Both the position numbers and the translations under genes were made by a program. A stretch of 64,000 bases of DNA from an uncultured bacterium (GTDB lineage: Bacteria > Actinomycetota > Coriobacteriia > Coriobacteriales > Coriobacteriaceae). The notes beneath the pieces were generated by a model. That model was given only the letters and a program-made list of their open reading frames with translations. It had not been told where the DNA came from and did no database searches. The stretch is from the NCBI GenBank assembly GCA_905214425.1, contig CAJMLY010000008.1, forward strand, positions 3,197-67,196. Direction: 5' to 3'. The stretch's first letter is position 1, and each line of letters begins with the position of its first letter. Positions 1 to 64,000 of this stretch are shown here, one piece after another.

Positions 1-601
1 CGACCAGACGGCCCGGCGTTGCAACCAGGATATCGCAGCCGTACTTGAGTGCCGCGGTCTGCGGCTTGTAGCTCACGCCGCCCACGACGGTCACGGCAAC
101 ATGGCCGGTGACGTCGGCGATCTTGCTCGCGACCTCGTCGATTTGCTGGGCAAGCTCGCGCGTAGGGGTGATGACGAGCATCACGGGGCCGCGGCCGTTG
201 CCCTCGGGCTTTTTAGCACCGCGACGACGGTTGCGGCCGCCGCGCTCGCGCACGGGTTTGGGAGGAGCGATGTGCTCCAGATTGTTCATGGTCGGCAGCA
301 AAAAGGCGGCCGTCTTGCCGGTGCCGGTCTGAGCGGCGGCAAGCAAGTCGCGGCCCTCGAGCACCACGGGAATCGAGCCGGCCTGCACGGGCGTCGGCGC
401 CGTGTAGCCCAGGTTCTCAATAGCACGAAGCATCTCGTCGGAAAGTCCCAGCTCGTCAAAGGCGGGCAGGCTCTCGGTAGCGGACTCGACGGCCTGGGCA
501 GCATTGGCCTCGTCGGCGGCATCGAAGGCAGCCTGGGTCATGGCCTCGCGGGTCTCGTCCAGAATCTCGGCGTCCGTGACGTCAGATACAGAATTACGCA
601 T
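1..601 (-). CDS. DEAD-box ATP-dependent RNA helicase, N-terminal part (gene runs off the left edge)
   Basis: Reverse translation from ATG at 601 gives MRNSVSDV...FDELGLSDEMLRAIENLGYTAPTPVQAGSIPVVLEGRDLLAAAQTGTGKTAAFLLP...VMLVITPTRELAQQ...GCDILVATPGRLV. This shows the Q-motif, motif I (AQTGTGKT), Ia (PTRELA) and Ib (TPGRL). AAGGAA lies 9 nt upstream. The ORF is absent from the ORF track because it is open at the window edge. Confidence 0.9.
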   Translation of the reverse strand, partial: MRNSVSDVTDAEILDETREAMTQAAFDAADEANAAQAVESATESLPAFDELGLSDEMLRAIENLGYTAPTPVQAGSIPVVLEGRDLLAAAQTGTGKTAAFLLPTMNNLEHIAPPKPVRERGGRNRRRGAKKPEGNGRGPVMLVITPTRELAQQIDEVASKIADVTGHVAVTVVGGVSYKPQTAALKYGCDILVATPGRLV

Positions 602-872
602 ATGTTGTTGTTCCTTATCTGCACGCGCAATGGGCACGGCATGCGACCGCGCGGGCGTGCTTGGTAGTGCGCTAATACATACAAAAACAGGTGCGCACAG
701 AGAGGACGTTGCTCAGCACGCTGGCGATCGCTTTGGCAGCCCTATCACGCGCCGTCCAGACGCAGCAGCTCTAAGCGATGAAGCAGATTCGCCGCGGGTT
801 AGTATACCCGTACTCCGTATGCCCCCACGTAAACCACAGATGACGGGGTGGACGAGGTGGGCCCGGCTGATT

Positions 873-1010
873 GTCTCAATCTGTAACATCTACAGGGCAA
901 ATCTTCCTCTACGTGTTACAGATCGAGACAAACGGTCGACACGGTTCAGAAACGTCTCAATCTGTAACAGTTACCGAGTAAAATCGGCCCTAATTGTTAT
1001 AGATCAAGAC
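873..1010. repeat. Family A palindromic repeat array 1 (2 units of 57 nt; the second right arm is degenerate)
   Basis: GTCTCAATCTGTAACA (873-888) + 25 nt + TGTTACAGATCGAGAC (914-929). A 24-nt linker follows. Then GTCTCAATCTGTAACA (954-969) + 25 nt + TGTTATAGATCAAGAC (995-1010). Confidence 0.9.
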
Positions 1011-1189
1011 AGAGGGGGATTTCCGTCCAGTCCAAACCAAATCTCTCAGTCTTCCTGCAATTTCGAACATGTGGCCTATAATGTTGCTTTGGTTACGCTA
1101 TATATTGCGCAGCCATTTAATACGTCGCCCACCGGGGGCCATTAATTCCTATCGCCATATTGGCTAGGAAGCAATCAAAGGAGGTATCC

Positions 1190-2152
1190 GTGGCAGCAGA
1201 GACGCCTTGCTCGGTCCTCTATAACGATATTCGCTCGTTCGGCGGTCTTAAACATCTCGAGATCGCCCGAATGCTCATCAATGGAAACTCTTATCTCGGC
1301 AGTACCCTGCTCGAGAAATGCTCTTCCAACCGCTCGTATCTCACCCGTTACATCGTCCATCGCAAGCCTGACCAGTGCGCGCCCTCCATCTACAGCGACT
1401 TTACCGTCACCACGCTCAACCTTTCCTCGGCAATCTGCAGCAAGCTCGGCGGCGGCGAGTCCGCCTATCGGGCAATCGCCGAGCACTATCGCGGTCCGGC
1501 CGCCAACGAAATGATGTCGGCTCTCGCCAGCTACAAGCTGGACAGCCGCCTATATGCAAATGCCCTCAATCGCATCGACAACTTTGACGGCAATGCCGTG
1601 CGCGAGAAAAGCACGCTTTACCTTATGCTCTTTGTGGCAACGGGGGCGCTCGCCGATCCCGTTCAGGGCGTGGCCACCGTCGAGCGCTTTTGCGACAGCA
1701 AGACGGGCGAGCACTTTGGCACCACCGAAACTACCGTCGGACGTGGCTTTATGAGCAGCCTGGAGCAGCCGCGCACCGTCGCCCCCAACCTCGGTCTGCT
1801 CAGAACCCATGCCGACAACTGCGCCGACATGCAAATCCATCCCCTCACACGCGATCCGCGCGGCACGGTAATTGGGTCCTTGCCCAAAACCTCGCCCAGC
1901 ATCACCGATGTAGGCGCTGATGCATCGCGTGAGCATCTCCGCATTTGGCTCGAGGGTGGGCACTGGTACGCCCAGGGCCTTGGATCGACCAACGGCACAG
2001 TGCTCGAATCGGGCGCGGGCGACGGCGATATTGTGATTGAGCCGCCGCGCGACCAACGCGAACCCGGCAAAGTCTATCCCCCCGTGGAAATCGCCAACAG
2101 CGACAGGCTCCATCTGGGTCTCTACACGACATTCCTTGTCATTGTGGACTAG
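1190..2152 (+). CDS. FHA-domain protein (C-terminal forkhead-associated domain, unknown N-terminal domain)
   Basis: The C-terminus HLRIWLEGGHWYAQGLGSTNGTVLESG...IANSDRLHLGLYTTFLVI matches the FHA pattern (G-S-x-N-G-T ... D-x-L-x-LG). The likely start is GTG at 1190, 6 nt after AAGGAGG (1177-1183). The track ORF starts at TTG 1160. Confidence 0.7.
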   Translation: MAAETPCSVLYNDIRSFGGLKHLEIARMLINGNSYLGSTLLEKCSSNRSYLTRYIVHRKPDQCAPSIYSDFTVTTLNLSSAICSKLGGGESAYRAIAEHYRGPAANEMMSALASYKLDSRLYANALNRIDNFDGNAVREKSTLYLMLFVATGALADPVQGVATVERFCDSKTGEHFGTTETTVGRGFMSSLEQPRTVAPNLGLLRTHADNCADMQIHPLTRDPRGTVIGSLPKTSPSITDVGADASREHLRIWLEGGHWYAQGLGSTNGTVLESGAGDGDIVIEPPRDQREPGKVYPPVEIANSDRLHLGLYTTFLVIVD

Positions 2153-2166
2153 CACGGACAGCGATC

Positions 2167-2200
2167 GGAAGACGGTCGCCGTCCGTCTTTCGTCTTCTAC
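2167..2200 (+). terminator. Possible intrinsic terminator after the FHA gene
   Basis: GGAAGACGG-tcgccgt-CCGTCTTTC hairpin followed by the T-rich run CGTCTTCT. One mismatch in the stem. Confidence 0.35.
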
Positions 2201-2230
2201 CTTCTGTGTCGTAAACGACAATACTCAGCG

Positions 2231-2291
2231 GTACACGTGAGCAGTGCGGCTATCATGGTACTTTACCGATATCCGCACTGCTCACGTGTAC
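2231..2291 (+). promoter_or_regulatory. Perfect 19-bp inverted repeat (23-nt loop) just upstream of the kinase start
   Basis: GTACACGTGAGCAGTGCGG (2231-2249) and CCGCACTGCTCACGTGTAC (2273-2291) are exact reverse complements. Each arm contains CACGTG. The element ends 32 nt before the kinase ATG. Confidence 0.5.
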
Positions 2292-2323
2292 GCGCGGCAA
2301 CCCATGCCAGACAAAGGAACGCC

Positions 2324-4408
2324 ATGGATACTACCAATAGCGCCTATGGCGACAAACTTATCCGTCTCGATACGTTCGATACCGCCGTGGCGGTCGACCC
2401 CAGCGCCGAGGACGACGCCAAGCGTCGGTTTATGACGCTTATTCTCCAGACGGCCCACCGCGACAACGGCAACATCGGGCACGTGCTGCGCGCGACCAAC
2501 ACGAGCGGCGAGGTCTTTGCCGTCAAGCTACTCAAGGACAACGCCTTTCTCTCTGGCCAAGCCCCCGACCGCTCCGCCGAGCAATCGGCAGCGCACCTGG
2601 CCAACACCGCTGCGCTGTTCGAGGAGTACCGTCATCTGTGTACCGTCTCGCACCTGCGCGGATTTCCGCGCGTCTATGGCTACGGATCGTGCGAGGACGA
2701 CCCGCTCATCCTCATGGAGTGGGTCGAGGGCACCTCACTCAAGCAGGCGCTGCCCCTGCTTCCTCACGACGCCTCGGGCGGGCTGACCACCCAGATGGTC
2801 GCCGCCGTCGGAAACGCCGTGCTTCGTGCGCTCTTGATGACCCAAGGCCTCGTGAATCCGGTCGTCCATCGCGACCTGTCGCCTGCCAATATCATGTTCC
2901 GCACCACCAGCCGAACGCTCGAGCAGCAGATTGCCGATTGCTCCTTTGACCCCTGCCTCATCGACATGGGCTCCGCGACCATGGCACTCGGCGACGACAC
3001 AATCACCCGACGTGCCGACATTTGGCGCTTTGCCACGCCCGCATACGCCGCGCCCGAGATGCTCACGCAGGATATCGAAGGCATCGCGGCCCTTCGCCGT
3101 TCGCCGGCAATCGACGTCTATGCGCTTTCGAGCATTCTGTACCAGCTCTACAGCGGTCGCAAACCGTTCGATGTTAAGTCGACGGGCGCCGCGGCGACCG
3201 GCTCGTTCTACCTCATAAAGACCAAGACCAAACCGGCACCGCTCGAGCCGCGCTGCGAGGGCGATGAAGCGCTCGTCAAAATCATCATGAAGGGTCTCTC
3301 AGTCGAGCAGTGCGATCGTCCCACCGAGCAGCAGATGCTCGAGGTGCTCTCGGCATACCTCACCGATGCCGAATCCGAGGGCCCCGAAGGCACAGGAGAC
3401 GAGGCCGCGATTGATATCGATTCTGGCACGCACCTTAAGGTCGACGTCGCCGGCGAGCGCGCACGAGAGATCCTGAATCAGGCCCGCCACGATGCCATGA
3501 CCCGCCGCCGCTTTATTATCGGCGGCGCTATCGCAGCCGTTGCGGGGCTCAGCGTTATCGGGGCGGCAACCCATGGCTTTGGCATCCCCGACTACCTTGA
3601 CGGCATCCGCGGTTCACTTGACGACTACACCTGGGATCAGCTGCAGGAGATTTCGCTCAAGATTAAGGCCGCCGAGACCCGTAGCGAGGCACGCGAGATT
3701 GCCAAGCGCTATCACCTGCTCGATGCCGATGGGCATATCCCCTATCCGTGTACCAAGCGTGTCACGCTCACCAACGGGCTGCAGGTTGGCGCGCAGCTTG
3801 TGGGCATCCGCCACGATGAGCTTCTGGACGGGACGGGCAAGGCCGGACTGACGTTTATGTTCGATGCGGGTATTGCCGAGCGCAACGCTGCGGCTGAACC
3901 GCCGAGCGCCGGCTGGGCAGATTGCGAGCTGCGGGAATGGCTCAACGGCGACGGCCTTAAGCTGCTGCCCAACGAGTTGCGCGCACTCATTAAAGGGGTC
4001 AAGAAGGTCTCGAACAATGTGGGCGCCGCCAACAGCGCATCGTGCCTGAGCGAGTTGCCCGCAACCCTTTGGCTGCCCGCCATGGTCGAGCTGTGCGGAG
4101 TGCAGCCGCCCGATTCGTTTACCGAGGACTATCACTACCTGGCAGACATCTACAACGGCGAGGGCAAGGAGTATCAGCTCTTCCGCGAGCTCAAGGTGAG
4201 CCCGTATTCCACGAACGAGACGATGGTCCGCCAGTGGAAGGGCAAGGACACCTGTTGGTGGGAGCGCACGGTGAGCCCCGACACATCGGAGAGCGAAGGC
4301 ACGCTCTATATGAACCGCGTGGGGCACGACGGCGACGTCTTTACGTACGCAACGCCTGCGGAAAAGCCAAACAAGCTAACCTGTGTGATCCCCGGGTTCT
4401 GTATCTAG
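2324..4408 (+). CDS. Hanks-type Ser/Thr protein kinase with one TM segment and a C-terminal extracellular domain
   Basis: Kinase motifs AVKLL (VAIK-like), HRDLSPANIMF (HRD/catalytic loop), DMGSA (DFG-like) and AAPE. TM segment RRFIIGGAIAAVAGLSVIGAA. The ectodomain has W..CELREWLNGDG...LWLPAMVELCG, reminiscent of DUF6273-type domains (recalled from memory, unverified). ATG 2324 is preceded by AAGGAA. The track start GTG 2237 lies inside the hairpin and was rejected. Confidence 0.85.
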   Translation: MDTTNSAYGDKLIRLDTFDTAVAVDPSAEDDAKRRFMTLILQTAHRDNGNIGHVLRATNTSGEVFAVKLLKDNAFLSGQAPDRSAEQSAAHLANTAALFEEYRHLCTVSHLRGFPRVYGYGSCEDDPLILMEWVEGTSLKQALPLLPHDASGGLTTQMVAAVGNAVLRALLMTQGLVNPVVHRDLSPANIMFRTTSRTLEQQIADCSFDPCLIDMGSATMALGDDTITRRADIWRFATPAYAAPEMLTQDIEGIAALRRSPAIDVYALSSILYQLYSGRKPFDVKSTGAAATGSFYLIKTKTKPAPLEPRCEGDEALVKIIMKGLSVEQCDRPTEQQMLEVLSAYLTDAESEGPEGTGDEAAIDIDSGTHLKVDVAGERAREILNQARHDAMTRRRFIIGGAIAAVAGLSVIGAATHGFGIPDYLDGIRGSLDDYTWDQLQEISLKIKAAETRSEAREIAKRYHLLDADGHIPYPCTKRVTLTNGLQVGAQLVGIRHDELLDGTGKAGLTFMFDAGIAERNAAAEPPSAGWADCELREWLNGDGLKLLPNELRALIKGVKKVSNNVGAANSASCLSELPATLWLPAMVELCGVQPPDSFTEDYHYLADIYNGEGKEYQLFRELKVSPYSTNETMVRQWKGKDTCWWERTVSPDTSESEGTLYMNRVGHDGDVFTYATPAEKPNKLTCVIPGFCI

Positions 4409-4450
4409 GCGGCGGGCGTCTTGCCGCAACGGGACCCCTCCCCGGCAATT

Positions 4451-4555
4451 GTCTCGATCTGTAACAGTTAGAGGTCATTTTCCCTGCTAGATGTTACAGA
4501 TTGAGATGATTGGTTGGGACGGTCCATCGGCCAACCAATCATCTCAATCTGTAAC
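4451..4555. repeat. Family A array 2 (1 complete unit plus an orphan left arm)
   Basis: GTCTCGATCTGTAACA (4451-4466) + 25 nt + TGTTACAGATTGAGAT (4492-4507). The 33-nt linker is itself a palindrome (GATTGGTTGG...CCAACCAATC). An orphan arm ATCTCAATCTGTAAC (4541-4555) follows. Confidence 0.85.
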
Positions 4556-4580
4556 GAAATCTCATATATTATTTCTGTAC

Positions 4581-4611
4581 TGGACACCCCCAGGGGGTAT
4601 GGGTGTATAGT
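4581..4611 (+). promoter_or_regulatory. Putative copA promoter with a CsoR-type operator
   Basis: TGGACA (4581-4586), a 19-nt spacer, then TATAGT (4606-4611). The spacer holds the GC-rich dyad ACCCCC-A-GGGGGT (4586-4598) flanked by A/T. This resembles known CsoR operators (TACCCC..GGGGTA type). A csoR gene lies in the same operon. Confidence 0.6.
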
Positions 4612-4658
4612 ATCGGATGGTTAACATTTCCGACACTACGTCACAGAAAGGAGAAGCC

Positions 4659-6998
4659 ATGGCTCAAGATAAGTTCGACGTGGGTGGCATGACATGCGCC
4701 GCCTGCCAGGCGCACGTGGACCGCGCCGTGAGCAAGCTCGACGGCGTCGAGAGCGTCGCGGTCAATCTGCTCGCCGGTTCCATGATGGTCGACTACGACC
4801 CCGCGCAGGTCTCCCCCGACGACATCTGCACCGCTGTCGACCGCGCGGGCTACTCGGCCTCGCCCGTCAGCACGGGCACCGACGCTGTCCAAAGCGGAAG
4901 TGCGCAAGCCAGGTCCGGCGCCGCCCATATGGAGTCGCCCACCAAAAAGTTGGAGGCCGCCGCCTCTGCCATGCGCACCCGCCTCATCGTCTCGATCGTC
5001 TTCCTCATCCCACTGTTCTACATAGGCATGGGGCACATGCTCGGCTGGCCGCTGCCCGGCATCTTCACCGACCACACCCACAGCATGACGCTCGCTCTCA
5101 CCGAGCTCGCCCTGCTCATCCCCATCGTCTACATCAACGACGCATACTTTATCAACGGGTTTAAATCGCTTACGCATGGCGCGCCTACCATGGACGCCCT
5201 TATTGCCGTGGGCGCCACTGCTTCCATCGCCTGGTCGCTCTACGCCATGTTCATCATGGCCGACCAGCTAGCCGCGGGTCAGGTCCACGAGGCCATGATG
5301 ACGAGCATGGACAACCTGTATTTTGAGAGCGCCGGCACAATCCTGTCGCTCGTCACCGTGGGCAAATATCTCGAGACACGCAGCAAATCCAAGACCGGCG
5401 GCGCCATCGAGGCGCTCATCGACTTGGCGCCCAAGACCGCGACCGTCGTGGCAGAGGACGGCACCGAAACCACCGTCGATGTCGACGCCATCCTTCCCGG
5501 CCAGGTCCTGCGCGTGCGCCCCGGCGAGTCCATCCCCGTCGATGGCGTGGTGCTCGAGGGCAGCTCGGCCGTGGACGAGAGCGCGCTCACCGGCGAGTCC
5601 ATCCCCGTGGAGAAGACCGCCGGCGACACTGTCAATGCGGCCACGGTCAACCGCACGGGCTCGTTTACCTTCCGCGCCACGCGTGTGGGCGCCGACACGT
5701 CGCTCGCCAAGATTATCCAGCTCGTCGAGGACGCCAACGCCACCAAGGCGCCCATCGCCCGCATGGCCGACAAGGTCGCCGGCGTGTTCGTGCCCGTAGT
5801 ATTCGCGATCTCGGCCGTGACCTTTGTGGCGTGGATGGTGCTGACCGGAAGCGTCAACGAAGCGCTTACCTCCGCCGTCGCCGTGCTGGTGATCAGCTGC
5901 CCGTGCGCGCTGGGCCTGGCCACGCCCGTCGCCATTATGGTCGGCACCGGCAAGGGCGCCGAGATGGGCATTCTCTTTAAGAGCGCCGAGGCGCTGGAGA
6001 ACCTGCGCAGCGTGGGCACCGTGGTGCTCGATAAGACGGGCACGGTCACCCGCGGCAAGCCTGCCGTGACCGATATCGTGGTAGCCACGCGCGCTGACGG
6101 CTCGCCCGCCATGAGCGAAAAGGCGCTGCTCAAGTTGGCCGCCGCGCTGGAACGCTCAAGCGAGCACCCGCTGGCCGAGGCGATTATGGCCGAGTGCGAG
6201 ACACGCGGGATCGTCGCGCGCATGGTCGAGGACTTTGCCGCCGTGCCCGGACGAGGCGTTACGGCGCGCGAGGGGCAAAACGCCATTGCAGCCGGCAACG
6301 TACGCCTGATGGACGAGCTGGGCGTTACCGTGCCCGCGGGTCTTGCCGAGCAATTTGCCACCGAGGGCAAGACGCCGCTGTTCTTTGCCAAGAACGGCGA
6401 GCTTGCCGGCACCGTTGCCGTGGCTGACGAGGTCAAGGAGACGAGCGCCGGGGCCATCGCCGCACTGCGCTCGCTTGGCGTCGACGTGCGCATGCTCACC
6501 GGCGACAACCGCGTCACCGCCGAAGCGATCGCCCGCCGCGTGGGACTGACCAGCAAGCAGGTCATCGCCGACGTTCTCCCCGCCGACAAGGAACGCCACG
6601 TGCGCGAACTGCAGGATGCGGGCGGCAAGGTCGCCATGGTGGGCGACGGCATCAATGACTCCCCCGCCCTGGCGCGCGCCGACGTGGGCCTTGCTATCGG
6701 CACCGGCGCCGACATCGCCAAGGAGGGCGCCGACGTGGTACTCATGCGCAGCGACCTCATGGACGTCGCCCGCGCCATCGAGCTTTCGCGCGCCACGATC
6801 CGCAACATCAAGCAGGACCTGTTCTGGGCGCTGTTCTACAACGGCATCGGCATTCCGCTGGCGGCGGGCGTGTTCTTCCCGCTCACCGGATGGCAACTCT
6901 CGCCGATGTTTGGCGCCGCGGCCATGAGCCTGTCGAGCGTGTGCGTCGTGAGCAATGCGCTGCGTCTGAAATCCTTTAAGCCTAAGACGGCGCGCTGA
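4659..6998 (+). CDS. copA: Copper-translocating P1B-type ATPase
   Basis: N-terminal HMA domain [13 protein letters not shown] metal site CPC ([13 protein letters not shown]). Phosphorylation site DKTGT, plus TGDN and [13 protein letters not shown] 4659 is preceded by AAGGAG. Confidence 0.95.
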
Positions 6999-7150
6999 AG
7001 CACCCGACCTTGCCCCTCAAACCGTCGCTCACGTACCAAAGTACGCTTCGCTCCTCTTTCGGGGCAATCTCGGGCACCTCAGCGTGCCTTTAAGATGACT
7101 CTGTTCACGACTAAACTGTCAGATAAACTCAATCGATAAGGAGTACACCC

Positions 7151-7372
7151 ATGCGTTACACAATCAAGACTTCCGGCCTTATGTGCGGCCACTGCGACGC
7201 TACTGTCGAGACCGCGCTGCTCAACGTAGCCGGCGTGACCGATGCCGACGCCGACCACGAGACCCAGACCGTCCAGGTGGAGTGCGCCGACACCGTGACC
7301 CCCGAGCAGCTCGCCGCCGCTGTCGAGGGCGCCGGCGAGAAGTTCCACGCCCTATCCGTGACCGCCGCGTAG
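7151..7372 (+). CDS. copZ: Heavy-metal-associated (HMA) copper chaperone
   Basis: 73 aa with an MxCxxC-type site (SGLMCGHCDATV). Directly downstream of copA. AAGGAG RBS. Confidence 0.85.
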   Translation: MRYTIKTSGLMCGHCDATVETALLNVAGVTDADADHETQTVQVECADTVTPEQLAAAVEGAGEKFHALSVTAA

Positions 7373-7398
7373 CAGACGCCGCCTACTGAATCCTCAGA

Positions 7399-7465
7399 AG
7401 TTGCGGTGAAATACGGACTGTTGTGCCGCCCTAGGCCTTTAAACGGTCCGTATTTCACCGCAACT
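7399..7465. repeat. Family B hairpin repeat, copy 1
   Basis: AGTTGCGGTGAAATACGGAC (7399-7418) and GTCCGTATTTCACCGCAACT (7446-7465) form a perfect 20-bp inverted repeat with a 27-nt loop. It lies between copZ and csoR. Confidence 0.9.
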
Positions 7466-7507
7466 GACGGGGATATCCGAAAGATCGACCAGAAACGAGG
7501 ACCCGCC

Positions 7508-7780
7508 ATGATGGCAGACCACAAATCGGTGACCCGCATGCTCAAGACGGCACGCGGCCAGATCGACGGCATCTTGCGGATGGTCGATGAGGACCGCTAC
7601 TGCGTCGATATCTCCACGCAGCTCATGGCCACACAGGCGCTCCTCGCGCGCATTAACGCCGACGTGCTCAAGGCGCATATCGAGGGCTGCGTGACTTCGG
7701 CAATCGAATCGGGCGACGAAGACCTCAAAGCCGCCAAGCTCGCCGAGATCGAACGCGTCGTCGACAAGCTCTCCAAGTAA
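7508..7780 (+). CDS. csoR: CsoR/RcnR-family metal-sensing transcriptional repressor
   Basis: The sequence MMADHKSVTRMLKTARGQIDGILRMVDEDRYCVDISTQLMATQALL...HIEGCV shows the DUF156/CsoR fold signature with a C...H..C ligand set. ATG 7508 follows GAGGA. The track start at 7406 lies inside the Family B repeat. Confidence 0.9.
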   Translation: MMADHKSVTRMLKTARGQIDGILRMVDEDRYCVDISTQLMATQALLARINADVLKAHIEGCVTSAIESGDEDLKAAKLAEIERVVDKLSK

Positions 7781-7790
7781 TTGGGGCATT

Positions 7791-7837
7791 GGGGACAGGT
7801 ACGTTTGCACCACATTGGTGCAGATTAACCTGTCCCC
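7791..7837. repeat. Family D nested hairpin, copy 1
   Basis: GGGGACAGGT (7791-7800) pairs with ACCTGTCCCC (7828-7837). An inner TGCACCA-cat-TGGTGCA hairpin is enclosed. The reverse complement GGTGCAAACGTACCTGTCCCC recurs at 58019-58039. Confidence 0.8.
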
Positions 7838-7892
7838 CTTGCTCTAAATCGGGTATAAAGGCGTGCGGCATATCGAATGAAAGGCAATTTGC

Positions 7893-8366
7893 ATGAATGA
7901 CTTTATGAAGGGCCGCAATGGCGCTGACGAACTCACCATCGTGATGGGCTTCGCAGGCATTATCATCGCCGTGATCGGTTCGATGGCTCGTATCCAGTGG
8001 CTCAGCTGGATCGCCATCGCCGTAATCGTGATTGGCGTGCTGCGCGGCCTGTCCAAAAATATCGATGCACGTCGCAAGGAGAACGAGGCCTTTGTCGCCA
8101 CGACCGCCAATGTTCCCGGCTTGGGCAAGTTCGTCGCCAGCTTGGGCGGCGGCGCTGCAGCGGCTAGCACCTCACGCGCAGCCGACACCAGTAAGGAAGA
8201 CTTTGAGCGTGCCAAGCGCACGGCCAAGAAGATGTGGAAGGGTCGCAAGACCACGGCATACCTCAAGTGCCCCAACTGCGGCCAGATGCTCTCCGTCCCC
8301 AAGGGCAAGGGCAAGATCCGCGTCACCTGCCCCAAGTGCCACGCCAAGATGGAGACACGCTCATAG
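7893..8366 (+). CDS. Small membrane protein with a C-terminal zinc-ribbon
   Basis: Two hydrophobic segments (LTIVMGFAGIIIAVIG, LSWIAIAVIVIGVL). C-terminal CPNCG...CPKCH four-Cys ribbon. Codon third-position GC bias is consistent with coding. Confidence 0.65.
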   Translation: MNDFMKGRNGADELTIVMGFAGIIIAVIGSMARIQWLSWIAIAVIVIGVLRGLSKNIDARRKENEAFVATTANVPGLGKFVASLGGGAAAASTSRAADTSKEDFERAKRTAKKMWKGRKTTAYLKCPNCGQMLSVPKGKGKIRVTCPKCHAKMETRS

Positions 8367-8389
8367 CCGCCATACCATGGGACAAAATA

Positions 8390-8424
8390 AAGCCGAGGCC
8401 TCGCACTGAGACCTCGGCTTTTTT
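8390..8424 (+). terminator. Intrinsic terminator (probably bidirectional)
   Basis: AAGCCGAGG-cctcgcactgaga-CCTCGGCTT followed by TTTTTT. The opposite strand also reads into a T-rich run (TTTATTTTG). Confidence 0.8.
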
Positions 8425-8472
8425 GATTATGACAAAGGGATTGCCCCTTTGTCGCATCGTCATATCGCACGC

Positions 8473-9843
8473 TTACGCCACGCCGTCGCGGGCAAGCTCC
8501 TCGGCCAACGCCTCGGCAGGCATGGCCATAATTGTGTCGAGTTCGGCGTCCACCTCGGGAATACGCTTCACCTTGAGTTTGCGCACCAGATCACCACGGC
8601 ACATCACGTGCATCGGCTCACGCAGTGCGCACAGGTCATCGAGCGGATTCTTGCGCGTCACCAGGATATCGGCGGCCTTGCCGCACTCGATCGTGCCGGT
8701 CTCGCCGCCCAGCCCCAGTAGCTCAGCATTGACCTGCGTGGCCGTGTGCAGCGCGAAGGCGTTGCTCACGCCGACATACTTGGCAAAATAGGCCACCTCA
8801 CGCCACATGTCGTACTGCGTCACGAACGGGCAGCTCGAGTCCGTGCCAAGGCCCACCTTAACGCCAGCTTCCAGTGCGGCACGGGCGCTCTCGATGATGC
8901 CCGAGCACACGATGTCGCCGTTCTTCTTTTGCGTATCGGTCGAATGGGTCTTTTCCGGGTCGAGCAATACAAACGGCAGCGCCGGGCTGATAGTGCAGGT
9001 CACACTCGGCGCACGCCCCTCGAGCTGCGTACCCGCGGCGCCACGGTACAGCTCCAAGATCTCGGGCGTCATCGGGGCACCGTGCTCGATCGTATCGACG
9101 CCGGCCTCAAGCGCGGCCTTCACGCCCTCGGCACTCTCGACATGGGCCATAACCGGCAGGTCCACCTCATGCGCCGCCTTGCATGCCGCCGCGGCAACCT
9201 CCACCGGCATACGCAGCACGCCCGGCTCGCCCACCTCGGTCGCATCGAACACGCCGCCCGTCACGAACAGCTTAATGACGTCGGCACCGCGCGCATACAG
9301 GTCGCGCACCTGTTCGGCTGCCTCGGCGGGACTGTTGGCCACCTGGGCGAACAGGCCCGCACCATGGCCGCCCGGCACCGTGACGCCCGTTCCCGGCGCC
9401 ACCAGGCGAGGACCTTGATACTTGCCGGCATCGATAGCATCGCGCACGGCCAGATCGGCAAACAGCGGGTCGCCCGCGCCGCGCACCGTGGTCACGCCGC
9501 TTGCCAGTTGCTGCTGAGCGCTGCCCTTGAGGATATGGCGCACGATGGCGCGCCCCACGGGATTATCGAGCTTCTTCATCAGCGCGCCCGCATCGCCCGC
9601 CGAAACCGGTTTGCCCGAACCGCACAGATGCACATGCATATTGATGAGGCCCGGCATGAGATACGCCCCTGCCAGGTCGATGACCTCGGCGCCCGCCGGC
9701 GCCTGCGCCACGGCGCTCGGACCAATCCAGGTGATGATGCCACGCTCGACGGCCACGGCCATATCGGGCTGCGGCTCCATATGCTCCGAGCCATCCAAGA
9801 CGGTCGCATTGATAAACAACGTGGGACGATCGGCAGACGCCAT
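8473..9843 (-). CDS. Amidohydrolase-superfamily metal-dependent hydrolase
   Basis: LMPGLINMHVHL (HxH metal site), ...MAHVES..., ...IEHG..., GLGTDS. This is the typical COG1228-type layout. ATG 9843 is preceded by GGGAGGAG. Confidence 0.85.
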   Translation of the reverse strand: MASADRPTLFINATVLDGSEHMEPQPDMAVAVERGIITWIGPSAVAQAPAGAEVIDLAGAYLMPGLINMHVHLCGSGKPVSAGDAGALMKKLDNPVGRAIVRHILKGSAQQQLASGVTTVRGAGDPLFADLAVRDAIDAGKYQGPRLVAPGTGVTVPGGHGAGLFAQVANSPAEAAEQVRDLYARGADVIKLFVTGGVFDATEVGEPGVLRMPVEVAAAACKAAHEVDLPVMAHVESAEGVKAALEAGVDTIEHGAPMTPEILELYRGAAGTQLEGRAPSVTCTISPALPFVLLDPEKTHSTDTQKKNGDIVCSGIIESARAALEAGVKVGLGTDSSCPFVTQYDMWREVAYFAKYVGVSNAFALHTATQVNAELLGLGGETGTIECGKAADILVTRKNPLDDLCALREPMHVMCRGDLVRKLKVKRIPEVDAELDTIMAMPAEALAEELARDGVA

Positions 9844-9992
9844 ATCGAGCTCCTCCCTCACGATTAACTTGAACATTTGTCCATTATCACCTAATGCAGC
9901 GACCTAAAGTCGAGCATATCGGTTAACGGAAGGAAGAGGGGATGTGGGGGACGGAATACGTTGCAGCCCCACCCCAGCAACATCAGGGGAAT

Positions 9993-10130
9993 GTCTCGAT
10001 CTGTAACAGGTACAGGGTTATTGGGCCCCCTGATGTTACAGATCGAGACATTCGGTCGACGTTTCACCGGTTTGTCTCGATCTGTAACAATTACGAACTC
10101 AAACAACTTCTAAACGTTACAGATCGAGAC
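9993..10130. repeat. Family A array 3 (2 units)
   Basis: Units start at 9993 and 10074. Arms are GTCTCGATCTGTAACA / TGTTACAGATCGAGAC, loops are 25 nt and the linker is 24 nt. The array ends 8 nt before the stop of the next gene. Confidence 0.9.
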
Positions 10131-10138
10131 AAAACCTC

Positions 10139-11209
10139 TCAGCGCCCATACCACTGACGTCTCCACTCCTCAGCCAAATCGGGCCGTCGCGGAATACCCG
10201 CCAACCTCATCTTTTCAGCCAGCTTCCCCGGGTTCTTGAGTTCATCAAACGTAAACCGAAGCACCTTGTGCCCGAGCATCGTCAGATGGGACTCTCGCTG
10301 ACGTTCTGCCACGAATGGGTCGACCGACTCCCGACCCTCGCCGTTCTGCAAGGTGTACTTCCCCTTTCCGTCGAGCTCGCCGATGACACACGTCCCGTCC
10401 ATGAGCCGCCAAAAATAGTCGACGCGAAACGCCTGGCTCGGATCGAGCGGGTCGCGAAACTCCACCTGCAGCTCCGGAACTGGAAAGCCGTACGCAATAA
10501 AGAACGCTCGGAACCGAGACTCGCCGACGTTTTCGGACAGCCCGTCCGCATACGACGCAATCACCTGTGCCCTGCGATACCCTCGCCTGCCCTCGCAATC
10601 GGCGCGGAGGCGCTCGCACAAATCCCAACGTGATACGCCTTTCGCCCGCAGTGCAGAATCGGCAATCGCCAACCCGTAGGAGAACGGCGCACGCAGTAAG
10701 CAATCCTCCACCGTGCGCCAAAACGACGTCACCTGCACGCCGTCGGCTTGTTCAAGTGCACCCGCCGCCTGCGGACGCAACAGCCGACATCCTGCACTCA
10801 GCGGCACCGAGCAACCCGTCTTAACAAGATATCGTGGCCCGAGCAGATCATTCGGCACCTCCAGACCCCACAAAAGCGCCGCGTCATAGCCCCAAAACGC
10901 CCAATCGGGATGAAACTCCGCAAGCCCTTTGATAGTCCTCAGCGCTCGCTCCGCCGGCGTCAATGCATCCCAATCATGCTGAAAACAGAACAGGTACGGC
11001 TCGGGCTCCGCGATATCGTCGGTTCCAACATGGCGTCGTAGCCACATGAGCTCGGCATTGTCATGCGTTGCGAGCAGTGCACCTTGCTCGGTCGCCTCCG
11101 TGAGCCGCGCGAGCATCCTGTTCCGCGCCAAGGTGTTACGTGCTGCATGCTTGTGTTTAAAAACGGTATTAGACACTTCCATCACCACCACATCGGACAA
11201 ATGGACCAT
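10139..11209 (-). CDS. Hypothetical protein with a C-terminal DUF559/Vsr-like PD-(D/E)xK nuclease fold
   Basis: The C-terminus GESRFRAFFIAYGFPVPELQVEF...RVDYFW...VIGELDGKGKY...ERQRESHLTMLGHKVLRFTFDEL fits the E...D...ExD/K...(R/Q)xxxL...G(W/H)xVLRF pattern of DUF559 endonuclease-like domains. The start is uncertain: ATG 11209, ATG 11182 or TTG 11233. Confidence 0.6.
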   Translation of the reverse strand: MVHLSDVVVMEVSNTVFKHKHAARNTLARNRMLARLTEATEQGALLATHDNAELMWLRRHVGTDDIAEPEPYLFCFQHDWDALTPAERALRTIKGLAEFHPDWAFWGYDAALLWGLEVPNDLLGPRYLVKTGCSVPLSAGCRLLRPQAAGALEQADGVQVTSFWRTVEDCLLRAPFSYGLAIADSALRAKGVSRWDLCERLRADCEGRRGYRRAQVIASYADGLSENVGESRFRAFFIAYGFPVPELQVEFRDPLDPSQAFRVDYFWRLMDGTCVIGELDGKGKYTLQNGEGRESVDPFVAERQRESHLTMLGHKVLRFTFDELKNPGKLAEKMRLAGIPRRPDLAEEWRRQWYGR

Positions 11210-11235
11210 TGTCACCGCTGCCACTGTCGGCAAAC

Positions 11236-11531
11236 GCCTCGATCTGTAACAGGAAGACCGATTTTTGACCGCTAGATGTTACAGAACAAGATCTTTCGGC
11301 AGCCGCCAACCTTTGTCTCAATCTGTAACAGGTAGGTCGAATTTGGGCCTGTAGATGTTACAGATTGAGACATTCCCCCAGTCAGGTGCCAAACGTCTCG
11401 ATCTGTAACAGCTAGACGTTCTCCAGGCCCCCAAACGTTACAGATTTAGACAAACCAGCGGAGTCCAAGCGTTCGTCTCGATCTGTAACAGGTAGACCGG
11501 TTTTTTGTCCCTAAACGTTACAGATCAAGAC
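11236..11531. repeat. Family A array 4 (4 units; the first is degenerate)
   Basis: Units start at 11236, 11315, 11395 and 11475. Loops are 25 nt and linkers 23 nt. Confidence 0.9.
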
Positions 11532-11574
11532 ATAAAGACAGAAGGCAACGCAGGCAACAACAGCCCACCCCCCC

Positions 11575-12282
11575 CTACTCCCACTCCTGCTCGTAGATGT
11601 TGAGCGACTTCACGTACCGCCCCTGGGCGCCCATGATGTCACGGACCAGGCGCAAAAAGAAGCTGATGCACGAGGTGTCGAAACCGTCCTGTAGGTCCTC
11701 GGGATGCACCGCGCCCGGCCCGTCGACCGCCGTATCGCTCAGGCGCGCGATGTCATACAGGCAGAGCTGCCCCGCCGCCAGCCAGACATCGTCAGCGCAG
11801 GCAAGGCGTACCGCAATCGCGCCGTCGCTCCAATGTTTCTTTTGCACGATATGTGGGTCGTAGACATCAAAGCGACGGTCGGTGCGCGTGTCCTTCAGCA
11901 CGACTATGCCAGTCGCGGGATCCTTGTCCAAAATGCCAAAGCGCGAGAAATACTGCGTATCACGCACCTGCTTAAGTCGCCCGAGCGAAGCAGGAGAAAT
12001 TGACGCTGGCGGCTCGTCCACATACAGCTCCAACAGCGTCTTACCGTGGTAATAGGGGCGCTCAAACAGCAGCCAATCGGTAAACGCCATGTTGTAGGCC
12101 ATGATTTCGTTTTGAGAAGGTTCCTCACAATAGCTGAGCCACGGATCGACGATAATCTCGAACTGCTCGCGTGCCGGCTCCAGGAATTGAAACTTCCGCA
12201 GCATCCAAAAGTGAGCCATGTCGGCAATATCGTTGCCGACGGCTTCGGCCAGCTCTGCTCGGTCAAAAACTTGGTCAGTCAT
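11575..12282 (-). CDS. Hypothetical protein (235 aa)
   Basis: Single long ORF with good third-position GC bias and a GAGGAGG RBS before ATG 12282. No family motif recognised. Confidence 0.6.
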   Translation of the reverse strand: MTDQVFDRAELAEAVGNDIADMAHFWMLRKFQFLEPAREQFEIIVDPWLSYCEEPSQNEIMAYNMAFTDWLLFERPYYHGKTLLELYVDEPPASISPASLGRLKQVRDTQYFSRFGILDKDPATGIVVLKDTRTDRRFDVYDPHIVQKKHWSDGAIAVRLACADDVWLAAGQLCLYDIARLSDTAVDGPGAVHPEDLQDGFDTSCISFFLRLVRDIMGAQGRYVKSLNIYEQEWE

Positions 12283-12593
12283 GGCATCCTCCTCAAACTG
12301 ATGGACCTCAATTTGAGCTTACGAGGAGGGTGGGCAACCGAGGCAAGCGCGGACAAAAAAGGCCCTCGACTGCAAACCAGATGCTAACCAAACACTTGAC
12401 GAAAAGCTTGACCGAAAATGCGCACTGCAACAAAACCGCAGGTAGACATAGACAGCCAACCCGCTCATTTGAGCCAGATGCCCGCAGACACCACAGAAAC
12501 AACAGGTGACCACAGCCCAAGAAGTCGACAAATGAACACCCGTACGTCGATAAACGAGCAAATCGCTCGCAAAGAGTGTCCCCAACGACTAGA

Positions 12594-12634
12594 CAAAAAA
12601 GAACGTCCCCAATGACTAGTCGTTGGGGACGTTC
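12594..12634 (-). terminator. Intrinsic terminator downstream of gltD
   Basis: On the minus strand, GAACGTCCCCAA-cgactagtca-TTGGGGACGTTC is followed by TTTTTTG. Confidence 0.8.
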
Positions 12635-12647
12635 TTGAATGACTACT

Positions 12648-14129
12648 TTACAGCTCCAGCGCCTCGGCGACTTCGGCTGCGCAGGCCAGGGCATCGGCCA
12701 TAGCACTCACAACGAGCGAGCTGCCGTTGCGGGCGTCACCGGCCACATACACCGGCGCGGCATCCGCGGCGACACCCTCCGTGCGAGCCGCGAGGTGCGA
12801 GCCCTCGGCAGCCATCACCGGCAGCGGACGACCAGCGGTGGCAACAGGCACGCTCACCGCATCGAACACGCCATGCTCGGGACCCGTAAAGCCGCAGGCG
12901 ATGAGCACCAGCTGCGCCGGCACCTCGTGCTCGGAGCCCGCGATGCGCTCGGGCTTTCCCGCCGACCAGTCCAGATCGACCACGCGCAGACCCGCAGCCG
13001 CACCCTTCTTGTCCAGCAGCACCTCGAGCGTATCCACACCCCAGGCACGCATCTCGCCACCCATCGCAGTGATAGCCTCCTGCTGGCCGTAGTCGGTCTT
13101 CTTAACGTTTGGCCACTGCGGCCAGGGGTTGCTCGCCGTGCGCTTATCGGGCGCAGCCGGCAAGAACTCAAACTGGCGCACGCTGCGCGCACCCTGACGC
13201 ACGACGGTACCCACGCAGTCGTTGCCGGTATCGCCGCCGCCAATGACCACGACGTCCAGACCGCGCGCGTTCACCGCGGGCTTGCCGCCATCGAGCACCG
13301 AGACGGTCGAAGCCGTCAGGTAGTCCACCGCGTACACCACGCCCGGAGCATCCACGTTCGCAGCCGAAAGACCACGGGGCGCACGAGCGCCGGCAGCCAC
13401 CACGACGGCGTCAAAGTCATCGAGCTTGGCGGCAACCTTGGGATCGTTCACATCGGCATCCAGCTCAAACACAATGCCCAGCTCGCGCATGAGCGCCACG
13501 CGACGCTCGACCACGGACTTCTCGAGCTTCATATTGGGAATGCCGTACATAAGCAGACCGCCCGGGCGGTCGTCTCGCTCAAACACCGTCACGCGGGCGC
13601 CACGACGCGCAAGCTCCCATGCTGCCACCAGACCAGCAGGACCGGAGCCCACCACGGCAACCGTGGGTGCGCCCTCCCCTGCCGGCTCAAAGCGACGCGG
13701 GCCGCCATTTGCCCACTCATGGTCGCTGATCGCACGCTCGTTGTCATGGATCGTCGTAGGCTGGCCATCGACCGAACTCAGGTTGCACGCGGCCTCGCAC
13801 AGCGCCGGGCACACGCGACTCGTGAACTCGGGCATGGGAGAGGTGAGCGACAGGCGCTCGGCAGCCTCGTCCCAGCGGCCGCGGTACACCAGCTCATTCC
13901 ACTCGGGAATCAGGTTATGCAGCGGGCAACCGCTCGGGCGTGCCTTGCCAAAGCTCGCGCCCATCTGGCAAAACGCCACGCCGCACATCATGCAGCGGCT
14001 CGCCTGGGCGCGACGCGCATCGTCATCGAGCTCCACGTACAGCGGATCAAAATCATGGCTGCGCTCCTCCACGGGGCGCAGCTCGTGGGTCACGCGATCG
14101 ATATCAAGAAAAGCACCGGGCTTACCCAT
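12648..14129 (-). CDS. gltD: Glutamate synthase (NADPH) small subunit
   Basis: N-terminal Fe-S Cys cluster (CMMCGVAFCQ...GCPLHNLIPEWN). Dinucleotide folds VAVVGSGPAGL and VVVIGGGDTGNDC. Confidence 0.95.
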   Translation of the reverse strand: MGKPGAFLDIDRVTHELRPVEERSHDFDPLYVELDDDARRAQASRCMMCGVAFCQMGASFGKARPSGCPLHNLIPEWNELVYRGRWDEAAERLSLTSPMPEFTSRVCPALCEAACNLSSVDGQPTTIHDNERAISDHEWANGGPRRFEPAGEGAPTVAVVGSGPAGLVAAWELARRGARVTVFERDDRPGGLLMYGIPNMKLEKSVVERRVALMRELGIVFELDADVNDPKVAAKLDDFDAVVVAAGARAPRGLSAANVDAPGVVYAVDYLTASTVSVLDGGKPAVNARGLDVVVIGGGDTGNDCVGTVVRQGARSVRQFEFLPAAPDKRTASNPWPQWPNVKKTDYGQQEAITAMGGEMRAWGVDTLEVLLDKKGAAAGLRVVDLDWSAGKPERIAGSEHEVPAQLVLIACGFTGPEHGVFDAVSVPVATAGRPLPVMAAEGSHLAARTEGVAADAAPVYVAGDARNGSSLVVSAMADALACAAEVAEALEL

Positions 14130-14134
14130 GGCAC

Positions 14135-17100
14135 TTACGCCTCCTTCTTGGTCGAAGCAACAGAGCCGGCAGCCACGGACGCAGCGCCCGCAACATCAAA
14201 GCGAGCGACATCTGCGGCACCCGCGCGACCGGTCACGATGTCAAACGCCAGCTCCTCGGCCTGCGCATGCGTCTTGCCGGCAGCCTCGCCCGCGGCGACA
14301 ATCGCCAGCACGCGCTCATACTCGGTCGGAATGACCTTCACAAAGTGTTTGCTCATCGTTTCAAAGCTGTAGAGCAGCTTGATGCCGCGCGGGCTCTGCG
14401 TAGCGTCCACGTGCTCCTGGATGAGCTCGCGAATCTGCGCCAGCTCGCCGGCCGTCGGGGCCTTGAGATCAACGCTCTCGTGGTTCACGCGGGCATTGAG
14501 TGTGCCGTACTGGTCAAAGACGTAGGCCACGCCGCCTGTCATGCCGGCGGCAAAATTCTGCCCGACCTCGCCCAGGATGAGCGCCAGACCGCCCGTCATG
14601 TATTCGCAGCCATGGTTGCCGCAGCCCTCGACCACCACCGTGGCACCGGAGTTGCGCACGGCAAAACGCTGGCCGGCAAGACCGTTAATGAAGCCGCGGC
14701 CGCTCGTGGCACCAAAGAACGCAACGTTGCCCACGATGATGTTCTCGTCGAACTTGTAGGTCGCATGCGGGTTGGGGCGCACCGACACCTCGCCGCCCGA
14801 AAGGCCCTTGCCAAAGTAGTCGTTGGCGTCGCCGCACACGTTGAGCGTAATGCCGCGCGGCAGGAAGGCTCCAAAGCTCTGACCGGCCGAACCATCGCAA
14901 TCGATGGTGATGGAGCCGGCGGGCAGGCCCTCGGGATGCGCCTTGGTCACCGCGTTGCCAAGGATGGTGCCCACGCAGCGGTTGACGTTGGCGATATCGG
15001 CGCGGAAGCGAATCGGACGCAGGTGCGCGCGGGCATCGGCCGTATAGGGCACAAACAACGTGGAGTCGAGCGTCTTGTCGAGCTCGCTGTCCGCGGCCAT
15101 CTGCGGCAGGAAGTGGCGACCGTCGGCGCCCGGAATATGGGCACCGAACTCGCAGGTCGCGCTCGCCAGCACGGGCGACAGATCGAGCAGGTTTGCCTTG
15201 CGGTTACCCGGGACCTCGATCTGGCGCAAGCACTCGGGATGGCCGACCATCTCGTCGACGGTGCGGAAGCCCAGGCTCGCCATGACCTCGCGCAGCTGCT
15301 CGGCAACAAAGAGCATAAAGCGCTCAACGTGCTCGGGCTTGCCGCGGAAGCCGCGACGCAGGCGGCAGTTTTGCGTGGCGATGCCGGCCGGGCAGGTGTC
15401 CTGCTGGCAGTCGCGTTGCATGAGGCAGCCCATGGAGATGAGTGGCATGGTCGCAAAACCAAACTCCTCGGCACCCAGCAAGCAGGCGACGGCAACATCG
15501 GTGCCGTCCATGAGCTTGCCGTCGGCCTCGAGCACCACGCGTGAGCGCAGGCCGTTTTGAAGCAGCGTCTGCTGGGCCTCGGCAAGGCCAAGCTCCAGCG
15601 GCAGACCCGCATGCCAGATAGAGTCGCGCGCAGCGGCACCCGAGCCGCCGTTGTGGCCACTGATCAAGATCTTGTCGGCAGCACCCTTGGCCACACCGGT
15701 GGCGATGGTGCCGACGCCGGCCTCGCTGACCAGCTTGACCGACACGCGTGCGCCGGGGTTGGCGTTCTTAAGGTCAAAGATCAGCTCTGCCAGGTCCTCG
15801 ATGGAGTAGATGTCGTGGTGCGGCGGAGGCGAGATCAGGCCGATGCCGGGCGTGGACTGACGGACCTCGGCGATCCAGGGGTAGACCTTCTTGCCGGGCA
15901 GGTGGCCACCCTCGCCGGGCTTGGCGCCCTGGGCCATCTTGATCTGAATCTCGAAGGCACTGCACAGGTAGCGGCTCGTCACGCCAAAGCGCGCGCTTGC
16001 TGCCTGCTTGATGGCAGAGTTCTTGGAGTCACCGTTAGCCAGCGGAGTCTCGCGACGCGGATCCTCACCGCCCTCGCCGGAGTTGGAACGGCCGTGCAGG
16101 CGGTTCATGGCGATGGCCATGCACTCGTGTGCCTCTTTGCTGATGGAGCCATACGACATGGCGCCGGTGTTAAAGCGGCGGACGATGTTGAGCGCGGGCT
16201 CGACCTCGTCGAGTGCCACCGGAGTGCGACCGCTGGCATCAAAGTCCAGCAGGTCGCGCAGGCGCACGGCACGGCCGGTGCGGTGCAGGCGGGCGCTGTA
16301 CTCCTTAAAGGTGTCGTAGCTGTCCTCACGGCAGGCGGTCTGCAGCAAGTAGACAGTCTGCGGATCGATGAGGTGATCCTCGCCGCCGAGCGGACGCCAC
16401 TTGGTCAGGCCCAGCGTGGGCAGCTGATCGGGAGCCGGGCTCTTAAGGATAGCGAGCGCGGCGTCGTAGCGCTCGTTTTGCTCGCGCTCAACGTCCTCGA
16501 CACCCATACCGCCCACACGGCTCACCGTGCCGGCGAAGTACGCGTTGACGAACTCAGGCGTAAAGCCCACGGCCTCGAAGATCTGCGCCGAATGGTAGCT
16601 CTGCACCGTGGAGATGCCCATCTTGGACATGATGGAGACGATGCCGGCGGTCGCAGCCTTGTTGTAGTTGGCGATGCCCTGCTCGGCCGTCACGTCCAAG
16701 TCGCCGCGTGCCGCCAAGTCGCGAACGCACGCATGTGCGTTGTACGGGTAGATGCCGCTCGCGGAGTAGCCCACCAGCGCCGCAAAGTCGTGCGGGGACA
16801 CGGCGTCGCCGCACTCCACCACGATGTCGGCAAAGGTGCGCACGCCGGCGCGGATCAGGTGGTTGTGCACGCAGCCCACGGCGAGCAGCGAGGGCACAGG
16901 CACCTCGCCCGCCGCGGCACGATCGCTCAACACCACGATGTTCACGCCGTCGCGGACCGCAGCCTCAACGTCCTCTGCAAGCTGCTTGAGCGCAGCCTGC
17001 AGCGCGCCCTCGCCGGCATCGCGGCGGTACACGGCACGGAAACGGCGGGTCTTAAAGCCAACACGGTCGATGGCGCAGATATGCTCGAACTCCTCCTCGT

Positions 17101-18820
17101 TGAGCAACGGGCGCTCCAGGCGAACCAGCTGGCAGGCCGTACGGGAGTCCTCGAGCAGGTTGCCGTGGTTGCCCAGGTAAAGCGTGGTCGAGGTGACCAT
17201 ATGCTCGCGCAGGGCGTCGATGGGCGGGTTCGTGACCTGGGCGAACAGCTGATAGAAGTAGTCAAAGAACGAACGCGTCTTCTTGGACAGACAGGCCAGC
17301 GGCGCATCGATACCCATCGAGGCGAGCGGCGCCTTGCCCTGCTGGGCCATGGGACGCACTACCTCGTCAACATCATCCCAGTGATAGCCGAGCTTGGCCA
17401 TACGCACGGCGGCAGGCACCTCGGCGTCCTCGGCGGGTGTTGCCGCAACGGGCTCATCGAGCGCGTCAACGGTCAGCGTCTCCTCGGCAATCCAGTCGCG
17501 GTAGGGCTTTTCCTTGGCGTAACGGGCGCGCAGCTCATCGTTGTAGATGACACGCCCGCGGGCAAAGTCGACTTCGAGCATCTGGCCCGGCCCCAGACAG
17601 CCACTCGTCAAGATGTTCTCGGGGCGCACCTCGATGGTGCCCACCTCGCTTGCCAGCATAAAGCGGCCGTCGCGCGTCACATAGTAGCGGGCGGGACGCA
17701 GGCCGTTACGGTCGAGGGCGGCGCCCAGCGTGCGGCCGTCGGTAAAGGCGATGGCCGCCGGGCCATCCCACGGCTCCATGAGCATGGACTGGTAAGCGTC
17801 GTAGGCGCGGCGCTCCTCGCTCAGGCTGTCGTTGTGGTCCCACGGCTCGGGCAGCAACATGGACGCGGCACGCGTAAGCGGGCGACCGTTCATGACCAGG
17901 AACTCGAGCACGTTGTCCAGAATCGCGGAGTCGGAGCCCTCGCGGTTGATGATGGGCATCACACGCTCAAGATCGTGCTGCAGCACAGGGCTGTACAGGT
18001 TGGGCTCTCGGGCGCGGATCCAGTTGACGTTGCCCTTGAGGGTGTTGATCTCGCCGTTGTGGATGATAAAGCGGTTGGGGTGTGCGCGCTCCCAGCTGGG
18101 CGTGGTGTTGGTGGAGTACCGCGAGTGGACGAGCGCTACGGCCGTCTTGACGGCGGCATCGTTGAGATCGATAAAGAAGCGGCGCATCTGCGTGGCGACC
18201 AGCATGCCCTTGTACACGATGGTGCGCGAGCTCATGGAGCACACATAGAAGATCTTGTCGCGCAGGGCAAACTCGGCGTCGGCCTTTTTTTCGATGGTGC
18301 GGCGGCACACGTACAGGCGACGCTCAAAGGCATCGCCGGCGGGCGTGTCGTCCGGACGGCCCAGGAAGGCCTGCAGGATAGTAGGCATGCAGGCGCGGGC
18401 CGTCTCGCCCAGGTCGTGCGGGTCGACCGGCACCTCGCGCCAAAAGAGCAGCGGCACGCCGGCCTCGGCGCAGCCCTCCTCGAACACGCGGCGGGCATCC
18501 TCCACGCCCTTGTCATCCTGCGGGAAGAACAGCATGGCCACGCCATAGTCGCCCTCTGCCGGCAGAATCTGGCCGCACTTTTGAGCCTCTTTACGGAAAA
18601 AGTGATGCGGAACCTGGAACAGGATGCCAGCGCCGTCGCCGGTGTTCTTCTCGAGTCCCGTGCCGCCGCGGTGCTCCAAGTTGACCAGAATGGACAGTGC
18701 ATCGTCCAGAATCTGGTGATGGCGCTCACCGTTGATATCGGCAAGCGCGCCGATGCCACATGCATCGTGGTCGAATTCGGGGCGATAAAGGCCCTGCTGC
18801 TGAGCGAAATCTGCCTGCAT
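14135..18820 (-). CDS. gltB: Glutamate synthase large subunit
   Basis: 1561 aa. N-terminal Ntn amidotransferase (DACGIGA after Met removal), central FMN / 3Fe-4S domains and a C-terminal GXGXG domain. Immediately upstream of gltD. Confidence 0.95.
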   Translation of the reverse strand: MQADFAQQQGLYRPEFDHDACGIGALADINGERHHQILDDALSILVNLEHRGGTGLEKNTGDGAGILFQVPHHFFRKEAQKCGQILPAEGDYGVAMLFFPQDDKGVEDARRVFEEGCAEAGVPLLFWREVPVDPHDLGETARACMPTILQAFLGRPDDTPAGDAFERRLYVCRRTIEKKADAEFALRDKIFYVCSMSSRTIVYKGMLVATQMRRFFIDLNDAAVKTAVALVHSRYSTNTTPSWERAHPNRFIIHNGEINTLKGNVNWIRAREPNLYSPVLQHDLERVMPIINREGSDSAILDNVLEFLVMNGRPLTRAASMLLPEPWDHNDSLSEERRAYDAYQSMLMEPWDGPAAIAFTDGRTLGAALDRNGLRPARYYVTRDGRFMLASEVGTIEVRPENILTSGCLGPGQMLEVDFARGRVIYNDELRARYAKEKPYRDWIAEETLTVDALDEPVAATPAEDAEVPAAVRMAKLGYHWDDVDEVVRPMAQQGKAPLASMGIDAPLACLSKKTRSFFDYFYQLFAQVTNPPIDALREHMVTSTTLYLGNHGNLLEDSRTACQLVRLERPLLNEEEFEHICAIDRVGFKTRRFRAVYRRDAGEGALQAALKQLAEDVEAAVRDGVNIVVLSDRAAAGEVPVPSLLAVGCVHNHLIRAGVRTFADIVVECGDAVSPHDFAALVGYSASGIYPYNAHACVRDLAARGDLDVTAEQGIANYNKAATAGIVSIMSKMGISTVQSYHSAQIFEAVGFTPEFVNAYFAGTVSRVGGMGVEDVEREQNERYDAALAILKSPAPDQLPTLGLTKWRPLGGEDHLIDPQTVYLLQTACREDSYDTFKEYSARLHRTGRAVRLRDLLDFDASGRTPVALDEVEPALNIVRRFNTGAMSYGSISKEAHECMAIAMNRLHGRSNSGEGGEDPRRETPLANGDSKNSAIKQAASARFGVTSRYLCSAFEIQIKMAQGAKPGEGGHLPGKKVYPWIAEVRQSTPGIGLISPPPHHDIYSIEDLAELIFDLKNANPGARVSVKLVSEAGVGTIATGVAKGAADKILISGHNGGSGAAARDSIWHAGLPLELGLAEAQQTLLQNGLRSRVVLEADGKLMDGTDVAVACLLGAEEFGFATMPLISMGCLMQRDCQQDTCPAGIATQNCRLRRGFRGKPEHVERFMLFVAEQLREVMASLGFRTVDEMVGHPECLRQIEVPGNRKANLLDLSPVLASATCEFGAHIPGADGRHFLPQMAADSELDKTLDSTLFVPYTADARAHLRPIRFRADIANVNRCVGTILGNAVTKAHPEGLPAGSITIDCDGSAGQSFGAFLPRGITLNVCGDANDYFGKGLSGGEVSVRPNPHATYKFDENIIVGNVAFFGATSGRGFINGLAGQRFAVRNSGATVVVEGCGNHGCEYMTGGLALILGEVGQNFAAGMTGGVAYVFDQYGTLNARVNHESVDLKAPTAGELAQIRELIQEHVDATQSPRGIKLLYSFETMSKHFVKVIPTEYERVLAIVAAGEAAGKTHAQAEELAFDIVTGRAGAADVARFDVAGAASVAAGSVASTKKEA

Positions 18821-18930
18821 CGCGATCCTCCCCTTGGTGTTAGACAGTCAGTTGAATAGGCATACTAGAAGTATCGCCGATCCGTTATGTTTCCTGCCCG
18901 TTTCGAAACAATTGCGTAACGCACGCAACA

Positions 18931-19021
18931 AATGATCCCTTGGGGATGGAAGGAAACGGACCACTTGGTCGGACTGACCCCCCCTGAGTGATCCGTTTTC
19001 CTCCGTCCCCAAGGGGTCATT
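18931..19021. repeat. Family C long hairpin, copy 1
   Basis: AATGATCCCTTGGGGATGGAAGGAAACGGA (18931-18960) pairs with TCCGTTTTCCTCCGTCCCCAAGGGGTCATT (18992-19021). The 30-nt arms differ only by a few transitions. Confidence 0.85.
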
Positions 19022-19121
19022 CTGAAAAAGCGATACCCGAGTACCTCAATTCCATATATTCATACATGTTTAGTAGGTTGTAGACTATCGGGAACCGAAA
19101 CCGTGCAGACAGGAGTCACTC

Positions 19122-20639
19122 ATGGGCTATCCGAGCATTCATCCCACCGGCACACTCATCTACGACAAAGAGCGTGCCTATAACGGCTACACCATTTTCC
19201 CCACCCCGGGCGGCGCGCTGCTCATCGACATGAACGGCCGCGAGGTCAACCGCTGGGCGGGTCTGGGCGGCTTCCCCAACAAGCTGCTGCCGGGCGGTCA
19301 AGTCTTTGGCACCTCGGGCGCACGCGGCGGCGCGGCAGCCTACCAGGACCAGCTCGACCTGTTGCAGGTCGACTGGGACGGCAATATTGTGTGGAAGTGG
19401 GACCATACCGAACTCGTCGCCGACGAGGGCAAAGACCCCACCTGGCAGGCGCGTCAGCACCACGACTACCAGCGTGAAGGCTCGCCCGCGGGCTATTATG
19501 CGCCCGGCCTAGAGCCGCGCACGGACGGCGGCAACACCATCATCCTCACGCACGAGAACAGCTATCACCCCGAGATCAGCGACAAGCTCCTGATCGACGA
19601 CAAGGTCATCGAGGTCACCTGGGACGGCGAGGTCGTCTGGGAGTGGCGCGCGTCGGAGCATTTTGAAGAGTTCGGCTTTGACGAGGCAGCCAAAAAGTCG
19701 CTCCACAACAATCCCTCCATGCGCGGCGAGGCCGGCGGCGACTGGCTGCACATCAACTGCGTCTCGGAGCTCGGCCCCAACAAGTGGTACGAGCGCGGTG
19801 ACGAGCGCTTTGCCCCCGAAAACCTCATCTTCGACTGCCGCAACGCCAATATCCTGGCCATCATCTCCAAAAAGACGGGCAAGATCGTCTGGAAACTCGG
19901 CCCGCGCTTCGACGGCAGCGATGCCGAGAAAAAGATCGGCTGGATTATCGGCCAGCATCACTTTCATATGATCCCCAAGGGCCTTCCCGGCGAGGGCGAT
20001 CTGTTGGTCTTCGATAACGGCGGTGCCGCGGGATACGACGCGCCCAACGCTATCGCGCCCGACGGCACCAACGCCGTCCACCGCGACTACTCGCGCATTC
20101 TGCAGTTCAACCCCATCACGCTCGAGATCACGTGGCAGTACACCCCGCTCGAAGCCGGCTGGCTCCCCTTTGCCGACGGCAGTCGCTTCTACTCGCCGTT
20201 CATCAGCTCTGCCCAGCGTCTGCCCAACGGCAACACGCTTATCACTGAGGGCTCCGACGGTCATCTGATCGAGGTCACGCCCAAGCACGAGATTGTCTGG
20301 GAGTATCTGAGCCCCTACTTTAAGGCACCGGCGCCCGGCTTTAGCTCCAACATGGTCTACCGCGCCTACCGTGCGCCCTATGAGTGGGTTCCGCAGGTAG
20401 AGCACGCGCCCGAGGTGTCGATCGAGCCCATCGACAACGCCACCTTCCGCGTGCCGGGCGCTTCGAGCGAGAAGCTCAACGTGACCGTGGTCGATGGCAT
20501 CGACCCCTACCAGACCGCTCTGACCGGCATGAATGCCGAGGACGAGGAATCCGACGAGGGCCACGCGGACTTTTGCATGATGCGCCTGGACACCGCCGAC
20601 CTCAAGGGCGACAACAAGGGCCCCAAGTTCGACCTATAA
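19122..20639 (+). CDS. Aryl-sulfate sulfotransferase (ASST)-family beta-propeller protein, no signal peptide
   Basis: His-rich conserved blocks (QHHDYQREG, DWLHINCV, IGQHHFHMI) and overall length recall Arylsulfotran_2-type proteins common in gut Coriobacteriia. The assignment is from memory, not from a search. Confidence 0.55.
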   Translation: MGYPSIHPTGTLIYDKERAYNGYTIFPTPGGALLIDMNGREVNRWAGLGGFPNKLLPGGQVFGTSGARGGAAAYQDQLDLLQVDWDGNIVWKWDHTELVADEGKDPTWQARQHHDYQREGSPAGYYAPGLEPRTDGGNTIILTHENSYHPEISDKLLIDDKVIEVTWDGEVVWEWRASEHFEEFGFDEAAKKSLHNNPSMRGEAGGDWLHINCVSELGPNKWYERGDERFAPENLIFDCRNANILAIISKKTGKIVWKLGPRFDGSDAEKKIGWIIGQHHFHMIPKGLPGEGDLLVFDNGGAAGYDAPNAIAPDGTNAVHRDYSRILQFNPITLEITWQYTPLEAGWLPFADGSRFYSPFISSAQRLPNGNTLITEGSDGHLIEVTPKHEIVWEYLSPYFKAPAPGFSSNMVYRAYRAPYEWVPQVEHAPEVSIEPIDNATFRVPGASSEKLNVTVVDGIDPYQTALTGMNAEDEESDEGHADFCMMRLDTADLKGDNKGPKFDL

Positions 20640-20655
20640 GCTCACCGCTTCAAGC

Positions 20656-20872
20656 ATCTCAATCTGTAACAGAAAGACCATATTTCGACGCCTAACTGTT
20701 ACAGATTGAGATGCTTTTGAGAGACGGTTCCGAATGTCTCAATCTGTAACACGAAGGGCCGGTTTTGGCGGTCAGTTGTTACAGATCGAGATTTTCCATA
20801 GGACCATTTCTTCCTGTCTCGATCTGTAACACCTCGGCCCAATTTCCATCCGTAGTTGTTACAGATCGAGAC
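20656..20872. repeat. Family A array 5 (3 units)
   Basis: Units start at 20656, 20736 and 20816 (exact 80-nt period). Loops are 25 nt and linkers 23 nt. Confidence 0.9.
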
Positions 20873-21010
20873 ATTTCGGCAGCCCCCTTTCACCATCCCA
20901 TTCAAATTCAACAATTTTGTTAGTCTTGGTTAACTTTTAAGCCTAAAACGGGTATCCTTTGCGGCGTCAAGCAAACGGCACGCACACCGTGCCAAATCAA
21001 GGAGGCCCCT

Positions 21011-21784
21011 ATGGCACACCAAGCAGACCAGCAGACGATGCAACTTGTCCTTATCCGTCACGGAGAATCCGAGTGGAACAAACTCAACCTGTTCACCGGC
21101 TGGACCGATGTTGAGCTCACCGACACGGGCCGCGAAGAAGCCGCCGCAGGCGGTCGAGCCCTCAAAGAAGCCGGTTTCGACTTTGACGTCTGCTTCACTT
21201 CGCGCCTCAAGCGCGCGATCCACACCCTCAACATCGTGCTCGGCCAAATGGATCGCGAGTGGCTGCCCGTCATCAAATCCTGGAAGCTCAACGAGCGCCA
21301 CTACGGCGCGTTGCAGGGTCTCAACAAGGCCGATGCCGCGGCAGAGCACGGCGACGAACAGGTGCTCATCTGGCGCCGCTCCTTCGACGTGTGCCCACCG
21401 GCACTCGAGCCGGACGACGCACGCGATCCCCACACCCAGGAGCAATACCGCGACGTCGCACCCGATCAGCTGCCCTATACCGAGTGCCTCAAGGATACGA
21501 TCGCCCGCGCCTGGCCTTATTTCGAAGACGAGATTCGCCCCCAGATGCTCGCCGGCAAGCGCGTACTCATCGCCGCGCACGGCAACTCCCTGCGCTCTCT
21601 CGTCATGAAGTTCGAGCACCTCACGCCCGAGGAAATCCTCAAGGTCAACATCCCCACCGGCGTGCCACTCGTCTACACCTTCGACACCGATTTCAACGTC
21701 CTCGACAAGCGCTACATCGGCGACCCGGCAACCATCGCCGCCAAGATCGACGCCGTGGCCAATCAGGGCAAAGCGCACAAGTAA
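21011..21784 (+). CDS. gpmA: 2,3-bisphosphoglycerate-dependent phosphoglycerate mutase
   Basis: LVLIRHGESEWNKLNLFTGWTDVELT (RHGE catalytic His motif) and ...AAHGNSLR. AAGGAGG RBS. Confidence 0.95.
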   Translation: MAHQADQQTMQLVLIRHGESEWNKLNLFTGWTDVELTDTGREEAAAGGRALKEAGFDFDVCFTSRLKRAIHTLNIVLGQMDREWLPVIKSWKLNERHYGALQGLNKADAAAEHGDEQVLIWRRSFDVCPPALEPDDARDPHTQEQYRDVAPDQLPYTECLKDTIARAWPYFEDEIRPQMLAGKRVLIAAHGNSLRSLVMKFEHLTPEEILKVNIPTGVPLVYTFDTDFNVLDKRYIGDPATIAAKIDAVANQGKAHK

Positions 21785-21844
21785 CCCCAACCTAAACCGA
21801 GCGCTCGGCGCCGCATAACCCAAGCGCGGCGCCGCGCTGCCCTT

Positions 21845-23116
21845 ATGCAGGAACCGACCATGATCAACCATCTCAAACACCACTTTGGCTCCCGACGCAC
21901 CGGTGGTCACGGAGGCCTAGACATTGCACGGCATATCGGTCCCGGGCTGCTCGTCACCGTCGGCTTTATCGACCCGGGCAACTGGGCCTCCAATATGGCC
22001 GCGGGCTCGCAGTTTGGCTACGCGCTGCTGTGGATCGTCACGCTGTCCACGATTATGCTCATTGTGCTGCAGCACAACGCGGCGCACCTGGGTATCGCCA
22101 CGGGCGCCTGTCTTGCCGAGGCCACGACACGCTACCTCCCCCGCTTCGGTGGGCGCACGGTGCTCGCCAGTGCCTATCTCGCGACCATCGCCACCGCCAT
22201 GGCCGAAGTCCTGGGTGGCGCGATTGCCCTTCAAATGCTCTTTGGGCTGCCCGTGCGCGCGGGCTGCGCCATCGTGGCGGCAGTGTCGATGGCGATGCTC
22301 ATGACGAGCTCCTACAAACGCGCCGAACGCTGGATCATCGCTTTCGTAGGCGTGGTAGGACTCTCGTTTTTGGCCGAGCTTGCACTAGTCAAGGTCGACT
22401 GGCCGCAAGCCGCCGCAAGCTGGATCACACCCAGCATGCCCACTGGCTCTGCCGCGATTATCGTAAGTGTCCTAGGCGCGGTCGTTATGCCCCACAACCT
22501 CTTCCTGCACTCCGAGGTCATCCAATCCATGCACTTTGAAGGCCAAGGCGAGCAAGTTATCGAAGAACGTTTGCGCTACGAGCTCTTCGACACGCTCTTT
22601 TCGATGGGCGTGGGCTGGGCAATCAACTCGGCCATGGTCATCCTGGCCGCGACGACCTTCTTTGCGCATGGCATTGTCGTGGATGACCTGGCCGTCGCGG
22701 CGGCCACGCTCTCCCCCATTCTGGGCACGGCAAGCTCGACCATCTTTGCGGTAGCGCTGCTGTTCGCGGGACTATCGAGCAGCGTGACGGCGGGCATGGC
22801 GGCGGGCACCATCACCGCGGGCATGTTCGACGAGGAATACGACATCCACGACCGACATTCCTCGATCGGCGTGGCGGCCTGTTTCGTCGGCGCAGTGACG
22901 GCGTGCCTGGTCGTCCCGAATCCCTTTGAAGGTCTCATCTGGAGTCAGGCACTGCTGTCGCTTCAGCTGCCGATTACGGTCTTTGTGCTCATACGGCTCA
23001 CCAGCTCACGCCGCGTCATGGGCAAATACGTCAACTCGCGCCCACTCAATGCGCTGCTCATAGGGATCGGTATCATCGTGACGACTCTCGATATCGTGTT
23101 GTTGACAGGGATGTAA
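21845..23116 (+). CDS. mntH: Nramp-family divalent metal (Mn2+/Fe2+) transporter
   Basis: GFIDPGNWASNMAAGSQFGY (DPGN motif), MPHNLFLHS and about 11 TM segments. Confidence 0.9.
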   Translation: MQEPTMINHLKHHFGSRRTGGHGGLDIARHIGPGLLVTVGFIDPGNWASNMAAGSQFGYALLWIVTLSTIMLIVLQHNAAHLGIATGACLAEATTRYLPRFGGRTVLASAYLATIATAMAEVLGGAIALQMLFGLPVRAGCAIVAAVSMAMLMTSSYKRAERWIIAFVGVVGLSFLAELALVKVDWPQAAASWITPSMPTGSAAIIVSVLGAVVMPHNLFLHSEVIQSMHFEGQGEQVIEERLRYELFDTLFSMGVGWAINSAMVILAATTFFAHGIVVDDLAVAAATLSPILGTASSTIFAVALLFAGLSSSVTAGMAAGTITAGMFDEEYDIHDRHSSIGVAACFVGAVTACLVVPNPFEGLIWSQALLSLQLPITVFVLIRLTSSRRVMGKYVNSRPLNALLIGIGIIVTTLDIVLLTGM

Positions 23117-23142
23117 TGGGACGGGGCACCTACCCAGTCAAA

Positions 23143-23359
23143 CGTCTCGATCTGTAACATCTAGACCCGCTTTTGATGTCTAGATGTTACAGATCGAGAT
23201 CATTCCGAGGGACAGCTCCGTTTGTCTCAATCTGTAACACGTAGACCCCGTTTTCACTGCTAGATGTTACAGATTGAGATCTTCTGCCGGACGGTTTTGG
23301 TTTATCTCAATCTGTAACAGATAGACCCGTTTTGAGCCGTTAGATGTTACAGATTGAGA
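23143..23359. repeat. Family A array 6 (3 units; includes the best-preserved copy)
   Basis: Units start at 23143, 23223 and 23303. Unit 1 (23143-23199) is a perfect 23-bp stem, GTCTCGATCTGTAACATCTAGAC...GTCTAGATGTTACAGATCGAGA, with an 11-nt loop. Confidence 0.95.
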
Positions 23360-23391
23360 CGAACAGTTGGCCGGACTTACGGCAAGAGCGG

Positions 23392-24249
23392 CTAACAGCA
23401 GCTGTAGACAACCTCGCCGTTGAGCTCCATCCGGGCAATCGTTACGCCGAAGACTTGCTCGAGTACGCCCTGGTCGAGAATCTCGGCAGGTGTACCCACG
23501 TCAACGATACGCCCGCTGTCCATGGCGGCGATGCGGTCGCAGAAGCGCAGGGCGAGCGGTAGGTCATGAATAACCACCGCACCGGTCATCCCCTGCTCAT
23601 GAACCAGCCCACGAGCCAGGCCCATCACGTCGAGCGCTGCGCGGGGGTCCAAGTAGGTCGTGGGCTCGTCGAGCAGCACGGTCCGTGCCCGCTGGGCGAG
23701 CACCATCGCGATAAACGCCCGCTGCCGCTCGCCGCCCGAAAGCGTGCGGGCAGCCTTGTGCGCCAAATGCTCAACACCGGCAACGCGCATAGACTCGGCA
23801 ACAATCTGCCGGTCCTGATCGGTCAGCCCGCCAAACAGCCCCATATGGGCATAGCGTCCGCACGACACAAGTGCCTCCACCGTCATGGACGGCGTACGGT
23901 GAATCTGGGGCAGCAGCGCAATACGCTCGGCACGTTCGCGTGCAGACAGGCTGTCGAGAGCATCACCCTCAACGAGCACCTCGCCCGCGGCTGACTCCAA
24001 CACGCCATCGATCACGCGCAACAGGGTCGACTTGCCGCAGCCGTTGGGCCCGACGATGCCCGTCAGGCAACCCGCGGGCAGCGCGAGCGATAAGCCGTCC
24101 AACACCGCGTGCTCGCCATAGGCAAAGCGCACATCACGCAGCTCAACGGCAGCATCAACGCACGCCGTGTCCACCGCGCCCATGACTTGGACGCCCGCCG
24201 CCACGCCAGCGCCCGACGCGCCCGCCCCCGGCATCTCACGCTCACTCAT
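23392..24249 (-). CDS. ABC transporter ATP-binding protein, FecE/FepC/BtuD type
   Basis: GPNGCGKSTLL (Walker A), LSGGERQRAFIA (signature), LLDEPTTYLD (Walker B). Overlaps the upstream permease by 8 nt. Confidence 0.9.
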   Translation of the reverse strand: MSEREMPGAGASGAGVAAGVQVMGAVDTACVDAAVELRDVRFAYGEHAVLDGLSLALPAGCLTGIVGPNGCGKSTLLRVIDGVLESAAGEVLVEGDALDSLSARERAERIALLPQIHRTPSMTVEALVSCGRYAHMGLFGGLTDQDRQIVAESMRVAGVEHLAHKAARTLSGGERQRAFIAMVLAQRARTVLLDEPTTYLDPRAALDVMGLARGLVHEQGMTGAVVIHDLPLALRFCDRIAAMDSGRIVDVGTPAEILDQGVLEQVFGVTIARMELNGEVVYSCC

Positions 24250-25291
24250 CGCGGAACCCCTTTCGCGCCATGATCAGGTAGATAAAGAACGGTCCGCCCA
24301 CGAGCGACAGCAAAATACCCACCGGCAGTTCGTAGGGCGCAAAAGCCGTGCGCGCAACGGTATCGCACAGCACCGTAAACGCCGCGCCGCACATTGCGCA
24401 CAGCGGAATGACCACGCGGTTGTCGTGGCCCGCAAGGCGGCGCACCGCATGGGGCACCATCAGGCCCACAAAGCCGATCAGTCCGCCAAAGCTCACCGCG
24501 CAGCCCGCGAGCAGTGCCGCCACCGCCAGCGCCACCAAGCGCACCGCCACCGTACGCATGCCTAGGCCATGGGCAGCCTCGCGACCGAGCGACAGCACAT
24601 TCAGGCGATTTGCCAGGCAAAACGCCACCATCATGCCGCATACCGCCAGCAACGCCGGCGGCATCAGGTTGCGCATGAGCACGCCCGAGAAGCCGCCGAC
24701 CAAGTATGCCGACGACCCCACGTACACGTTTGGTGCCACCAACAGCACGGTATTCATACCGGCACCCGCCACGGCGTTGATCGCCACGCCCGAAAGCACC
24801 ACGGTCAGACGTGACACGCCCGCGCGCGCCGAGATGGCAAACACGAGCGCGGCCGCGATCAGCGCGCCCGCAAAAGCCACGATCGGCAGCAGCTCGCGCG
24901 GCGGATCGTTATAGAACAACGGACAGGCCGAGACGGCAAGCACGGCCAGGCCCGCACCCGAGTTGATGCCGATCACACTCGGACTCGCCAGCGGGTTGTC
25001 GAGTACCGCCTGAATGAGCGCACCGGCAACAGAAAGCGCCGCGCCGGCAACAAGACCGGCGACGACGCGGGGCATGCGGATATTCACGATGATATTGGCG
25101 ACGGTCGCGTCCACGGGGGCACCCGTCGCAAAGGCGGCAATATCGCCGATCGAAACCGAGCTGGGGCCCATGCAAAACGAGACGACGGCAACGACAACCA
25201 GCGCCGCGACAGACCCGACAAACAGGCGGACGGCACGGCGACGTGCGTGCGACAGCGCACTCCCCGCCCCGTTCGAACTCGTCTTACGCAT
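24242..25291 (-). CDS. FecCD-family ABC permease (iron-siderophore / heme / cobalamin type)
   Basis: 349 aa, about 9-10 TM segments. The conserved C-terminal ...GILLSLVGGPFFIYLI is typical of FecCD/BtuC. Confidence 0.85.
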   Translation of the reverse strand: MRKTSSNGAGSALSHARRRAVRLFVGSVAALVVVAVVSFCMGPSSVSIGDIAAFATGAPVDATVANIIVNIRMPRVVAGLVAGAALSVAGALIQAVLDNPLASPSVIGINSGAGLAVLAVSACPLFYNDPPRELLPIVAFAGALIAAALVFAISARAGVSRLTVVLSGVAINAVAGAGMNTVLLVAPNVYVGSSAYLVGGFSGVLMRNLMPPALLAVCGMMVAFCLANRLNVLSLGREAAHGLGMRTVAVRLVALAVAALLAGCAVSFGGLIGFVGLMVPHAVRRLAGHDNRVVIPLCAMCGAAFTVLCDTVARTAFAPYELPVGILLSLVGGPFFIYLIMARKGFRDE

Positions 25292-25300
25292 GCAAACCCC

Positions 25301-26389
25301 CTAGTTCATCTTGGCCAGCGCCTTGCCCAGAATCGTATAGGACTCACCCCACTTGGCGTTGGGCTTCGACATAAAATGCGCGCTGTCGAGCACCTTGTAG
25401 TTGCCCGTCTTAACGGCCGAGAGCTCGCCCCAGGCAGGATTGGACTCCACGGACTGCGTAAAGTTGCGCTCGGCGGCCTTTGTATCAGTGCCGACGGACA
25501 GCACAAAAATATAATCCGGATCGAGCGCGGCGATCGACTCGATGCTAAAGTCCGTGAGCGCACTCGGGTTCTCGTCGCACACGTTGTTCGCACCCAGCTC
25601 CTTGACCATTGCGCCCGTCATACCGGTGGAATCCTGCGCGGTAACGCCCTTGGAGTACGAGCTCATCACCAGCACACGCGGCTTCTTGTCGGAAACGCTG
25701 TACTTTTTGACGGCCTTTTTAATCGAGGCCTGAACATCGAGGCCGTTCTTCTGATACAGGTCGTCGCGACCCGTGATGGCGGTAAAGATGCGGAGCATGC
25801 GCAGATAGTCGTCGAACGTGGTGACCTTAAAGAACGCACAGGGAATCTCGGACGCATCGAGGGCGCTCTTAAGGTCGGATTGCGAAACGCCCGTGGAGTG
25901 CTTGCCATCCGAAAGGCCGGTAGCGATCACAAAGTCAGGGTCCTGAGCCATGATGGACTCGAGCGACAACGACGTGGAACGGCCCACCGATGCCACCTTG
26001 TCGGCATCGACGCCGTAGTTCTCATAGGCATCGTCGGTCGCAGCCGTCAACTCGCCGCCTGCGAGCTCCCAAGCGTTGGCAAAGCTGCCCATGCAGGCCA
26101 CGACATGCTTAGGCTTCTTGACGGTAACGGTGTTGCCCAGGTCATCGGTAAAACTCACCGCGCCATCCTCGGCGATCTTAAGATCGACCGACTTGGCGAC
26201 CTTATCGTCAGTCGAAGTCGAAGCCGAGGATTTGCCGGCGTCTGACGACTGGACAGCAGAGCCCGCTGCAGAACCGCTATTTGCCGAGGAACCGGTCGCG
26301 CCGCAGGCGCTCAAGCCCAGGCTCAAAACAGCGGCGAGCGCAAGCGTAGCACCGGCCATCATGGGTCGTACCAAATGGGTCTTCTTCAT
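25301..26389 (-). CDS. ABC substrate-binding lipoprotein (Peripla_BP_2, FecB/BtuF-like)
   Basis: Start at ATG 26389 gives MKKTHLVRPMMAGATLALAAVLSLGLSACG, a signal peptide with lipobox LSAC. The track ORF start at 26581 overlaps cbiK and was rejected. Confidence 0.8.
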   Translation of the reverse strand: MKKTHLVRPMMAGATLALAAVLSLGLSACGATGSSANSGSAAGSAVQSSDAGKSSASTSTDDKVAKSVDLKIAEDGAVSFTDDLGNTVTVKKPKHVVACMGSFANAWELAGGELTAATDDAYENYGVDADKVASVGRSTSLSLESIMAQDPDFVIATGLSDGKHSTGVSQSDLKSALDASEIPCAFFKVTTFDDYLRMLRIFTAITGRDDLYQKNGLDVQASIKKAVKKYSVSDKKPRVLVMSSYSKGVTAQDSTGMTGAMVKELGANNVCDENPSALTDFSIESIAALDPDYIFVLSVGTDTKAAERNFTQSVESNPAWGELSAVKTGNYKVLDSAHFMSKPNAKWGESYTILGKALAKMN

Positions 26390-26417
26390 CGTTATACTTT
26401 CTGTTCTTTCTTCTCTT

Positions 26418-27290
26418 CTATTCGTTCGTGGCGAACAGCGCACGTGCATGGTGCGCATACAGTTCCCGTACGGTGGCAACCTCGCCCAGGCCACAATCAC
26501 AAAGCTGCGGGACATAGTCTGCAGCCGCGAGCACACTCGACCATGAGCGGTCATCCGAGCCACCGATATTCTTGAGCACATGGCGTCCGGCGGAAAGCAT
26601 CAGCGGCACCAGCCGCACCGTCGAACCCGGCTCGGCAAGCCCGCGAACAGCCTGCAGGGCAGCGCTTGGGCCATCCGACAGACAGGCCACCGCCAAGTCA
26701 TCACGACCGGCGCGGGCAAACGCCGCTCCAAGCGACCCGTACGCATCAAAGGCGTCGCGGGGTCGCGCGTAGTCGCTGCCCGCCGGCCCGCCAATGCCAT
26801 GGCCTACAAAGAGGGTCACGGTCCCAGGCTTAGGCCGCCACTCCCCCATAAGCGCCGCGGCAAGACAATCCACACCCGTGGCATCGGACAGGAGCGGGGC
26901 ACCGACAACGGCCTTCAGCCCCAAGCACTCGGCAGCCGCACCCACGCGCTCGTGCAGGTTGGCTTGGGCCCATCCGTCGACAACCATACCGGACACGATG
27001 GCAACCATGCGCGCGCCGGCGTCAGCGGCCTGCTCCAGCACGCGCTCCAACTCGGGCGCAGGCTCACCACGGCAAGCCAAAAGCCGGCACACCGCCGGGC
27101 CACAAAAAGCCAGCTCGCACGGTACGTCAACGGCATCGGCCACCGCACGAAACACCGGCTCGATCGCCGCCGTGCGCGCCCGGGCACGCGTGGTGCCGTA
27201 GGCGGCAAACACGACGGCGTCCACGCGACTGATCTCATGCGGCGTCACCGCGCCAGCCGCACCCGACATCTCGGTCAAAGCGTCTGTCAC
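26418..27290 (-). CDS. cbiK: CbiK/CbiX-class sirohydrochlorin (cobalt or ferro) chelatase
   Basis: Two-lobed class II chelatase pattern with conserved His positions (TLFVGHGIGG; LVPLMLSAGRHVLKNIGG). The GTG start overlaps the JAMM stop (GTGA). An alternative ATG is at 27269. Confidence 0.65.
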   Translation of the reverse strand: MTDALTEMSGAAGAVTPHEISRVDAVVFAAYGTTRARARTAAIEPVFRAVADAVDVPCELAFCGPAVCRLLACRGEPAPELERVLEQAADAGARMVAIVSGMVVDGWAQANLHERVGAAAECLGLKAVVGAPLLSDATGVDCLAAALMGEWRPKPGTVTLFVGHGIGGPAGSDYARPRDAFDAYGSLGAAFARAGRDDLAVACLSDGPSAALQAVRGLAEPGSTVRLVPLMLSAGRHVLKNIGGSDDRSWSSVLAAADYVPQLCDCGLGEVATVRELYAHHARALFATNE

Positions 27291-27739
27291 GCCTTTGCCT
27301 CAGCAACCTCGAGCGGTACACGGGCAACCTGCTTGTCGTGTTCAACATGGAAGGCGTTGAGCACCAGATGCTCGGGATCCATGAGCGACAGAATCAGATA
27401 CGCCGCCGTCGAGTCAAACGCCAGGCGCTTGTCCTCCTCGGAGGGACGCGACGGGCTCTCGGGGTGCGAATGCCAGTTGCCGAGCATCTCCCAGCCATGG
27501 GCACGCGCGTCCTTAACGGCCGCGAGCTGCTCGCGCGGATCCATCGAAAAGTGCTCGTTACTCTCGTCGACATTGGTAAGCAGGTACACATGCTCGACGG
27601 TACCCACTGCCGCCTCACCCTCGCCGGCAACCGTGCCGGCGATCAGGCCGCACGCCTCGTTGGGCAGACCCTCCTTGGCATGCGCCACGATGCGGTCGTA
27701 GTCGGCAGCCGCAAGCAGCAGCTTCTCCACGCGCGGCAT
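27287..27739 (-). CDS. JAMM/MPN+ metalloprotease (Mec+/HcyD-like)
   Basis: EACGLIAG (catalytic Glu) and HSHPESPSRPSEED (HxHx7Sx2D JAMM motif). Confidence 0.9.
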   Translation of the reverse strand: MPRVEKLLLAAADYDRIVAHAKEGLPNEACGLIAGTVAGEGEAAVGTVEHVYLLTNVDESNEHFSMDPREQLAAVKDARAHGWEMLGNWHSHPESPSRPSEEDKRLAFDSTAAYLILSLMDPEHLVLNAFHVEHDKQVARVPLEVAEAKA

Positions 27740-27741
27740 CG

Positions 27742-28578
27742 CTACTCCCCCGCCTTAAGGCTCGCACCGTGCACGGCGTCGGCGCACTCGGGCTGCTCAT
27801 AGTCGATCAGCTCGGTGATGGTCGGATGCTCGCCGCAAATGGCGCAATTGGGGTCTGCCGGCGGCAGCTTGATGGTATGGAAATCGCCCGCCAGCGCATC
27901 GTAGGTGAGCAGCTTGCCGGTCAGCAGGTTGCCGATGCCCAAGATGTACTTGATGGCCTCGAGCGCCTCCAGGCAGCCAATGACACCCGCCATGGCGCCG
28001 ATGACGCCCGCCTGCTTGCACGTGGGCACGGCGTCCTTGGGCGGCATGGTCTTAAAGACGCAGCGGTAGCACGGACCCTCGCCCGGCACATAGGTCATGA
28101 GCTGGCCCTTAAAGCGGATGATGCCCGCGTGCACAAAGGGCTTCTTGGCCATAACGCAGGCGTCGTTGATGAGAAACTTCGTGGGAAAGTTATCCACGCC
28201 GTCGATCACAAAGTCGTAGTCGGCGATCAGGTCGGCGATGTTGGTGGAGTCGACAAACTCCTGGTAGGTGTTGACCGTGACGTCGGGGTTGATGTCCTCC
28301 ATCGTCTCCTTGGCGCTTTCCACCTTAGGCTCGCCAATGTTGGACGTGGCATGGATCACCTGACGCTGCAGGTTGGAAAGATCGACCTCGTCGGCATCGA
28401 CAATACCGATGGTGCCCACGCCGGCAGCAGCCAGGTACAGGGCCGCCGGTGCGCCCAGGCCGCCGGCGCCAATGATAAGGACGCGGGCATTCAGGAGCTT
28501 CTTTTGCCCCTTGACGCCAACCTCCTTCAAGATGATGTGGCGCGAATAGCGCTCAAGCTGTTCATTCGAAAAAGCCAT
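27742..28578 (-). CDS. ThiF/MoeB/HcyF-type E1-like adenylyltransferase (no rhodanese domain)
   Basis: RYSRHIILKEVGVKGQKKL...VLIIGAGGLGAPAALYLAAAGVG (ATP loop), DLSNLQRQ, and Zn Cys pairs CYRC...CAIC. Confidence 0.9.
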   Translation of the reverse strand: MAFSNEQLERYSRHIILKEVGVKGQKKLLNARVLIIGAGGLGAPAALYLAAAGVGTIGIVDADEVDLSNLQRQVIHATSNIGEPKVESAKETMEDINPDVTVNTYQEFVDSTNIADLIADYDFVIDGVDNFPTKFLINDACVMAKKPFVHAGIIRFKGQLMTYVPGEGPCYRCVFKTMPPKDAVPTCKQAGVIGAMAGVIGCLEALEAIKYILGIGNLLTGKLLTYDALAGDFHTIKLPPADPNCAICGEHPTITELIDYEQPECADAVHGASLKAGE

Positions 28579-28723
28579 GCGATAGCTCCCTTAAAACTTG
28601 AAGAGAAACGGGGATCGGCTAAAAATGTTTCAGGTGCCGCAGGTTGCCGCGAAAGAGGAGCGCCGCGTACTAAATGTACGCAAGCGACGGCTTGAGGGCC
28701 AAGGTGCGGTGCCTGGAGCATTT

Positions 28724-28933
28724 TTAGCAGCAGCCACCGCCCATGAAGTAGAGAAACTCAACCGTGTCGCCATCGTTGAGCACGCGGCTGTCGAAGTCCT
28801 TGTGGTCCACGAACTCATCGTTGACCGACACGGTCACGTACTCGGGCGTCTCGACGTTCTCGGCCGCCACGAGCTGCGTCACGGTCAGGCCCTCGTCGTA
28901 TTCTTTCTGCTTGCCGCCGACATTGATCTTCAT
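28724..28933 (-). CDS. ThiS/MoaD-family sulfur-carrier protein with a C-terminal GG followed by extra residues (…FMGGGCC)
   Basis: 69 aa, MKINVGGKQKEY...GDTVEFLYFMGGGCC, with beta-grasp length and pattern. ATG 28933 lies 9 nt after GGAAGG. The residues after the Gly-Gly imply proteolytic maturation. Confidence 0.85.
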   Translation of the reverse strand: MKINVGGKQKEYDEGLTVTQLVAAENVETPEYVTVSVNDEFVDHKDFDSRVLNDGDTVEFLYFMGGGCC

Positions 28934-28998
28934 GATTGGCATCCTTCCTACGAAGTAATTACGTATCCGAGCCCTCGCAGACCCGCTCAGACAGGGCC

Positions 28999-29319
28999 CT
29001 AGGCGAGTGCCCCATCGATAAACTCCTCGAGCTCTTTGAGCGCCTTAAAGCCCACCGTGCGACCGGCCTCCTTGCCGCCCTGGAACAGCACGAGCGTGGG
29101 CGCCGCCATGACGCCGTTGTCAACGGCCACCTGCGTGTCGAAGTTGATATTGACCTTCACCACGTCGAGTTCGCCGGCGCGGGCCTCCTCCAGCTTGGCA
29201 AGCTGCGGGTTTAAGCGCTTGCACGGAATGCAGGTATCCGAATAAAAATCCACGAGCACCGGCTTGTGCGCCTTGAGCACACGTTCCTCAAACGAAGCGG
29301 CGTCGATTCTCTCTGCCAT
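28999..29319 (-). CDS. Thioredoxin
   Basis: 106 aa. VLVDFYSDTCIPCKRL carries the CxxC active site. ...APTLVLFQGG. Confidence 0.9.
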   Translation of the reverse strand: MAERIDAASFEERVLKAHKPVLVDFYSDTCIPCKRLNPQLAKLEEARAGELDVVKVNINFDTQVAVDNGVMAAPTLVLFQGGKEAGRTVGFKALKELEEFIDGALA

Positions 29320-29330
29320 CGTCAGTCTCC

Positions 29331-29585
29331 TTACTCGTCCACGAGTTTCTTAACGTACAGGTCAAACGTGCCCTCGTCCGACGGCGCCAGGCGCAGTACC
29401 TGCTGGCCGTCATCCTTAAGCGAGCGCGGCACGTTTTGCATGGGCTCGCCCTCGTTGAGGTGCACTTTGAGCACCTGGCCGATCTCGAGCTCCTCGATGG
29501 CGGCCTTCGCGCGCACAAACGTCATGGGGCAGACGGCGTCGGTGATATCGACCTCGTCGTCAAATGCAATCTCTTCCTGGGCCAT
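29331..29585 (-). CDS. TusA/SirA-like sulfurtransferase
   Basis: The DITDAVCPMTFVRAKAAIEEL conserved Cys-Pro motif sits at the N-terminus of helix 1. ATG 29585 follows GGAAGGAGG. Confidence 0.8.
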   Translation of the reverse strand: MAQEEIAFDDEVDITDAVCPMTFVRAKAAIEELEIGQVLKVHLNEGEPMQNVPRSLKDDGQQVLRLAPSDEGTFDLYVKKLVDE

Positions 29586-29633
29586 GGAGGCCTCCTTCCT
29601 TAGACGGCATGGGTGCAACCCCGCCGCGTCAAC

Positions 29634-30548
29634 TTATTTATCGGTGCCGACCAGCGGCTTGATGGGCTCGCCCGGCTTGGGCGCATGCTCGTTGTAGGCA
29701 GCGGTCACGGCCTCGACCATGCCCTCCCAGCCCTCGCGATCGAGCGTGAACTTAAAGCGATCGCCGGCCTTGGCGTGGTCGTCGAACCACTGGATCGCGG
29801 CATCCGCCACGGCGATGAGCTGCTCGTCGCTCTCGATGGGCGGAAGGAACGACTTGGCCTTGGTAATGTGGTTGCCAAACAGGCCGCCAAAGCACACGTT
29901 GTAGACCGGCTGGGTCTCCCAAGCGTCGACCGGGCACTTCTGCGAGCACTTGCCGCAGCTCGCGCACTTGTCGTAGTCCACCGTGAGCGTCTCGCCGTCG
30001 TCGCTGATGGCGCCAAACGAGCATACCTTGGAGCAGATGCCGCAGTGGATGCACGCGTCGGGAACCCAGGTGACCTTGCGGCCGCCCTTGATGCCCATAT
30101 CGTTCTCCTCGGCCTTCAGGCAGTTGTTTTGGCAACCGGTCACGCCGAATTTAAACTTACCGGGCAGGTCGCGGCCAAAATAGCGCTCGTCGAGCTCGTT
30201 GGCGACGGCAAAGCTGTCGATGTTACCCGAAGGACACGACACGCAGCCCTGGCAGCCCGTCACCGTGCGGACGCGCGCGCCGCAGCAACCCGGCTCCACG
30301 CCGCCCTGGGCGAGCACGGCCTTGACCTCCTCGGCATCCTCCACGTTGATCCAGGGGATCTCGATAGACTGGCGACTTGTATTGTGAATATAGCCGTGAC
30401 CGTACTTCTCGGCCACCTCAGCCACGACACGCAGCTGCTCGGCCGTCATATGCCCGGCCACCACGCGCAGGCGAAGGCTGTAGTATCCCTTCTGCTTCTG
30501 GGCCATAAAACCGCCCTTTTTGAGTGCGGCATTGTTGATCTTTGCCAT
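29634..30548 (-). CDS. Small nitrite/sulfite-reductase-family protein with ferredoxin insert (assimilatory-type low-MW sulfite reductase / AsrC-like)
   Basis: Siroheme-[4Fe-4S] Cys motifs (TGCQGCVSC ... GVTGCQNNC) plus two ferredoxin clusters (CIHCGICSKVC, CASCGKCSQKCP). Confidence 0.8.
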   Translation of the reverse strand: MAKINNAALKKGGFMAQKQKGYYSLRLRVVAGHMTAEQLRVVAEVAEKYGHGYIHNTSRQSIEIPWINVEDAEEVKAVLAQGGVEPGCCGARVRTVTGCQGCVSCPSGNIDSFAVANELDERYFGRDLPGKFKFGVTGCQNNCLKAEENDMGIKGGRKVTWVPDACIHCGICSKVCSFGAISDDGETLTVDYDKCASCGKCSQKCPVDAWETQPVYNVCFGGLFGNHITKAKSFLPPIESDEQLIAVADAAIQWFDDHAKAGDRFKFTLDREGWEGMVEAVTAAYNEHAPKPGEPIKPLVGTDK

Positions 30549-30561
30549 ACCAGTTCCCCTT

Positions 30562-31836
30562 CTATGATTGATCGGCGGCGGTGAGCGATTGCTCGAAATC
30601 CTCGATAAGGTCGGCGAGGTCCTCGATCCCGATCGATAGGCGAATCGTATCGGGCCACACGCCTGCCGCCTGTTGCTCCTGCGGCGAATTGTCGGCGAAA
30701 ACAGTTGTCGCAGGATGCGTGATGAGCGTCTTGGTGTCGCCGATGTTGCTTACGCGCAGCGGCAACTTGACGCCGTTGATAACCTTGAACGCGCGCTCCT
30801 GGGAGCCCACGCGGATCGACATGAGCGCGCCAAAGCCGCGGCCGCCAAACTGACGCGCACCCAAGTCATGACCTGGGTGCGAGGGCAGACCCGGATAGTC
30901 GACCTCGACATCGTGGCCGCTCGACGCGAACCATTCGGCAAGGCCTTGGGCGTTCGCACAGGCGCGCTCCATGCGCAGAGCGAGCGTCTCGATGCCCGTA
31001 CAGTTGAGAAACGCGTTTTGCGGCGACAGGCACGCGCCGGTATCGCGGAACAGTCCCTGGCGCAGCTTGACCGTATAGGCCATGTTGCGAAACTTGGCCC
31101 ACTTGGCCATGGACGGATAGCGCTGCGGATCCCACGGACCGCGACCCGAATCGATCACCACGCCGCTGATGGCATTGCTGTGACCGTTGATGTACTTGCT
31201 CGAGGACTCAACGACCACGTCGGCACCCAGGTCGAGCGGGCGGCACAGATACGGCGTCGCCACGGTGTTGTCGACCACCAGGCCAATGCCGTGCACGTGG
31301 GCGACCTCGGCAATAGCGGCGATATCGAGCACTTCGAGCTTGGGATTCGAGATGGTCTCGGCAAAGACGAGCTTGGTGCGCTCGTCAATCGCCTGCTCCA
31401 GCGTTTCCGGTGTCAGCTCGGGAACATAGACGGTCTCGATACCGAAGTCGCGCAGACTTTCGAACAGCTCGAGCGTGCCGCCGTACAGGCAGGCACCCGC
31501 CACGATCTTGTCCCCCGCGCGCAGCACGTTGGAGACGGCGTTGAAGATCGCCGCCATGCCCGAGGCGGTGGCGACGGCCGCAAAGCCGCCCTCCAGCGCC
31601 GCCATGCGACGCTCGAACGCCGCAACGGTGGGGTTGCCCAGGCGCGTATACACGTAGCCCGGAGCACGGCCGCCTGCCACCGCGGCGTGACGCTCCTCCT
31701 CATCGAACGCATAGGCGCTCGTCTGGTAGATCGGCGGCGTCGTCGACTCCACGGCGAACGGCTCGCGGCGGCGCGCGTGGAGTAGCGCCGTCTCAAAGCG
31801 CATGCCGTCGATGCGCTCGTCGCTCGGTTCGGTCAT
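30562..31836 (-). CDS. metY: O-acetylhomoserine sulfhydrylase-type PLP enzyme (Cys/Met metabolism family)
   Basis: FETALLHA..., YTRLGNPT, and ESSSKYINGH (PLP-Lys region) are characteristic of MetY/CysD. The start is uncertain: ATG 31836 is preferred, and the track ORF begins at 31902. Confidence 0.85.
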   Translation of the reverse strand: MTEPSDERIDGMRFETALLHARRREPFAVESTTPPIYQTSAYAFDEEERHAAVAGGRAPGYVYTRLGNPTVAAFERRMAALEGGFAAVATASGMAAIFNAVSNVLRAGDKIVAGACLYGGTLELFESLRDFGIETVYVPELTPETLEQAIDERTKLVFAETISNPKLEVLDIAAIAEVAHVHGIGLVVDNTVATPYLCRPLDLGADVVVESSSKYINGHSNAISGVVIDSGRGPWDPQRYPSMAKWAKFRNMAYTVKLRQGLFRDTGACLSPQNAFLNCTGIETLALRMERACANAQGLAEWFASSGHDVEVDYPGLPSHPGHDLGARQFGGRGFGALMSIRVGSQERAFKVINGVKLPLRVSNIGDTKTLITHPATTVFADNSPQEQQAAGVWPDTIRLSIGIEDLADLIEDFEQSLTAADQS

Positions 31837-31911
31837 CCTCAATCGCTCCCTCATTGTGCGAACAATTTGCTTGGCGCACCATTCTGCTACAAATCCTACC
31901 AACCGTATAGG

Positions 31912-32685
31912 TTAAATAACGTATTCGGGTCCCTTTTGTTTCGACTTGATGAAATGGTCGTACACACGTTTCTTGTACCAGGCAAAGTCGGCGCTGCCGC
32001 GGTCGCGCGGGCGGCCCAGCTGCACCTCGACGATCTCCTCGATCTTGCCGGGTCGGCTCGACATGACCACGATACGGTCGGCCAGGTACACAGCCTCCTC
32101 GATATCGTGGGTCACCATGGCCATAGTGCCGCCCTGCTCGGCGTGGATGCGCAGCAGCTCCTCCTGCAGCTCCATCTTGGTAAAGGCATCGAGCGCGCCA
32201 AAGGGCTCGTCGAGCAGCAAAATCTCGGGATTAGTCGCCAAGGCGCGGGCGATGGCGGCGCGCTGCGACATGCCGCCCGAAAGCTGTGCCGGGTACGCGT
32301 CCGCGAACTCTTCCAGGTCGACGGTCTTGAGCAGGCGGCTCGAGATCTGGGAGCGCTCGAAATCGGAATGTCCGCGCAGGCCAAACTCAATGTTGTCGCG
32401 GATGCTCATCCAGGGAAACAGGCGGTGCTCCTGAAAGATCATGGTTCGGTCGGGGCCGGGGCCGGTCACAGGCTTGCCGTCGAGCGCGACGGTACCCGTC
32501 GTGGGATGCTCGAGTCCGGCGATGATCTTGAGCAGCGTGGACTTGCCGCAGCCGGAGTGGCCCACGATCACCAAAAACTCGCCGGCGCGGATATCAAGGT
32601 CGATATGGTCGAGCACGTGGCGCGTCTCGCCCTTGATGGAAAAGTCCTTGTTAAGGTCTGCAATCGAAAGCTCGTGAGACATCAT
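31912..32685 (-). CDS. ABC ATP-binding protein, NitT/TauT (SsuB/TauB) family
   Basis: GHSGCGKSTLL, LSGGMSQRAAIARAL, LLLDEPFGALD. Confidence 0.9.
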   Translation of the reverse strand: MMSHELSIADLNKDFSIKGETRHVLDHIDLDIRAGEFLVIVGHSGCGKSTLLKIIAGLEHPTTGTVALDGKPVTGPGPDRTMIFQEHRLFPWMSIRDNIEFGLRGHSDFERSQISSRLLKTVDLEEFADAYPAQLSGGMSQRAAIARALATNPEILLLDEPFGALDAFTKMELQEELLRIHAEQGGTMAMVTHDIEEAVYLADRIVVMSSRPGKIEEIVEVQLGRPRDRGSADFAWYKKRVYDHFIKSKQKGPEYVI

Positions 32686-32691
32686 GCCCTC

Positions 32692-34749
32692 CTAGTTCTT
32701 CTTCTGCTGCCAGGGCGTGGCGATCTTGGCGATCACGCCGAGCACCATATCCATCAGGACGCCGGCGACGGCGATGACGATGATGCCGGCAAAGACAATG
32801 GAGTAATCCATAAGTGTGCGGGCGTCGTTGATCCTAAAGCCGATGCCCGAGCTCGCGGCGATCATCTCGGAGCCGACGACGGCCATCCAGGCTATGCCGA
32901 GGGCGAGTTTGAGGCCCACAAAGATCGAGGGCAGGGCGCTCGGCAGATAGATCTGGCGGAACATCTGCCAACCCGGGAGGCGATACATGCGACCGACCTC
33001 CACGAGCTTGGGATCGCAGCGCTCGATACCGTCGATAGTGTTGACCAGCACGGGGAAGAAGCTCGCCAAGAAGATGACCGCGACCTTGGACTCCTCGCCA
33101 ATGCCAAACCAGATCACCAGCAGCGGCACCCAGGCCATCATCGGAATCTGGCGCACGGCCTTAAAGGCGAGCGAGAAGAACTTGTGGGCCGAGGCGCTCA
33201 TGCCCATGACCACACCAAAGAAGATACCGGCGACCACGGCGATGGCATAGCCCTCGAGGATGCGAACCACACTGATGGCAAGGTCGCCCTTAAAGGTGCC
33301 GGTCGTGAGTTGCTGCGCGAGCGTCGACACGACCGAGGAGATCGTGGGCAGCACCACCGTGGAGAGGAGGCCCGTACTGGTAGCCACATGCCAAGTGACA
33401 AGCACCCACAGCGGCAAAATGAGCGCAAACAGCGTGTCGACAATACGAACGGCAGGTGCCGGGTCGGCGGCGGAACCGTTGGAGCCCAAGCGGCGACGCA
33501 GGTTACGGCGAGCGACGACGATGCCAACCGTGATGACCGCCGCGACTATGACCACCGGAAGCGCACCGATCAGGCCTTGGATAACCTCGGCCTGCTTGCG
33601 GGCCGCGCGGTCCTCGGGACTCGCCACGCTCGCGGCAATCGCGCTCGTCGCGAGCTTGGTGCCGTCCGTGCCCTTGCCGTCCGATCCAAATTCCTCAATC
33701 GCCTGCTTCAGGGCGCTCGAATCCGTCCAGGCTTCGATATCGACCTCGCTTTGGATGATCTTGTTATCGAGCTCAAACTGCTGGATGTTTTTCATGGCGG
33801 CGAGCATGTCGTCCGAAAGCGATGCGGGACGAAGGGTCTTCTGGTCGGCCACGTTTTGCGCCTTGATGACCTCGATGGGGTTGCCCGATTTCTTGGACGA
33901 GAGCTTTATAAAGCCCTCCGGGTCGGCAATGACGTCAGCACGCGCCTTGAGCAGCGCTTTGAGAATTGCCACCGACACATCCTGGTGGTCTTTGGCATAT
34001 GCTGTGCGACCAATCAGAACCGTGGGCTCAAAATACGTGGAGGAATCGGCCTTGGCGCCATCGTGCAGGACCTTGACCAGACCTTCATTGGCAAGCTGCG
34101 TCTCTTGTCCGCCGCTCACCACCGCAGCATCCACACCGCCCGAAGCAAGCGTCGACAAGCCGTCGGGAAGCGAGGCATTGACTGGCACGATGTCATCAAA
34201 GGTGAGCCCTGCCTCAGCCAGCACACGCACCAGGTACATCTGCGGCGTGGCACCGCGCATGTAGGCAACCTTTTTGCCCTTCAGGTCTTTGAGGCTCTTA
34301 ATGCCCGAGCTCTTAGAGACGACGAGACGCCAGCCCGAACCAAAATCAGTCACGGCGAGCAGCGTGGTGTCGACGCCCTTCGACTTGCCGAGAATGCCCG
34401 CAAAACCCGCGTAATCGACGTAGTCGAGGTCACCGGAGCTCAGGGCCTCATGAAGCGCGGGCGCCGCACCGACAAATCCCGTCACCTCGGCTTTGTATCC
34501 GAGCGGCTCCAGATACTCATCGAGATAGCCCTTGGTTTCGGCCACGCCGAGCAGACCGCTTGCAAAGTTATTGCCGCTCGAGGGAAAGCCGATGCGAACC
34601 GTCTTGGTCGGTGCATCAGCCGCCTTGGCCTGAACGGGCAGTGCGACAAAAGCTGTCGCCACGACAGCCAGCACGAACAGGAACGCGCACATGCGGCGCT
34701 TCCAATCGACGCTGCGTACACCCCTTGTAATCGTGTCCTGCGATGTCAT
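32692..34749 (-). CDS. Fused substrate-binding protein + permease of a sulfonate/taurine/nitrate-type ABC importer
   Basis: The N-terminal half has a signal/anchor segment then an SsuA/TauA-like SBP (KTVRIGFPSSGNNFASG...). The C-terminal 260 aa is a BPD_transp_1 permease (6 TM, EAA-like loop GSEMIAASSGIGFRI). ATG 34749 follows GGGGAAGGGG. The track start is 34791. Confidence 0.8.
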   Translation of the reverse strand: MTSQDTITRGVRSVDWKRRMCAFLFVLAVVATAFVALPVQAKAADAPTKTVRIGFPSSGNNFASGLLGVAETKGYLDEYLEPLGYKAEVTGFVGAAPALHEALSSGDLDYVDYAGFAGILGKSKGVDTTLLAVTDFGSGWRLVVSKSSGIKSLKDLKGKKVAYMRGATPQMYLVRVLAEAGLTFDDIVPVNASLPDGLSTLASGGVDAAVVSGGQETQLANEGLVKVLHDGAKADSSTYFEPTVLIGRTAYAKDHQDVSVAILKALLKARADVIADPEGFIKLSSKKSGNPIEVIKAQNVADQKTLRPASLSDDMLAAMKNIQQFELDNKIIQSEVDIEAWTDSSALKQAIEEFGSDGKGTDGTKLATSAIAASVASPEDRAARKQAEVIQGLIGALPVVIVAAVITVGIVVARRNLRRRLGSNGSAADPAPAVRIVDTLFALILPLWVLVTWHVATSTGLLSTVVLPTISSVVSTLAQQLTTGTFKGDLAISVVRILEGYAIAVVAGIFFGVVMGMSASAHKFFSLAFKAVRQIPMMAWVPLLVIWFGIGEESKVAVIFLASFFPVLVNTIDGIERCDPKLVEVGRMYRLPGWQMFRQIYLPSALPSIFVGLKLALGIAWMAVVGSEMIAASSGIGFRINDARTLMDYSIVFAGIIVIAVAGVLMDMVLGVIAKIATPWQQKKN

Positions 34750-34915
34750 AAGCAATGCCCCTTCCCCAGCACGGGCGCGGCGGATCCGCATTCCCTTCGT
34801 TGCTTAGGTTCGGCATTATATCCGTTTATCCTACTAGGTTTATAGGGAATATAACCTGACACCTCTATCAGAACAGCGCAACCGGCTATCGCAATTCCAG
34901 ATACCCCGGCACACC

Positions 34916-34941
34916 AATTGATCCCTTGGGGACGGAGGAAA
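34916..34941. repeat. Family C repeat, isolated half-arm
   Basis: TTGATCCCTTGGGGACGGAGGAAAA matches the arm of the 18931 and 47168 hairpins. No partner arm is present, and the half-arm abuts a terminator. Confidence 0.6.
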
Positions 34942-34972
34942 AGGGCCCCGGCCGAAAATTCGACCGGGGCCC
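34937..34972 (-). terminator. Intrinsic terminator downstream of rubredoxin
   Basis: On the minus strand, GGGCCCCGG-tcgaattttcgg-CCGGGGCCC is followed by TTTTCCTC. Confidence 0.7.
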
Positions 34973-35014
34973 TTGGACAGAGCTATATGTTGCTGCAAGT
35001 CGTGTGTCTATGAG

Positions 35015-35158
35015 CTACTCCTCGACGAGCTCAAACTGATCGGGACCGACGCCGCACACCGGGCACACATAATCCTCGGGCAGCTCGGGCGTATCGACCT
35101 CAACCTCGTAACCGCAAACGACGCACACAAACTTATACGTCTTCTTTTCCTCAGCCAT
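35015..35158 (-). CDS. Rubredoxin
   Basis: [20 protein letters not shown]...[13 protein letters not shown] has two CxxC pairs. ATG 35158 follows GAGGAG. Confidence 0.9.
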
Positions 35159-35202
35159 GATGTTCTCCTCTCGAACGCGACTGGTGATGTACTTCATTTA
35201 TT

Positions 35203-35230
35203 AGTATAAATTCTCAATAATATAATGCAA
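35203..35230 (-). promoter_or_regulatory. Candidate sigma70-type promoter for rubredoxin in a strikingly AT-rich 50-nt island
   Basis: On the minus strand: TTGCAT (35225-35230), 16 nt, then TATACT (35203-35208). The surrounding 35198-35247 is almost pure A/T in an otherwise GC-rich window. Confidence 0.35.
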
Positions 35231-35247
35231 GTTTTTTTAAAACATTT

Positions 35248-35751
35248 CTAGCCTTGATACGATGAAGCCTTAGGCGGCGTCTTGCCCTTCAAGACCTTGT
35301 GATAGTAGTCGTACGTCAGCGGCGTCTCGTCGCTCAGGCGCTCGGCATCCTCGACCTCGCCGATAAACAGTAGATGCGTGCCCACATCCACAGTGTCGAT
35401 CAAACGGCAGCTAAACAGGGCTGCCGCGTGCTCGGGCACATAGGGCATGCCCAGAGCCGTCTCGCGGGTCTCGTATTTGGCAAACTTGTCATAATCGCTG
35501 CTGGTGCGGAACCCAAAGTTACCGATGTAGAGCATGTCGGCGGTTTGATCGATCACGGTCAACGCGAACGCTTTGGCCGATGCGATGACGCCCGAGGTAA
35601 CGTTGTCCTTGTTCACGGCAACCGAAATTCGCGGCGGCATGGACGTCACCTGCACCGCCGTGTTGATGACGCAGCCGGCGCGCAGCCCGTCTGCCGCGGC
35701 GCTCACCACGTACAGACCGCTCGGCATGGTAAAGAACGCAGTTGTGTCCAT
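35248..35751 (-). CDS. Flavin reductase-like FMN-binding domain protein
   Basis: MDTTAFFTMPSGLYVVSA...GCVINTAVQVTS.PPRISVAVNK...THLLFIGEV is the Flavin_Reduct fold. It is adjacent to rubredoxin, a pairing found fused in high-molecular-weight rubredoxins. ATG 35751 follows GGGGAG. Confidence 0.8.
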   Translation of the reverse strand: MDTTAFFTMPSGLYVVSAAADGLRAGCVINTAVQVTSMPPRISVAVNKDNVTSGVIASAKAFALTVIDQTADMLYIGNFGFRTSSDYDKFAKYETRETALGMPYVPEHAAALFSCRLIDTVDVGTHLLFIGEVEDAERLSDETPLTYDYYHKVLKGKTPPKASSYQG

Positions 35752-35878
35752 AACGATCACTCCCCTAACCCGGGCTGAAACCACATAGATGTATGTACCC
35801 ACAAAAAAGGCAATGCCCATAACGGACGCCGCCCCGTACACATATGTGCCAAATCAGTAAGCAAGATGAGCCGCCCGC

Positions 35879-35945
35879 AGTTGCGGTGAAATAGGGACTG
35901 AATAGCCCCTCAAACAGGCAAAACAGTCCGTATTCCACCGCAACT
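35879..35945. repeat. Family B hairpin repeat, copy 2
   Basis: AGTTGCGGTGAAATAGGGACTG (35879-35900) pairs with CAGTCCGTATTCCACCGCAACT (35924-35945). Confidence 0.85.
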
Positions 35946-35957
35946 TATACAGAGCGC

Positions 35958-36428
35958 CTAGCGGTTGCGCTCCTTGAGGGCGCGGTCAATCTCGCGCTGG
36001 ACATCGCGCTTGGCCATATCCTCGCGCTTGTCGTAAAGCTTCTTGCCGCGGCCTAGGCCCAGCAGCAGCTTTACGCGACCGTCGGTATTAAAGTAGAGCT
36101 CCAGCGGCACCAGGGCATAGCCGCGATTACGTAGCTTACCGTCGAGAAAGTCAATCTCCTTGCGGTGCAGCAGCAGACGACGGCGGCGATCAGGGTCGCG
36201 GTTCCACACGCCACCATGGCTATAAGGGTGAATATGCAGGCCCACGAGCCAGCACTCGCCGCCACGAATCAGCGCAAAGGTGTCGGTGATCTGGCACGCG
36301 CGCTCGCGAATCGACTTGACCTCGGTGCCACTCAGCTCAATGCCGCACTCAAAGGTCTCATCGATAAAATACTCGTGGTGTGCCGAGCGATTCTTGGAGA
36401 TGAGCTTGCGCTCGCGCTTACTGGGCAT
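35958..36428 (-). CDS. smpB: SsrA-binding protein
   Basis: ISKNRSAHHEYFIDETFECGIELSGTEVKSIR...LHRKEI...GYALVPLELYF...KLLLGLGRGKK. ATG 36428 overlaps the stop of the upstream gene. Confidence 0.95.
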   Translation of the reverse strand: MPSKRERKLISKNRSAHHEYFIDETFECGIELSGTEVKSIRERACQITDTFALIRGGECWLVGLHIHPYSHGGVWNRDPDRRRRLLLHRKEIDFLDGKLRNRGYALVPLELYFNTDGRVKLLLGLGRGKKLYDKREDMAKRDVQREIDRALKERNR

Positions 36429-37335
36429 CGCCGACCTCCTTGGTTCCATCGACGTTTGAGCCCGCGGCGTCGCGCTTTGCCTTGCGCTCGGCATTGAGCT
36501 CGGCGTCGCTCTCGCGCACCAATTTGATAATCGCCGCGCAGGCCTCCTCGCCCACCAAGTCGCGAGCACGCACCGTCAGACGCGTCGCCTCCTGCTTGTC
36601 GCCGTCGCTTGCAGCATCGGTCGCGCACATAATCAGGCAGATGGCAATCTCGGCCGAAGGCGAGGTCGGCACGCCTTGCAGGGACAGTTCACCCATCACG
36701 TGGTCGTCGCTCTCATCGGCGGCATCCGGATAGGCAGTATGGATCTTGTTGAGCAGGCGTGTCGTGTGCACATCGTTGGGTGCTAAGCGCAGTGCCAGAC
36801 GAGCACAGCCCGCAGCCGCCGAGACATTCTCGGTCTCGGGCTCCAAGAAATACTGACCTAGATTGGCGTAAGCGCGGGCGGCGCACTTGCCATCGCTTGC
36901 ACGCTCCAGCACCGAGAACGAGAGCGATGCCCATTCCTGCTTGTCTTCGAGTGCGCGGAACAGCTCGGCCAAATCTAAGCGATAGTTGCAGTTCATGGGG
37001 TCCCAACGCACAGCCTGCATCAGGGCATTACGAGCGCTCACATAATCCTGCTGGCGAATGTAGGCAAACGCCATGTCAGAGTACAGGCGGTCAAACGGCA
37101 CCTCGACCTGCACGAGCTCGCGCGGATCCTTCTCAACGCGGCGATAGGCCAAGCGCTCAAACTTGCTATCGAAGCTAAAGTATTGGCGCTTCTCCTCCGT
37201 CTTGCACTCGGCGTCGATATACTCCTCGGCAAGCTCCACCAGGCGCTCCAGCAGCGGCGTCGCCGTAGCCAGGTCGCCCTGCGCCAGATAGTTCTCGGCA
37301 TACGTGATGTCTTGCAAGCTGATGGGCAGATCCAT
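36418..37335 (-). CDS. Hypothetical helical-repeat (TPR-like) protein
   Basis: Long ORF with coding bias. Repeated A-x-x-Y/L-x-x-A helical hairpin patterns (YAENYLAQGDLATA, AFAYIRQQDYVSARNALMQAV). ATG 37335 follows GAGGAG. Confidence 0.6.
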   Translation of the reverse strand: MDLPISLQDITYAENYLAQGDLATATPLLERLVELAEEYIDAECKTEEKRQYFSFDSKFERLAYRRVEKDPRELVQVEVPFDRLYSDMAFAYIRQQDYVSARNALMQAVRWDPMNCNYRLDLAELFRALEDKQEWASLSFSVLERASDGKCAARAYANLGQYFLEPETENVSAAAGCARLALRLAPNDVHTTRLLNKIHTAYPDAADESDDHVMGELSLQGVPTSPSAEIAICLIMCATDAASDGDKQEATRLTVRARDLVGEEACAAIIKLVRESDAELNAERKAKRDAAGSNVDGTKEVGDAQ

Positions 37336-37389
37336 GGCTACTCCTCGATCTGAGCGAAACACGGCAGGCGCCGTATATACGGTCGATAC

Positions 37390-37419
37390 ACAAAACCCGG
37401 GTCTCTTGCGAGGCCCGGG
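37390..37419 (-). terminator. Intrinsic terminator after tRNA-Glu
   Basis: On the minus strand, CCCGGGCCTC-gcaa-GAGACCCGGG (one mismatch) is followed by TTTTG. Confidence 0.6.
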
Positions 37420-37433
37420 CGTTCATTTGTGGG

Positions 37434-37507
37434 TAGCCCGTACCAGATTCGAACTGGTGATCTCCGCCTTGAGAGGGCGGCGTCCTAAACCGCTAGACGA
37501 ACGGGCC
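37434..37507 (-). tRNA. tRNA-Glu (anticodon CUC)
   Basis: Hand-folded cloverleaf. Acceptor GGCCCGT/ACGGGCT, D arm GTCT..GGAC, anticodon stem CCGCC/GGCGG with loop CUCUCAA, T arm ACCAG-TTCGAAT-CTGGT. CCA is not encoded (CCC follows). Confidence 0.9.
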
Positions 37508-37524
37508 ATATGTAGCAAATGCAA

Positions 37525-37598
37525 TGGCTGGGATGGAGGGAGTCGAACCCCCATTGACGGAACCAGAATCCGCTGTCCTGCCATTAGACGACATCCCA
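37525..37598 (-). tRNA. tRNA-Gln (anticodon CUG)
   Basis: Acceptor TGGGATG/CATCCCA (U1-A72, typical of bacterial tRNA-Gln). Anticodon stem GCGGA/TCCGT with loop UUCUGGU. T loop TTCGACT. G73 followed by encoded CCA. Confidence 0.9.
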
Positions 37599-37642
37599 AT
37601 GACTGCATCGCTGCGCTCGGCTGTGCCTTTGCGCAAGAAAGA

Positions 37643-37671
37643 AATATACGGGAAGTCCCGCCATGACGCAA
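37643..37671 (-). promoter_or_regulatory. Candidate promoter for the tRNA-Gln/Glu pair
   Basis: On the minus strand: TTGCGT (37666-37671), 17 nt, then TATATT (37643-37648). It lies about 45 nt upstream of the tRNA-Gln 5' end. Confidence 0.3.
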
Positions 37672-37874
37672 GCCCCAATTTTGACTTTTTTGAAATTCGG
37701 TCAAATTGGCCTAATTTCGTCCAACCCGTGAAGGACCTGTGAAGCCGACCGCTGTACACGAAGGGCAAAACGCCGCGAGCGGTAGCCGTCAACCGTTGGC
37801 AGATTCTACCCCGAAAACGATAGCGCCAGGCAACACAATCGAAGTATCAATGATCGCGTAGATATCGAGGCGCC

Positions 37875-38285
37875 ATGGACGAAGAGCTTGATTACCTATG
37901 GGAGACCCTGGGCCTCGAGATCACTGCTGACCTTTGGCCCGAACGAAACAAAATCCATCCCACACTGCGCCCCGCCATCACAGTAATGCAGGCAAACTAC
38001 CGCCGCGCCTCATTTTTGATCATGCGAACGTCATGGCATGCGGCGCTCCCCGACCTCAAGCGCATCCAGGCAAGCCTCGTCGAGCTGTCCGGCATGCCGA
38101 CCGTCATATCCGAGACGAACCTGGAGCGGCGGCAGCGCGAGCGCCTGCAGCGGCAACGGATTCCGTTTATCTGCCCCGGCATTCAGGCATACCTGCCCTT
38201 TATGGACGAAGAGTACTGGAGCGACACGCCCGACACGTACGTAAAGACCTACGACCCACACGAATGGGCGCAACTGGAGGACTGA
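37875..38285 (+). CDS. Hypothetical protein (136 aa)
   Basis: Clean ORF with strong third-position GC bias. No recognised motif. Confidence 0.55.
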   Translation: MDEELDYLWETLGLEITADLWPERNKIHPTLRPAITVMQANYRRASFLIMRTSWHAALPDLKRIQASLVELSGMPTVISETNLERRQRERLQRQRIPFICPGIQAYLPFMDEEYWSDTPDTYVKTYDPHEWAQLED

Positions 38286-38303
38286 TTGGGCCAGGCCCGC
38301 CGG

Positions 38304-38412
38304 CGGAAAGTGCGTCCCAGATTTCAAGCTCAAAACGGGACGCAGTTTCCCGTCGGCCCTCAACCGGAAAGCACATCCCAGAATCGCCACTCAAAACGGG
38401 ACGCGCTTTCCG
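38304..38412. repeat. Family F: two tandem ~49-nt hairpin units (61-nt period)
   Basis: CGGAAAGTGCGTCCC-N19-GGGACGCAGTTTCCCG (38304-38352) and CGGAAAGCACATCCC-N19-GGGACGCGCTTTCCG (38365-38412). The loops share CTCAAAAC. Confidence 0.8.
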
Positions 38413-38418
38413 CAGCTG

Positions 38419-38778
38419 CTACAGCAGCGCCTCGGCCCAGGCCGCTTCCTTAAAGCCAGGAATCGCAAAGTCATCGCCCACCAGCAGCGGACGCTTAACC
38501 AGCATGCCATCAGTCGCCAGTAGCTCGTAACATTCCTGGTCCGTCATCCCCGCGTCCAGGCGCGCCTTCAGGCCCAGCTCTCGATATTTCATGCCCGACG
38601 AGTTAAAGAAGCGTCGCACCGGCAGCCCCGAACGAGCAATCCAGGTCGCTAGCTCCTCAGCCGAGGGATTGTCTGTAACAATATCGCGATCGACGTACTC
38701 AACCCCATGTTCGTCCAGCCATGCCTTGGCCTTTTTACACGTCGAGCATTTGGGATATTCAACAAACAGTACGGTCAT
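38419..38778 (-). CDS. ArsC/Spx-family thioredoxin-fold protein (YffB-like)
   Basis: MTVLFVEYPKCSTCKKAKAWLDEHGVEY...LVKRPLLV has an N-terminal CxxC. ATG 38778 follows GGAGG. Confidence 0.8.
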   Translation of the reverse strand: MTVLFVEYPKCSTCKKAKAWLDEHGVEYVDRDIVTDNPSAEELATWIARSGLPVRRFFNSSGMKYRELGLKARLDAGMTDQECYELLATDGMLVKRPLLVGDDFAIPGFKEAAWAEALL

Positions 38779-38870
38779 GGGAATCCTCCGAATATAGATC
38801 GGCCAACGCAGATACATACCATACGAGGCGCCTTCGCATCATGGAGCAATTGTAGCCCACGGGTCACACG

Positions 38871-39923
38871 CTAAACAAACCGTACCCCAAAGCTTCGCTT
38901 AACGAACGGCAGCAGCTCCATCGCTTCGGGCGCAATATGGCCTACAACGTTCATGCGCTCGTCGCCGGGAAGATCGACCCGCGCAATCTCAAGCTCGCCT
39001 TCGTAGCGCCCATAGCCGCTATTGCTCACAGCGATCGACCCCGTCTTTCGCGGTAGGCCGGCACCGGTATCCGTCGGCACGGAATCCGGCTTAAGCGTCG
39101 TGCGCGACTCCTGAGACCTAAAAATAAAGGCGCTCGAGTCAGGTCGATCGTGATGGACTTGCCCCAACAAATAGGAGTATCCGGGGTCGAGCTGGCACGG
39201 CATGTCGACATATCCAGCGGAAATCTGGGCAAACTGTGCCCAGCCTGCATCGGAAAGATCGGGGTCGCCGACCAAAACAATGTCGCAATCGGCACCATGT
39301 GCGAGCTCAAGCATGTTAAGGGCAACCTTTGACGCGCGACCGCGCTGCGCCTCAACCGTCGGTACGCCCTCGAATACCGGCCCGCGAACGTTGGCATCAC
39401 CCGGCACAAAAGCCATGATTTCGAAGCCAAGCGCCGCAAGACGAAGATTCGTCCGAGCAATGTCCTCCAGAGCTAAACCGGTATAGGGCTTGGGATAAAA
39501 ATTGTGGCAGGCGGCAAAACGGGTCACATCGGCACCGGCCTCTCGCCACGATGCGATTTCATCAGGACCCACCGTCGATGCATTGACCACGATGCGAAAT
39601 ACACCGGACAGCTCCGCGACCCGCTGGGGACTAAAGCCATAATCCAAGCGCAGGTACTCCAGTCCCAGATCACGCAAGTCCTCCATGCGCTCAAGGCCCA
39701 GCAAATCGCACGTGCGCGGCCCCACATCGGCAATGAGCGCAATACCGCGAGCGGAAAGTCGCGACAGCACCTGGCGAACCTTATCGGCATACGCCGCTCC
39801 CCCATCCTCGGGAATATGCAGCGAGGTAAACGCATAGCGCGCACCCGCCGCGGCGCCATGTTCAATCGTCCGCTCGATATCTTGCAGAGGACTGGAAAGA
39901 TAAATCGAAATACCCGTTTTCAC
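38871..39923 (-). CDS. mupG: DUF871/MupG-family 6-phospho-N-acetylmuramidase
   Basis: The N-terminus MKTGISIYLSS...FTSLHIPEDG is typical of DUF871. It is located in an operon with murQ and murP. GTG start after AAAGGAG. Confidence 0.75.
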   Translation of the reverse strand: MKTGISIYLSSPLQDIERTIEHGAAAGARYAFTSLHIPEDGGAAYADKVRQVLSRLSARGIALIADVGPRTCDLLGLERMEDLRDLGLEYLRLDYGFSPQRVAELSGVFRIVVNASTVGPDEIASWREAGADVTRFAACHNFYPKPYTGLALEDIARTNLRLAALGFEIMAFVPGDANVRGPVFEGVPTVEAQRGRASKVALNMLELAHGADCDIVLVGDPDLSDAGWAQFAQISAGYVDMPCQLDPGYSYLLGQVHHDRPDSSAFIFRSQESRTTLKPDSVPTDTGAGLPRKTGSIAVSNSGYGRYEGELEIARVDLPGDERMNVVGHIAPEAMELLPFVKRSFGVRFV

Positions 39924-39940
39924 GCTTCAACACTCCTTTA

Positions 39941-39973
39941 AAAAAGGCCGGCGGAGCAGTTAGCCCCGCCGGC
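39941..39973 (-). terminator. Intra-operon hairpin + U-tract between murP and mupG (attenuator or partial terminator)
   Basis: On the minus strand, GCCGGCGGGG-ctaactgct-CCGCCGGCC is followed by TTTTTAAAGGAGTG. The U-tract runs directly into the mupG Shine-Dalgarno. Confidence 0.5.
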
Positions 39974-40040
39974 ACAACCATAGCATCAAGAAATCTGCCG
40001 CGCGCCGCGAGCCCTGAGCAACACGACTCGCGATATCAAA

Positions 40041-41471
40041 CTACTCGCCAAAGAACTCGTTGATCTTCTGCTCGTCGACGCCGAAGAACCACGTCAGGAC
40101 AAAGCCGGCGGCGTAGGCAAGCAGCATGGCGGCAACGTAGCCGAGCTGCTGGCCAGGAACGACGATCAGCAGGCCAAACAGACCGGAAACGCCCTGAGAA
40201 ACCGTGCCGATGTGAAGCAGCGCCGCGAGCGCGCCACCAAATCCGGCACCCAGGCAGGCCGTCACAAACGGGCGGACAAGCGGCAGCGTAACAGCATACA
40301 TCAGAGGCTCGCCAACGCCCAGGATGCCAACGGGAATGGACTCTGCAACATACTTCTTGAGCTTGGCGTTCTTGGTCTTAAAGTACAGCGCCAGACCGGC
40401 ACCGACCTGGCCGCCGCCAGCCATCATAAGGATGGGCAGCAGGTAGTTGATGCCCTTGGTAGCGCCCTCGGGATCGTTGAGCATGGCGTGGATCGGCGTA
40501 AGTGCCTGATGCAGGCCGACGGAAACCAGCGGCAAAAAGCCTGCCGACAGGATATAGCCGCCCAGAACACCCAGCTTCTCGAAGATAAAGGTCAAAACGC
40601 TAAAAATGGCAGTCGTCAGCCATGCGCCAACCGGCTGGATGACGAGCATCAGAGCAAAGGCGCCGATGATGAGCACCAGCAGCGGAGACAGGAATGTATC
40701 GAGCGCGTTGGGCATAACCTTGCGAATCTGACGCTCCATCCAGGCAAAAAATGCGCCAGCGATGAGAGCCGCGATCATGCCGCCCGCGGCGGGATTGTAC
40801 TGCGCATTGGTGAGCGGCAGCAGAATGGCAGTGGCAGGATCAGCCGCGCCAGGCGCAAGCAGGGGCATGGCACTGTTGGCGATACACATCATGCCGGCGA
40901 TGCCGCCCAGCGCAGCGGAGCCACCAAACTCACGTGCCGCGTTATAGCCCACCAAGATAGGCAGATAGGCGAAGAGGGCCCAGCCCATGGAACGAATGCC
41001 CTGGTACCACCACTCGCCTGCAAGCGCGCCTGCCGTCGAGACGTTAATGACGTTGCAGATACCGTTGATGAGGCCAGCCGCAATGATGCCGGGAAGCAGG
41101 GCGACGAAGACGTTGGAAATCTTCTTAAGGAAGGCCTGAACCGGTTTGGTCTCGTACTTGGCCTTCTGCGCGGCCTTGTTTGTGGCCGCAGCGTCAGCCA
41201 CACTCTCGTCAGCAACGCCTTTCGCAAGGCCGGTGAGCTTGGAGAATTCCTCGAGCACCTTATTCACCTTGCCCGGACCCAGCACGATCTGCATCGTGTC
41301 GTCCTCAACAAGGCCCATCACACTGTCGAGCGCCTTAATACCCTCCGCGTCGACGTTGCCCGCGTCTTTGACGGTCACATGCAGGCGCGTCATGCACGCC
41401 GCGTTTGCCAGCACGTTGTCTTTACCGCCCAAAAGGTCCAGCAGCTTTTGAGCCAGCTCTTTGTTCGTCAT
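40041..41471 (-). CDS. murP: PTS EIIBC component, N-acetylmuramic acid-specific type
   Basis: N-terminal EIIB (LLDLLGGKDNVLANAACMTRLHV, with the active Cys) followed by a 10-TM EIIC. Neighbour of murQ. ATG 41471 follows AAGGAGGAG. Confidence 0.85.
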   Translation of the reverse strand: MTNKELAQKLLDLLGGKDNVLANAACMTRLHVTVKDAGNVDAEGIKALDSVMGLVEDDTMQIVLGPGKVNKVLEEFSKLTGLAKGVADESVADAAATNKAAQKAKYETKPVQAFLKKISNVFVALLPGIIAAGLINGICNVINVSTAGALAGEWWYQGIRSMGWALFAYLPILVGYNAAREFGGSAALGGIAGMMCIANSAMPLLAPGAADPATAILLPLTNAQYNPAAGGMIAALIAGAFFAWMERQIRKVMPNALDTFLSPLLVLIIGAFALMLVIQPVGAWLTTAIFSVLTFIFEKLGVLGGYILSAGFLPLVSVGLHQALTPIHAMLNDPEGATKGINYLLPILMMAGGGQVGAGLALYFKTKNAKLKKYVAESIPVGILGVGEPLMYAVTLPLVRPFVTACLGAGFGGALAALLHIGTVSQGVSGLFGLLIVVPGQQLGYVAAMLLAYAAGFVLTWFFGVDEQKINEFFGE

Positions 41472-41528
41472 AACTCCTCCTTGTATCGGGTATCTCTTCT
41501 GGATGTCACATCTGCTTACGCCGTGCAC

Positions 41529-42452
<924 letters not shown>

Positions 42453-42462
42453 TTCATTCACC

Positions 42463-43323
42463 TCATCTTTCCTGTTTCTCGATGTAGTTTTGCTTAATGA
42501 CATGCGTCGCCCGCTCGTAGTCGCTGGCAACGTAAGCAGCGTACAGGGCATCGACAACCATAAGCTGGGCCATACGCGAAGCCATGGCACCGCTGCGGAC
42601 CAAGGGCTCACTCGCAGCGACGCCGAGCACGGCATCGGCCATGGTGGCAAGCTTGGACGATCCATCTACTTTGGTCACGGCCACAACGGGGCAGTTGTGA
42701 CGTTGAGCCTCGACGGTGCAGTCCAGCACCTCTCGCGTCAAGCCCGAGTAGCTAAAGGCGATTGCCATATCGCCCTCATGCATGTTCTTGGCACACAGAA
42801 GCTGATCATGCCAGTCGTCGTACAGATGGCACACTTTGTCAACACGCATGAGCTTTTGCGCCAGATCGTGCGCGACCAAACGAGAGGCGCCGATACCGAA
42901 CAGATTGACCGCGCGTGCCCGCTTAAGATGGGCCGCGCATCGCTCCAAGACGCTGTAATCGAGCGTTCGCGCCGTCGCCTCGATCGTGCGTACGTTGCTT
43001 TTCATCACCTTCCCCACGATACGTTCGACGCTGTCGTCCATGGAGATGTCCTCGAGGGCAACGTCTTTCTTATCACCCAAGAGCGCCAGTTCGGCAATCA
43101 GTTCGCGCTGGAACTCCTTGTAACCCGCAAAACCCAAGCGCTTGCAAAAGCGCAAAATGCTCGAGGGCGAGGAGAACGTGGCATCGGCAAGACCGCGGAC
43201 GGACAGCCCGACCACCTCGTGCGGATGAGCGCTTACGTATGCGATGACATTGCGTTCCGCCGGGCTCGCGCTGAGCTCACGTTCACGAAGCCGCAAAAGC
43301 AATCCGTTTGCCATCTCAAACAC
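42463..43323 (-). CDS. RpiR/MurR-family transcriptional regulator (HTH + SIS)
   Basis: The N-terminal HTH_6 region (ERNVIAYVSAHPHEVVGLSVRGLADATFSSPSSILRFCKRLGFAGYKEF) is followed by a SIS domain. Confidence 0.85.
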   Translation of the reverse strand: MFEMANGLLLRLRERELSASPAERNVIAYVSAHPHEVVGLSVRGLADATFSSPSSILRFCKRLGFAGYKEFQRELIAELALLGDKKDVALEDISMDDSVERIVGKVMKSNVRTIEATARTLDYSVLERCAAHLKRARAVNLFGIGASRLVAHDLAQKLMRVDKVCHLYDDWHDQLLCAKNMHEGDMAIAFSYSGLTREVLDCTVEAQRHNCPVVAVTKVDGSSKLATMADAVLGVAASEPLVRSGAMASRMAQLMVVDALYAAYVASDYERATHVIKQNYIEKQER

Positions 43324-43409
43324 CTCCGTTGAGAAGAATTAAAGACCAACGAACGATTCGTACCGGATATAAACAGCTTTTACGGTACATTGTGCCGCAT
43401 CGTGGCGCA

Positions 43410-43437
43410 CAAAGGGCGAGCGTTCTACCGCTCGCCC
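43410..43437 (-). terminator. Possible terminator downstream of the VanZ-like gene
   Basis: On the minus strand, GGGCGAGCG-gtagaa-CGCTCGCCC is followed by TTTGTG, a short U-tract. Confidence 0.35.
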
Positions 43438-43518
43438 CTCAAATCCGACCGCTCGGAAATACGCGCGACACAAAATAATTCAACGAGGTCGCATGATCAG
43501 AAACGGGTTTGTTACCGG

Positions 43519-44094
43519 TTAGTGCCTCGCATGGGCGCCGATGGGGCGCGTCACGTGGTGCACCCATGCGGAGACCAGCAATACCAACAGCATGGCGGTG
43601 ACATAGCCCGCGGCATCGAAGCCCAGGTCGATCATGTCGAAATGACGACCAGGAACAAAGATCTTGTGCACTTGGTCACCGACAGAGCAGACGGCGCAAA
43701 AGAGCGCAGCGAGTACGTACCGGAATCGCGCGCATGGCAGGCACTCGCCCAGGCATGCCACGGTCGCCGAAGCAAACAGTCCGACAAAGAAGAACTCAAC
43801 GGTATGTGCGACGTGACGAATGTTGGCACCCATCCACAGACGAACGGGCGCAAGCGGGTCGGGATGAACGGTGGCAGTCGTTGAATCCGCGCCCTCGACG
43901 GCATCCCCCGCCTGGGACTCCTGCGCGGCGTCGGGCCGCACGTCCGCGGCCCGTCCCTCCACCGCGCGCGCAGTGGACTCGCTGAGCGACGACGTCTGCT
44001 CCACGTTTTGCTCCGTCAGTATCCAAATACTTGCCATCGTCACGACCAGCAGGGCAACCGAAATCCATCCGACTATGTGCTTCACACGCGCCAA
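43519..44094 (-). CDS. VanZ-like family membrane protein
   Basis: Several TM segments and the conserved H..EFF..G and D...D..G pattern (HTVEFFFVGLF...DMIDLGFDAAGY). TTG start 7 nt after GGAGG. Confidence 0.65.
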   Translation of the reverse strand: MARVKHIVGWISVALLVVTMASIWILTEQNVEQTSSLSESTARAVEGRAADVRPDAAQESQAGDAVEGADSTTATVHPDPLAPVRLWMGANIRHVAHTVEFFFVGLFASATVACLGECLPCARFRYVLAALFCAVCSVGDQVHKIFVPGRHFDMIDLGFDAAGYVTAMLLVLLVSAWVHHVTRPIGAHARH

Positions 44095-44164
44095 GGGCTA
44101 GCCTCCGTCTGTTTTTGAGCAGCAGCGAGTGTACCCCCAAATGCAGTTGTCTCCGTAGCGAAAT

Positions 44165-44206
44165 CCAAAATGTTCGAATTGGGGCGCCAATGGGCCGTGG
44201 CGCCCC
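44165..44206 (-). terminator. GC hairpin at the 3' end of the recombinase gene (weak terminator)
   Basis: GGGGCGCCA-atgggccg-TGGCGCCCC (44181-44206) overlaps the TAG stop. The T-run is only distal (CATTTTGG). Confidence 0.3.
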
Positions 44207-44811
44207 TACTCCATCTCGCGCATCCAGCGATCGAAGGTCCCCACGCACACGCCTAGCCGCTTTGCCGCCTGACTCCGCGTGATATCACCCGCCTCATAGG
44301 TAACGCGCACCAGCTCGAATTGCGGAGGACAGGGCTTGCGGGGCCGGCCAAAGCGCACGCCGCGCGCTCGCGCCGCCGCAATGCCCTCGGCTTGGCGCCG
44401 ATGAATGTTCTCGCGCTCCACCTGCGCCACATAGCTCAGCAGCTGCAAAACAATATCGGCAATCAAGGCACTCGTCACGTCTGACCCACTACAGTCTCTG
44501 GCGCGCGTGTCGAGCAATGGCATGTCCAGCACCACGATGGCAGCGCCGAGCTCTTTGGTTATGCACCGCCATTCCTCGAGGATCTCGCTGTAGTTACGGC
44601 CCAGCCGGTCAATGGAAAGCACCACCAGCACATCACCGGAATCCAACGCGCACAGCAGCTCGCGATACCGCGGTCGATCGAAGTCCTTGCCGCTCGCATG
44701 ATCGGCAAAGATATTCGCCGGTTCCACGCCATAGGCGCCCAGCGCATCCAGCTGCCGATTCAGATTTTGATCACGCGAGCTCACCCGCGCATACCCGTAC
44801 ACCGTTGTCAT
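44206..44811 (-). CDS. Small serine recombinase (resolvase/invertase family)
   Basis: MTTVYGYARVSSRDQNLNRQLDAL contains the catalytic Ser motif YxRVSxxxQ. Also ...VLSIDRLGRN and the C-terminal HTH ITRSQAAKRLGVCVGTFDRW. ATG 44811 is preferred over the track start 44841. Confidence 0.9.
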   Translation of the reverse strand: MTTVYGYARVSSRDQNLNRQLDALGAYGVEPANIFADHASGKDFDRPRYRELLCALDSGDVLVVLSIDRLGRNYSEILEEWRCITKELGAAIVVLDMPLLDTRARDCSGSDVTSALIADIVLQLLSYVAQVERENIHRRQAEGIAAARARGVRFGRPRKPCPPQFELVRVTYEAGDITRSQAAKRLGVCVGTFDRWMREME

Positions 44812-44830
44812 CTCATCCCCGCTCTCTCGT

Positions 44831-44875
44831 AAACCTCCCAAAAGGGAACAAGTTTATTTTGGTAGGTTTTATCTC
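44831..44875. repeat. Family E repeat, copy 1 (abuts the recombinase start)
   Basis: AACCTCCCAAAAGGGAACAAGTTTATTTTGGTAGGTTTTATCT aligns, in the same orientation, with 57950-57992 (AACCTGCCAAACAGGGACAGGTTTATTTTGGCAGGTTTTATCT). It contains the short stem AACCT.CCAAA / TTTGG.AGGTT. Confidence 0.7.
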
Positions 44876-44984
44876 CCCTATAGCAGGCGGAAGACGCAAG
44901 CACACGAGCGGCAAGACGATTAATGCGCCACTAAAAAGGCGGCCCCAAAAGACCGCCCCGTTCTCTATCAATCAGCAAATTCGG

Positions 44985-47120
44985 CTAATGAATAAGCCTG
45001 AAATCCAAGTGCCCGCGCGTGGTGTTGACGCGCGAGACCTCGATGATCACGCGCTGCCCCAGCTCATAGCGAGCCCCCGTGTCGGCGCCCGTGAGCGTGA
45101 GCGCATCCTCATCAAACTCGAACCACTCGTTGCCCAGACTCTTGATCGAAACCAAACCCTCAATCTGCGTCAGATCCAGGCGCACAAAAAGGCCCATGCT
45201 GCTGACCCACGAGATCGTTCCGGCGTAGCGCTCACCCAGGCGGTCCTCGTAGTACTGGGCGATCTTGATCTTTTGCGTCGCATGGCTGGCGGCGTCGGCC
45301 GCACGCTCGGCATCGCTGCACGCGCGGCAGATTTGCGGCAGGATGCGCGGCAGGGACTCGCGGCCCTTACCAATCAGCCGCGACGTACGCACCAAGGCGT
45401 CCTTGCCGCCCAGCCGCTCGTAGGCCAGCTGCAGCTTGAGTACGCGATGCACCACCAGGTCGGGATAGCGGCGAATGGGACTCGTAAAGTGGCAATAGCA
45501 CGGCGCGGCAAGCGCAAAGTGGCCCTCGTTGCGCGGCTTGTACAGTGCGCGCTGCATACTGCGCAGTAGCAACGTGTTGACGAGCGGTGCGTTGGCCGTA
45601 CCGGCTGCGGAGTCAACCGCCGCCTGCAGCTCGTCGGGGCTTCCCAGAGCAATGCCGGACGCGCGACGGCCATCGATGATACCCAGCTGTGTCAGCGCCA
45701 CGGCGGCACCGTGCAGGCTGTCGGGACTGGGATCGTCGTGCACGCGATAGCAGGCCTCGATATCGCGGTCGGCCAGCCACTCCGCCACGCACTCGTTGGC
45801 CAGCAGCATGGCTTCCTCAATCAGCGACGTGGCGCACGAGCGCTCACGGGCCACGATCTGCACGGGCACACCGTCCCCGTCCAACAGCGCACGGATCTCG
45901 GCCGTATCAAAGTCGACCGAACCGCGCGCACGGCGAATACGACGGCGAAGCTCGGCGAGCTCGTTGGCAGCTACGAGGAAATCCCCCAAGTCGACGCTAT
46001 AGCCGCGGGCGGTTTTCTCGCACGCAAGCCCGCGCTCGAGCGATTCCTCGCGCGAGGCTTCAACCGCGGCAATATCCTCGGCGGCACCCTCCAGCACCGA
46101 ATACTCCACCGCACCGGCACGTACCAGCAGCGCCTCGGCACCGTCGTAGTCCATGCGCACGCGCGAGCGGATCACGCTGGGATAGGGATCGTAATGGCGC
46201 ACGCGACCCTGCGCGTCGAGCTCAATGTCGACGGTAAACGCCAGGCGGTCCTCGTCGGGACGCAGCGAGCACAAATCGTTCGACAGGCGCTCGGGCAACA
46301 TGGGCAGCACGCGATCGGCAAGATACACCGACGTCGTGCGGTGACGGGCCTCCAGATCGATATGTCCGTCCCAGGCAACATAGTGCGAAACGTCGGCAAT
46401 ATGGACACCCAGCTTGTAGCCACCCTCGGGCGTGCGCTCCAGCGAGATGGCGTCGTCAAAGTCGCGCGCGTCGACCGGGTCAATCGTAATGACAAAGCGG
46501 TCGCGCAGGTCTCGGCGAAGCGGGTCCTTGAGTGCCGAGGCCACATCGAGCGAAAGTGCCTCGGCCTCGGCAAGCGCGGCCTCGGGATACGTATCGGTAT
46601 AGCCATAGCGCGCCATCACATACTGAACGCCCAAATCGGGCGCATCATCGCCGCCAATACGGCGCTCGATCGTCACGGTGCCCGATTCCAGGCGCGTCGG
46701 ATATGTCAGAATGCGTGCGACGACCGCATCACCCGGATGAACGCCCAAGCGCTCCGCCGAGGTGTCCTCCGGCAGCATAAAGAAATCGGCCTTAAGGCGA
46801 GAGTCAAGCGGCTCGATCACCCCGAGCGGGCCGACGGTCTGATACGTGCCCACCACACTCATGGCTGCACGCTCGACGACGCCCTCGATTACGGCGCGTC
46901 GCTCGCCATGCGGGCTGTTCTTAATGCTCACGGCAACGATATCGCCGTCCATAATCTCGCGCTTGCCGCGGCCCATGACCTTGTAGTCGCCGTTTTCGGT
47001 TACAACGTAGGCACTATGCTCATGGAGCTGCACGCGTCCGGTCAGACTCGGGCGACGCTCGCTGCGCACCGGCCCGCGCTTATTGCGAGCTCCACGCTTA
47101 TGCTTGTTATTGCGCCCCAT
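44985..47120 (-). CDS. rnr: Ribonuclease R
   Basis: 711 aa with cold-shock-like N-terminal domains, an RNB catalytic domain (DPVDARDFDDAISLE; HFTSPIRRYPDLVVHR) and a C-terminal S1 domain. Confidence 0.95.
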   Translation of the reverse strand: MGRNNKHKRGARNKRGPVRSERRPSLTGRVQLHEHSAYVVTENGDYKVMGRGKREIMDGDIVAVSIKNSPHGERRAVIEGVVERAAMSVVGTYQTVGPLGVIEPLDSRLKADFFMLPEDTSAERLGVHPGDAVVARILTYPTRLESGTVTIERRIGGDDAPDLGVQYVMARYGYTDTYPEAALAEAEALSLDVASALKDPLRRDLRDRFVITIDPVDARDFDDAISLERTPEGGYKLGVHIADVSHYVAWDGHIDLEARHRTTSVYLADRVLPMLPERLSNDLCSLRPDEDRLAFTVDIELDAQGRVRHYDPYPSVIRSRVRMDYDGAEALLVRAGAVEYSVLEGAAEDIAAVEASREESLERGLACEKTARGYSVDLGDFLVAANELAELRRRIRRARGSVDFDTAEIRALLDGDGVPVQIVARERSCATSLIEEAMLLANECVAEWLADRDIEACYRVHDDPSPDSLHGAAVALTQLGIIDGRRASGIALGSPDELQAAVDSAAGTANAPLVNTLLLRSMQRALYKPRNEGHFALAAPCYCHFTSPIRRYPDLVVHRVLKLQLAYERLGGKDALVRTSRLIGKGRESLPRILPQICRACSDAERAADAASHATQKIKIAQYYEDRLGERYAGTISWVSSMGLFVRLDLTQIEGLVSIKSLGNEWFEFDEDALTLTGADTGARYELGQRVIIEVSRVNTTRGHLDFRLIH

Positions 47121-47167
47121 GGCGCCTCCTTACTATCGATGGCCGTTTACACCCCAAGAGTCTACCC

Positions 47168-47256
47168 AAATGATCCCTAAGGGACGGCAGGATTGAGGGT
47201 CACATAGATAGACCAGCGCCACGATGATCCGCAATCCTGCCGTCCCCTCGGGATCA
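47168..47256. repeat. Family C long hairpin, copy 3
   Basis: AAATGATCCCTAAGGGACGGCAGGATTG (47168-47195) pairs with CAATCCTGCCGTCCCCTCGGGATCA (47232-47256). Confidence 0.8.
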
Positions 47257-47287
47257 AAAAAAGGGCCGTCCCCAAAAGAGACGACCC
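47256..47287 (-). terminator. Intrinsic terminator downstream of ftsX
   Basis: On the minus strand, GGGTCGTC-tcttttggg-GACGGCCC (one G-U pair) is followed by TTTTTTT. Confidence 0.75.
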
Positions 47288-47313
47288 GTTAAAGGAACGA
47301 ATTCCAATCACGC

Positions 47314-48234
47314 CTACACGCGCAGATAGCGGCGCATGGCGATGGCGGAACCAAAGAGACCGATCAGCACGCCGACCAAAATCAGCGCGGCGTAGGTCAC
47401 CAGGTAGTACTGTATCGGCAGCGCAAACGACATCCAGCCGATGCTCTCCTGCAGACGCGGAACCATCAGGTTACGCAGCAGCTCCAGCACGCCGATGGAA
47501 AGCAGCGAACCTAAGATGGCCTGCAGCACGCCCTCGGTAATGAACGGCCCGCGAATGAAGCCGTTGCTTGCGCCCACCAGACGCATGATCGCGATCTCAC
47601 GACGACGCGCCGTAATGGACAGGCGAATCGTGTTGTTAATGAAAATGAACGCGATAAAGGTCAGCAGGCCGACGAGCACCACAGCGGCGATACGGATGTA
47701 GTTCGTCACCTGGAACAGGCGACTCACTTCCTCCTGGCCGTACAGAACGCTCGCGTTAACGTCGCCGTCATCCGCGATCTTCTGAAAATCGGCGTTCTTC
47801 TTAAGCTTCTTGGCCGTGCTCTCGACCTTGGACGGATCATCCATCTCGATGGCGAACGAAGCCGGCAGCGGGTTCTGACCGTCGAGCGCGCTCATGGTAG
47901 CGTCGGCGTTGCCCGACATCTTGCTCGTGTACTCGGCCAGCGCGTCGTCCTTGTCCTTGTACGTCACGGACTTGACGTTGCTCCACGTCTTGAGCTCGGC
48001 CTCAAAGGCCTGAACATCTGCCTGGTCGGCGTCATCGCTAATAAAGGCGTTGATGACGACCTGATCCTCGACGGTGCCGATCACGGAGTTCAGCATCGCG
48101 GAACCCATAATGAACAGGCCGATGATAAACAGCGAAAGGAAAATCGTGATGACGGCGCCGAGCGAGGTGGTCCAGTTACGGAAGAAGTGGCTGATTGCCT
48201 CTTTGAGCGAGTAGCCCACATTAGTTGGTGCCAT
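47314..48234 (-). CDS. ftsX: Cell-division ABC transporter permease FtsX
   Basis: N-terminal TM, large extracellular loop and three C-terminal TMs. The ...EIAIMRLVGASNGFIRGPF motif is present. Overlaps ftsE by 14 nt. Confidence 0.9.
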   Translation of the reverse strand: MAPTNVGYSLKEAISHFFRNWTTSLGAVITIFLSLFIIGLFIMGSAMLNSVIGTVEDQVVINAFISDDADQADVQAFEAELKTWSNVKSVTYKDKDDALAEYTSKMSGNADATMSALDGQNPLPASFAIEMDDPSKVESTAKKLKKNADFQKIADDGDVNASVLYGQEEVSRLFQVTNYIRIAAVVLVGLLTFIAFIFINNTIRLSITARRREIAIMRLVGASNGFIRGPFITEGVLQAILGSLLSIGVLELLRNLMVPRLQESIGWMSFALPIQYYLVTYAALILVGVLIGLFGSAIAMRRYLRV

Positions 48235-49441
48235 AGTTGCCGTAACCTCCCCTCTCCTGGTCGCGGATTACGTGGCCGCCCTCGAGGGCGATCACGCGAC
48301 GGTGCATGCTATCGACCATCTCGCGGTCGTGCGTAGCGACGATCACGGTGGTACCGGTGCGGTTAATGCGCTCGAGCAGCTTCATGATGCCCAGCGAAAT
48401 CGCCGGGTCGAGGTTGCCCGTGGGCTCGTCGCAAATCAGCAGCGGCGGACGATTGACCATAGCGCGGGCAACGGCCACGCGCTGTTGCTCGCCACCGGAA
48501 AGCTGATCGGGCAGCGAGCCCATCTGGTCGGCCAGACCGACCAGACGCAGCACCTCGGGCACCTGGCTGCGAATGACGCCCTTGGGCTTGCCGATGCACT
48601 GCAGGGCAAACGCCACGTTTTCGTAGGCGGTCTTTTGCGGCAGGAGCTTAAAGTCCTGGAACACGGCGCCAATCTGACGACGCAAGAACGGAACCTTGCG
48701 GTTCTTGATCTTCATAAGATCCTGGCCGGCGACCAAAATGCGGCCGCTGGTGGGCTTGACGTCGCGGTTGAGCGTCGACAGCAGCGTGGTCTTACCCGAG
48801 CCGGAGTGACCGACCAAAAAGACGAACTCGCCCGGATAGATCTCGATGTTGATGTCGTCGAGTGCGGGCTTGTTGGGCTGCGCCGGATAGATCTTGGTGA
48901 CGTGCTCCATAAGGATGACGGGCTCGACACCGGCCTGCTTAGCCATCTTTTTGCGGCTGGCCTGCGGGTCGATGGGCGCAAACACCGACGTGAAGTCGGG
49001 GTTGTTGAGCGCGTTGTCGAGGCTTGCGACCTCGGCGGCCTGATCGCGCTCGACCACGGGAGCCGCAGGCTGCGTGGGGTCGGGAATGCCGGCAAAAAGA
49101 CCGGACTGCGCGGGCTGCGGCGCGGGAGCCGCAGGGGCCATCGGATCGGGGATGCCGGCCATGGTAGGCTGCGGCGTGGCGGCGCTCGTCTGAGGCTGAG
49201 CCACGCGGGCGGTCACCGTCTGAACGGGATCAAAGCCAGCCGTGCCGGAAAGCGCAACATCGTTGTTGGGGTTGTAGGCAAGGGGATCTGCCGCCGGCTG
49301 TGCCTGATCTGCCGGCTGTGCGGGGATCGGGCTCAACAGCTGATCCTCTGAATCCGGAGTGGCGAAACGACTGCCCGCGACGCTCGGCTGCGTCTTGGGG
49401 GCTTTATCGCCCGCACCGGAGGTACGGAAGTGGTTACCCAC
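48221..49441 (-). CDS. ftsE: Cell-division ATP-binding protein FtsE with a ~175-aa Pro/Ala/Gln-rich N-terminal extension (start uncertain)
   Basis: The C-terminal 230 aa has GHSGSGKTTLL, LSGGEQQRVAVARA and ICDEPTGNLD. The ORF is open back to 49441. An internal ATG (MAKQAGVEPVILMEHV) would give a canonical-length FtsE. Confidence 0.85.
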   Translation of the reverse strand: MGNHFRTSGAGDKAPKTQPSVAGSRFATPDSEDQLLSPIPAQPADQAQPAADPLAYNPNNDVALSGTAGFDPVQTVTARVAQPQTSAATPQPTMAGIPDPMAPAAPAPQPAQSGLFAGIPDPTQPAAPVVERDQAAEVASLDNALNNPDFTSVFAPIDPQASRKKMAKQAGVEPVILMEHVTKIYPAQPNKPALDDINIEIYPGEFVFLVGHSGSGKTTLLSTLNRDVKPTSGRILVAGQDLMKIKNRKVPFLRRQIGAVFQDFKLLPQKTAYENVAFALQCIGKPKGVIRSQVPEVLRLVGLADQMGSLPDQLSGGEQQRVAVARAMVNRPPLLICDEPTGNLDPAISLGIMKLLERINRTGTTVIVATHDREMVDSMHRRVIALEGGHVIRDQERGGYGNYGTN

Positions 49442-49545
49442 TGGTGCTCCTTATCGTCGTGCGTTTAAACTACATGAGCGCTTTGTATTTTAGCAGCATT
49501 GCCTTTGCTGCACATAAGAAGCATGGCGTGCTTAGGGATCTCGTC

Positions 49546-49668
49546 GGTCGGGCACAGGGTTACTCTCCAAATCGTCCTCGGACATGTCGGAGCCCCCGCT
49601 GCGCGCTTTGCGCGGCGGGGGCTCCTCCGTCCTGCGGAAAGATTTGGAGAGTAACCCTGTGCCCGACC
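49546..49668. repeat. 123-nt element with perfect 28-bp terminal inverted repeats and an inner GC hairpin
   Basis: GGTCGGGCACAGGGTTACTCTCCAAATC (49546-49573) and GATTTGGAGAGTAACCCTGTGCCCGACC (49641-49668) are exact reverse complements. An inner GGAGCCCCCGC...GCGGGGGCTCC hairpin lies at 49590-49625. Confidence 0.9.
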
Positions 49669-49797
49669 TGCGGTAACTAAGGGGTCGCTGCGTTTTACTT
49701 GGGGTGCTGCATATACAAAGTTGGAAGGGTCTGAATTGCGCTTTGTCGATATATGCCCTTTTCCCTGATGGGACCGTGCTTGAGGGGCGTCTTCATG

Positions 49798-49864
49798 AGT
49801 TGCGGTGAAATAGGGACTGTTTTACCAGTTAAAAGGTCTAATCAGTCCCTATTTCACCGCGACT
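49798..49864. repeat. Family B hairpin repeat, copy 3
   Basis: AGTTGCGGTGAAATAGGGACTG (49798-49819) pairs with CAGTCCCTATTTCACCGCGACT (49843-49864). Confidence 0.9.
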
Positions 49865-49953
49865 TCAATTAAGGCTAATTGTTGCGCAACTCGAATTTGA
49901 ATAATCGCTTTACATTGGCCTCGATTGGAACGTCTATGGTTGTGGGGGCTGGT

Positions 49954-50685
49954 ATGAATTGTCCTTATTGTGGTACTGAGTTGCGCAATGGCGTGAGGTA
50001 TTGCACAACATGTGGGGTTACCATCCATGGCATGTCGCCTAATTCTGCAATTCGGGTAAAGCCTCGGAATCACATTGCGGTTGTTCTTACCTGCATGTTG
50101 GCAATTGCCATTGTCGGCGGCAGTTGTTTGGGTCTTCATCTGCGGCAAGCATTGTCATGTTTTATATCGGCTCATTCGGAGCATGCTATTGTGCTCAACA
50201 TCTCTGCCGCAGGTTGGGATACCGATAGCGGGGCCTCACGCGTCCCGATACACATTACGGGCAAGACCGTCGACGGGATAACGGTCGACAAGGTTGAGTT
50301 CGTCGCCTCCGACGGTTCCGGTATCAGCCTCATTCAAGGTGTGTACACGCTCGAGGCGGCAGGTTCCCCCATCGCCACCGATGGCAAGATTTATCAAATC
50401 CCCTGTACGAGCGCGACGCTCGTCCTCGACGATGTCTTTGCCGCAGGCGAAACAATCAATCTCGCCGAGCTCGCTGAGCAGGATTCGATACTCACCTTCT
50501 GCCCCATCGATGCCGGCGATATGACCAACGACGAAATCTATGATGCCGCCCTACTCGCCATGGCATATAAAGGCGACGACGCCCCCGATGTTGCCGCACT
50601 GTGCCAGGCAGCAATCAATCGTCGTGCCGCCGCCAGCAAAAGCGAGAACGCCTTCGAAAGTTGCGGTGAAATACAGATTAATTGA
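49954..50685 (+). CDS. Zinc-ribbon membrane protein (N-terminal CxxC..CxxC, one TM, extracellular C-terminal domain)
   Basis: MNCPYCGTELRNGVRYCTTCG is followed by the TM segment IAVVLTCMLAIAIVGGSCLGL. ATG 49954 follows GGGGG. The last 9 codons and the stop lie inside Family B copy 4. Confidence 0.65.
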   Translation: MNCPYCGTELRNGVRYCTTCGVTIHGMSPNSAIRVKPRNHIAVVLTCMLAIAIVGGSCLGLHLRQALSCFISAHSEHAIVLNISAAGWDTDSGASRVPIHITGKTVDGITVDKVEFVASDGSGISLIQGVYTLEAAGSPIATDGKIYQIPCTSATLVLDDVFAAGETINLAELAEQDSILTFCPIDAGDMTNDEIYDAALLAMAYKGDDAPDVAALCQAAINRRAAASKSENAFESCGEIQIN

Positions 50686-50725
50686 GCCTTAAAGCTGGCA
50701 AAACAGTCCTTATTTCACCGCAACT
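50659..50725. repeat. Family B hairpin repeat, copy 4 (left arm partly diverged)
   Basis: AGTTGCGGTGAAATA... (from 50659) pairs with CAGTCCTTATTTCACCGCAACT (50704-50725). Confidence 0.8.
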
Positions 50726-50828
50726 GAAACAGGGGCGCTCTCCAAGAGAGCGCCCCTGCCGGGTTTCCATAGTACTGGCGAAGCAGTTTTATAGTTCTGG
50801 CGAAGCAGTCCTTGAGATCCGCCTTGCC

Positions 50829-51770
50829 TTATGCCAAGAACTCCTTGGTGGTCGCCACGATGTTGGCGGCGTCCAGGCCGTACTTGTGCAGGAGCTCGGC
50901 ACCCGGGCCAGACTCACCGAAGGTGTCGTTGACGCCGATCTTCTTGAGCGGCGTCGGGCACTGCTCGCACAGGACGTCGGCAACGGCGCTGCCCAGGCCA
51001 CCGATCACAGAGTGCTCCTCGACGGTCACGACGTGGCCGGTCTTGGTGGCGCTCTTGACGATCAGGTCGGCATCGATGGGCTTGATGGTGTGCATGTTGA
51101 TGACCTCGGCGTCGATGCCCTCGGCAGCGAGCTGCTCGGCGGCCTCGAGAGCCTCACCGACCATCAGGCCGCAGGCGATGATGGTCACATCGGCGCCCTC
51201 GCGCATGACAATACCCTTACCCAACTCGAACTTGTAGGTCTCTGGATCGTTGATAACCGGCGAGGCCAGACGGGCAAAGCGCATGTACACCGGACCGTCG
51301 CACTCGTAGGCGGCGCGCGTCACGGCGCGGGCCTCCACATCGTCGGCGGGAACAATCACAGTCATGCCAGGGATGACGCGCATAAGGGCGATATCCTCGC
51401 AGCACTGGTGCGTGGCGCCATCCTCGCCCACCGAGATACCGGCATGCGTGGCACCGATCTTAACGTTGAGGTGCGGGTAGCCGATGGAGTTACGGACCTG
51501 CTCAAAGGCGCGGCCGGCGGCGAACATGGCAAAGGTGCTCGCGAAGGCAACGCGGCCGGTGGTCGCGATACCGGCAGCGACGCCCATCAGGTTGCTCTCG
51601 GCAATGCCCACATCGAAGAAACGATCGGGGCAGGCGGCCTTGAACTTGCCGGTCTGCGTGGCGGCAGCCAGGTCGGCGTCGAGGACCACAAAGTCATCGT
51701 GCTCGTTGGCGAGCTCGACGAGGGCCTCGCCGTAGCTTACGCGCGTGGCGATTTTTTTGACGTCTGCCAT
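50829..51770 (-). CDS. Transketolase, C-terminal (pyrimidine-binding) subunit
   Basis: ATRVSYGEALVELA..., GIAESNLMGVAAG and a C-terminal transketolase_C domain. ATG 51770 is directly after the stop of the N-terminal subunit gene. Confidence 0.9.
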   Translation of the reverse strand: MADVKKIATRVSYGEALVELANEHDDFVVLDADLAAATQTGKFKAACPDRFFDVGIAESNLMGVAAGIATTGRVAFASTFAMFAAGRAFEQVRNSIGYPHLNVKIGATHAGISVGEDGATHQCCEDIALMRVIPGMTVIVPADDVEARAVTRAAYECDGPVYMRFARLASPVINDPETYKFELGKGIVMREGADVTIIACGLMVGEALEAAEQLAAEGIDAEVINMHTIKPIDADLIVKSATKTGHVVTVEEHSVIGGLGSAVADVLCEQCPTPLKKIGVNDTFGESGPGAELLHKYGLDAANIVATTKEFLA

Positions 51771-51771
51771 C

Positions 51772-52602
51772 CTAGAGCTCCTCTCCGGCGGCCGTGAGCT
51801 CTGCCATGGCCTGCTCAAACTGTTCATCGTTGGGGGCCTTGCCGTGCCAACCAACCTGGTTCTCCATAAAGGAAACGCCCTTGCCCTTCATGGTCTCGGC
51901 GATGATGGCGGTCGGCTGACCCTTGGTGGCGCGGGCCTCGGCAAAGGCGGCGCGGATCTGATCGAAATCGTTGCCGTCGGCAAGCTCCACCACGTGGAAC
52001 TTAAAGGCGCGGAACTTGTCGGCGAGCGGCATGGGGTCGTTGACCTCCTCGACGGGGCCGTCGATCTGCAGGCCGTTGTGGTCGACGATCACGCAGAGGT
52101 TATCGAGCTGCTGGTTGCCGGCAAACATGGCTGCCTCCCAGACCTGGCCCTCCTCGCTCTCGCCATCACCCAGCAGGGCGTACGTGCGGTAAGTATCGCC
52201 CCAGTGCTTGGCGGCAACCGCCATGCCCACGGCGGCGGAGATGCCCTGGCCGAGCGAGCCGGTGGACATATCGACGCCCGGGGTGTCGTTCATGTTGGGA
52301 TGACCTTGCAGGTGGCTGCCGATATGGCGCAGCGTCTCGAGATCCTCCTTGGGGAAGAACCCACGCTCGGCGAGCACGGCGTACAGGCCCGGAGCGCAAT
52401 GGCCCTTGGAGAGCACAAAACGGTCGCGATCGGCCTTGCGGGGATCGGCCGGGTCGACGTTCATTTCCTCAAAGTACAGATAGGTCATGATGTCGGCAGC
52501 GCCGAGCGAACCGCCCGGATGGCCGGACTTGGCAGCGTGCACGCCGGTGACGATGCCCTTCCTTACCTCGTTGGCAACCTTTTTGAGCTCTTCGTCGCTC
52601 AT
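51772..52602 (-). CDS. Transketolase, N-terminal (TPP-binding) subunit
   Basis: SGHPGGSLGAADI, GHCAPGLYA, GSLGQGISAAVGMA and LLGDGESEEGQVWEA (GDG TPP motif). Confidence 0.9.
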   Translation of the reverse strand: MSDEELKKVANEVRKGIVTGVHAAKSGHPGGSLGAADIMTYLYFEEMNVDPADPRKADRDRFVLSKGHCAPGLYAVLAERGFFPKEDLETLRHIGSHLQGHPNMNDTPGVDMSTGSLGQGISAAVGMAVAAKHWGDTYRTYALLGDGESEEGQVWEAAMFAGNQQLDNLCVIVDHNGLQIDGPVEEVNDPMPLADKFRAFKFHVVELADGNDFDQIRAAFAEARATKGQPTAIIAETMKGKGVSFMENQVGWHGKAPNDEQFEQAMAELTAAGEEL

Positions 52603-52809
52603 TGTGCCTTCCTTTCATCCTCATTAGACAAAATGCGCACGGCACCGAAGGTAATCCCAACACAGCCGCAATGCACGTACGTCATTCATTATGCTGGAAA
52701 CTGATGGCTTTACCAGAGTTTTTATCATTATTTGAACAATTTAGCAGGCAGAACCGCTGATGAAACGGTTTATCAATGTGAACGTCTTTTGGATGGAACG
52801 CGGTCGCCC

Positions 52810-53700
52810 CTACGCGCTAATGTCCTTGAATCCCTCGCCGAAGGCTTCCGTAACGTCAGCGACCGTCACAATGGCGTGAGGATCGCGCTCGCGCACGATC
52901 GTCTTGAGGGTATTGAGCTCTCGACGGCTCACGATGACCATAATCACCGGCTTCTCGGCACCCGAATACATGCCAGTCGCCTTAAACTTGGTACAACCAC
53001 GACCCAGGCCATACATGATATCGGCAGCGATATCAGGGAACTTGTCCGAGATGATGAGGACCATACGGCGTTTGTTGCCACCATCGACCACGGCATCGAT
53101 CACGTAGCCGCTAATGACCATCGAAAGGCCTGCATATAGTGCGTTTTCGATTGAAAAGACCGGAGCCGACAGCGCGCATACGGCAACATCGATCGCCATG
53201 ACGGTCGAGCCCACCGGCAGCGAGGTGTTACGCGAGATGATTTGGCCAATCGTGTCCGAGCCGCCGGTGTTGGCGCCGGCGCGCAACACCATGCCGTAAC
53301 CGATGCCCGTAATAATGCCGCCCCACATAGCGGGAAGCATCAGGTCCGCATCCGCCAGAGGTGCTACAAACGGGGCGAACAGATCGGTAAAGAAGCCCAG
53401 AAGCACAAAGCCCGTCGCGGTCTGCACCACGTAGAACATGCCGCCCTCGCGCATAACGACCAGCAGCAGCAAGGCATTCATCACGATGGTCTGGATACCG
53501 ACGGGAAGCGACACGCCTCGCGCCGCGCCGACCGCCTGGATAATAGTCGCAAGGCCCGTAACGCCACCGGCGGCAAGACCGTTGGGAATCAAAAACAGGT
53601 CGGTCGCGATGGCGGCCAAGGCACACCCCAACATGATCTGGGGCAGGTCGTGAAAGAAGTTCATCGAAAGAATGCGCTTGATGTCCAGACGATATGCCAT
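52810..53700 (-). CDS. YitT-family membrane protein (DUF2179 C-terminal domain)
   Basis: Five TM segments with GGVTGLA and GG.TG motifs. C-terminal soluble domain ...VSRRELNTLKTIVRERDPHAIVTVADV. ATG 53700 follows GAGGGAGG. Confidence 0.8.
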   Translation of the reverse strand: MAYRLDIKRILSMNFFHDLPQIMLGCALAAIATDLFLIPNGLAAGGVTGLATIIQAVGAARGVSLPVGIQTIVMNALLLLVVMREGGMFYVVQTATGFVLLGFFTDLFAPFVAPLADADLMLPAMWGGIITGIGYGMVLRAGANTGGSDTIGQIISRNTSLPVGSTVMAIDVAVCALSAPVFSIENALYAGLSMVISGYVIDAVVDGGNKRRMVLIISDKFPDIAADIMYGLGRGCTKFKATGMYSGAEKPVIMVIVSRRELNTLKTIVRERDPHAIVTVADVTEAFGEGFKDISA

Positions 53701-53863
53701 GCTGCCTCCCTCAAAAAAGCGCACCCAAACGGATGCGCTTTGAACTTCTTCTTGTATTCGATTCTACCGATTCGCCGGACAAAAACCACCCCTGCGCAGG
53801 GTTTGTTCTGGATACAAACCCGTCCAACCGTTGGACTTGGCATCGGCTTGAAGCCACGATGTT

Positions 53864-55011
53864 TTAGACCTCCGAGCCTTCTGCATCGGCGTTGCCGGTC
53901 GCCCAGCGATGATAGCCAATAACGAACGGGTCCAGGTCGCCATCGTCAAGAACTGCCTCGACATTGCTGGTCTCCACGCCCGTGCGTAGGTCCTTAACCA
54001 TCTGATACGGGTAGAGCACGTAGCTGCGAATCTGGTTGCCAAAACCGATCGTGGTCTTGGGTCCACGAATCTCATCGAGCGCCTCGGCACGCTTCTCGAG
54101 CTCAATCTCGTACAGGCGAGCCTTGAGGATCTGCATGCACGCGGCCTTGTTCTGGATCTGGCTGCGCTCGTTTTGGCAGGTGACCACAATGCCGCTGGGG
54201 AAATGCGTCACGCGCACGGCGGAGTCGGTAGTGTTAACGCCCTGACCGCCCGGGCCGCTCGCGTGGTACACGTCCACGCGGATGTCGTCGGGACTGATCT
54301 CGATGTCGATATCATCGGGCAGCACGGGGATGACCTCGACGCCGGCAAACGTGGTCTGGCGGCGCTTCTTGTCGTCGGTGGGGCTAATGCGAACCAAGCG
54401 GTGAACGCCGGCCTCGGCGCGCAGCATGCCAAATGCGTCCTTGCCCTCGACGGTAAAGGTCGCGCGGTCGATGCCGATGACCTCGGCCGCGGGACAGTCG
54501 TTAATGGTGACCTTCCAGCCGCGACGCTGGCAGTACTTCATGTACATCTTAAAGAGCATGAAGGTCCAGTCCTGGGCCTCCAGACCACCCTGTCCGGGCT
54601 TGATGGTCACAATGGCATCGCCGTGATCGAACTCACCGGTAAACCAGCTCGAAAGCTCAAGCTCATCGATGGCACGGGCCAGGCGCTCAGCCGTGGCTGC
54701 AGCCTCCTCGCGAAGGGTGGCGGCGTCGGGGTCATCCCCCATCTCCTCGGCAAGCTCCAGCGCGGCGCGGGCATCGGAAAGCTCGCCGCGCGCGGTGTCC
54801 ACGGCAGCGATATCTTCCTTGGTACGCGCGATCTCCTCCATGGTGGCACGGGCGGCGTCGGCGTCATCCCAAAAGCCAGGGGCAACACTTTTGGCCTCGA
54901 GCTCGGTCACGCGCGTGCGCTTTTCGTCCAAATGGAGATACGACTCGACCTCGCCGAGCCGGTCCGCAAACGCGTCCAGCTCGGCGGGCGTTACCTCTAA
55001 AGCCTCAGCCA

Positions 55012-55012
<1 letters not shown>
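53864..55012 (-). CDS. prfB: Peptide chain release factor 2 (single uninterrupted ORF; SPT in place of the SPF motif)
   Basis: GVHRLVRISPTDDKKRRQTTFAGVEV (the RF2-type block), GGQ motif SGPGGQGVNTTDSAVR and NQIRSYVL. The start ATG shares one base with the secA stop (TAATG). Confidence 0.9.
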
Positions 55013-57819
<2,807 letters not shown>

Positions 57820-57947
57820 GTGGTTTTCCTTTTTTGGCCATCGCCCACGCCATGCAGCCTTGGGCGAGTTAAACACAGATAAATGTACTTTAGCCAAACA
57901 AGGCGCGGCCTATACGGTCGACCTCGACCGCCACGTAATAACTACGA

Positions 57948-58084
57948 CCAACCTGCCAAACAGGGACAGGTTTATTTTGGCAGGTTTTATCTGGGCAAAC
58001 GCTACATCTCTGCCATTTGGTGCAAACGGACCTGTCCCCCTTCGCACCAATTTGGTGCCATGGGAGCAGGTCCGTTTGCACCAA
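57948..58084. repeat. Composite of Family E (copy 2) and Family D (copy 2) nested hairpins in the secA upstream region
   Basis: AACCTGCCAAA (57950-57960) pairs with TTTGGCAGGTT (57977-57987). GGGACAGGT (57963-57971) pairs with ACCTGTCCC (58031-58039). TTGGTGCAAACGGACCTG (58017-58034) pairs with CAGGTCCGTTTGCACCAA (58067-58084), a perfect 18 bp. Confidence 0.85.
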
Positions 58085-58085
58085 T

Positions 58086-58124
58086 AAAAGAAAAGGGCCG
58101 CGCACCCAGATGGATACGCGGCCC
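58086..58124 (-). terminator. Intrinsic terminator downstream of rpmE
   Basis: On the minus strand, GGGCCGCG-tatccatctgggtg-CGCGGCCC is followed by TTTTCTTTTATT. Confidence 0.7.
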
Positions 58125-58161
58125 TTTAGCCATGAATGCGAGTGTTTGCTCGGCGAGCTAT

Positions 58162-58587
58162 TTACTCAGCAGCCTCGGTGGTCTCGGCCTCGGCAGCGGC
58201 TTCCTCGACGGGAGCCTCTGCGGGAGCCTCGGCAGCCTGCTTGGCAGCCTCCTCGGCGAACTTAGCGGCACGCTTAGCCTTCTCGGCAGCCTTAGCCTCA
58301 GCGGCGGCCTTGCGAGCGGCCTCGGCCTCAGCAGCCTTGGCGGCCTTGGCGGCCTTGGCCTCCTCAGCCTTCTTGAGCTGTGCGGCAGCGGCGCCACCGA
58401 ACTTGTCGGCGAAGCGCTGGACGCGTCCACCGGTGTCGACGAACTTCTGCTGGCCGGTGTAGAACGGGTGGCACTCGTTGCAAAGCTCGACCTTCATCTC
58501 GGACACGGTAGCGTGCGTCTTGAAGGTGTTGCCGCAGGAGCACGTCACCGTGCACTCGACATACTGGGGATGGATACCCTGCTTCAT
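58162..58587 (-). CDS. rpmE: 50S ribosomal protein L31 (Zn-binding type A) with a ~70-aa Ala/Lys/Glu-rich C-terminal tail
   Basis: [24 protein letters not shown]...[27 protein letters not shown] is canonical L31. It is followed by [41 protein letters not shown]... Confidence 0.9.
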
Positions 58588-58671
58588 GGTAGGACTCCTT
58601 ATTGGTCAGGCGCTGGTTACCGATCAGCGCATAAGGCGTCTTGGTTTCCGACCAAGACAACAAACTCGGCT

Positions 58672-58700
58672 ATGATACCACGGCGCCGCGTGTCCCACAA
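58672..58700 (-). promoter_or_regulatory. Candidate rpmE promoter
   Basis: On the minus strand: TTGTGG (58695-58700), 17 nt, then TATCAT (58672-58677). This leaves a ~80-nt leader with two small hairpins (GTCTTGGTCggaaaCCAAGAC and GCGCTGatcggtaacCAGCGC). Confidence 0.3.
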
Positions 58701-58771
58701 AAGGTTCACGGTCTTTTCGGAACGACACGAATCTGACCCATCGAAACACATCTCCACCGTTCCTTCAACTG

Positions 58772-58813
58772 GGAAAATGCCGTCCCCGGGGCCTGAGAAG
58801 GGCCCCGGGGACG
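58772..58813 (-). terminator. Perfect 13-bp GC hairpin, second terminator-like element after the ABC/secreted-protein operon
   Basis: CGTCCCCGGGGCC-tgagaag-GGCCCCGGGGACG (58781-58813). On the minus strand it is followed by GCATTTTCCC. Confidence 0.45.
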
Positions 58814-58903
58814 TTCGACTGACCGCGGGAACGGCCTTTCCGCTCAATGTGTTCGGCTGAGATCGGAAATCAACCAAACTGAACTAGGTTCAGTTGACAT
58901 GGT

Positions 58904-58940
58904 TAAAAACGAGGGGCGACGCTTTTGCGTCACCCCTCGT
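58904..58940 (-). terminator. Intrinsic terminator immediately downstream of the small secreted-protein gene
   Basis: On the minus strand, ACGAGGGGTGACGC-aaaa-GCGTCGCCCCTCGT is followed by TTTTTAACC. Confidence 0.8.
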
Positions 58941-58954
58941 CCCGGCCGGTTGCT

Positions 58955-59299
58955 TTAGTTGTACACGCGGTAGTTACACTTGAACTGGGTTATGTGTCCA
59001 TAGTTGGAGCGGTACCAACCCGACGTATAGCTGATTGCCTCTGCGCCTAGATAGTCGTAGCCCTTGTTGTAGCGAAGCTGACGGTAGGTCGTGTCGTACT
59101 CTGCTACGTAAAACGTGTCTCCAGAGAAGGCTTTGTACCGGTCCTTAACCGTCGAAGCCATGTACGCGGGTTCGACATCGCCTTTCTCCCCGTTGAGCGC
59201 ATAGACGGGTGCCGCGATTCCGCATAAAGCCGTTGCCACGAGGATGGCGTAGACAGCCATGCGCGACGCATTGGACTTCAGCTGTTCAAATAGTTTCAT
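58955..59299 (-). CDS. Small secreted Tyr-rich protein (Sec signal peptide; candidate bacteriocin-like product)
   Basis: MKLFEQLKSNASRMAVYAILVATALCGIAAPVYA|LNGEK... has the n-h-c regions of a signal peptide with a VYA cleavage site. The mature part is ~82 aa, very Tyr-rich, with one Cys. ATG 59299 lies 6 nt after GAGGTG. The gene is visibly AT-richer than the window. Confidence 0.7.
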   Translation of the reverse strand: MKLFEQLKSNASRMAVYAILVATALCGIAAPVYALNGEKGDVEPAYMASTVKDRYKAFSGDTFYVAEYDTTYRQLRYNKGYDYLGAEAISYTSGWYRSNYGHITQFKCNYRVYN

Positions 59300-59300
59300 G

Positions 59301-61115
59301 TCATTCACCTCGCTCGTATGTATCGAGGTATTCCTGCTTGAGCGTCTGCGAGGACGACTTGATCTTTTCCACGAGCGTGCCGGCCTCGATGAAGTAGAAC
59401 GAGTTGGTGAGGTCTGCCAGGTCGTCGAGCAGATGGCTTGAAATGAGCACGCTTCGTCCCCGCGCCACCTCGCTGCGCATCGCGTCGCAGGAGGTTTTCC
59501 GCTTTCCCGGATCGAGGCCGTTCAGCGGTTCATCGAGGATGAGGTACGGGCAATCGGTCGATATCGCCATGGCAAGCTTTACCTGCTGCTTCATTCCTGT
59601 CGAGAGTTTACGGGTCGGCTTGTCGAGATATGGGGAGATTCCGAGGGAGCTGCAGAGCGAGTCGATGTCGGTGGCCGATTTCCACGCCTCCCTAACGAAA
59701 GCAAGGTGCTCGAGGGCCGATAGCGTGGGATAGAGATCCGCGCCGCCCGAAGAGCTCAGGTAGACGAGTTCTGCAAATTCGGCTGATCGACGTTGGCAGA
59801 TTTCGTCTGCCGCCAGGCTTCCCGAGCGGATGCGGGTGGGAAATTGGCCCGACAGCGCTTCAAGAAGGGTGGTTTTCCCCGAGCCGTTGGGAGCAACGAG
59901 GCCCGCCGCCGTTCCCGGGCTCAGGAAAAGCGACCCGATTGAAAGTATCGTCGTGCTTCCGTATCCCACGCTCGCGTCCAGAAGCTCGAGCCCATGGTGC
60001 TTTTTCGCGGGTCCAGGCTGTTTGGGCGAACGTGTCGCAACGGCGCCGACCGCAAAAAAGACCGCGGCGTATGCCAGGGCCACGGCAAGCATCGATGCGC
60101 TGCCTGAACCGGAGCCAATGAATTCTGTCGGGAAGCATCCTACGTAACCCGTTGCCTCGATAGGCGAGAATACGGGCAGTGGCAGGAGCCCGAGCACGGC
60201 ATTATGCCCTAGTGCCGAATCGGACAGTAACGGGAATGCCGGGGCCGCGACAAGCAGCGCGGAGGCAAGGGGGCCCGCGAGGACGCGCCTCGTTGCGGTC
60301 GATAGGACGGCGGAGCAAACGGATATCAAGGTTCCGCCCGCAAGCAGCGCGAGAAGCAGGGCTGTGAAGACGTTTCCCGCGGTCGTGGTGGCAAGCGCGC
60401 CGTCATGGAAGAAGGCGATCGGGTACCCAATTTGCCCGAAGCCGTTTAGGACCAAGGCGTAAATGCCCCCGGGTGCGAGGCCGGCGAGGAGCATCGCGGT
60501 CCCCGCGACGATTATCGAAAACACGATCTGAATAAGGCGCCGGAATTTGGGCACGGGCGCCTTTGCCGCCAGGGTCCCGGGCCTTGTGGCGCCGAGCACG
60601 AGTATCGACGAGAGAAGGAAGGGGATGAAGGGAAGGAAAGACGGCGCCGTGGCAATGGCGTAAGGCAGGAAGGAAAGGAATGGCAGGTCGTTTGCGGAGG
60701 CCGGGATATCCGTGATGCCGGAGCTGCTCAGGGCACGGCAATATGCGAGCGCCGCGTCATTGGTCTCTCGGTCTCCCACGATGGACCCGGATTGGAAGCC
60801 TTCGCCCATGAGCGCGTAGTAGCTCTCGGCAGAATCGAGAAAGGCGGCGTCGGTTTGAGCGGCAAGGGCGGCGTTCGCGTATCTTGCAAGCTCCGCGTCA
60901 TTTTGCTGCTCTGGAGATAGGTCTGTGCCGCTGGCCTGGGGCGCGCGCGTATTGAATGCGTCGACAAAGCCCTGCATGCCCTGTTTCATAAAGAAGGGCC
61001 CGTAGATGGGTGAATTGAACGCAATGGGGACGGAAAAGGCTGCAGCGAGAACGAGCGTACAAATCCATACGGCCCTGTCTCTTAGGATTAGTTTGAGAAG
61101 AAGTCGACAGTACAT
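59301..61115 (-). CDS. Fused ABC transporter: N-terminal multi-TM permease domain + C-terminal ATPase
   Basis: About 370 aa of membrane domain carries a ~110-aa soluble insert. It is followed by GLVAPNGSGKTTLLEALSG (Walker A), LSTGMKQQVKLAMA (signature) and LILDEPLNGLD (Walker B). Confidence 0.85.
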   Translation of the reverse strand: MYCRLLLKLILRDRAVWICTLVLAAAFSVPIAFNSPIYGPFFMKQGMQGFVDAFNTRAPQASGTDLSPEQQNDAELARYANAALAAQTDAAFLDSAESYYALMGEGFQSGSIVGDRETNDAALAYCRALSSSGITDIPASANDLPFLSFLPYAIATAPSFLPFIPFLLSSILVLGATRPGTLAAKAPVPKFRRLIQIVFSIIVAGTAMLLAGLAPGGIYALVLNGFGQIGYPIAFFHDGALATTTAGNVFTALLLALLAGGTLISVCSAVLSTATRRVLAGPLASALLVAAPAFPLLSDSALGHNAVLGLLPLPVFSPIEATGYVGCFPTEFIGSGSGSASMLAVALAYAAVFFAVGAVATRSPKQPGPAKKHHGLELLDASVGYGSTTILSIGSLFLSPGTAAGLVAPNGSGKTTLLEALSGQFPTRIRSGSLAADEICQRRSAEFAELVYLSSSGGADLYPTLSALEHLAFVREAWKSATDIDSLCSSLGISPYLDKPTRKLSTGMKQQVKLAMAISTDCPYLILDEPLNGLDPGKRKTSCDAMRSEVARGRSVLISSHLLDDLADLTNSFYFIEAGTLVEKIKSSSQTLKQEYLDTYERGE

Positions 61116-61268
61116 TTAGAAGCACCTACGTTCCTCAAAGAATTGTTAGATTAAAAGTAACAGACCGGATGAAGATGCGTGCGACGGGGGCGAGGCGAAT
61201 GGCTGAGCGGTATCGATATGCGGGTTCAACGGTATCACATTGGCCACATAGATTTTTAACTTGCATTT

Positions 61269-62018
61269 CTACCCGCCCTTTTCGTAGAGTCGCCGATACG
61301 TGCTTAGCGCACCCTCGGCGCGTCCGGCAGGCTTTGCGAAATGGGATCCAGGAGACTTCGGCGCAGCATCATCTTGCGGAATGCTTCTAATGAGCCTCCC
61401 ATCCTTCAAAAACAGAATCTCATCGCACAGCCTATCGACCGAATCCAAGATGTGGGATGACATGATGATGCACGTACCAGAATCGGCCAGCTTCCTGAGA
61501 ATCTCGGAATGCAAGTCCACCCTGCTGGGGTCGAGCGCGTTCATGGGCTCATCTAATAGAAGGTACCGCGCGCCCGTCGCATACGCAATCGCCAGGGTAA
61601 GCTGCTGCTTCATGCCCTGGCTCAGAGTGCGGATCCTCATCTTCGCGAACTCGCCTATCTGCGTTTGTTCCACTATCTCTTCGATATCGCGAGCATGCGG
61701 CCACATATCGCAAACCATCTTGAGGTGATCTTCCGCACGCAATCCGGGATACAGCAGCGTCCCCTCACCAGGTGCATAGAAGGTCATAGAACGGACCTCT
61801 CTCGCACCCGTACCCTGCACCTCATCCAGAACGATGCTCCCGTCCACGCGAGGACCCGGCAAACCTGCCATCGCACGCAGCAACGTCGTCTTTCCATGCC
61901 CGTTCGGAGCGACGAGACCGTAGACCGTACCCGGGGCAAACTCAGCGTTCACCGAATCTACGATCACCTTCTTTCCATAAGAGATCGTCAGCGTTTGAAG
62001 GTCAATCATCGAGATCAT
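61269..62018 (-). CDS. ABC transporter ATP-binding protein (ABC-2 / bacteriocin-immunity-like type)
   Basis: GLVAPNGHGKTTLLRAMAG, LSQGMKQQLTLAIAY, LLLDEPMNALD. Overlaps the upstream membrane gene by 4 nt. Confidence 0.9.
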   Translation of the reverse strand: MISMIDLQTLTISYGKKVIVDSVNAEFAPGTVYGLVAPNGHGKTTLLRAMAGLPGPRVDGSIVLDEVQGTGAREVRSMTFYAPGEGTLLYPGLRAEDHLKMVCDMWPHARDIEEIVEQTQIGEFAKMRIRTLSQGMKQQLTLAIAYATGARYLLLDEPMNALDPSRVDLHSEILRKLADSGTCIIMSSHILDSVDRLCDEILFLKDGRLIRSIPQDDAAPKSPGSHFAKPAGRAEGALSTYRRLYEKGG

Positions 62019-63991
62019 CCCCTTTCGATCTTTGGAACACTCAGGCGCACCATCAACGGAGATACGGCGCCCAAGACCACCAGCAGAGCGCCCGATGCGC
62101 CGACGACCTCTCCAAAAGGCATCGCGTTCGTCCCTCGCCCAAGGAACCCAATCGTCCCCACCTGGGAAGCGGGATCAAACGAGGCGAATGGAGCCAGCAG
62201 CGCGACGCCCATGCCCACGCTTTCAACATGAGCGCTCAACGAACCCAACACCAAGAGAACCGCGCAAACCATTCCGGTGACAACGGGGTTGCGGCTAATC
62301 GCTGCTGTCAACGCAACGACGACGGAAATCACGCCGTATGCCATGACCAGCAACGGAATACTGCACAACACCGCCTCCCCCACCATGGACGTTGTCGAAG
62401 CTCCCGCCCGAATGAGAGCGACGGGATACTCCGACCCACCCGCACCGTTCTTAATCACGGACACAACGACAGCGGGAACCATCGACACCAAAAGCAGCAC
62501 CAAGCCAAGCAGGAGAGCCAGCGCAACAGCTGTCAGAAAACGCACATGCGCTGTTGCGGGGATCTGGAGAACCAGAAGGGAACGACACTGCAGGTGGGTG
62601 CACGCGAGCGATGTGACAACCACGGGCAACAGCAAAAATAAGGAGGGAAGCGCTGCCTGGAGATACGAAAGGAGGATTAATGGGGGCATCTTCGTACTTA
62701 ACTCGTAAACCTTGGGGTCCGGCAAGCTCGCGATCGACTCAAGCAGAAGGGCGCGCGCCTCCGCACGAGAAGGAGTCTCCGGCTCGATTCCGATCGATTG
62801 CAGGAGAGTCGCATCTGCCGCGCCCAGCTCACCTCGAGCGCGCTCGTACGTCGCAAGGCTTCGAAACCCCTCCGCAGGCATAGGCGCGTACACGAAACCC
62901 GAAAGAGCATCCCGCATGTCTTCCAGGGCCGCTTTGCCCTCGACGTCCATATTCGCAGCGTTCTGCTCTAGATACCGATCTATTGAACGGAGCTCCCCAT
63001 CCCTATACCGAACAGCGGAAACGTTATCAGCGTCAGGAAACATCTCGACCAGAGCCGGGGCCAGCATCGTCGTCGACATTGCAATCGCGCATACGGCGAG
63101 GGTAGGAGAACGCAGGAGCAGTTTCCCCATCGTTCTTACGTATGCAACGGCGGAGGCACAAGCGCTCGAACGAGTTGCCGTTCTCGATGCAGTGAAGGAA
63201 CCTCTCTCAAGACAAATCGGGGATATCGGGCACGCGCAGCCGCTCTTTCCAGCAACGCAAAGCAGGCTAATTGCCAGCACCTCGATCCCGATTGCGCATA
63301 CGAGGGCAATCGCGCCACGCTCGAAGCAAAGTCCAGGCAGATTCACTATCTGCGTTGTCGGGTACGGGCTATAGGCGCCGACGGTCAACTCAGTGTTCGC
63401 ATACGTAAGGGGATTCAACAGGGCGAACTCACGTAAAGCGATGGATCTTCCGTAATACCCGGGAACCATCGTCACCCCCATCAGGGCACATACGAACACG
63501 ATTCCAAGCGTAGGGTTATTGGCAATCTTCACGGCAAGGTGAACGACAAGCGAGATGAACACTGCCACCAAGAATTGCAAGATGGCTGTCTGCGCGAACA
63601 CCAGCCAAGCCGGTTTGATAACCGGAGTCGCATATTGAATGTAGCCTATCGGATAGAACGGCGAGCCCGGGCCATTCTTCACAAGCGCGGCGATTATCCC
63701 TGGAAGATTGATGGCGAGGACGGCAAGCATTGCAAAAACACTCGCCCATACGCTCGATGCAACAAGTCTACCCAGCTCGCCCATCGGTGCCTGGATGATG
63801 AGCTTTTCACGTTTGTTAAGACGCGCGGCAAGGAACGAGACGGCAACGGCCGTTGCGACCCATAGCAAGTACTCCTTCGATCCGTCATAATAGGTGTACT
63901 CTCCATCCGATATCTGCAGAAACGGAAGTAGGGGAGAGAGCGGTGCCAAGATAAGACGTCCCGCGGCAAGAGGGTACAGAAGCGCGGGCAT
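62015..63991 (-). CDS. Large integral membrane protein (~650 aa, two TM bundles separated by a soluble helical insert); probable permease partner of the 61269 ATPase
   Basis: Many hydrophobic segments, with a central soluble region (MFPDADNVSAVRYRDGELRSIDRYLEQNAANMD...). There is no stop between ATG 63991 and the window edge, so the N-terminus may lie outside the window. Confidence 0.75.
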   Translation of the reverse strand: MPALLYPLAAGRLILAPLSPLLPFLQISDGEYTYYDGSKEYLLWVATAVAVSFLAARLNKREKLIIQAPMGELGRLVASSVWASVFAMLAVLAINLPGIIAALVKNGPGSPFYPIGYIQYATPVIKPAWLVFAQTAILQFLVAVFISLVVHLAVKIANNPTLGIVFVCALMGVTMVPGYYGRSIALREFALLNPLTYANTELTVGAYSPYPTTQIVNLPGLCFERGAIALVCAIGIEVLAISLLCVAGKSGCACPISPICLERGSFTASRTATRSSACASAVAYVRTMGKLLLRSPTLAVCAIAMSTTMLAPALVEMFPDADNVSAVRYRDGELRSIDRYLEQNAANMDVEGKAALEDMRDALSGFVYAPMPAEGFRSLATYERARGELGAADATLLQSIGIEPETPSRAEARALLLESIASLPDPKVYELSTKMPPLILLSYLQAALPSLFLLLPVVVTSLACTHLQCRSLLVLQIPATAHVRFLTAVALALLLGLVLLLVSMVPAVVVSVIKNGAGGSEYPVALIRAGASTTSMVGEAVLCSIPLLVMAYGVISVVVALTAAISRNPVVTGMVCAVLLVLGSLSAHVESVGMGVALLAPFASFDPASQVGTIGFLGRGTNAMPFGEVVGASGALLVVLGAVSPLMVRLSVPKIERG

Positions 63992-64000
63992 GCTTGATGA

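Follow-up and report, generated by a model that had tools for sequence, protein, structure and literature searches.

Intergenic repeat arrays of Collinsella conserve arm sequence and spacing, with no detectable selection on hairpin pairing

The window analysed here, a stretch of 64,000 nucleotides from Collinsella, an abundant human-gut genus, carries regularly spaced inverted repeats between its genes, and raises the question of what is being maintained in them: the hairpins that paired arms can form, or the sequence and spacing of the arms themselves. The original prediction of six intergenic arrays, with 15 complete units and one orphan arm, was borne out by a pattern search of the whole window with GTCTCRATCTGTAACA, which returned 30 matches at ≤2 mismatches against 0.05 expected by chance, all within 873-23360 and in strict +/- alternation; a right arm missed at this threshold (11277-11292) was recovered at ≤4 mismatches. 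Among the coordinates (Table 1), those of the last array are corrected by one position, its units starting at 23144, 23224 and 23304 instead of 23143, 23223 and 23303. Loops are 25 nt long in 15/15 units, as had been described, and the linkers, said to be 23-24 nt, measure 22-24 nt with one of 33 nt (in window order 24, 33, 24, 22, 23, 23, 23, 23, 23 and 23 nt). The copies are indeed confined to the first 23.4 kb, and this region is a real, conserved hot spot.

Table 1. Repeat arrays of the window and the two neighbouring open reading frames
Feature	Position	Strand	Composition	Setting
Array A1	873..1010		2 units, 873-929 and 954-1010; linker 24 nt	divergent DEAD-box helicase gene (2-637, -) on one side, FHA gene (1160-2152, +) on the other
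Array A2	4451..4556		1 unit, 4451-4507; 33-nt hairpin-like linker; orphan left arm 4541-4556	starts 42 nt past the kinase/DUF6273 stop codon; upstream of copA
Array A3	9993..10130		2 units, 9993-10049 and 10074-10130	8 nt past the stop codon of the DUF559-like ORF; upstream of an amidohydrolase gene
Array A4	11236..11531		4 units, 11236-11292, 11315-11371, 11395-11451 and 11475-11531; linkers 22, 23 and 23 nt	235-aa ORF on one side, DUF559-like ORF on the other
Array A5	20656..20872		3 units, 20656-20712, 20736-20792 and 20816-20872	starts 16 nt past the arylsulfotransferase stop codon; upstream of gpmA
Array A6	23144..23360		3 units, 23144-23200, 23224-23280 and 23304-23360	gap between convergent Nramp and ABC-ATPase genes
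356-aa ORF	10139..11209	-	weak DUF559-like C-terminus	between A3 and A4
235-aa ORF	11575..12282	-	no family match	beside A4

The fixed lattice is kept beyond the window, in 119 other Collinsella loci (918 kb of DNA). Although many of these counts are drawn from related genomes and are not independent, the gap from a + to a - arm is 25 nt in 383 of 386 cases and that from a - to a + arm 22-24 nt in 254 of 258, 14 of the 16 arm positions are invariant at ≥94% (n = 821 arms), and indels are almost absent from the arrays despite heavy substitution. The conserved site, W-W-Y + RTCTCRATCTGTAACA + NN-TAG, is asymmetric and spans 16 bp, or ~24 bp with its flanks, where further positions are symmetrically conserved (-3..-1 and +19..+21), at array edges as in the interior. 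Sites alternate in orientation, 25 nt apart head-to-head and 22-24 nt apart tail-to-tail, with an arm-to-arm lattice of ~40 bases and a period of ~80 nt; at least two complete units are present in 141 of 158 arrays and a single one in 13. Loops and linkers are homologous sequences that have diverged from a common consensus, which is weak in the linkers (~9-12 bits). Read directly, RTCTCRATCTGTAACA contains no internal inverted repeat beyond GATC, and only some units allow the arm to pair with the beginning of the loop. The literature and databases searched yielded no repeat family of this type for Collinsella or Coriobacteriia, and these elements may well be Collinsella-lineage non-coding intergenic mosaic repeats, undescribed in the searched resources, of the REP/BIME/REPIN or NIME class.

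Two of the structural features noted at the outset are genuine. The perfect 23-bp stem exists (23144-23200), and an array can fold in two registers, the minimum-free-energy structure of A6 RNA adopting the alternative one (-109 kcal/mol, z = -10.5). Of the proposed TAGAC...CTAGA stem extension, only TAG (loop positions 3-5) and CTA (21-23) are conserved, each in ~75-80% of copies; the two show no covariation, and elsewhere in the loop pairing does not exceed that of shuffled controls. Within units, no compensation was found at the polymorphic arm positions 1, 5, 6 and 16 (odds ratios 0.86, 0.42, 1.12 and 0), and on sense strands A.C mismatches are commoner than G.U pairs. Pairing in loops and linkers shows no excess over shuffled controls: the loop 'helix' is 43% paired, no more than in shuffles, and at loop positions 6-11 the Watson-Crick fraction is 0.16-0.34, compared with 0.30-0.38 after shuffling. 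In the window's 15 units, 74.9% of cells are paired against 75.9% when shuffled. Because paired arms do not covary and loops do not pair internally, it is sequence and spacing that are conserved and not the hairpin; base pairing of the arms is not detectably under selection. Fourteen of the 16 arm positions nevertheless pair by construction, so that an enzyme reading a single-stranded hairpin sequence-specifically, such as RAYT or Ssn, would give the same conservation pattern.

The positions of the arrays bring to mind a function at the RNA level, in which gene-end hairpins would terminate transcription, stabilise 3' ends or be cut by RNase III, and the DNA features would be secondary. In the annotated strain, most arrays start 8-112 nt past a stop codon and 10 of the 13 are flanked by convergent or co-directional genes, and the predicted hairpins are very stable. 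However, the lack of covariation and the preponderance of A.C mismatches over G.U pairs make such a function improbable, and structure alone leaves unexplained the near-invariant arm, the exact 25-nt unpaired loop and the replacement of the arm across whole lineages. Divergent promoter regions also hold arrays (A1 and the A5 orthologue in the OY record), no terminator-like U tract was found at the arrays, and there is no matching Rfam family, a search at gathering thresholds giving no match on the arrays and a permissive one only sub-threshold miRNA-hairpin models. The 16-23-bp hairpins into which transcripts across the arrays fold likely affect mRNA ends as a side effect, and are not the conserved feature.

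Divergence between orthologous arrays amounts to 2.2% in arms, 13.3% in loops, 11.5% in linkers and 9.5% in flanks, the arms evolving ~5 times more slowly than the other three; at the 28 invariant arm positions it is 1-4%, compared with 0-24% in the loops. The two R positions of the arm change state faster than loops acquire mutations, and the state of arm position 1 co-travels with one linker side. Unit number, proposed as a point of comparison between related strains, proved polymorphic: orthologous arrays hold 1-5 units (1-2 at A1, 2-5 at A2) in exact register, with chimeric loops, and insertion polymorphism was not seen at orthologous loci. Neighbouring arrays swap modules and have units in common (A3/A4, A5/A6 and those of the lac region), and loops within one array resemble each other. 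This resemblance, and the changes in unit number by simple recombination, would suit functionless remnants of ancient tandem duplications, evolving by neutral drift and lacking a partner. Such an origin is hardly credible for arms that change 5-6 times more slowly than adjacent DNA, that have changed in concert between lineages, and that lie in arrays with almost no indels despite heavy substitution.

That arm sequence and spacing are maintained and pairing is not suggests that a dedicated, lineage-specific protein recognises the arm. We favour, with moderate confidence, a family kept by sequence-specific recognition of its arms by a putative trans-acting protein rather than by hairpin pairing. 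Each arm would be read by this protein, most likely of nuclease or recombinase type and acting preferentially near its own gene, and the nicks or breaks that it may introduce would be repaired from neighbouring units. Repair of this kind would account for the uniformity of the arms (concerted evolution), for a turnover of loops and linkers faster than that of the surrounding DNA, for whole units being gained and lost in exact register, for the modules common to neighbouring arrays and for regional clustering. We infer the existence of the protein and its activity, as well as its identity as one of the two ORFs in Table 1.

A 900-kb chromosome fragment of a related strain has a low copy number, with 13 arrays, 14 array sites and ~31 units, and 6 of the 14 sites fall in one 20-kb segment orthologous to the array region of the window, a degree of clustering matched by random placement in 10 of 200,000 trials; only this hot spot is close to the two ORFs of Table 1, the seven other arrays of the fragment being 90-460 kb away. 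Three distant syntenic loci also carry arrays at these positions, built on another arm (GTGCRTATCTCAGACA or GTGCATATCTGTGACA) with gaps of 22-23 and 27 nt. This replacement of the arm across a lineage at fixed genomic positions points to a lineage-specific recognition factor. In the distant lineages with a different arm, arrays flank the orthologue of the 356-aa ORF, a protein only 53-59% identical to its syntenic orthologues when seven neighbouring genes reach 72-97%; at locus L146, no array lies directly beside this orthologue and the sole array is upstream of the 235-aa ORF. The 356-aa ORF is a candidate for the cognate arm-recognising protein by its position and evolutionary rate only. Its DUF559 match is below threshold (E = 0.034), with no GIY-YIG and no other Pfam, NCBIfam, PADLOC or PHROG match, and its structure model (pLDDT 43) is too poor for use; the family is large (4745 clusters), and most of its members are presumably unrelated to such repeats. 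The 235-aa ORF would be a second candidate by position, with 49-50% identity to its syntenic orthologues and, at locus L145, variant-arm arrays on both sides of its orthologue. That the arrays are cognate DNA sites of either protein is a tentative proposal. Precedents are the REPIN clusters that flank RAYT genes (PMC3116915) and the NTS-ssnA-NTS arrangement (PMC11893778). If correct, a protein acting mainly in cis would explain the hot spot, and its co-evolution with a 16-bp site would explain the concerted change of arms between lineages.

Conservation of sequence and spacing is here separated from pairing, with which it is usually confounded in REP-like repeats; together with the replacement of arms at fixed positions, this makes a specific partner protein directly testable, with two named candidates. 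The arrays also provide variable-number markers for strain typing, and are likely to cause assembly breaks and local recombination in metagenome-assembled Collinsella genomes.

The arms, being long, asymmetric and sequence-conserved inverted repeats, look like terminal inverted repeats, and the species carries several IS families. The units could on this basis be minimal MITEs, with arms of 16-21 bp derived from the ends of a DDE insertion sequence and arrays built by repeated adjacent insertion. We rejected this assignment and consider it very unlikely: there are no target-site duplications, the flanks of units bear no direct or complementary relation to each other, and no insertion sequence has matching ends among those examined (the ends of IS30, the only DDE family examined, are unlike the arm). 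Independent insertions would not be expected to leave linkers fixed at 22-24 nt with their own consensus, no element with arms around a transposase gene was found, and orthologous loci lack insertion polymorphism.

The closest known analogues of the arrays are the REPIN/RAYT, BIME and NTS/SsnA systems. REPINs match in architecture, in that two invariant 16-mers are inverted at a fixed distance around a spacer conserved less in sequence than in length (PMC3116915); the present arms, 25 nt apart, share it, and in this respect the REPIN analogy drawn originally holds. Like the REPIN/RAYT systems of Pseudomonas and Enterobacteria (PMC3116915, PMC5581495), the arrays are extragenic, vertically persistent, sometimes clustered in tandem, and gathered beside a candidate partner gene. 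REPIN clusters and their long vertical persistence are documented, and C. aerofaciens encodes an IS200/IS605 TnpA; the units might accordingly be true REPINs that form hairpins as single-stranded DNA and owe their mobility to a Y1 HUH transposase (RAYT or IS200-like TnpA) encoded elsewhere in the genome. We judge this improbable. REPs have an imperfect palindromic core, whereas the Collinsella arm has none and no conserved GTAG-plus-hairpin module; the REPIN spacer keeps hairpin capacity and compensatory changes, and the Collinsella spacer neither. REPINs are mostly dispersed singlets, hundreds per genome, whereas here, in an actinobacterial host, arrays of 2-4 units are the norm, occurring in regional clusters and amounting to tens of units per Mb. 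As predicted, the annotated parts of the window contain no RAYT, cas or transposase gene, and no RAYT flanked by units was found in the window, the 119 loci or the 900-kb fragment. The only Y1 genes of that fragment belong to a multi-copy insertion sequence, IS200, whose two identical copies have unrelated hairpins at their own ends; one copy has disrupted an array, a single-copy Y1 gene flanked by units is absent from it, and tblastn with the IS200 TnpA gave no match in the 918 kb around the arrays.

In the BIMEs of E. coli, which PMC3116915 mentions, REPs likewise alternate in orientation and are separated by linker motifs. BIME units are ~35-nt imperfect palindromes, and their linkers belong to a small number of distinct conserved motifs, including some that bind IHF. 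The Collinsella arrays resemble them in this alternation, in their two classes of intervening segment, in their mosaic structure with variable unit number and in their location mostly after gene ends. The Collinsella element is, however, a non-palindromic 16-mer with fast-evolving spacers of fixed length, and membership was rejected on the non-palindromic unit and on linkers with a consensus of ~9-12 bits. The likeness to CRISPR, suggested from the layout, is superficial: in both, a short conserved repeat recurs regularly between variable spacers of constant length. Here the repeats alternate between strands in very short arrays, and the intervening segments, which share a degenerate consensus, are inherited and diverged rather than acquired; with no cas gene among the genes annotated, a CRISPR assignment was rejected.

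The dRS3/NTS repeats of Neisseria are 20-28-nt hairpins read as single-stranded DNA by the GIY-YIG nuclease SsnA (PMC11893778; PMC1797815). They too are short conserved repeats that bracket variable segments in intergenic mosaics, with a non-random, clustered distribution and lineage-specific variants, and they lie on both sides of a small gene of previously unknown function. The Collinsella site, in contrast, is not a hairpin by itself, no GIY-YIG gene was seen, and the candidate partner is DUF559-like; membership was rejected because the flanked gene has no GIY-YIG match. Should one of the two candidate ORFs prove to be the partner, the Collinsella arrays would represent a third repeat-plus-enzyme partnership beside RAYT-REPIN and Ssn-NTS, based on a different protein fold.

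The best-supported reading of the Collinsella repeats is a mosaic family resembling REP and BIME elements, in which the near-invariant 16-nt arms would be the putative recognition sites of a dedicated protein. A mismatch-tolerant search of the window recovered all 15 complete units and the single orphan arm of the original prediction, in six intergenic arrays (A1-A6; Table). Thirty matches to the arm GTCTCRATCTGTAACA were found at up to two mismatches, against 0.05 expected by chance; they flip strictly between the + and - strands and all lie within 873-23360, and a degenerate right arm at 11277-11292 was recovered once four mismatches were allowed. In the predicted coordinates, the last array is one base off. 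The loop measures 25 nt in 15/15 units, as proposed, and the linkers, said to be 23-24 nt, measure 24, 33, 24, 22, 23, 23, 23, 23, 23 and 23 nt. Tandem Repeats Finder picked up a single array, the best one, at a period of 80. The perfect 23-bp stem at 23144-23200 was confirmed, as was folding in an alternative register (-109 kcal/mol, z = -10.5), in a window of about 60% G+C.

The arm is invariant at 94% or more in 14 of its 16 positions, with G or A at positions 1 and 6. Its flanks are also conserved (W-W-Y outward at -3 to -1, TAG inward at +19 to +21, where W is A or T), and arms at array edges keep this pattern although their outer flank is unique DNA. The loops are asymmetric and occur in both orientations, mixed inside arrays; once oriented, they share the consensus tcTAGgcGcCaAAAacgGgtCTAgc (about 17 bits in total), and about 92% of copies have an A tract at the centre. 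Linkers hold 9-12 bits and their ends are W-rich. Promoter and terminator consensus scans of the arrays gave no match.

The conserved feature of the units is not pairing. Mirror positions of the loop beyond TAG/CTA pair more rarely than in shuffled controls, and linkers and unit flanks pair at or below control level; readings of the loop as an extension of the stem, of the linker as a second hairpin, and of the flanks as paired or as target-site duplications were therefore all rejected. The variable arm positions 1, 5, 6 and 16 do not compensate each other within units (odds ratios of 0.86, 0.42, 1.12 and 0, respectively; n = 403), so that position 6 is an A.C or G.T in about half of the units. 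In co-directional gaps, the sense strand has 35 and 29 A.C mismatches, more than its 19 and 12 G.U pairs. Within the 15 units of the window, the hairpin originally named is 74.9% paired versus 75.9% in shuffles, the arm helix 94.6% and the loop "helix" 43.3%. Mutual information between loop positions tracks subfamilies, not helices.

Many loci are orthologous to the window, and none of the orthologues compared lacks its array. Unit number at one locus varies from 1 to 5 with the exact register kept, some orthologous arrays contain chimeric loops, and units are common to neighbouring arrays (A3/A4, A5/A6, and the lac-region arrays among themselves). No inversion of a loop or linker relative to its flanks was seen between strains (0/616 informative pairs). 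Fifty orthologous array pairs of the same architecture have diverged by 2.2% in the arms, compared with 9.5% in the flanks, 11.5% in the linkers and 13.3% in the loops, and loops differ by 10% where flanks differ by only 2%. When units with related loops are compared in pairs, divergence is 1-4% at the 28 invariant arm positions. At the four R (G or A) positions it already reaches 9% between units with identical loops, and it rises to about 43% at six loop differences. The state of position 1 is linked to one linker side (GTTT|G in 87% of cases). Judged from this divergence pattern, the R-position differences and the linker-side linkage, the arrays behave as module mosaics recombining within the invariant arm core. 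Across linkers, the states of positions 1 and 6 are negatively correlated (odds ratio 0.23, all loci). Their purines flip several times faster than the adjacent loop mutates, which may reflect either a mutational hot spot at CG/GATC or the exchange of modules.

In the genome collection, at least 119 stretches match the 57-nt pattern exactly, and almost all of them come from Collinsella aerofaciens and related Collinsella metagenome assemblies. These loci and the window (918 kb) hold 836 arms, many of the counts being drawn from related genomes; the + to - gap is 25 nt in 383/386 cases, and the - to + gap is 22 nt (n=9), 23 nt (n=154) or 24 nt (n=91), with four longer exceptions. Among 158 arrays, 13 have one unit, 58 two, 48 three and 20 four, with a maximum of eight. 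With few exceptions, the first arm of an array is + and the last is -.

Genome mapping covered 0.9 Mb of one genome (NZ_OY725717.1). PLSDB lists this 899,693-bp record as "plasmid 6", but it is evidently a C. aerofaciens chromosome fragment, because it carries ribosomal-protein operons, rpoBC, tuf, recA, ftsK and dnaE. Thirteen arrays and two remnants, about 31 units in all, were mapped on it, none of them in its first 402 kb; six array sites fall inside the 20-kb orthologue of the window segment, a density reached by 10/200,000 random placements. In the 0.9 Mb mapped, copies of the family are thus few and clustered, and the confinement of all window copies to the first 23 kb, correctly noted at the outset, reflects a conserved hot spot. 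In the PGAP annotation of this record, arrays occupy five convergent, five co-directional and two divergent gaps and usually start 8-112 nt past a stop codon; in the window, A1 is flanked by divergent genes. Three further sites are 2-unit arrays that mark the junctions of a triplicated lacG/PTS/LacI module. These arrays have a loop type in common and different flanks, which suggests that they either mediated the segmental duplication or were converted between neighbours.

A3 and A4 bracket an ORF with a sub-threshold DUF559 match only. Its product belongs to a large family (4745 clusters); PDB profile, PADLOC and PHROGs searches with it were empty, and its predicted structure has a pLDDT of 43. 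Its relatives led to three distant syntenic loci (L145, L146 and L147) with the common order gltB-gltD-p235-p364-amidohydrolase-ZnRib-csoR-copZ-copA, where p364 is the DUF559-like ORF and p235 a 235-aa ORF. Arrays stand there at equivalent positions around p235 and p364, built on a variant arm, GTGCRTATCTCAGACA or GTGCATATCTGTGACA, with 9-11/16 positions identical to the window arm and gaps of 22-23 and 27 nt. L145 has 16 variant-arm matches versus 0.23 by chance; every arm found across the three loci is of the variant type, and L146, the sole locus scanned with just the C. aerofaciens arm, gave no match to it. Identity between these loci and the window is 72-97% for seven neighbouring proteins, 53-59% for the DUF559-like protein and 49-50% for the 235-aa protein. 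Because arms are near-invariant within a lineage yet replaced in concert between lineages, these comparisons indicate that a lineage-specific factor may read the arm; by position and rate only, the two ORFs are candidate readers.

Recombination or repair at the arms, read either as duplex or as single strand, would lead to concerted evolution of the arms, to module shuffling with changes in unit number, and to local spread of units. Any RNA that runs through an array must fold into long hairpins, which makes effects on mRNA ends likely; these appear secondary.

Coordinates of arrays (from the arm search) and other features
Feature	Position	Strand	Record
Array A1	873-1010	n/a	window
Array A2	4451-4556	n/a	window
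Array A3	9993-10130	n/a	window
Array A4	11236-11531	n/a	window
Array A5	20656-20872	n/a	window
Array A6	23144-23360	n/a	window
DUF559-like ORF, 356 aa	10139-11209	-	window
235-aa ORF	11575-12282	-	window
Second palindromic family	7399-7472, 35879-35952, 49798-49871, 50659-50732		window
Third motif, inverted pair	18934-19018		window
Third motif	34920-34942, 47167-47192		window
Arylsulfotransferase segment	18927-20580		window
11.5-kb segment	~23402-34918		window
~50-nt repeat	57950-58000, 44831-44874		window
tRNA-Glu and tRNA-Gln	37430-37598		window
L31-Coriobacteria leader	58595-58630	-	window
IS200/IS605, first copy	22699-23520		L136
IS200/IS605, first copy	422699-423520		NZ_OY725717.1
IS200/IS605, second copy	533435-533893		NZ_OY725717.1
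lac-module arrays	751406-761359		NZ_OY725717.1
Region of array and prophage-like insertion	1946-2300		L121
Region of array and prophage-like insertion	4380-4700		L027

Other elements were noted in the window and at other array loci. A location within phage genomes was rejected: the phage collection gave zero array matches, and the seven viral-contig matches are host flanks by a prophage junction. A prophage-like insertion starts about 75 nt from the array at two other loci (L121 and L027), just after a terminator-like hairpin, which explains the arrays in "viral" contigs. The 11.5-kb segment, absent in at least seven other Collinsella genomes, encodes transport and sulfur-metabolism functions (an iron-siderophore-type ABC transporter, ThiF, a thioredoxin, a sulfite-reductase-like protein, a Cys/Met PLP enzyme and a second ABC system), with no mobility genes seen; its insertion into A6 was rejected, the junction being about 42 nt beyond the array. 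A third motif, GATCCCTTGGGGAYGGARGAAAA, lies exactly at the breakpoints of this segment and of the arylsulfotransferase segment, both missing in other Collinsella genomes. A second palindromic family has a variable loop of 23 nt between 22-nt arms (AGTTGCGGTGAAATAGGGACTG and its complement). It always occurs as single units, and the 900-kb C. aerofaciens fragment has about 17 of them; in contrast to the main family, it has apparent compensatory variants at the inner arm ends (GTTCCTG/CAGGAAC versus CGGACTG/CAGTCCG). Apparent presence/absence polymorphisms at about 58000 and 37508 were false leads, due to another short repeat and a tRNA gene; the ~50-nt repeat, present in two intergenic regions of the window and at several other Collinsella loci, gave false orthology signals. 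The ribosomal-protein leader matches Rfam slightly above the gathering score.

For the array element itself, Rfam gave nothing usable at gathering or permissive thresholds, no description was found in the searchable literature (by sequence, taxon and REP/RAYT terms), and the supplements of the structured-RNA survey PMC8040213 hold no matching sequence. In a related C. aerofaciens strain, an IS200/IS605 tnpA (WP_055287554.1) occurs twice, in identical copies that have end hairpins of their own. One copy is inserted precisely where loop and right arm meet in the A6 orthologue, the remainder of which is lost; IS200 was rejected as a partner, its ends being unrelated to the arm. The arrays fall outside the definitions of both CRISPR and MITE. 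They resemble REPINs in their invariant inverted 16-mers at a fixed distance around a variable spacer; however, the palindromic cores, compensatory spacer changes, predominance of singlets and flanking RAYT of REPINs are absent or were not found in the DNA searched. The alternating orientation is that of BIMEs, which are, however, built of palindromic units. For a small gene lying between copies of its cognate repeat, distributed in clusters, the best precedent comes from Neisseria, where the NTS-ssnA-NTS system works with a GIY-YIG nuclease and a hairpin site.

Follow-up and report, generated by a model that had tools for sequence, protein, structure and literature searches.

What is encoded at the AT-richer end of this stretch of gut bacterial DNA, and is it a bacteriocin locus, a resistance system or an exporter of a new kind? 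The window, by which we mean the whole stretch of 64,000 nucleotides that was analysed, belongs to a Collinsella of the aerofaciens complex from the gut. Collinsella is a common human gut genus, and to our knowledge the determinants of strain competition within it have been little studied. A preliminary description had pointed to a bacteriocin/immunity or novel export system recalling lactococcin 972 (Lcn972). Here we show that the locus, which extends past the window end, consists of two paralogous modules, in each of which an ABC exporter is joined by a small Sec-type secreted beta-sheet protein of its own, and that this two-module system is undescribed. Its features within the window are as follows:

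62015..64000 (ORF 62015-63991), minus strand: module 1 permease, 3' part, multi-TM (ORF list)
61269..62018, minus strand: module 1 ABC ATPase, 249 aa, with a 4-nt overlap with the permease gene; PF00005
61116..61268, no strand: spacer of 153 nt, AT-rich (GC 0.458)
59301..61115, minus strand: module 2 permease-ATPase fusion (half-transporter), 604 aa (ORF list); PF00005
58955..59299, minus strand: small secreted protein gene, 114 aa (ORF list)
58905..58943, minus strand: strong intrinsic terminator of module 2 (-33 kcal/mol, z -6.4)
58877..58895, minus strand: second, weak hairpin at the right cassette end (-10.7 kcal/mol, z -2.8), with a U-run
58735..58875, minus strand: remnant of an IS30-family element end abutting the cassette, a dispersed sequence in metagenomes

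Much of the layout first described was borne out. The four co-oriented minus-strand genes and two terminators lie where they had been placed, the ATPase gene overlaps the first gene by 4 nt (61269-62018 against 62015-63991), and the AT-rich gap, put at about 150 nt, measures 153 nt (GC 0.46). The small gene does start at the fusion end, its ATG at 59299 lying 1 nt past the stop codon of the fusion gene (59301-59303) and being preceded by a Shine-Dalgarno sequence, AGGTG. The first gene, however, does not encode a protein of about 650 aa. Its ORF (658 aa in the window) has in-frame SSS before the ATG and is thus open at the window edge, and the corresponding ORF in related loci is up to 104 codons longer upstream (762 aa in L006). 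The true product is a tandem permease of about 740 aa with about 12 TM segments by hydropathy. The lower GC relative to rpmE and secA was also seen, with a GC3 of 0.64-0.66 in the first two genes, 0.71 in the fusion and 0.69 in the small gene, compared with a median of 0.72 for the long ORFs of the window, 0.79 for rpmE and 0.84 for secA, but this deviation in composition, while real, is mild.

In the small protein a basic N-terminus is followed by a hydrophobic core of 19 residues and the site PVYA/LNG, and residues 1-34 are predicted from these features to form a Sec-type signal peptide with cleavage after VYA, as had been suggested. The mature part comprises 80 aa (about 82 in the preliminary description) and 9.4 kDa and is, as noted there, rich in Tyr with a single Cys (13 Tyr, 1 Cys). 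Neither a lipobox nor a sorting motif was seen by eye. The AlphaFold2 (AF2) model of the mature protein (pLDDT 94-98) is a meander of four long antiparallel strands. No Pfam or NCBIfam family matched at E <= 1, and there was no PDB or BFVD match. The protein's family is small and uncatalogued and consists of signal-peptide proteins; it has 14 distant representatives at 50% clustering, all with an N-terminal hydrophobic segment followed by a conserved domain of about 75 aa, and with pI values from 4.9 to 9.8. At its tail, the search for representatives also returned four long proteins (P0050, P0059-P0061), which carry unrelated Pfam domains alone; in many no matched stretch passes by itself, and we rejected them, reading them as compositional matches.

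The transporter of module 2 has six TM segments followed by a C-terminal ABC ATPase (PF00005 at residues 395-532). Its hydropathy topology places a 125-aa acidic domain outside the cell between TM1 and TM2, lets the permease part end inside, and is compatible with the six-TM type V exporters. The two best-conserved permease motifs, NGxGxxxYP and LPxxYFxP, sit in outside loops. Classification of this membrane domain (TMD) was unsuccessful, with no Pfam match in any of nine homologues, no permease HMM match to the ABC2_membrane families at E <= 10 in these nine diverse homologues, no NCBIfam match and no PDB sequence match, while a profile search for distant permease homologues returned Collinsella sequences alone. 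The AF2 model of the fusion falls below a pLDDT of 50 over residues 1-373, the whole membrane domain, because the alignment is shallow. Fusion homologues at 27-34% identity adjoin small-family genes in other loci. Permease and small protein are two families without an entry in Pfam, NCBIfam or PDB.

Downstream, the terminator at 58905-58943 has a predicted 17-pair stem followed by UUUUU, with three G-U pairs at the stem base, at which the 3' arm merges with the U run. Upstream, the spacer (61116-61268) forms the border between module 1 and the module 2 cassette and presumably holds the module 2 promoter, although a sigma-70 scan of the spacer found no consensus promoter; module 2 is apparently its own transcription unit. 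About 30/80 genome contigs end in or just past this spacer. A repeat or hairpin in the gap was rejected as the cause, given that the contigs break at points spread over about 350 nt, and a second, plasmid-borne copy of the cassette is a possible one.

Module 1 is built from the same parts. Its permease is a tandem of two units that belong to the family of the fusion TMD: both halves match that permease family, each carries an NGxGxxxYP-type motif by inspection, and residues 284-644 of the 658-aa ORF share 25% identity with the fusion TMD. The TM-insert-TM layout reported as common to both permease parts is confirmed, and the two parts are homologous. No Pfam or NCBIfam family matched the module 1 permease at E <= 1. 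The module 1 ATPase matches PF00005 at E 8e-21; the two ATPase domains score 75.6 and 69.2 bits against PF00005 ABC_tran, above its gathering cut-off of 25, and both sequences contain the Walker A motif GLVAPNGxGKTT. The lantibiotic-protection ATPase model TIGR03740 is the top NCBIfam match of the module 1 ATPase (124.9 bits) and the best or second-best match for the ATPases overall (76.6 bits for the fusion), with its curated cut-off of 309.75 reached by neither. The next NCBIfam matches of the module 1 ATPase (NodI, DrrA, CcmA) are likewise all below cut-off. Module 1 also has its own divergent small paralogue, just outside the window, which matches the small protein with an hhalign probability of 95.8% and an HMM E of 6e-6; here the small gene comes first.

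Is this, then, a lactococcin-972-type locus? The general architecture alone fits: the leader is of the Sec type, the mature protein is small and beta-rich, and a membrane protein and ABC ATPase adjoin it. A small precursor with a Sec-type signal peptide is the Lcn972-family feature that our protein shares. However, HMM, profile-profile and fold comparisons all speak against it. PF09683, TIGR01653 and TIGR01654 gave no match at E <= 1 to the small or large protein, and no NCBIfam family at all matched the 658-aa ORF or the fusion TMD. The mature Lcn972 sequence, first verified as 2LGN, reached an hhalign probability of 0.14% against the small-family profile. Foldseek with the confident small-protein model gave a best E of 0.14 and TM <= 0.28 against PDB, and 2LGN was absent among the best 50 matches listed. 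The modelled four-strand meander is no beta-sandwich, whereas we take the Lcn972 fold (2LGN) to be a sandwich of two three-stranded sheets. The permeases have about 12 (module 1, about 740 aa) and 6 (fusion) TM segments, compared with the 1+6 (7 TM, about 650 aa) that we assume for the TIGR01654 membrane protein. Since HMM, hhalign and Foldseek give no Lcn972 kinship, the resemblance seen earlier in SGWYRSNYGH is due to chance. Sequence and predicted fold already refute membership, and it is extremely improbable that this is a true family member with a TIGR01654-type membrane protein.

What the small gene does share across lineages is its neighbor. In 11 contexts outside this locus a small-family gene (29-50% identity at the protein level) lies directly 3' of a homologous permease and ATPase, split or fused, at distances from a 4-nt overlap to about 90 nt, so that the small gene is tied to the transporter in every lineage examined. 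Among 46 Collinsella genomes that cover the slot the small gene is present in 29, cleanly absent over 533 nt in 14, lost in one through a deletion of 317 nt where an AACTA microhomology is apparent by eye, and replaced by an unrelated 144/145-aa gene for a small anchored protein in two, beside which the fusion is still 95-97% identical. The module 1 paralogue is missing from 35/78 genomes, most of which show by spacing an absence of about 417 nt, and all four presence/absence combinations of the two small genes were found. The ABC genes, by contrast, are full-length by tblastn in every sampled Collinsella genome whose contig covers them. The strain-distribution check suggested in the preliminary description therefore yields a small gene that has repeatedly disappeared from loci retaining the transporter. 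In metagenomes the small gene also shows apparent frameshift variants. The fusion and the small gene each have a dN/dS of 0.33, compared with 0.03 for rpmE and secA, which indicates relaxed or diversifying evolution. Across lineages the small protein (32-49% identity) is at least as conserved as the permease (27-34%). The regulators nearby are either of the LuxR type or a small HTH_26 protein accompanied by a DUF2975-like membrane protein; the HTH_26 and membrane-protein pair lies upstream in three lineages.

Module 2 is also a discrete 2.4-kb segment found on plasmids. The cassette (58879-61254, 2,376 bp), holding the fusion and small genes, recurs at 96-97% identity on two circular plasmids of C. 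aerofaciens, with homology ending at 61254 on one side and 58879 on the other; one plasmid carries ParA, ParG and DnaB, the other a relaxase and ParA. In about 25 unrelated metagenome contexts the abutting sequence at 58735-58875 shows a sharp edge at GGTTGATTTCC; in L101 it adjoins an ORF read by eye as a DDE (IS30-like) transposase. The leftmost part of the island contains a 74-nt copy of this sequence (L006 7484-7557). These 74-nt direct repeats flanking the island were considered as att sites and rejected because the sequence is a dispersed IS30-family element end found in many unrelated contexts. PADLOC defence-system models gave generic ATPase and HTH matches alone, and nothing was found in the phage records and BFVD searched. 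Among the titles and abstracts listed on DUF2975, on Collinsella bacteriocins and on lactococcin 972 in Coriobacteriia, nothing was obviously relevant.

Judged from sequence, the small protein and its exporter are a candidate bacteriocin-plus-immunity pair, a secreted antagonist with ABC self-protection, which we put forward tentatively as our preferred reading, well possible yet short of probable. The mature protein of about 9 kDa would be released outside the cell and would serve as an effector of antagonism resembling a bacteriocin; the producer would be protected by the cognate ABC exporter, which would expel or ward off the protein or its damage at the outside of the membrane, and genomes with the exporter that lack the small gene would be immune non-producers. 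Several observations point this way: the linkage to a homologous permease and ATPase in 11 outside contexts, the divergent small paralogue of module 1, the export features of the family (hydrophobic N-terminal segment and domain of about 75 aa, no lipobox or sorting motif), the cassette shared with two plasmids and abutted by an IS30-family end, the loss of the small gene with retention of the exporter, the dN/dS of 0.33 in fusion and small gene against 0.03 in rpmE and secA, and the ATPases scoring best in the lantibiotic-protection/DrrA/NodI/PSM-export group, all below family cut-offs. Linkage, plasmids and small-gene loss support the earlier idea of a bacteriocin/immunity or novel export system insofar as it concerns an undescribed Sec-secreted protein/ABC module, whereas its Lcn972 kinship falls. 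On the other side, no similarity to any known bacteriocin was detected (Pfam, NCBIfam, hhalign against Lcn972, Foldseek against PDB). The family is not consistently cationic (pI 4.9 to 9.8), the small protein is conserved above the permease (32-49% against 27-34%), which is unusual for an arms-race toxin, and the nearby HTH_26/DUF2975-like/LuxR regulators are not typical bacteriocin quorum systems. A fusion that stays 95-97% identical beside the unrelated 144/145-aa gene argues against strictly cognate immunity. As every sampled Collinsella genome covering the exporter genes has them, the small protein would also be unable to discriminate among these conspecifics.

Some of the same evidence could be explained by a resistance module, in which the exporter removes an external membrane-active compound or peptide and the small secreted protein binds or presents it at the outside domain. 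In function such a helper would resemble LanI or LanH beside LanFEG, or YxeA beside YxdLM. The strict adjacency (4-nt overlap to about 90 nt), the outward-facing conserved permease motifs, a small protein conserved at least as well as the permease and an unrelated small anchored protein able to fill the same slot would all suit such a helper. So would an exporter that persists, under constraint, after loss of the small gene, which is expected if the helper merely improves function, and the upstream HTH_26 and membrane-protein pair of three lineages, which would suit an inducible envelope response. Yet nothing like a lipid anchor or a wall-sorting motif can be seen to retain the protein at the cell, it has no sequence or fold likeness to LanI, LanH or DUF1093, and absence from about a third to half of genomes is high for a useful subunit; we consider this account unlikely, if a serious contender. 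Somewhat more doubtful is that the small protein is a dedicated extracellular subunit docking on the outside loops and outside domain of an unclassified permease family. This would amount to a new three-part Gram-positive exporter architecture of membrane domain, ATPase and secreted partner, spread by plasmids among gut Coriobacteriia, with a swappable or dispensable partner. The relationship may also be reversed, with the small protein, after Sec translocation, as the client of an ABC machine for envelope assembly or release that extracts it from the membrane, folds it or places it on the surface as a Tyr-rich structural, adhesive or fibre-forming sheet. The conserved gene coupling and outward-facing permease motifs agree with this, and the modelled single-layer amphipathic four-strand sheet, unlikely to be stable by itself, should pair or stack. 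However, where a genome has lost both small genes, purifying selection still maintains the exporter, which so has a role independent of such a client, and there is no sign of wall attachment, which makes this arrangement improbable.

If the small protein is indeed an antagonistic effector, it would found a new Sec-dependent bacteriocin family with ABC self-protection, the system would circulate between plasmids and chromosomes, and natural immune non-producer genotypes would exist. If it is a subunit or helper, it would define a new type of partner-dependent ABC exporter. Either way, two protein families without a Pfam, NCBIfam or PDB entry gain a clear genomic context.

Known systems resemble the locus in parts. 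Lcn972 loci likewise place a gene for a small Sec-dependent beta-rich secreted protein beside those for an ABC ATPase and a large membrane protein that has an outside domain, and module 1 shares their gene order, small gene first. However, the protein families are unrelated, a four-strand meander is predicted here in place of the presumed two-sheet sandwich, the permease has 6 or about 12 TM segments (presumably 7 there) and is sometimes fused to the ATPase, and the small gene is last in module 2 and in 11/11 outside contexts. LanFEG with LanI/LanH is likewise an ABC exporter paired with a small, dispensable extracytoplasmic partner, and its lantibiotic-protection model TIGR03740 is the best match of our ATPases, but their 125 and 77 bits lie far under the cut-off of 310, our permeases fit no family model and our small protein, unlike LanI, is no lipoprotein. 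In the stretches examined we saw no genes for the biosynthesis of lantibiotics or other peptides. In yxdLM-yxeA, YxeA is co-transcribed downstream of a BceAB-type peptide-resistance ABC transporter with a large outside domain. We take YxeA, encoded after the B. subtilis YxdLM transporter, to be a small signal-peptide protein of the DUF1093 family. A small signal-peptide protein gene downstream of an ABC transporter with a large outside domain is common to both, but the small protein, its paralogue and the 144/145-aa alternative have no DUF1093 match in Pfam, the fusion permease has 6 TM segments compared with the 10-TM FtsX type of BceB, and no two-component system was seen near the locus. The ABC-2 or type V systems DrrAB, NodIJ and PmtABCD share ATPase similarity and a permease of six TM segments with a large outside loop between TM1 and TM2 that ends inside the cell. 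They differ in that no ABC2_membrane HMM match was obtained in nine permease homologues from our loci, and the TMD-then-NBD fusion order and dedicated secreted partner found here are foreign to them.

The preliminary description of four minus-strand genes followed by two terminators was borne out by ORF listing, sequence reading and folding:

62015–63991, minus strand: multi-TM ORF (ORF listing, sequence reading)
61269–62018, minus strand: ABC ATPase gene, with a 4-nt overlap with the multi-TM ORF (ORF listing, sequence reading)
61116–61268: spacer of 153 nt, GC 0.46 (composition)
59301–61115, minus strand: permease-ATPase fusion, 604 aa (ORF listing)
58955–59299, minus strand: small-protein ORF, 114 aa (ORF listing, sequence reading)
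58905–58943, minus strand: strong terminator hairpin, −33 kcal/mol, z −6.4 (folding)
58877–58895, minus strand: weak second hairpin (folding)

The small gene has an AGGTG ribosome-binding site, and its ATG lies 1 nt past the fusion stop when the sequence is read directly. The first gene, previously put at ~650 aa, does contain a multi-TM ORF, but its frame is still open at the window edge and its counterpart in related loci has up to 104 codons more upstream. A GC content below that of rpmE and secA also holds, although the deviation is mild: GC3 is 0.64–0.71 over the four genes, against 0.79–0.84 in these highly expressed neighbours and a long-ORF median of 0.72 in the window. Next to the locus, an L31-Coriobacteria ribosomal protein leader (RF03128) lies just 5′ of rpmE (58595–58630, minus strand; 35.1 bits vs. 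a gathering score of 33), with a second, partial match at 58638–58658. The long perfect hairpin 3′ of rpmE (58003–58096 and 58092–58127) has a terminator-like stem of 16 pairs and probably terminates rpmE transcription; the sub-threshold hits it gives to microRNA models from plants and animals are spurious.

The Sec-type leader claimed for the 114-aa protein is evident in a PVYA/LNG site that follows a basic N-terminus and hydrophobic core; the mature part is 80 aa long (9.4 kDa, pI 8.0) and contains 13 Tyr and a single Cys. When 1.84 billion representatives were searched exhaustively with HMMER, 30 matched at E ≤ 0.001; 14 of these are distant full-length proteins (85–118 aa), almost all opening with a hydrophobic segment. 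The others are near-identical Collinsella fragments and four long proteins that carry unrelated domains and were taken to be compositional matches. Conserved motifs are V.DTYK.F, YD.TY(R/K) and G.Y...GHIT.F.C.Y, and no family member was found in Pfam, NCBIfam or PDB. AlphaFold2, run on the family alignment, predicts the mature part (pLDDT 94–98) as four long antiparallel strands (47–60, 64–77, 80–96, and 99–113), and Foldseek searches of PDB and BFVD with this model gave no significant match. Some metagenome proteins appear to derive from frameshifted copies of the small gene; four of these (P0035, P0036, P0041, and P0042) go over to an alternative frame (…GRKAMSNPRTWLRRL…) and represent either pseudogenes created by frameshift or errors of assembly.

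The transporter and its secreted partner are coupled. Among ten distant family members and one further C. aerofaciens paralogue, the small gene lies directly 3′ of a permease/ATPase wherever upstream sequence suffices; on the two shortest contigs, the contig end cuts the gene upstream. It follows either a ~375-aa permease without a Pfam match and a ~220–240-aa ABC ATPase, or a 613–633-aa permease-ATPase fusion. In six compared loci the upstream proteins are homologous to the fusion in the window (permease/fusion 27–34%, separate ATPases about 37–39% identity), and in the other five contexts four permeases align at 22–23% identity (alignment A4). A divergent pair of HTH_26 and membrane-protein genes recurs in three lineages and a LuxR-type regulator in two. 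Both partners bear outside-facing features: hydropathy and the positive-inside rule give the permease 6 TM segments, with an acidic outside domain of 125 aa separating TM1 from TM2, and place the two motifs that it conserves best, NGxGxxxYP and LPxxYFxPxxxxGxVGxFP, in outside loops.

When one genome per GTDB species was scanned with the 658-aa ORF, at least 550 matches were confirmed; the best 80, which were retained, are mostly titled Collinsella, with a few only “Coriobacteriaceae bacterium” or “uncultured bacterium.” In L006, a long related locus, the full permease upstream of the separate ATPase is ~740 aa with ~12 TM segments by hydropathy and consists of two tandem units, each belonging to the family of the fusion's membrane domain. 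The ORF immediately 5′ of it encodes a 111-aa signal-peptide protein that is a diverged paralogue of the 114-aa protein (hhalign probability 95.8%, E 8e-9; family HMM E 6e-6). The L006 layout therefore comprises two paralogous modules: module 1 is the small paralogue, tandem permease and ATPase, and module 2 is the permease-ATPase fusion and small protein. C. aerofaciens TSDC17.2-1.1 carries an extra module (NZ_OY725717.1 722284–726412, a 900-kb record labelled plasmid) with a LuxR-type regulator, a 633-aa fusion and a 117-aa family member (hhalign probability 99%), so several modules are possible per genome. Three genes in L006 are transcribed divergently from module 1; they encode a DUF2975-like membrane protein, whose match falls short of the Pfam cut-off, a small regulator of the HTH_26 type and a tyrosine recombinase that is truncated. 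The recombinase ORF (L006 7703–8398, minus strand) has only 231 aa, with a catalytic domain match at profile positions 36–168 of 172 and no space for an N-terminal domain; it is shorter still in L033, L075, and L078 and is probably a decaying remnant.

A ~5.5-kb block (L006 7250–12750, right edge at about window 61250), spanning the recombinase remnant, HTH_26 and DUF2975-like genes, small paralogue, tandem permease and ATPase, is 99.7–99.98% identical across 20 Collinsella species-level genomes, vs. 90–98% in its flanks. Within it dS is 0.003–0.004, vs. 0.07 for the fusion and 0.19 for secA. Judged from these comparisons, the block looks recently swept or transferred. Selection bias contributes to this identity, since the 80 loci are those most similar to the query; in a metagenome sample chosen on a different sequence, protein-level identity of at least 99% is still seen in 15 of the 19 full-length copies.

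Module 2 is a mobile cassette. The 2.4-kb segment at window 58879–61254, holding spacer, fusion gene, small gene and both hairpins, aligns in one block, 96–97% identical, with two circular plasmids of C. aerofaciens, NZ_CP084005.1 (29,994 bp; ParA, ParG, DnaB) and NZ_OY725718.1 (27,038 bp; relaxase, ParA), from both of which module 1 is absent. Its left edge falls within the spacer and its right edge adjoins a ~140-nt remnant of an IS30-family element end (58735–58875, minus strand). Remnants of this element end (74 nt, 92% identical, in the same orientation) flank the two-module island (L006 7484–7557 and 15112–15185). These repeats were considered as att sites and rejected as such, because the same sequence shows a sharp boundary at GGTTGATTTCC in some 25 unrelated contexts; they are IS ends. 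In locus L101 the end sequence adjoins an ORF whose product, by eye, looks like a DDE (IS30-like) transposase. About 30 of the 80 genome contigs, isolates L060 and L076 among them, stop at varying points between the ATPase gene end and about 380 nt beyond (window 61000–61270); a second copy of the cassette, carried on a plasmid, could account for this.

The small partner is dispensable. Among 46 Collinsella genomes covering the position after the fusion gene, it is present in 29, missing through a 533-nt indel in 14, and affected in one by a 317-nt deletion with apparent AACTA microhomology (by eye). The remaining two (L058 14684–15118, L061 14008–14445) instead hold an unrelated gene, whose 144/145-aa product has an N-terminal anchor; the two versions are 37% identical, start at the same MNDM codons and matched no Pfam family. 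Behind this gene, L061 has two ORFs that by eye resemble an IS21-type transposase and its ATPase helper. The module 1 paralogue is missing in 35 of 78 genomes, most showing the same ~417-nt absence by spacing, and all four presence/absence combinations of the two small genes were found. The transporter genes give full-length tblastn matches wherever a contig covers them. Pairwise dN/dS is 0.33 for both fusion and small gene, and 0.03 for rpmE and secA.

The mature small protein would act outside the cell, where the exporter may either protect the producer from it or work with it against an external compound. The former, a bacteriocin with ABC exporter immunity, is a reading we hold tentatively, at somewhat below even chances. 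It is favoured by plasmid carriage of the cassette, repeated loss of the small gene with retention of the exporter, variable content of the slot and ATPases resembling the drug/bacteriocin-immunity exporter group. However, pI is not consistently cationic across the family, the small protein is better conserved across lineages than its permease, the fusion remains 95–97% identical even beside an unrelated gene, and exporters are present in every sampled genome with contig coverage. Joint action of exporter and small protein against an external compound is only somewhat less probable, and a client/assembly model is less probable again. Owing to the ecology of the system, with a plasmid cassette and natural non-producer genotypes, it is directly testable.

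The proposed kinship with lactococcin-972-type loci fails on four counts: the PF09683, TIGR01653, and TIGR01654 HMMs matched none of the locus proteins, hhalign to the 2LGN sequence gave a probability of 0.14%, the predicted structure of the mature peptide gave no significant Foldseek match, and the permeases have 6 or about 12 TM segments, not the 1+6 topology of the TIGR01654 membrane protein. What the two kinds of locus have in common is the logic of their gene set, not ancestry. Systems that pair an ABC exporter with a small Sec-dependent protein are already known in kind; here both the small-protein and permease families are uncatalogued, and their pairing appears not to have been described previously.
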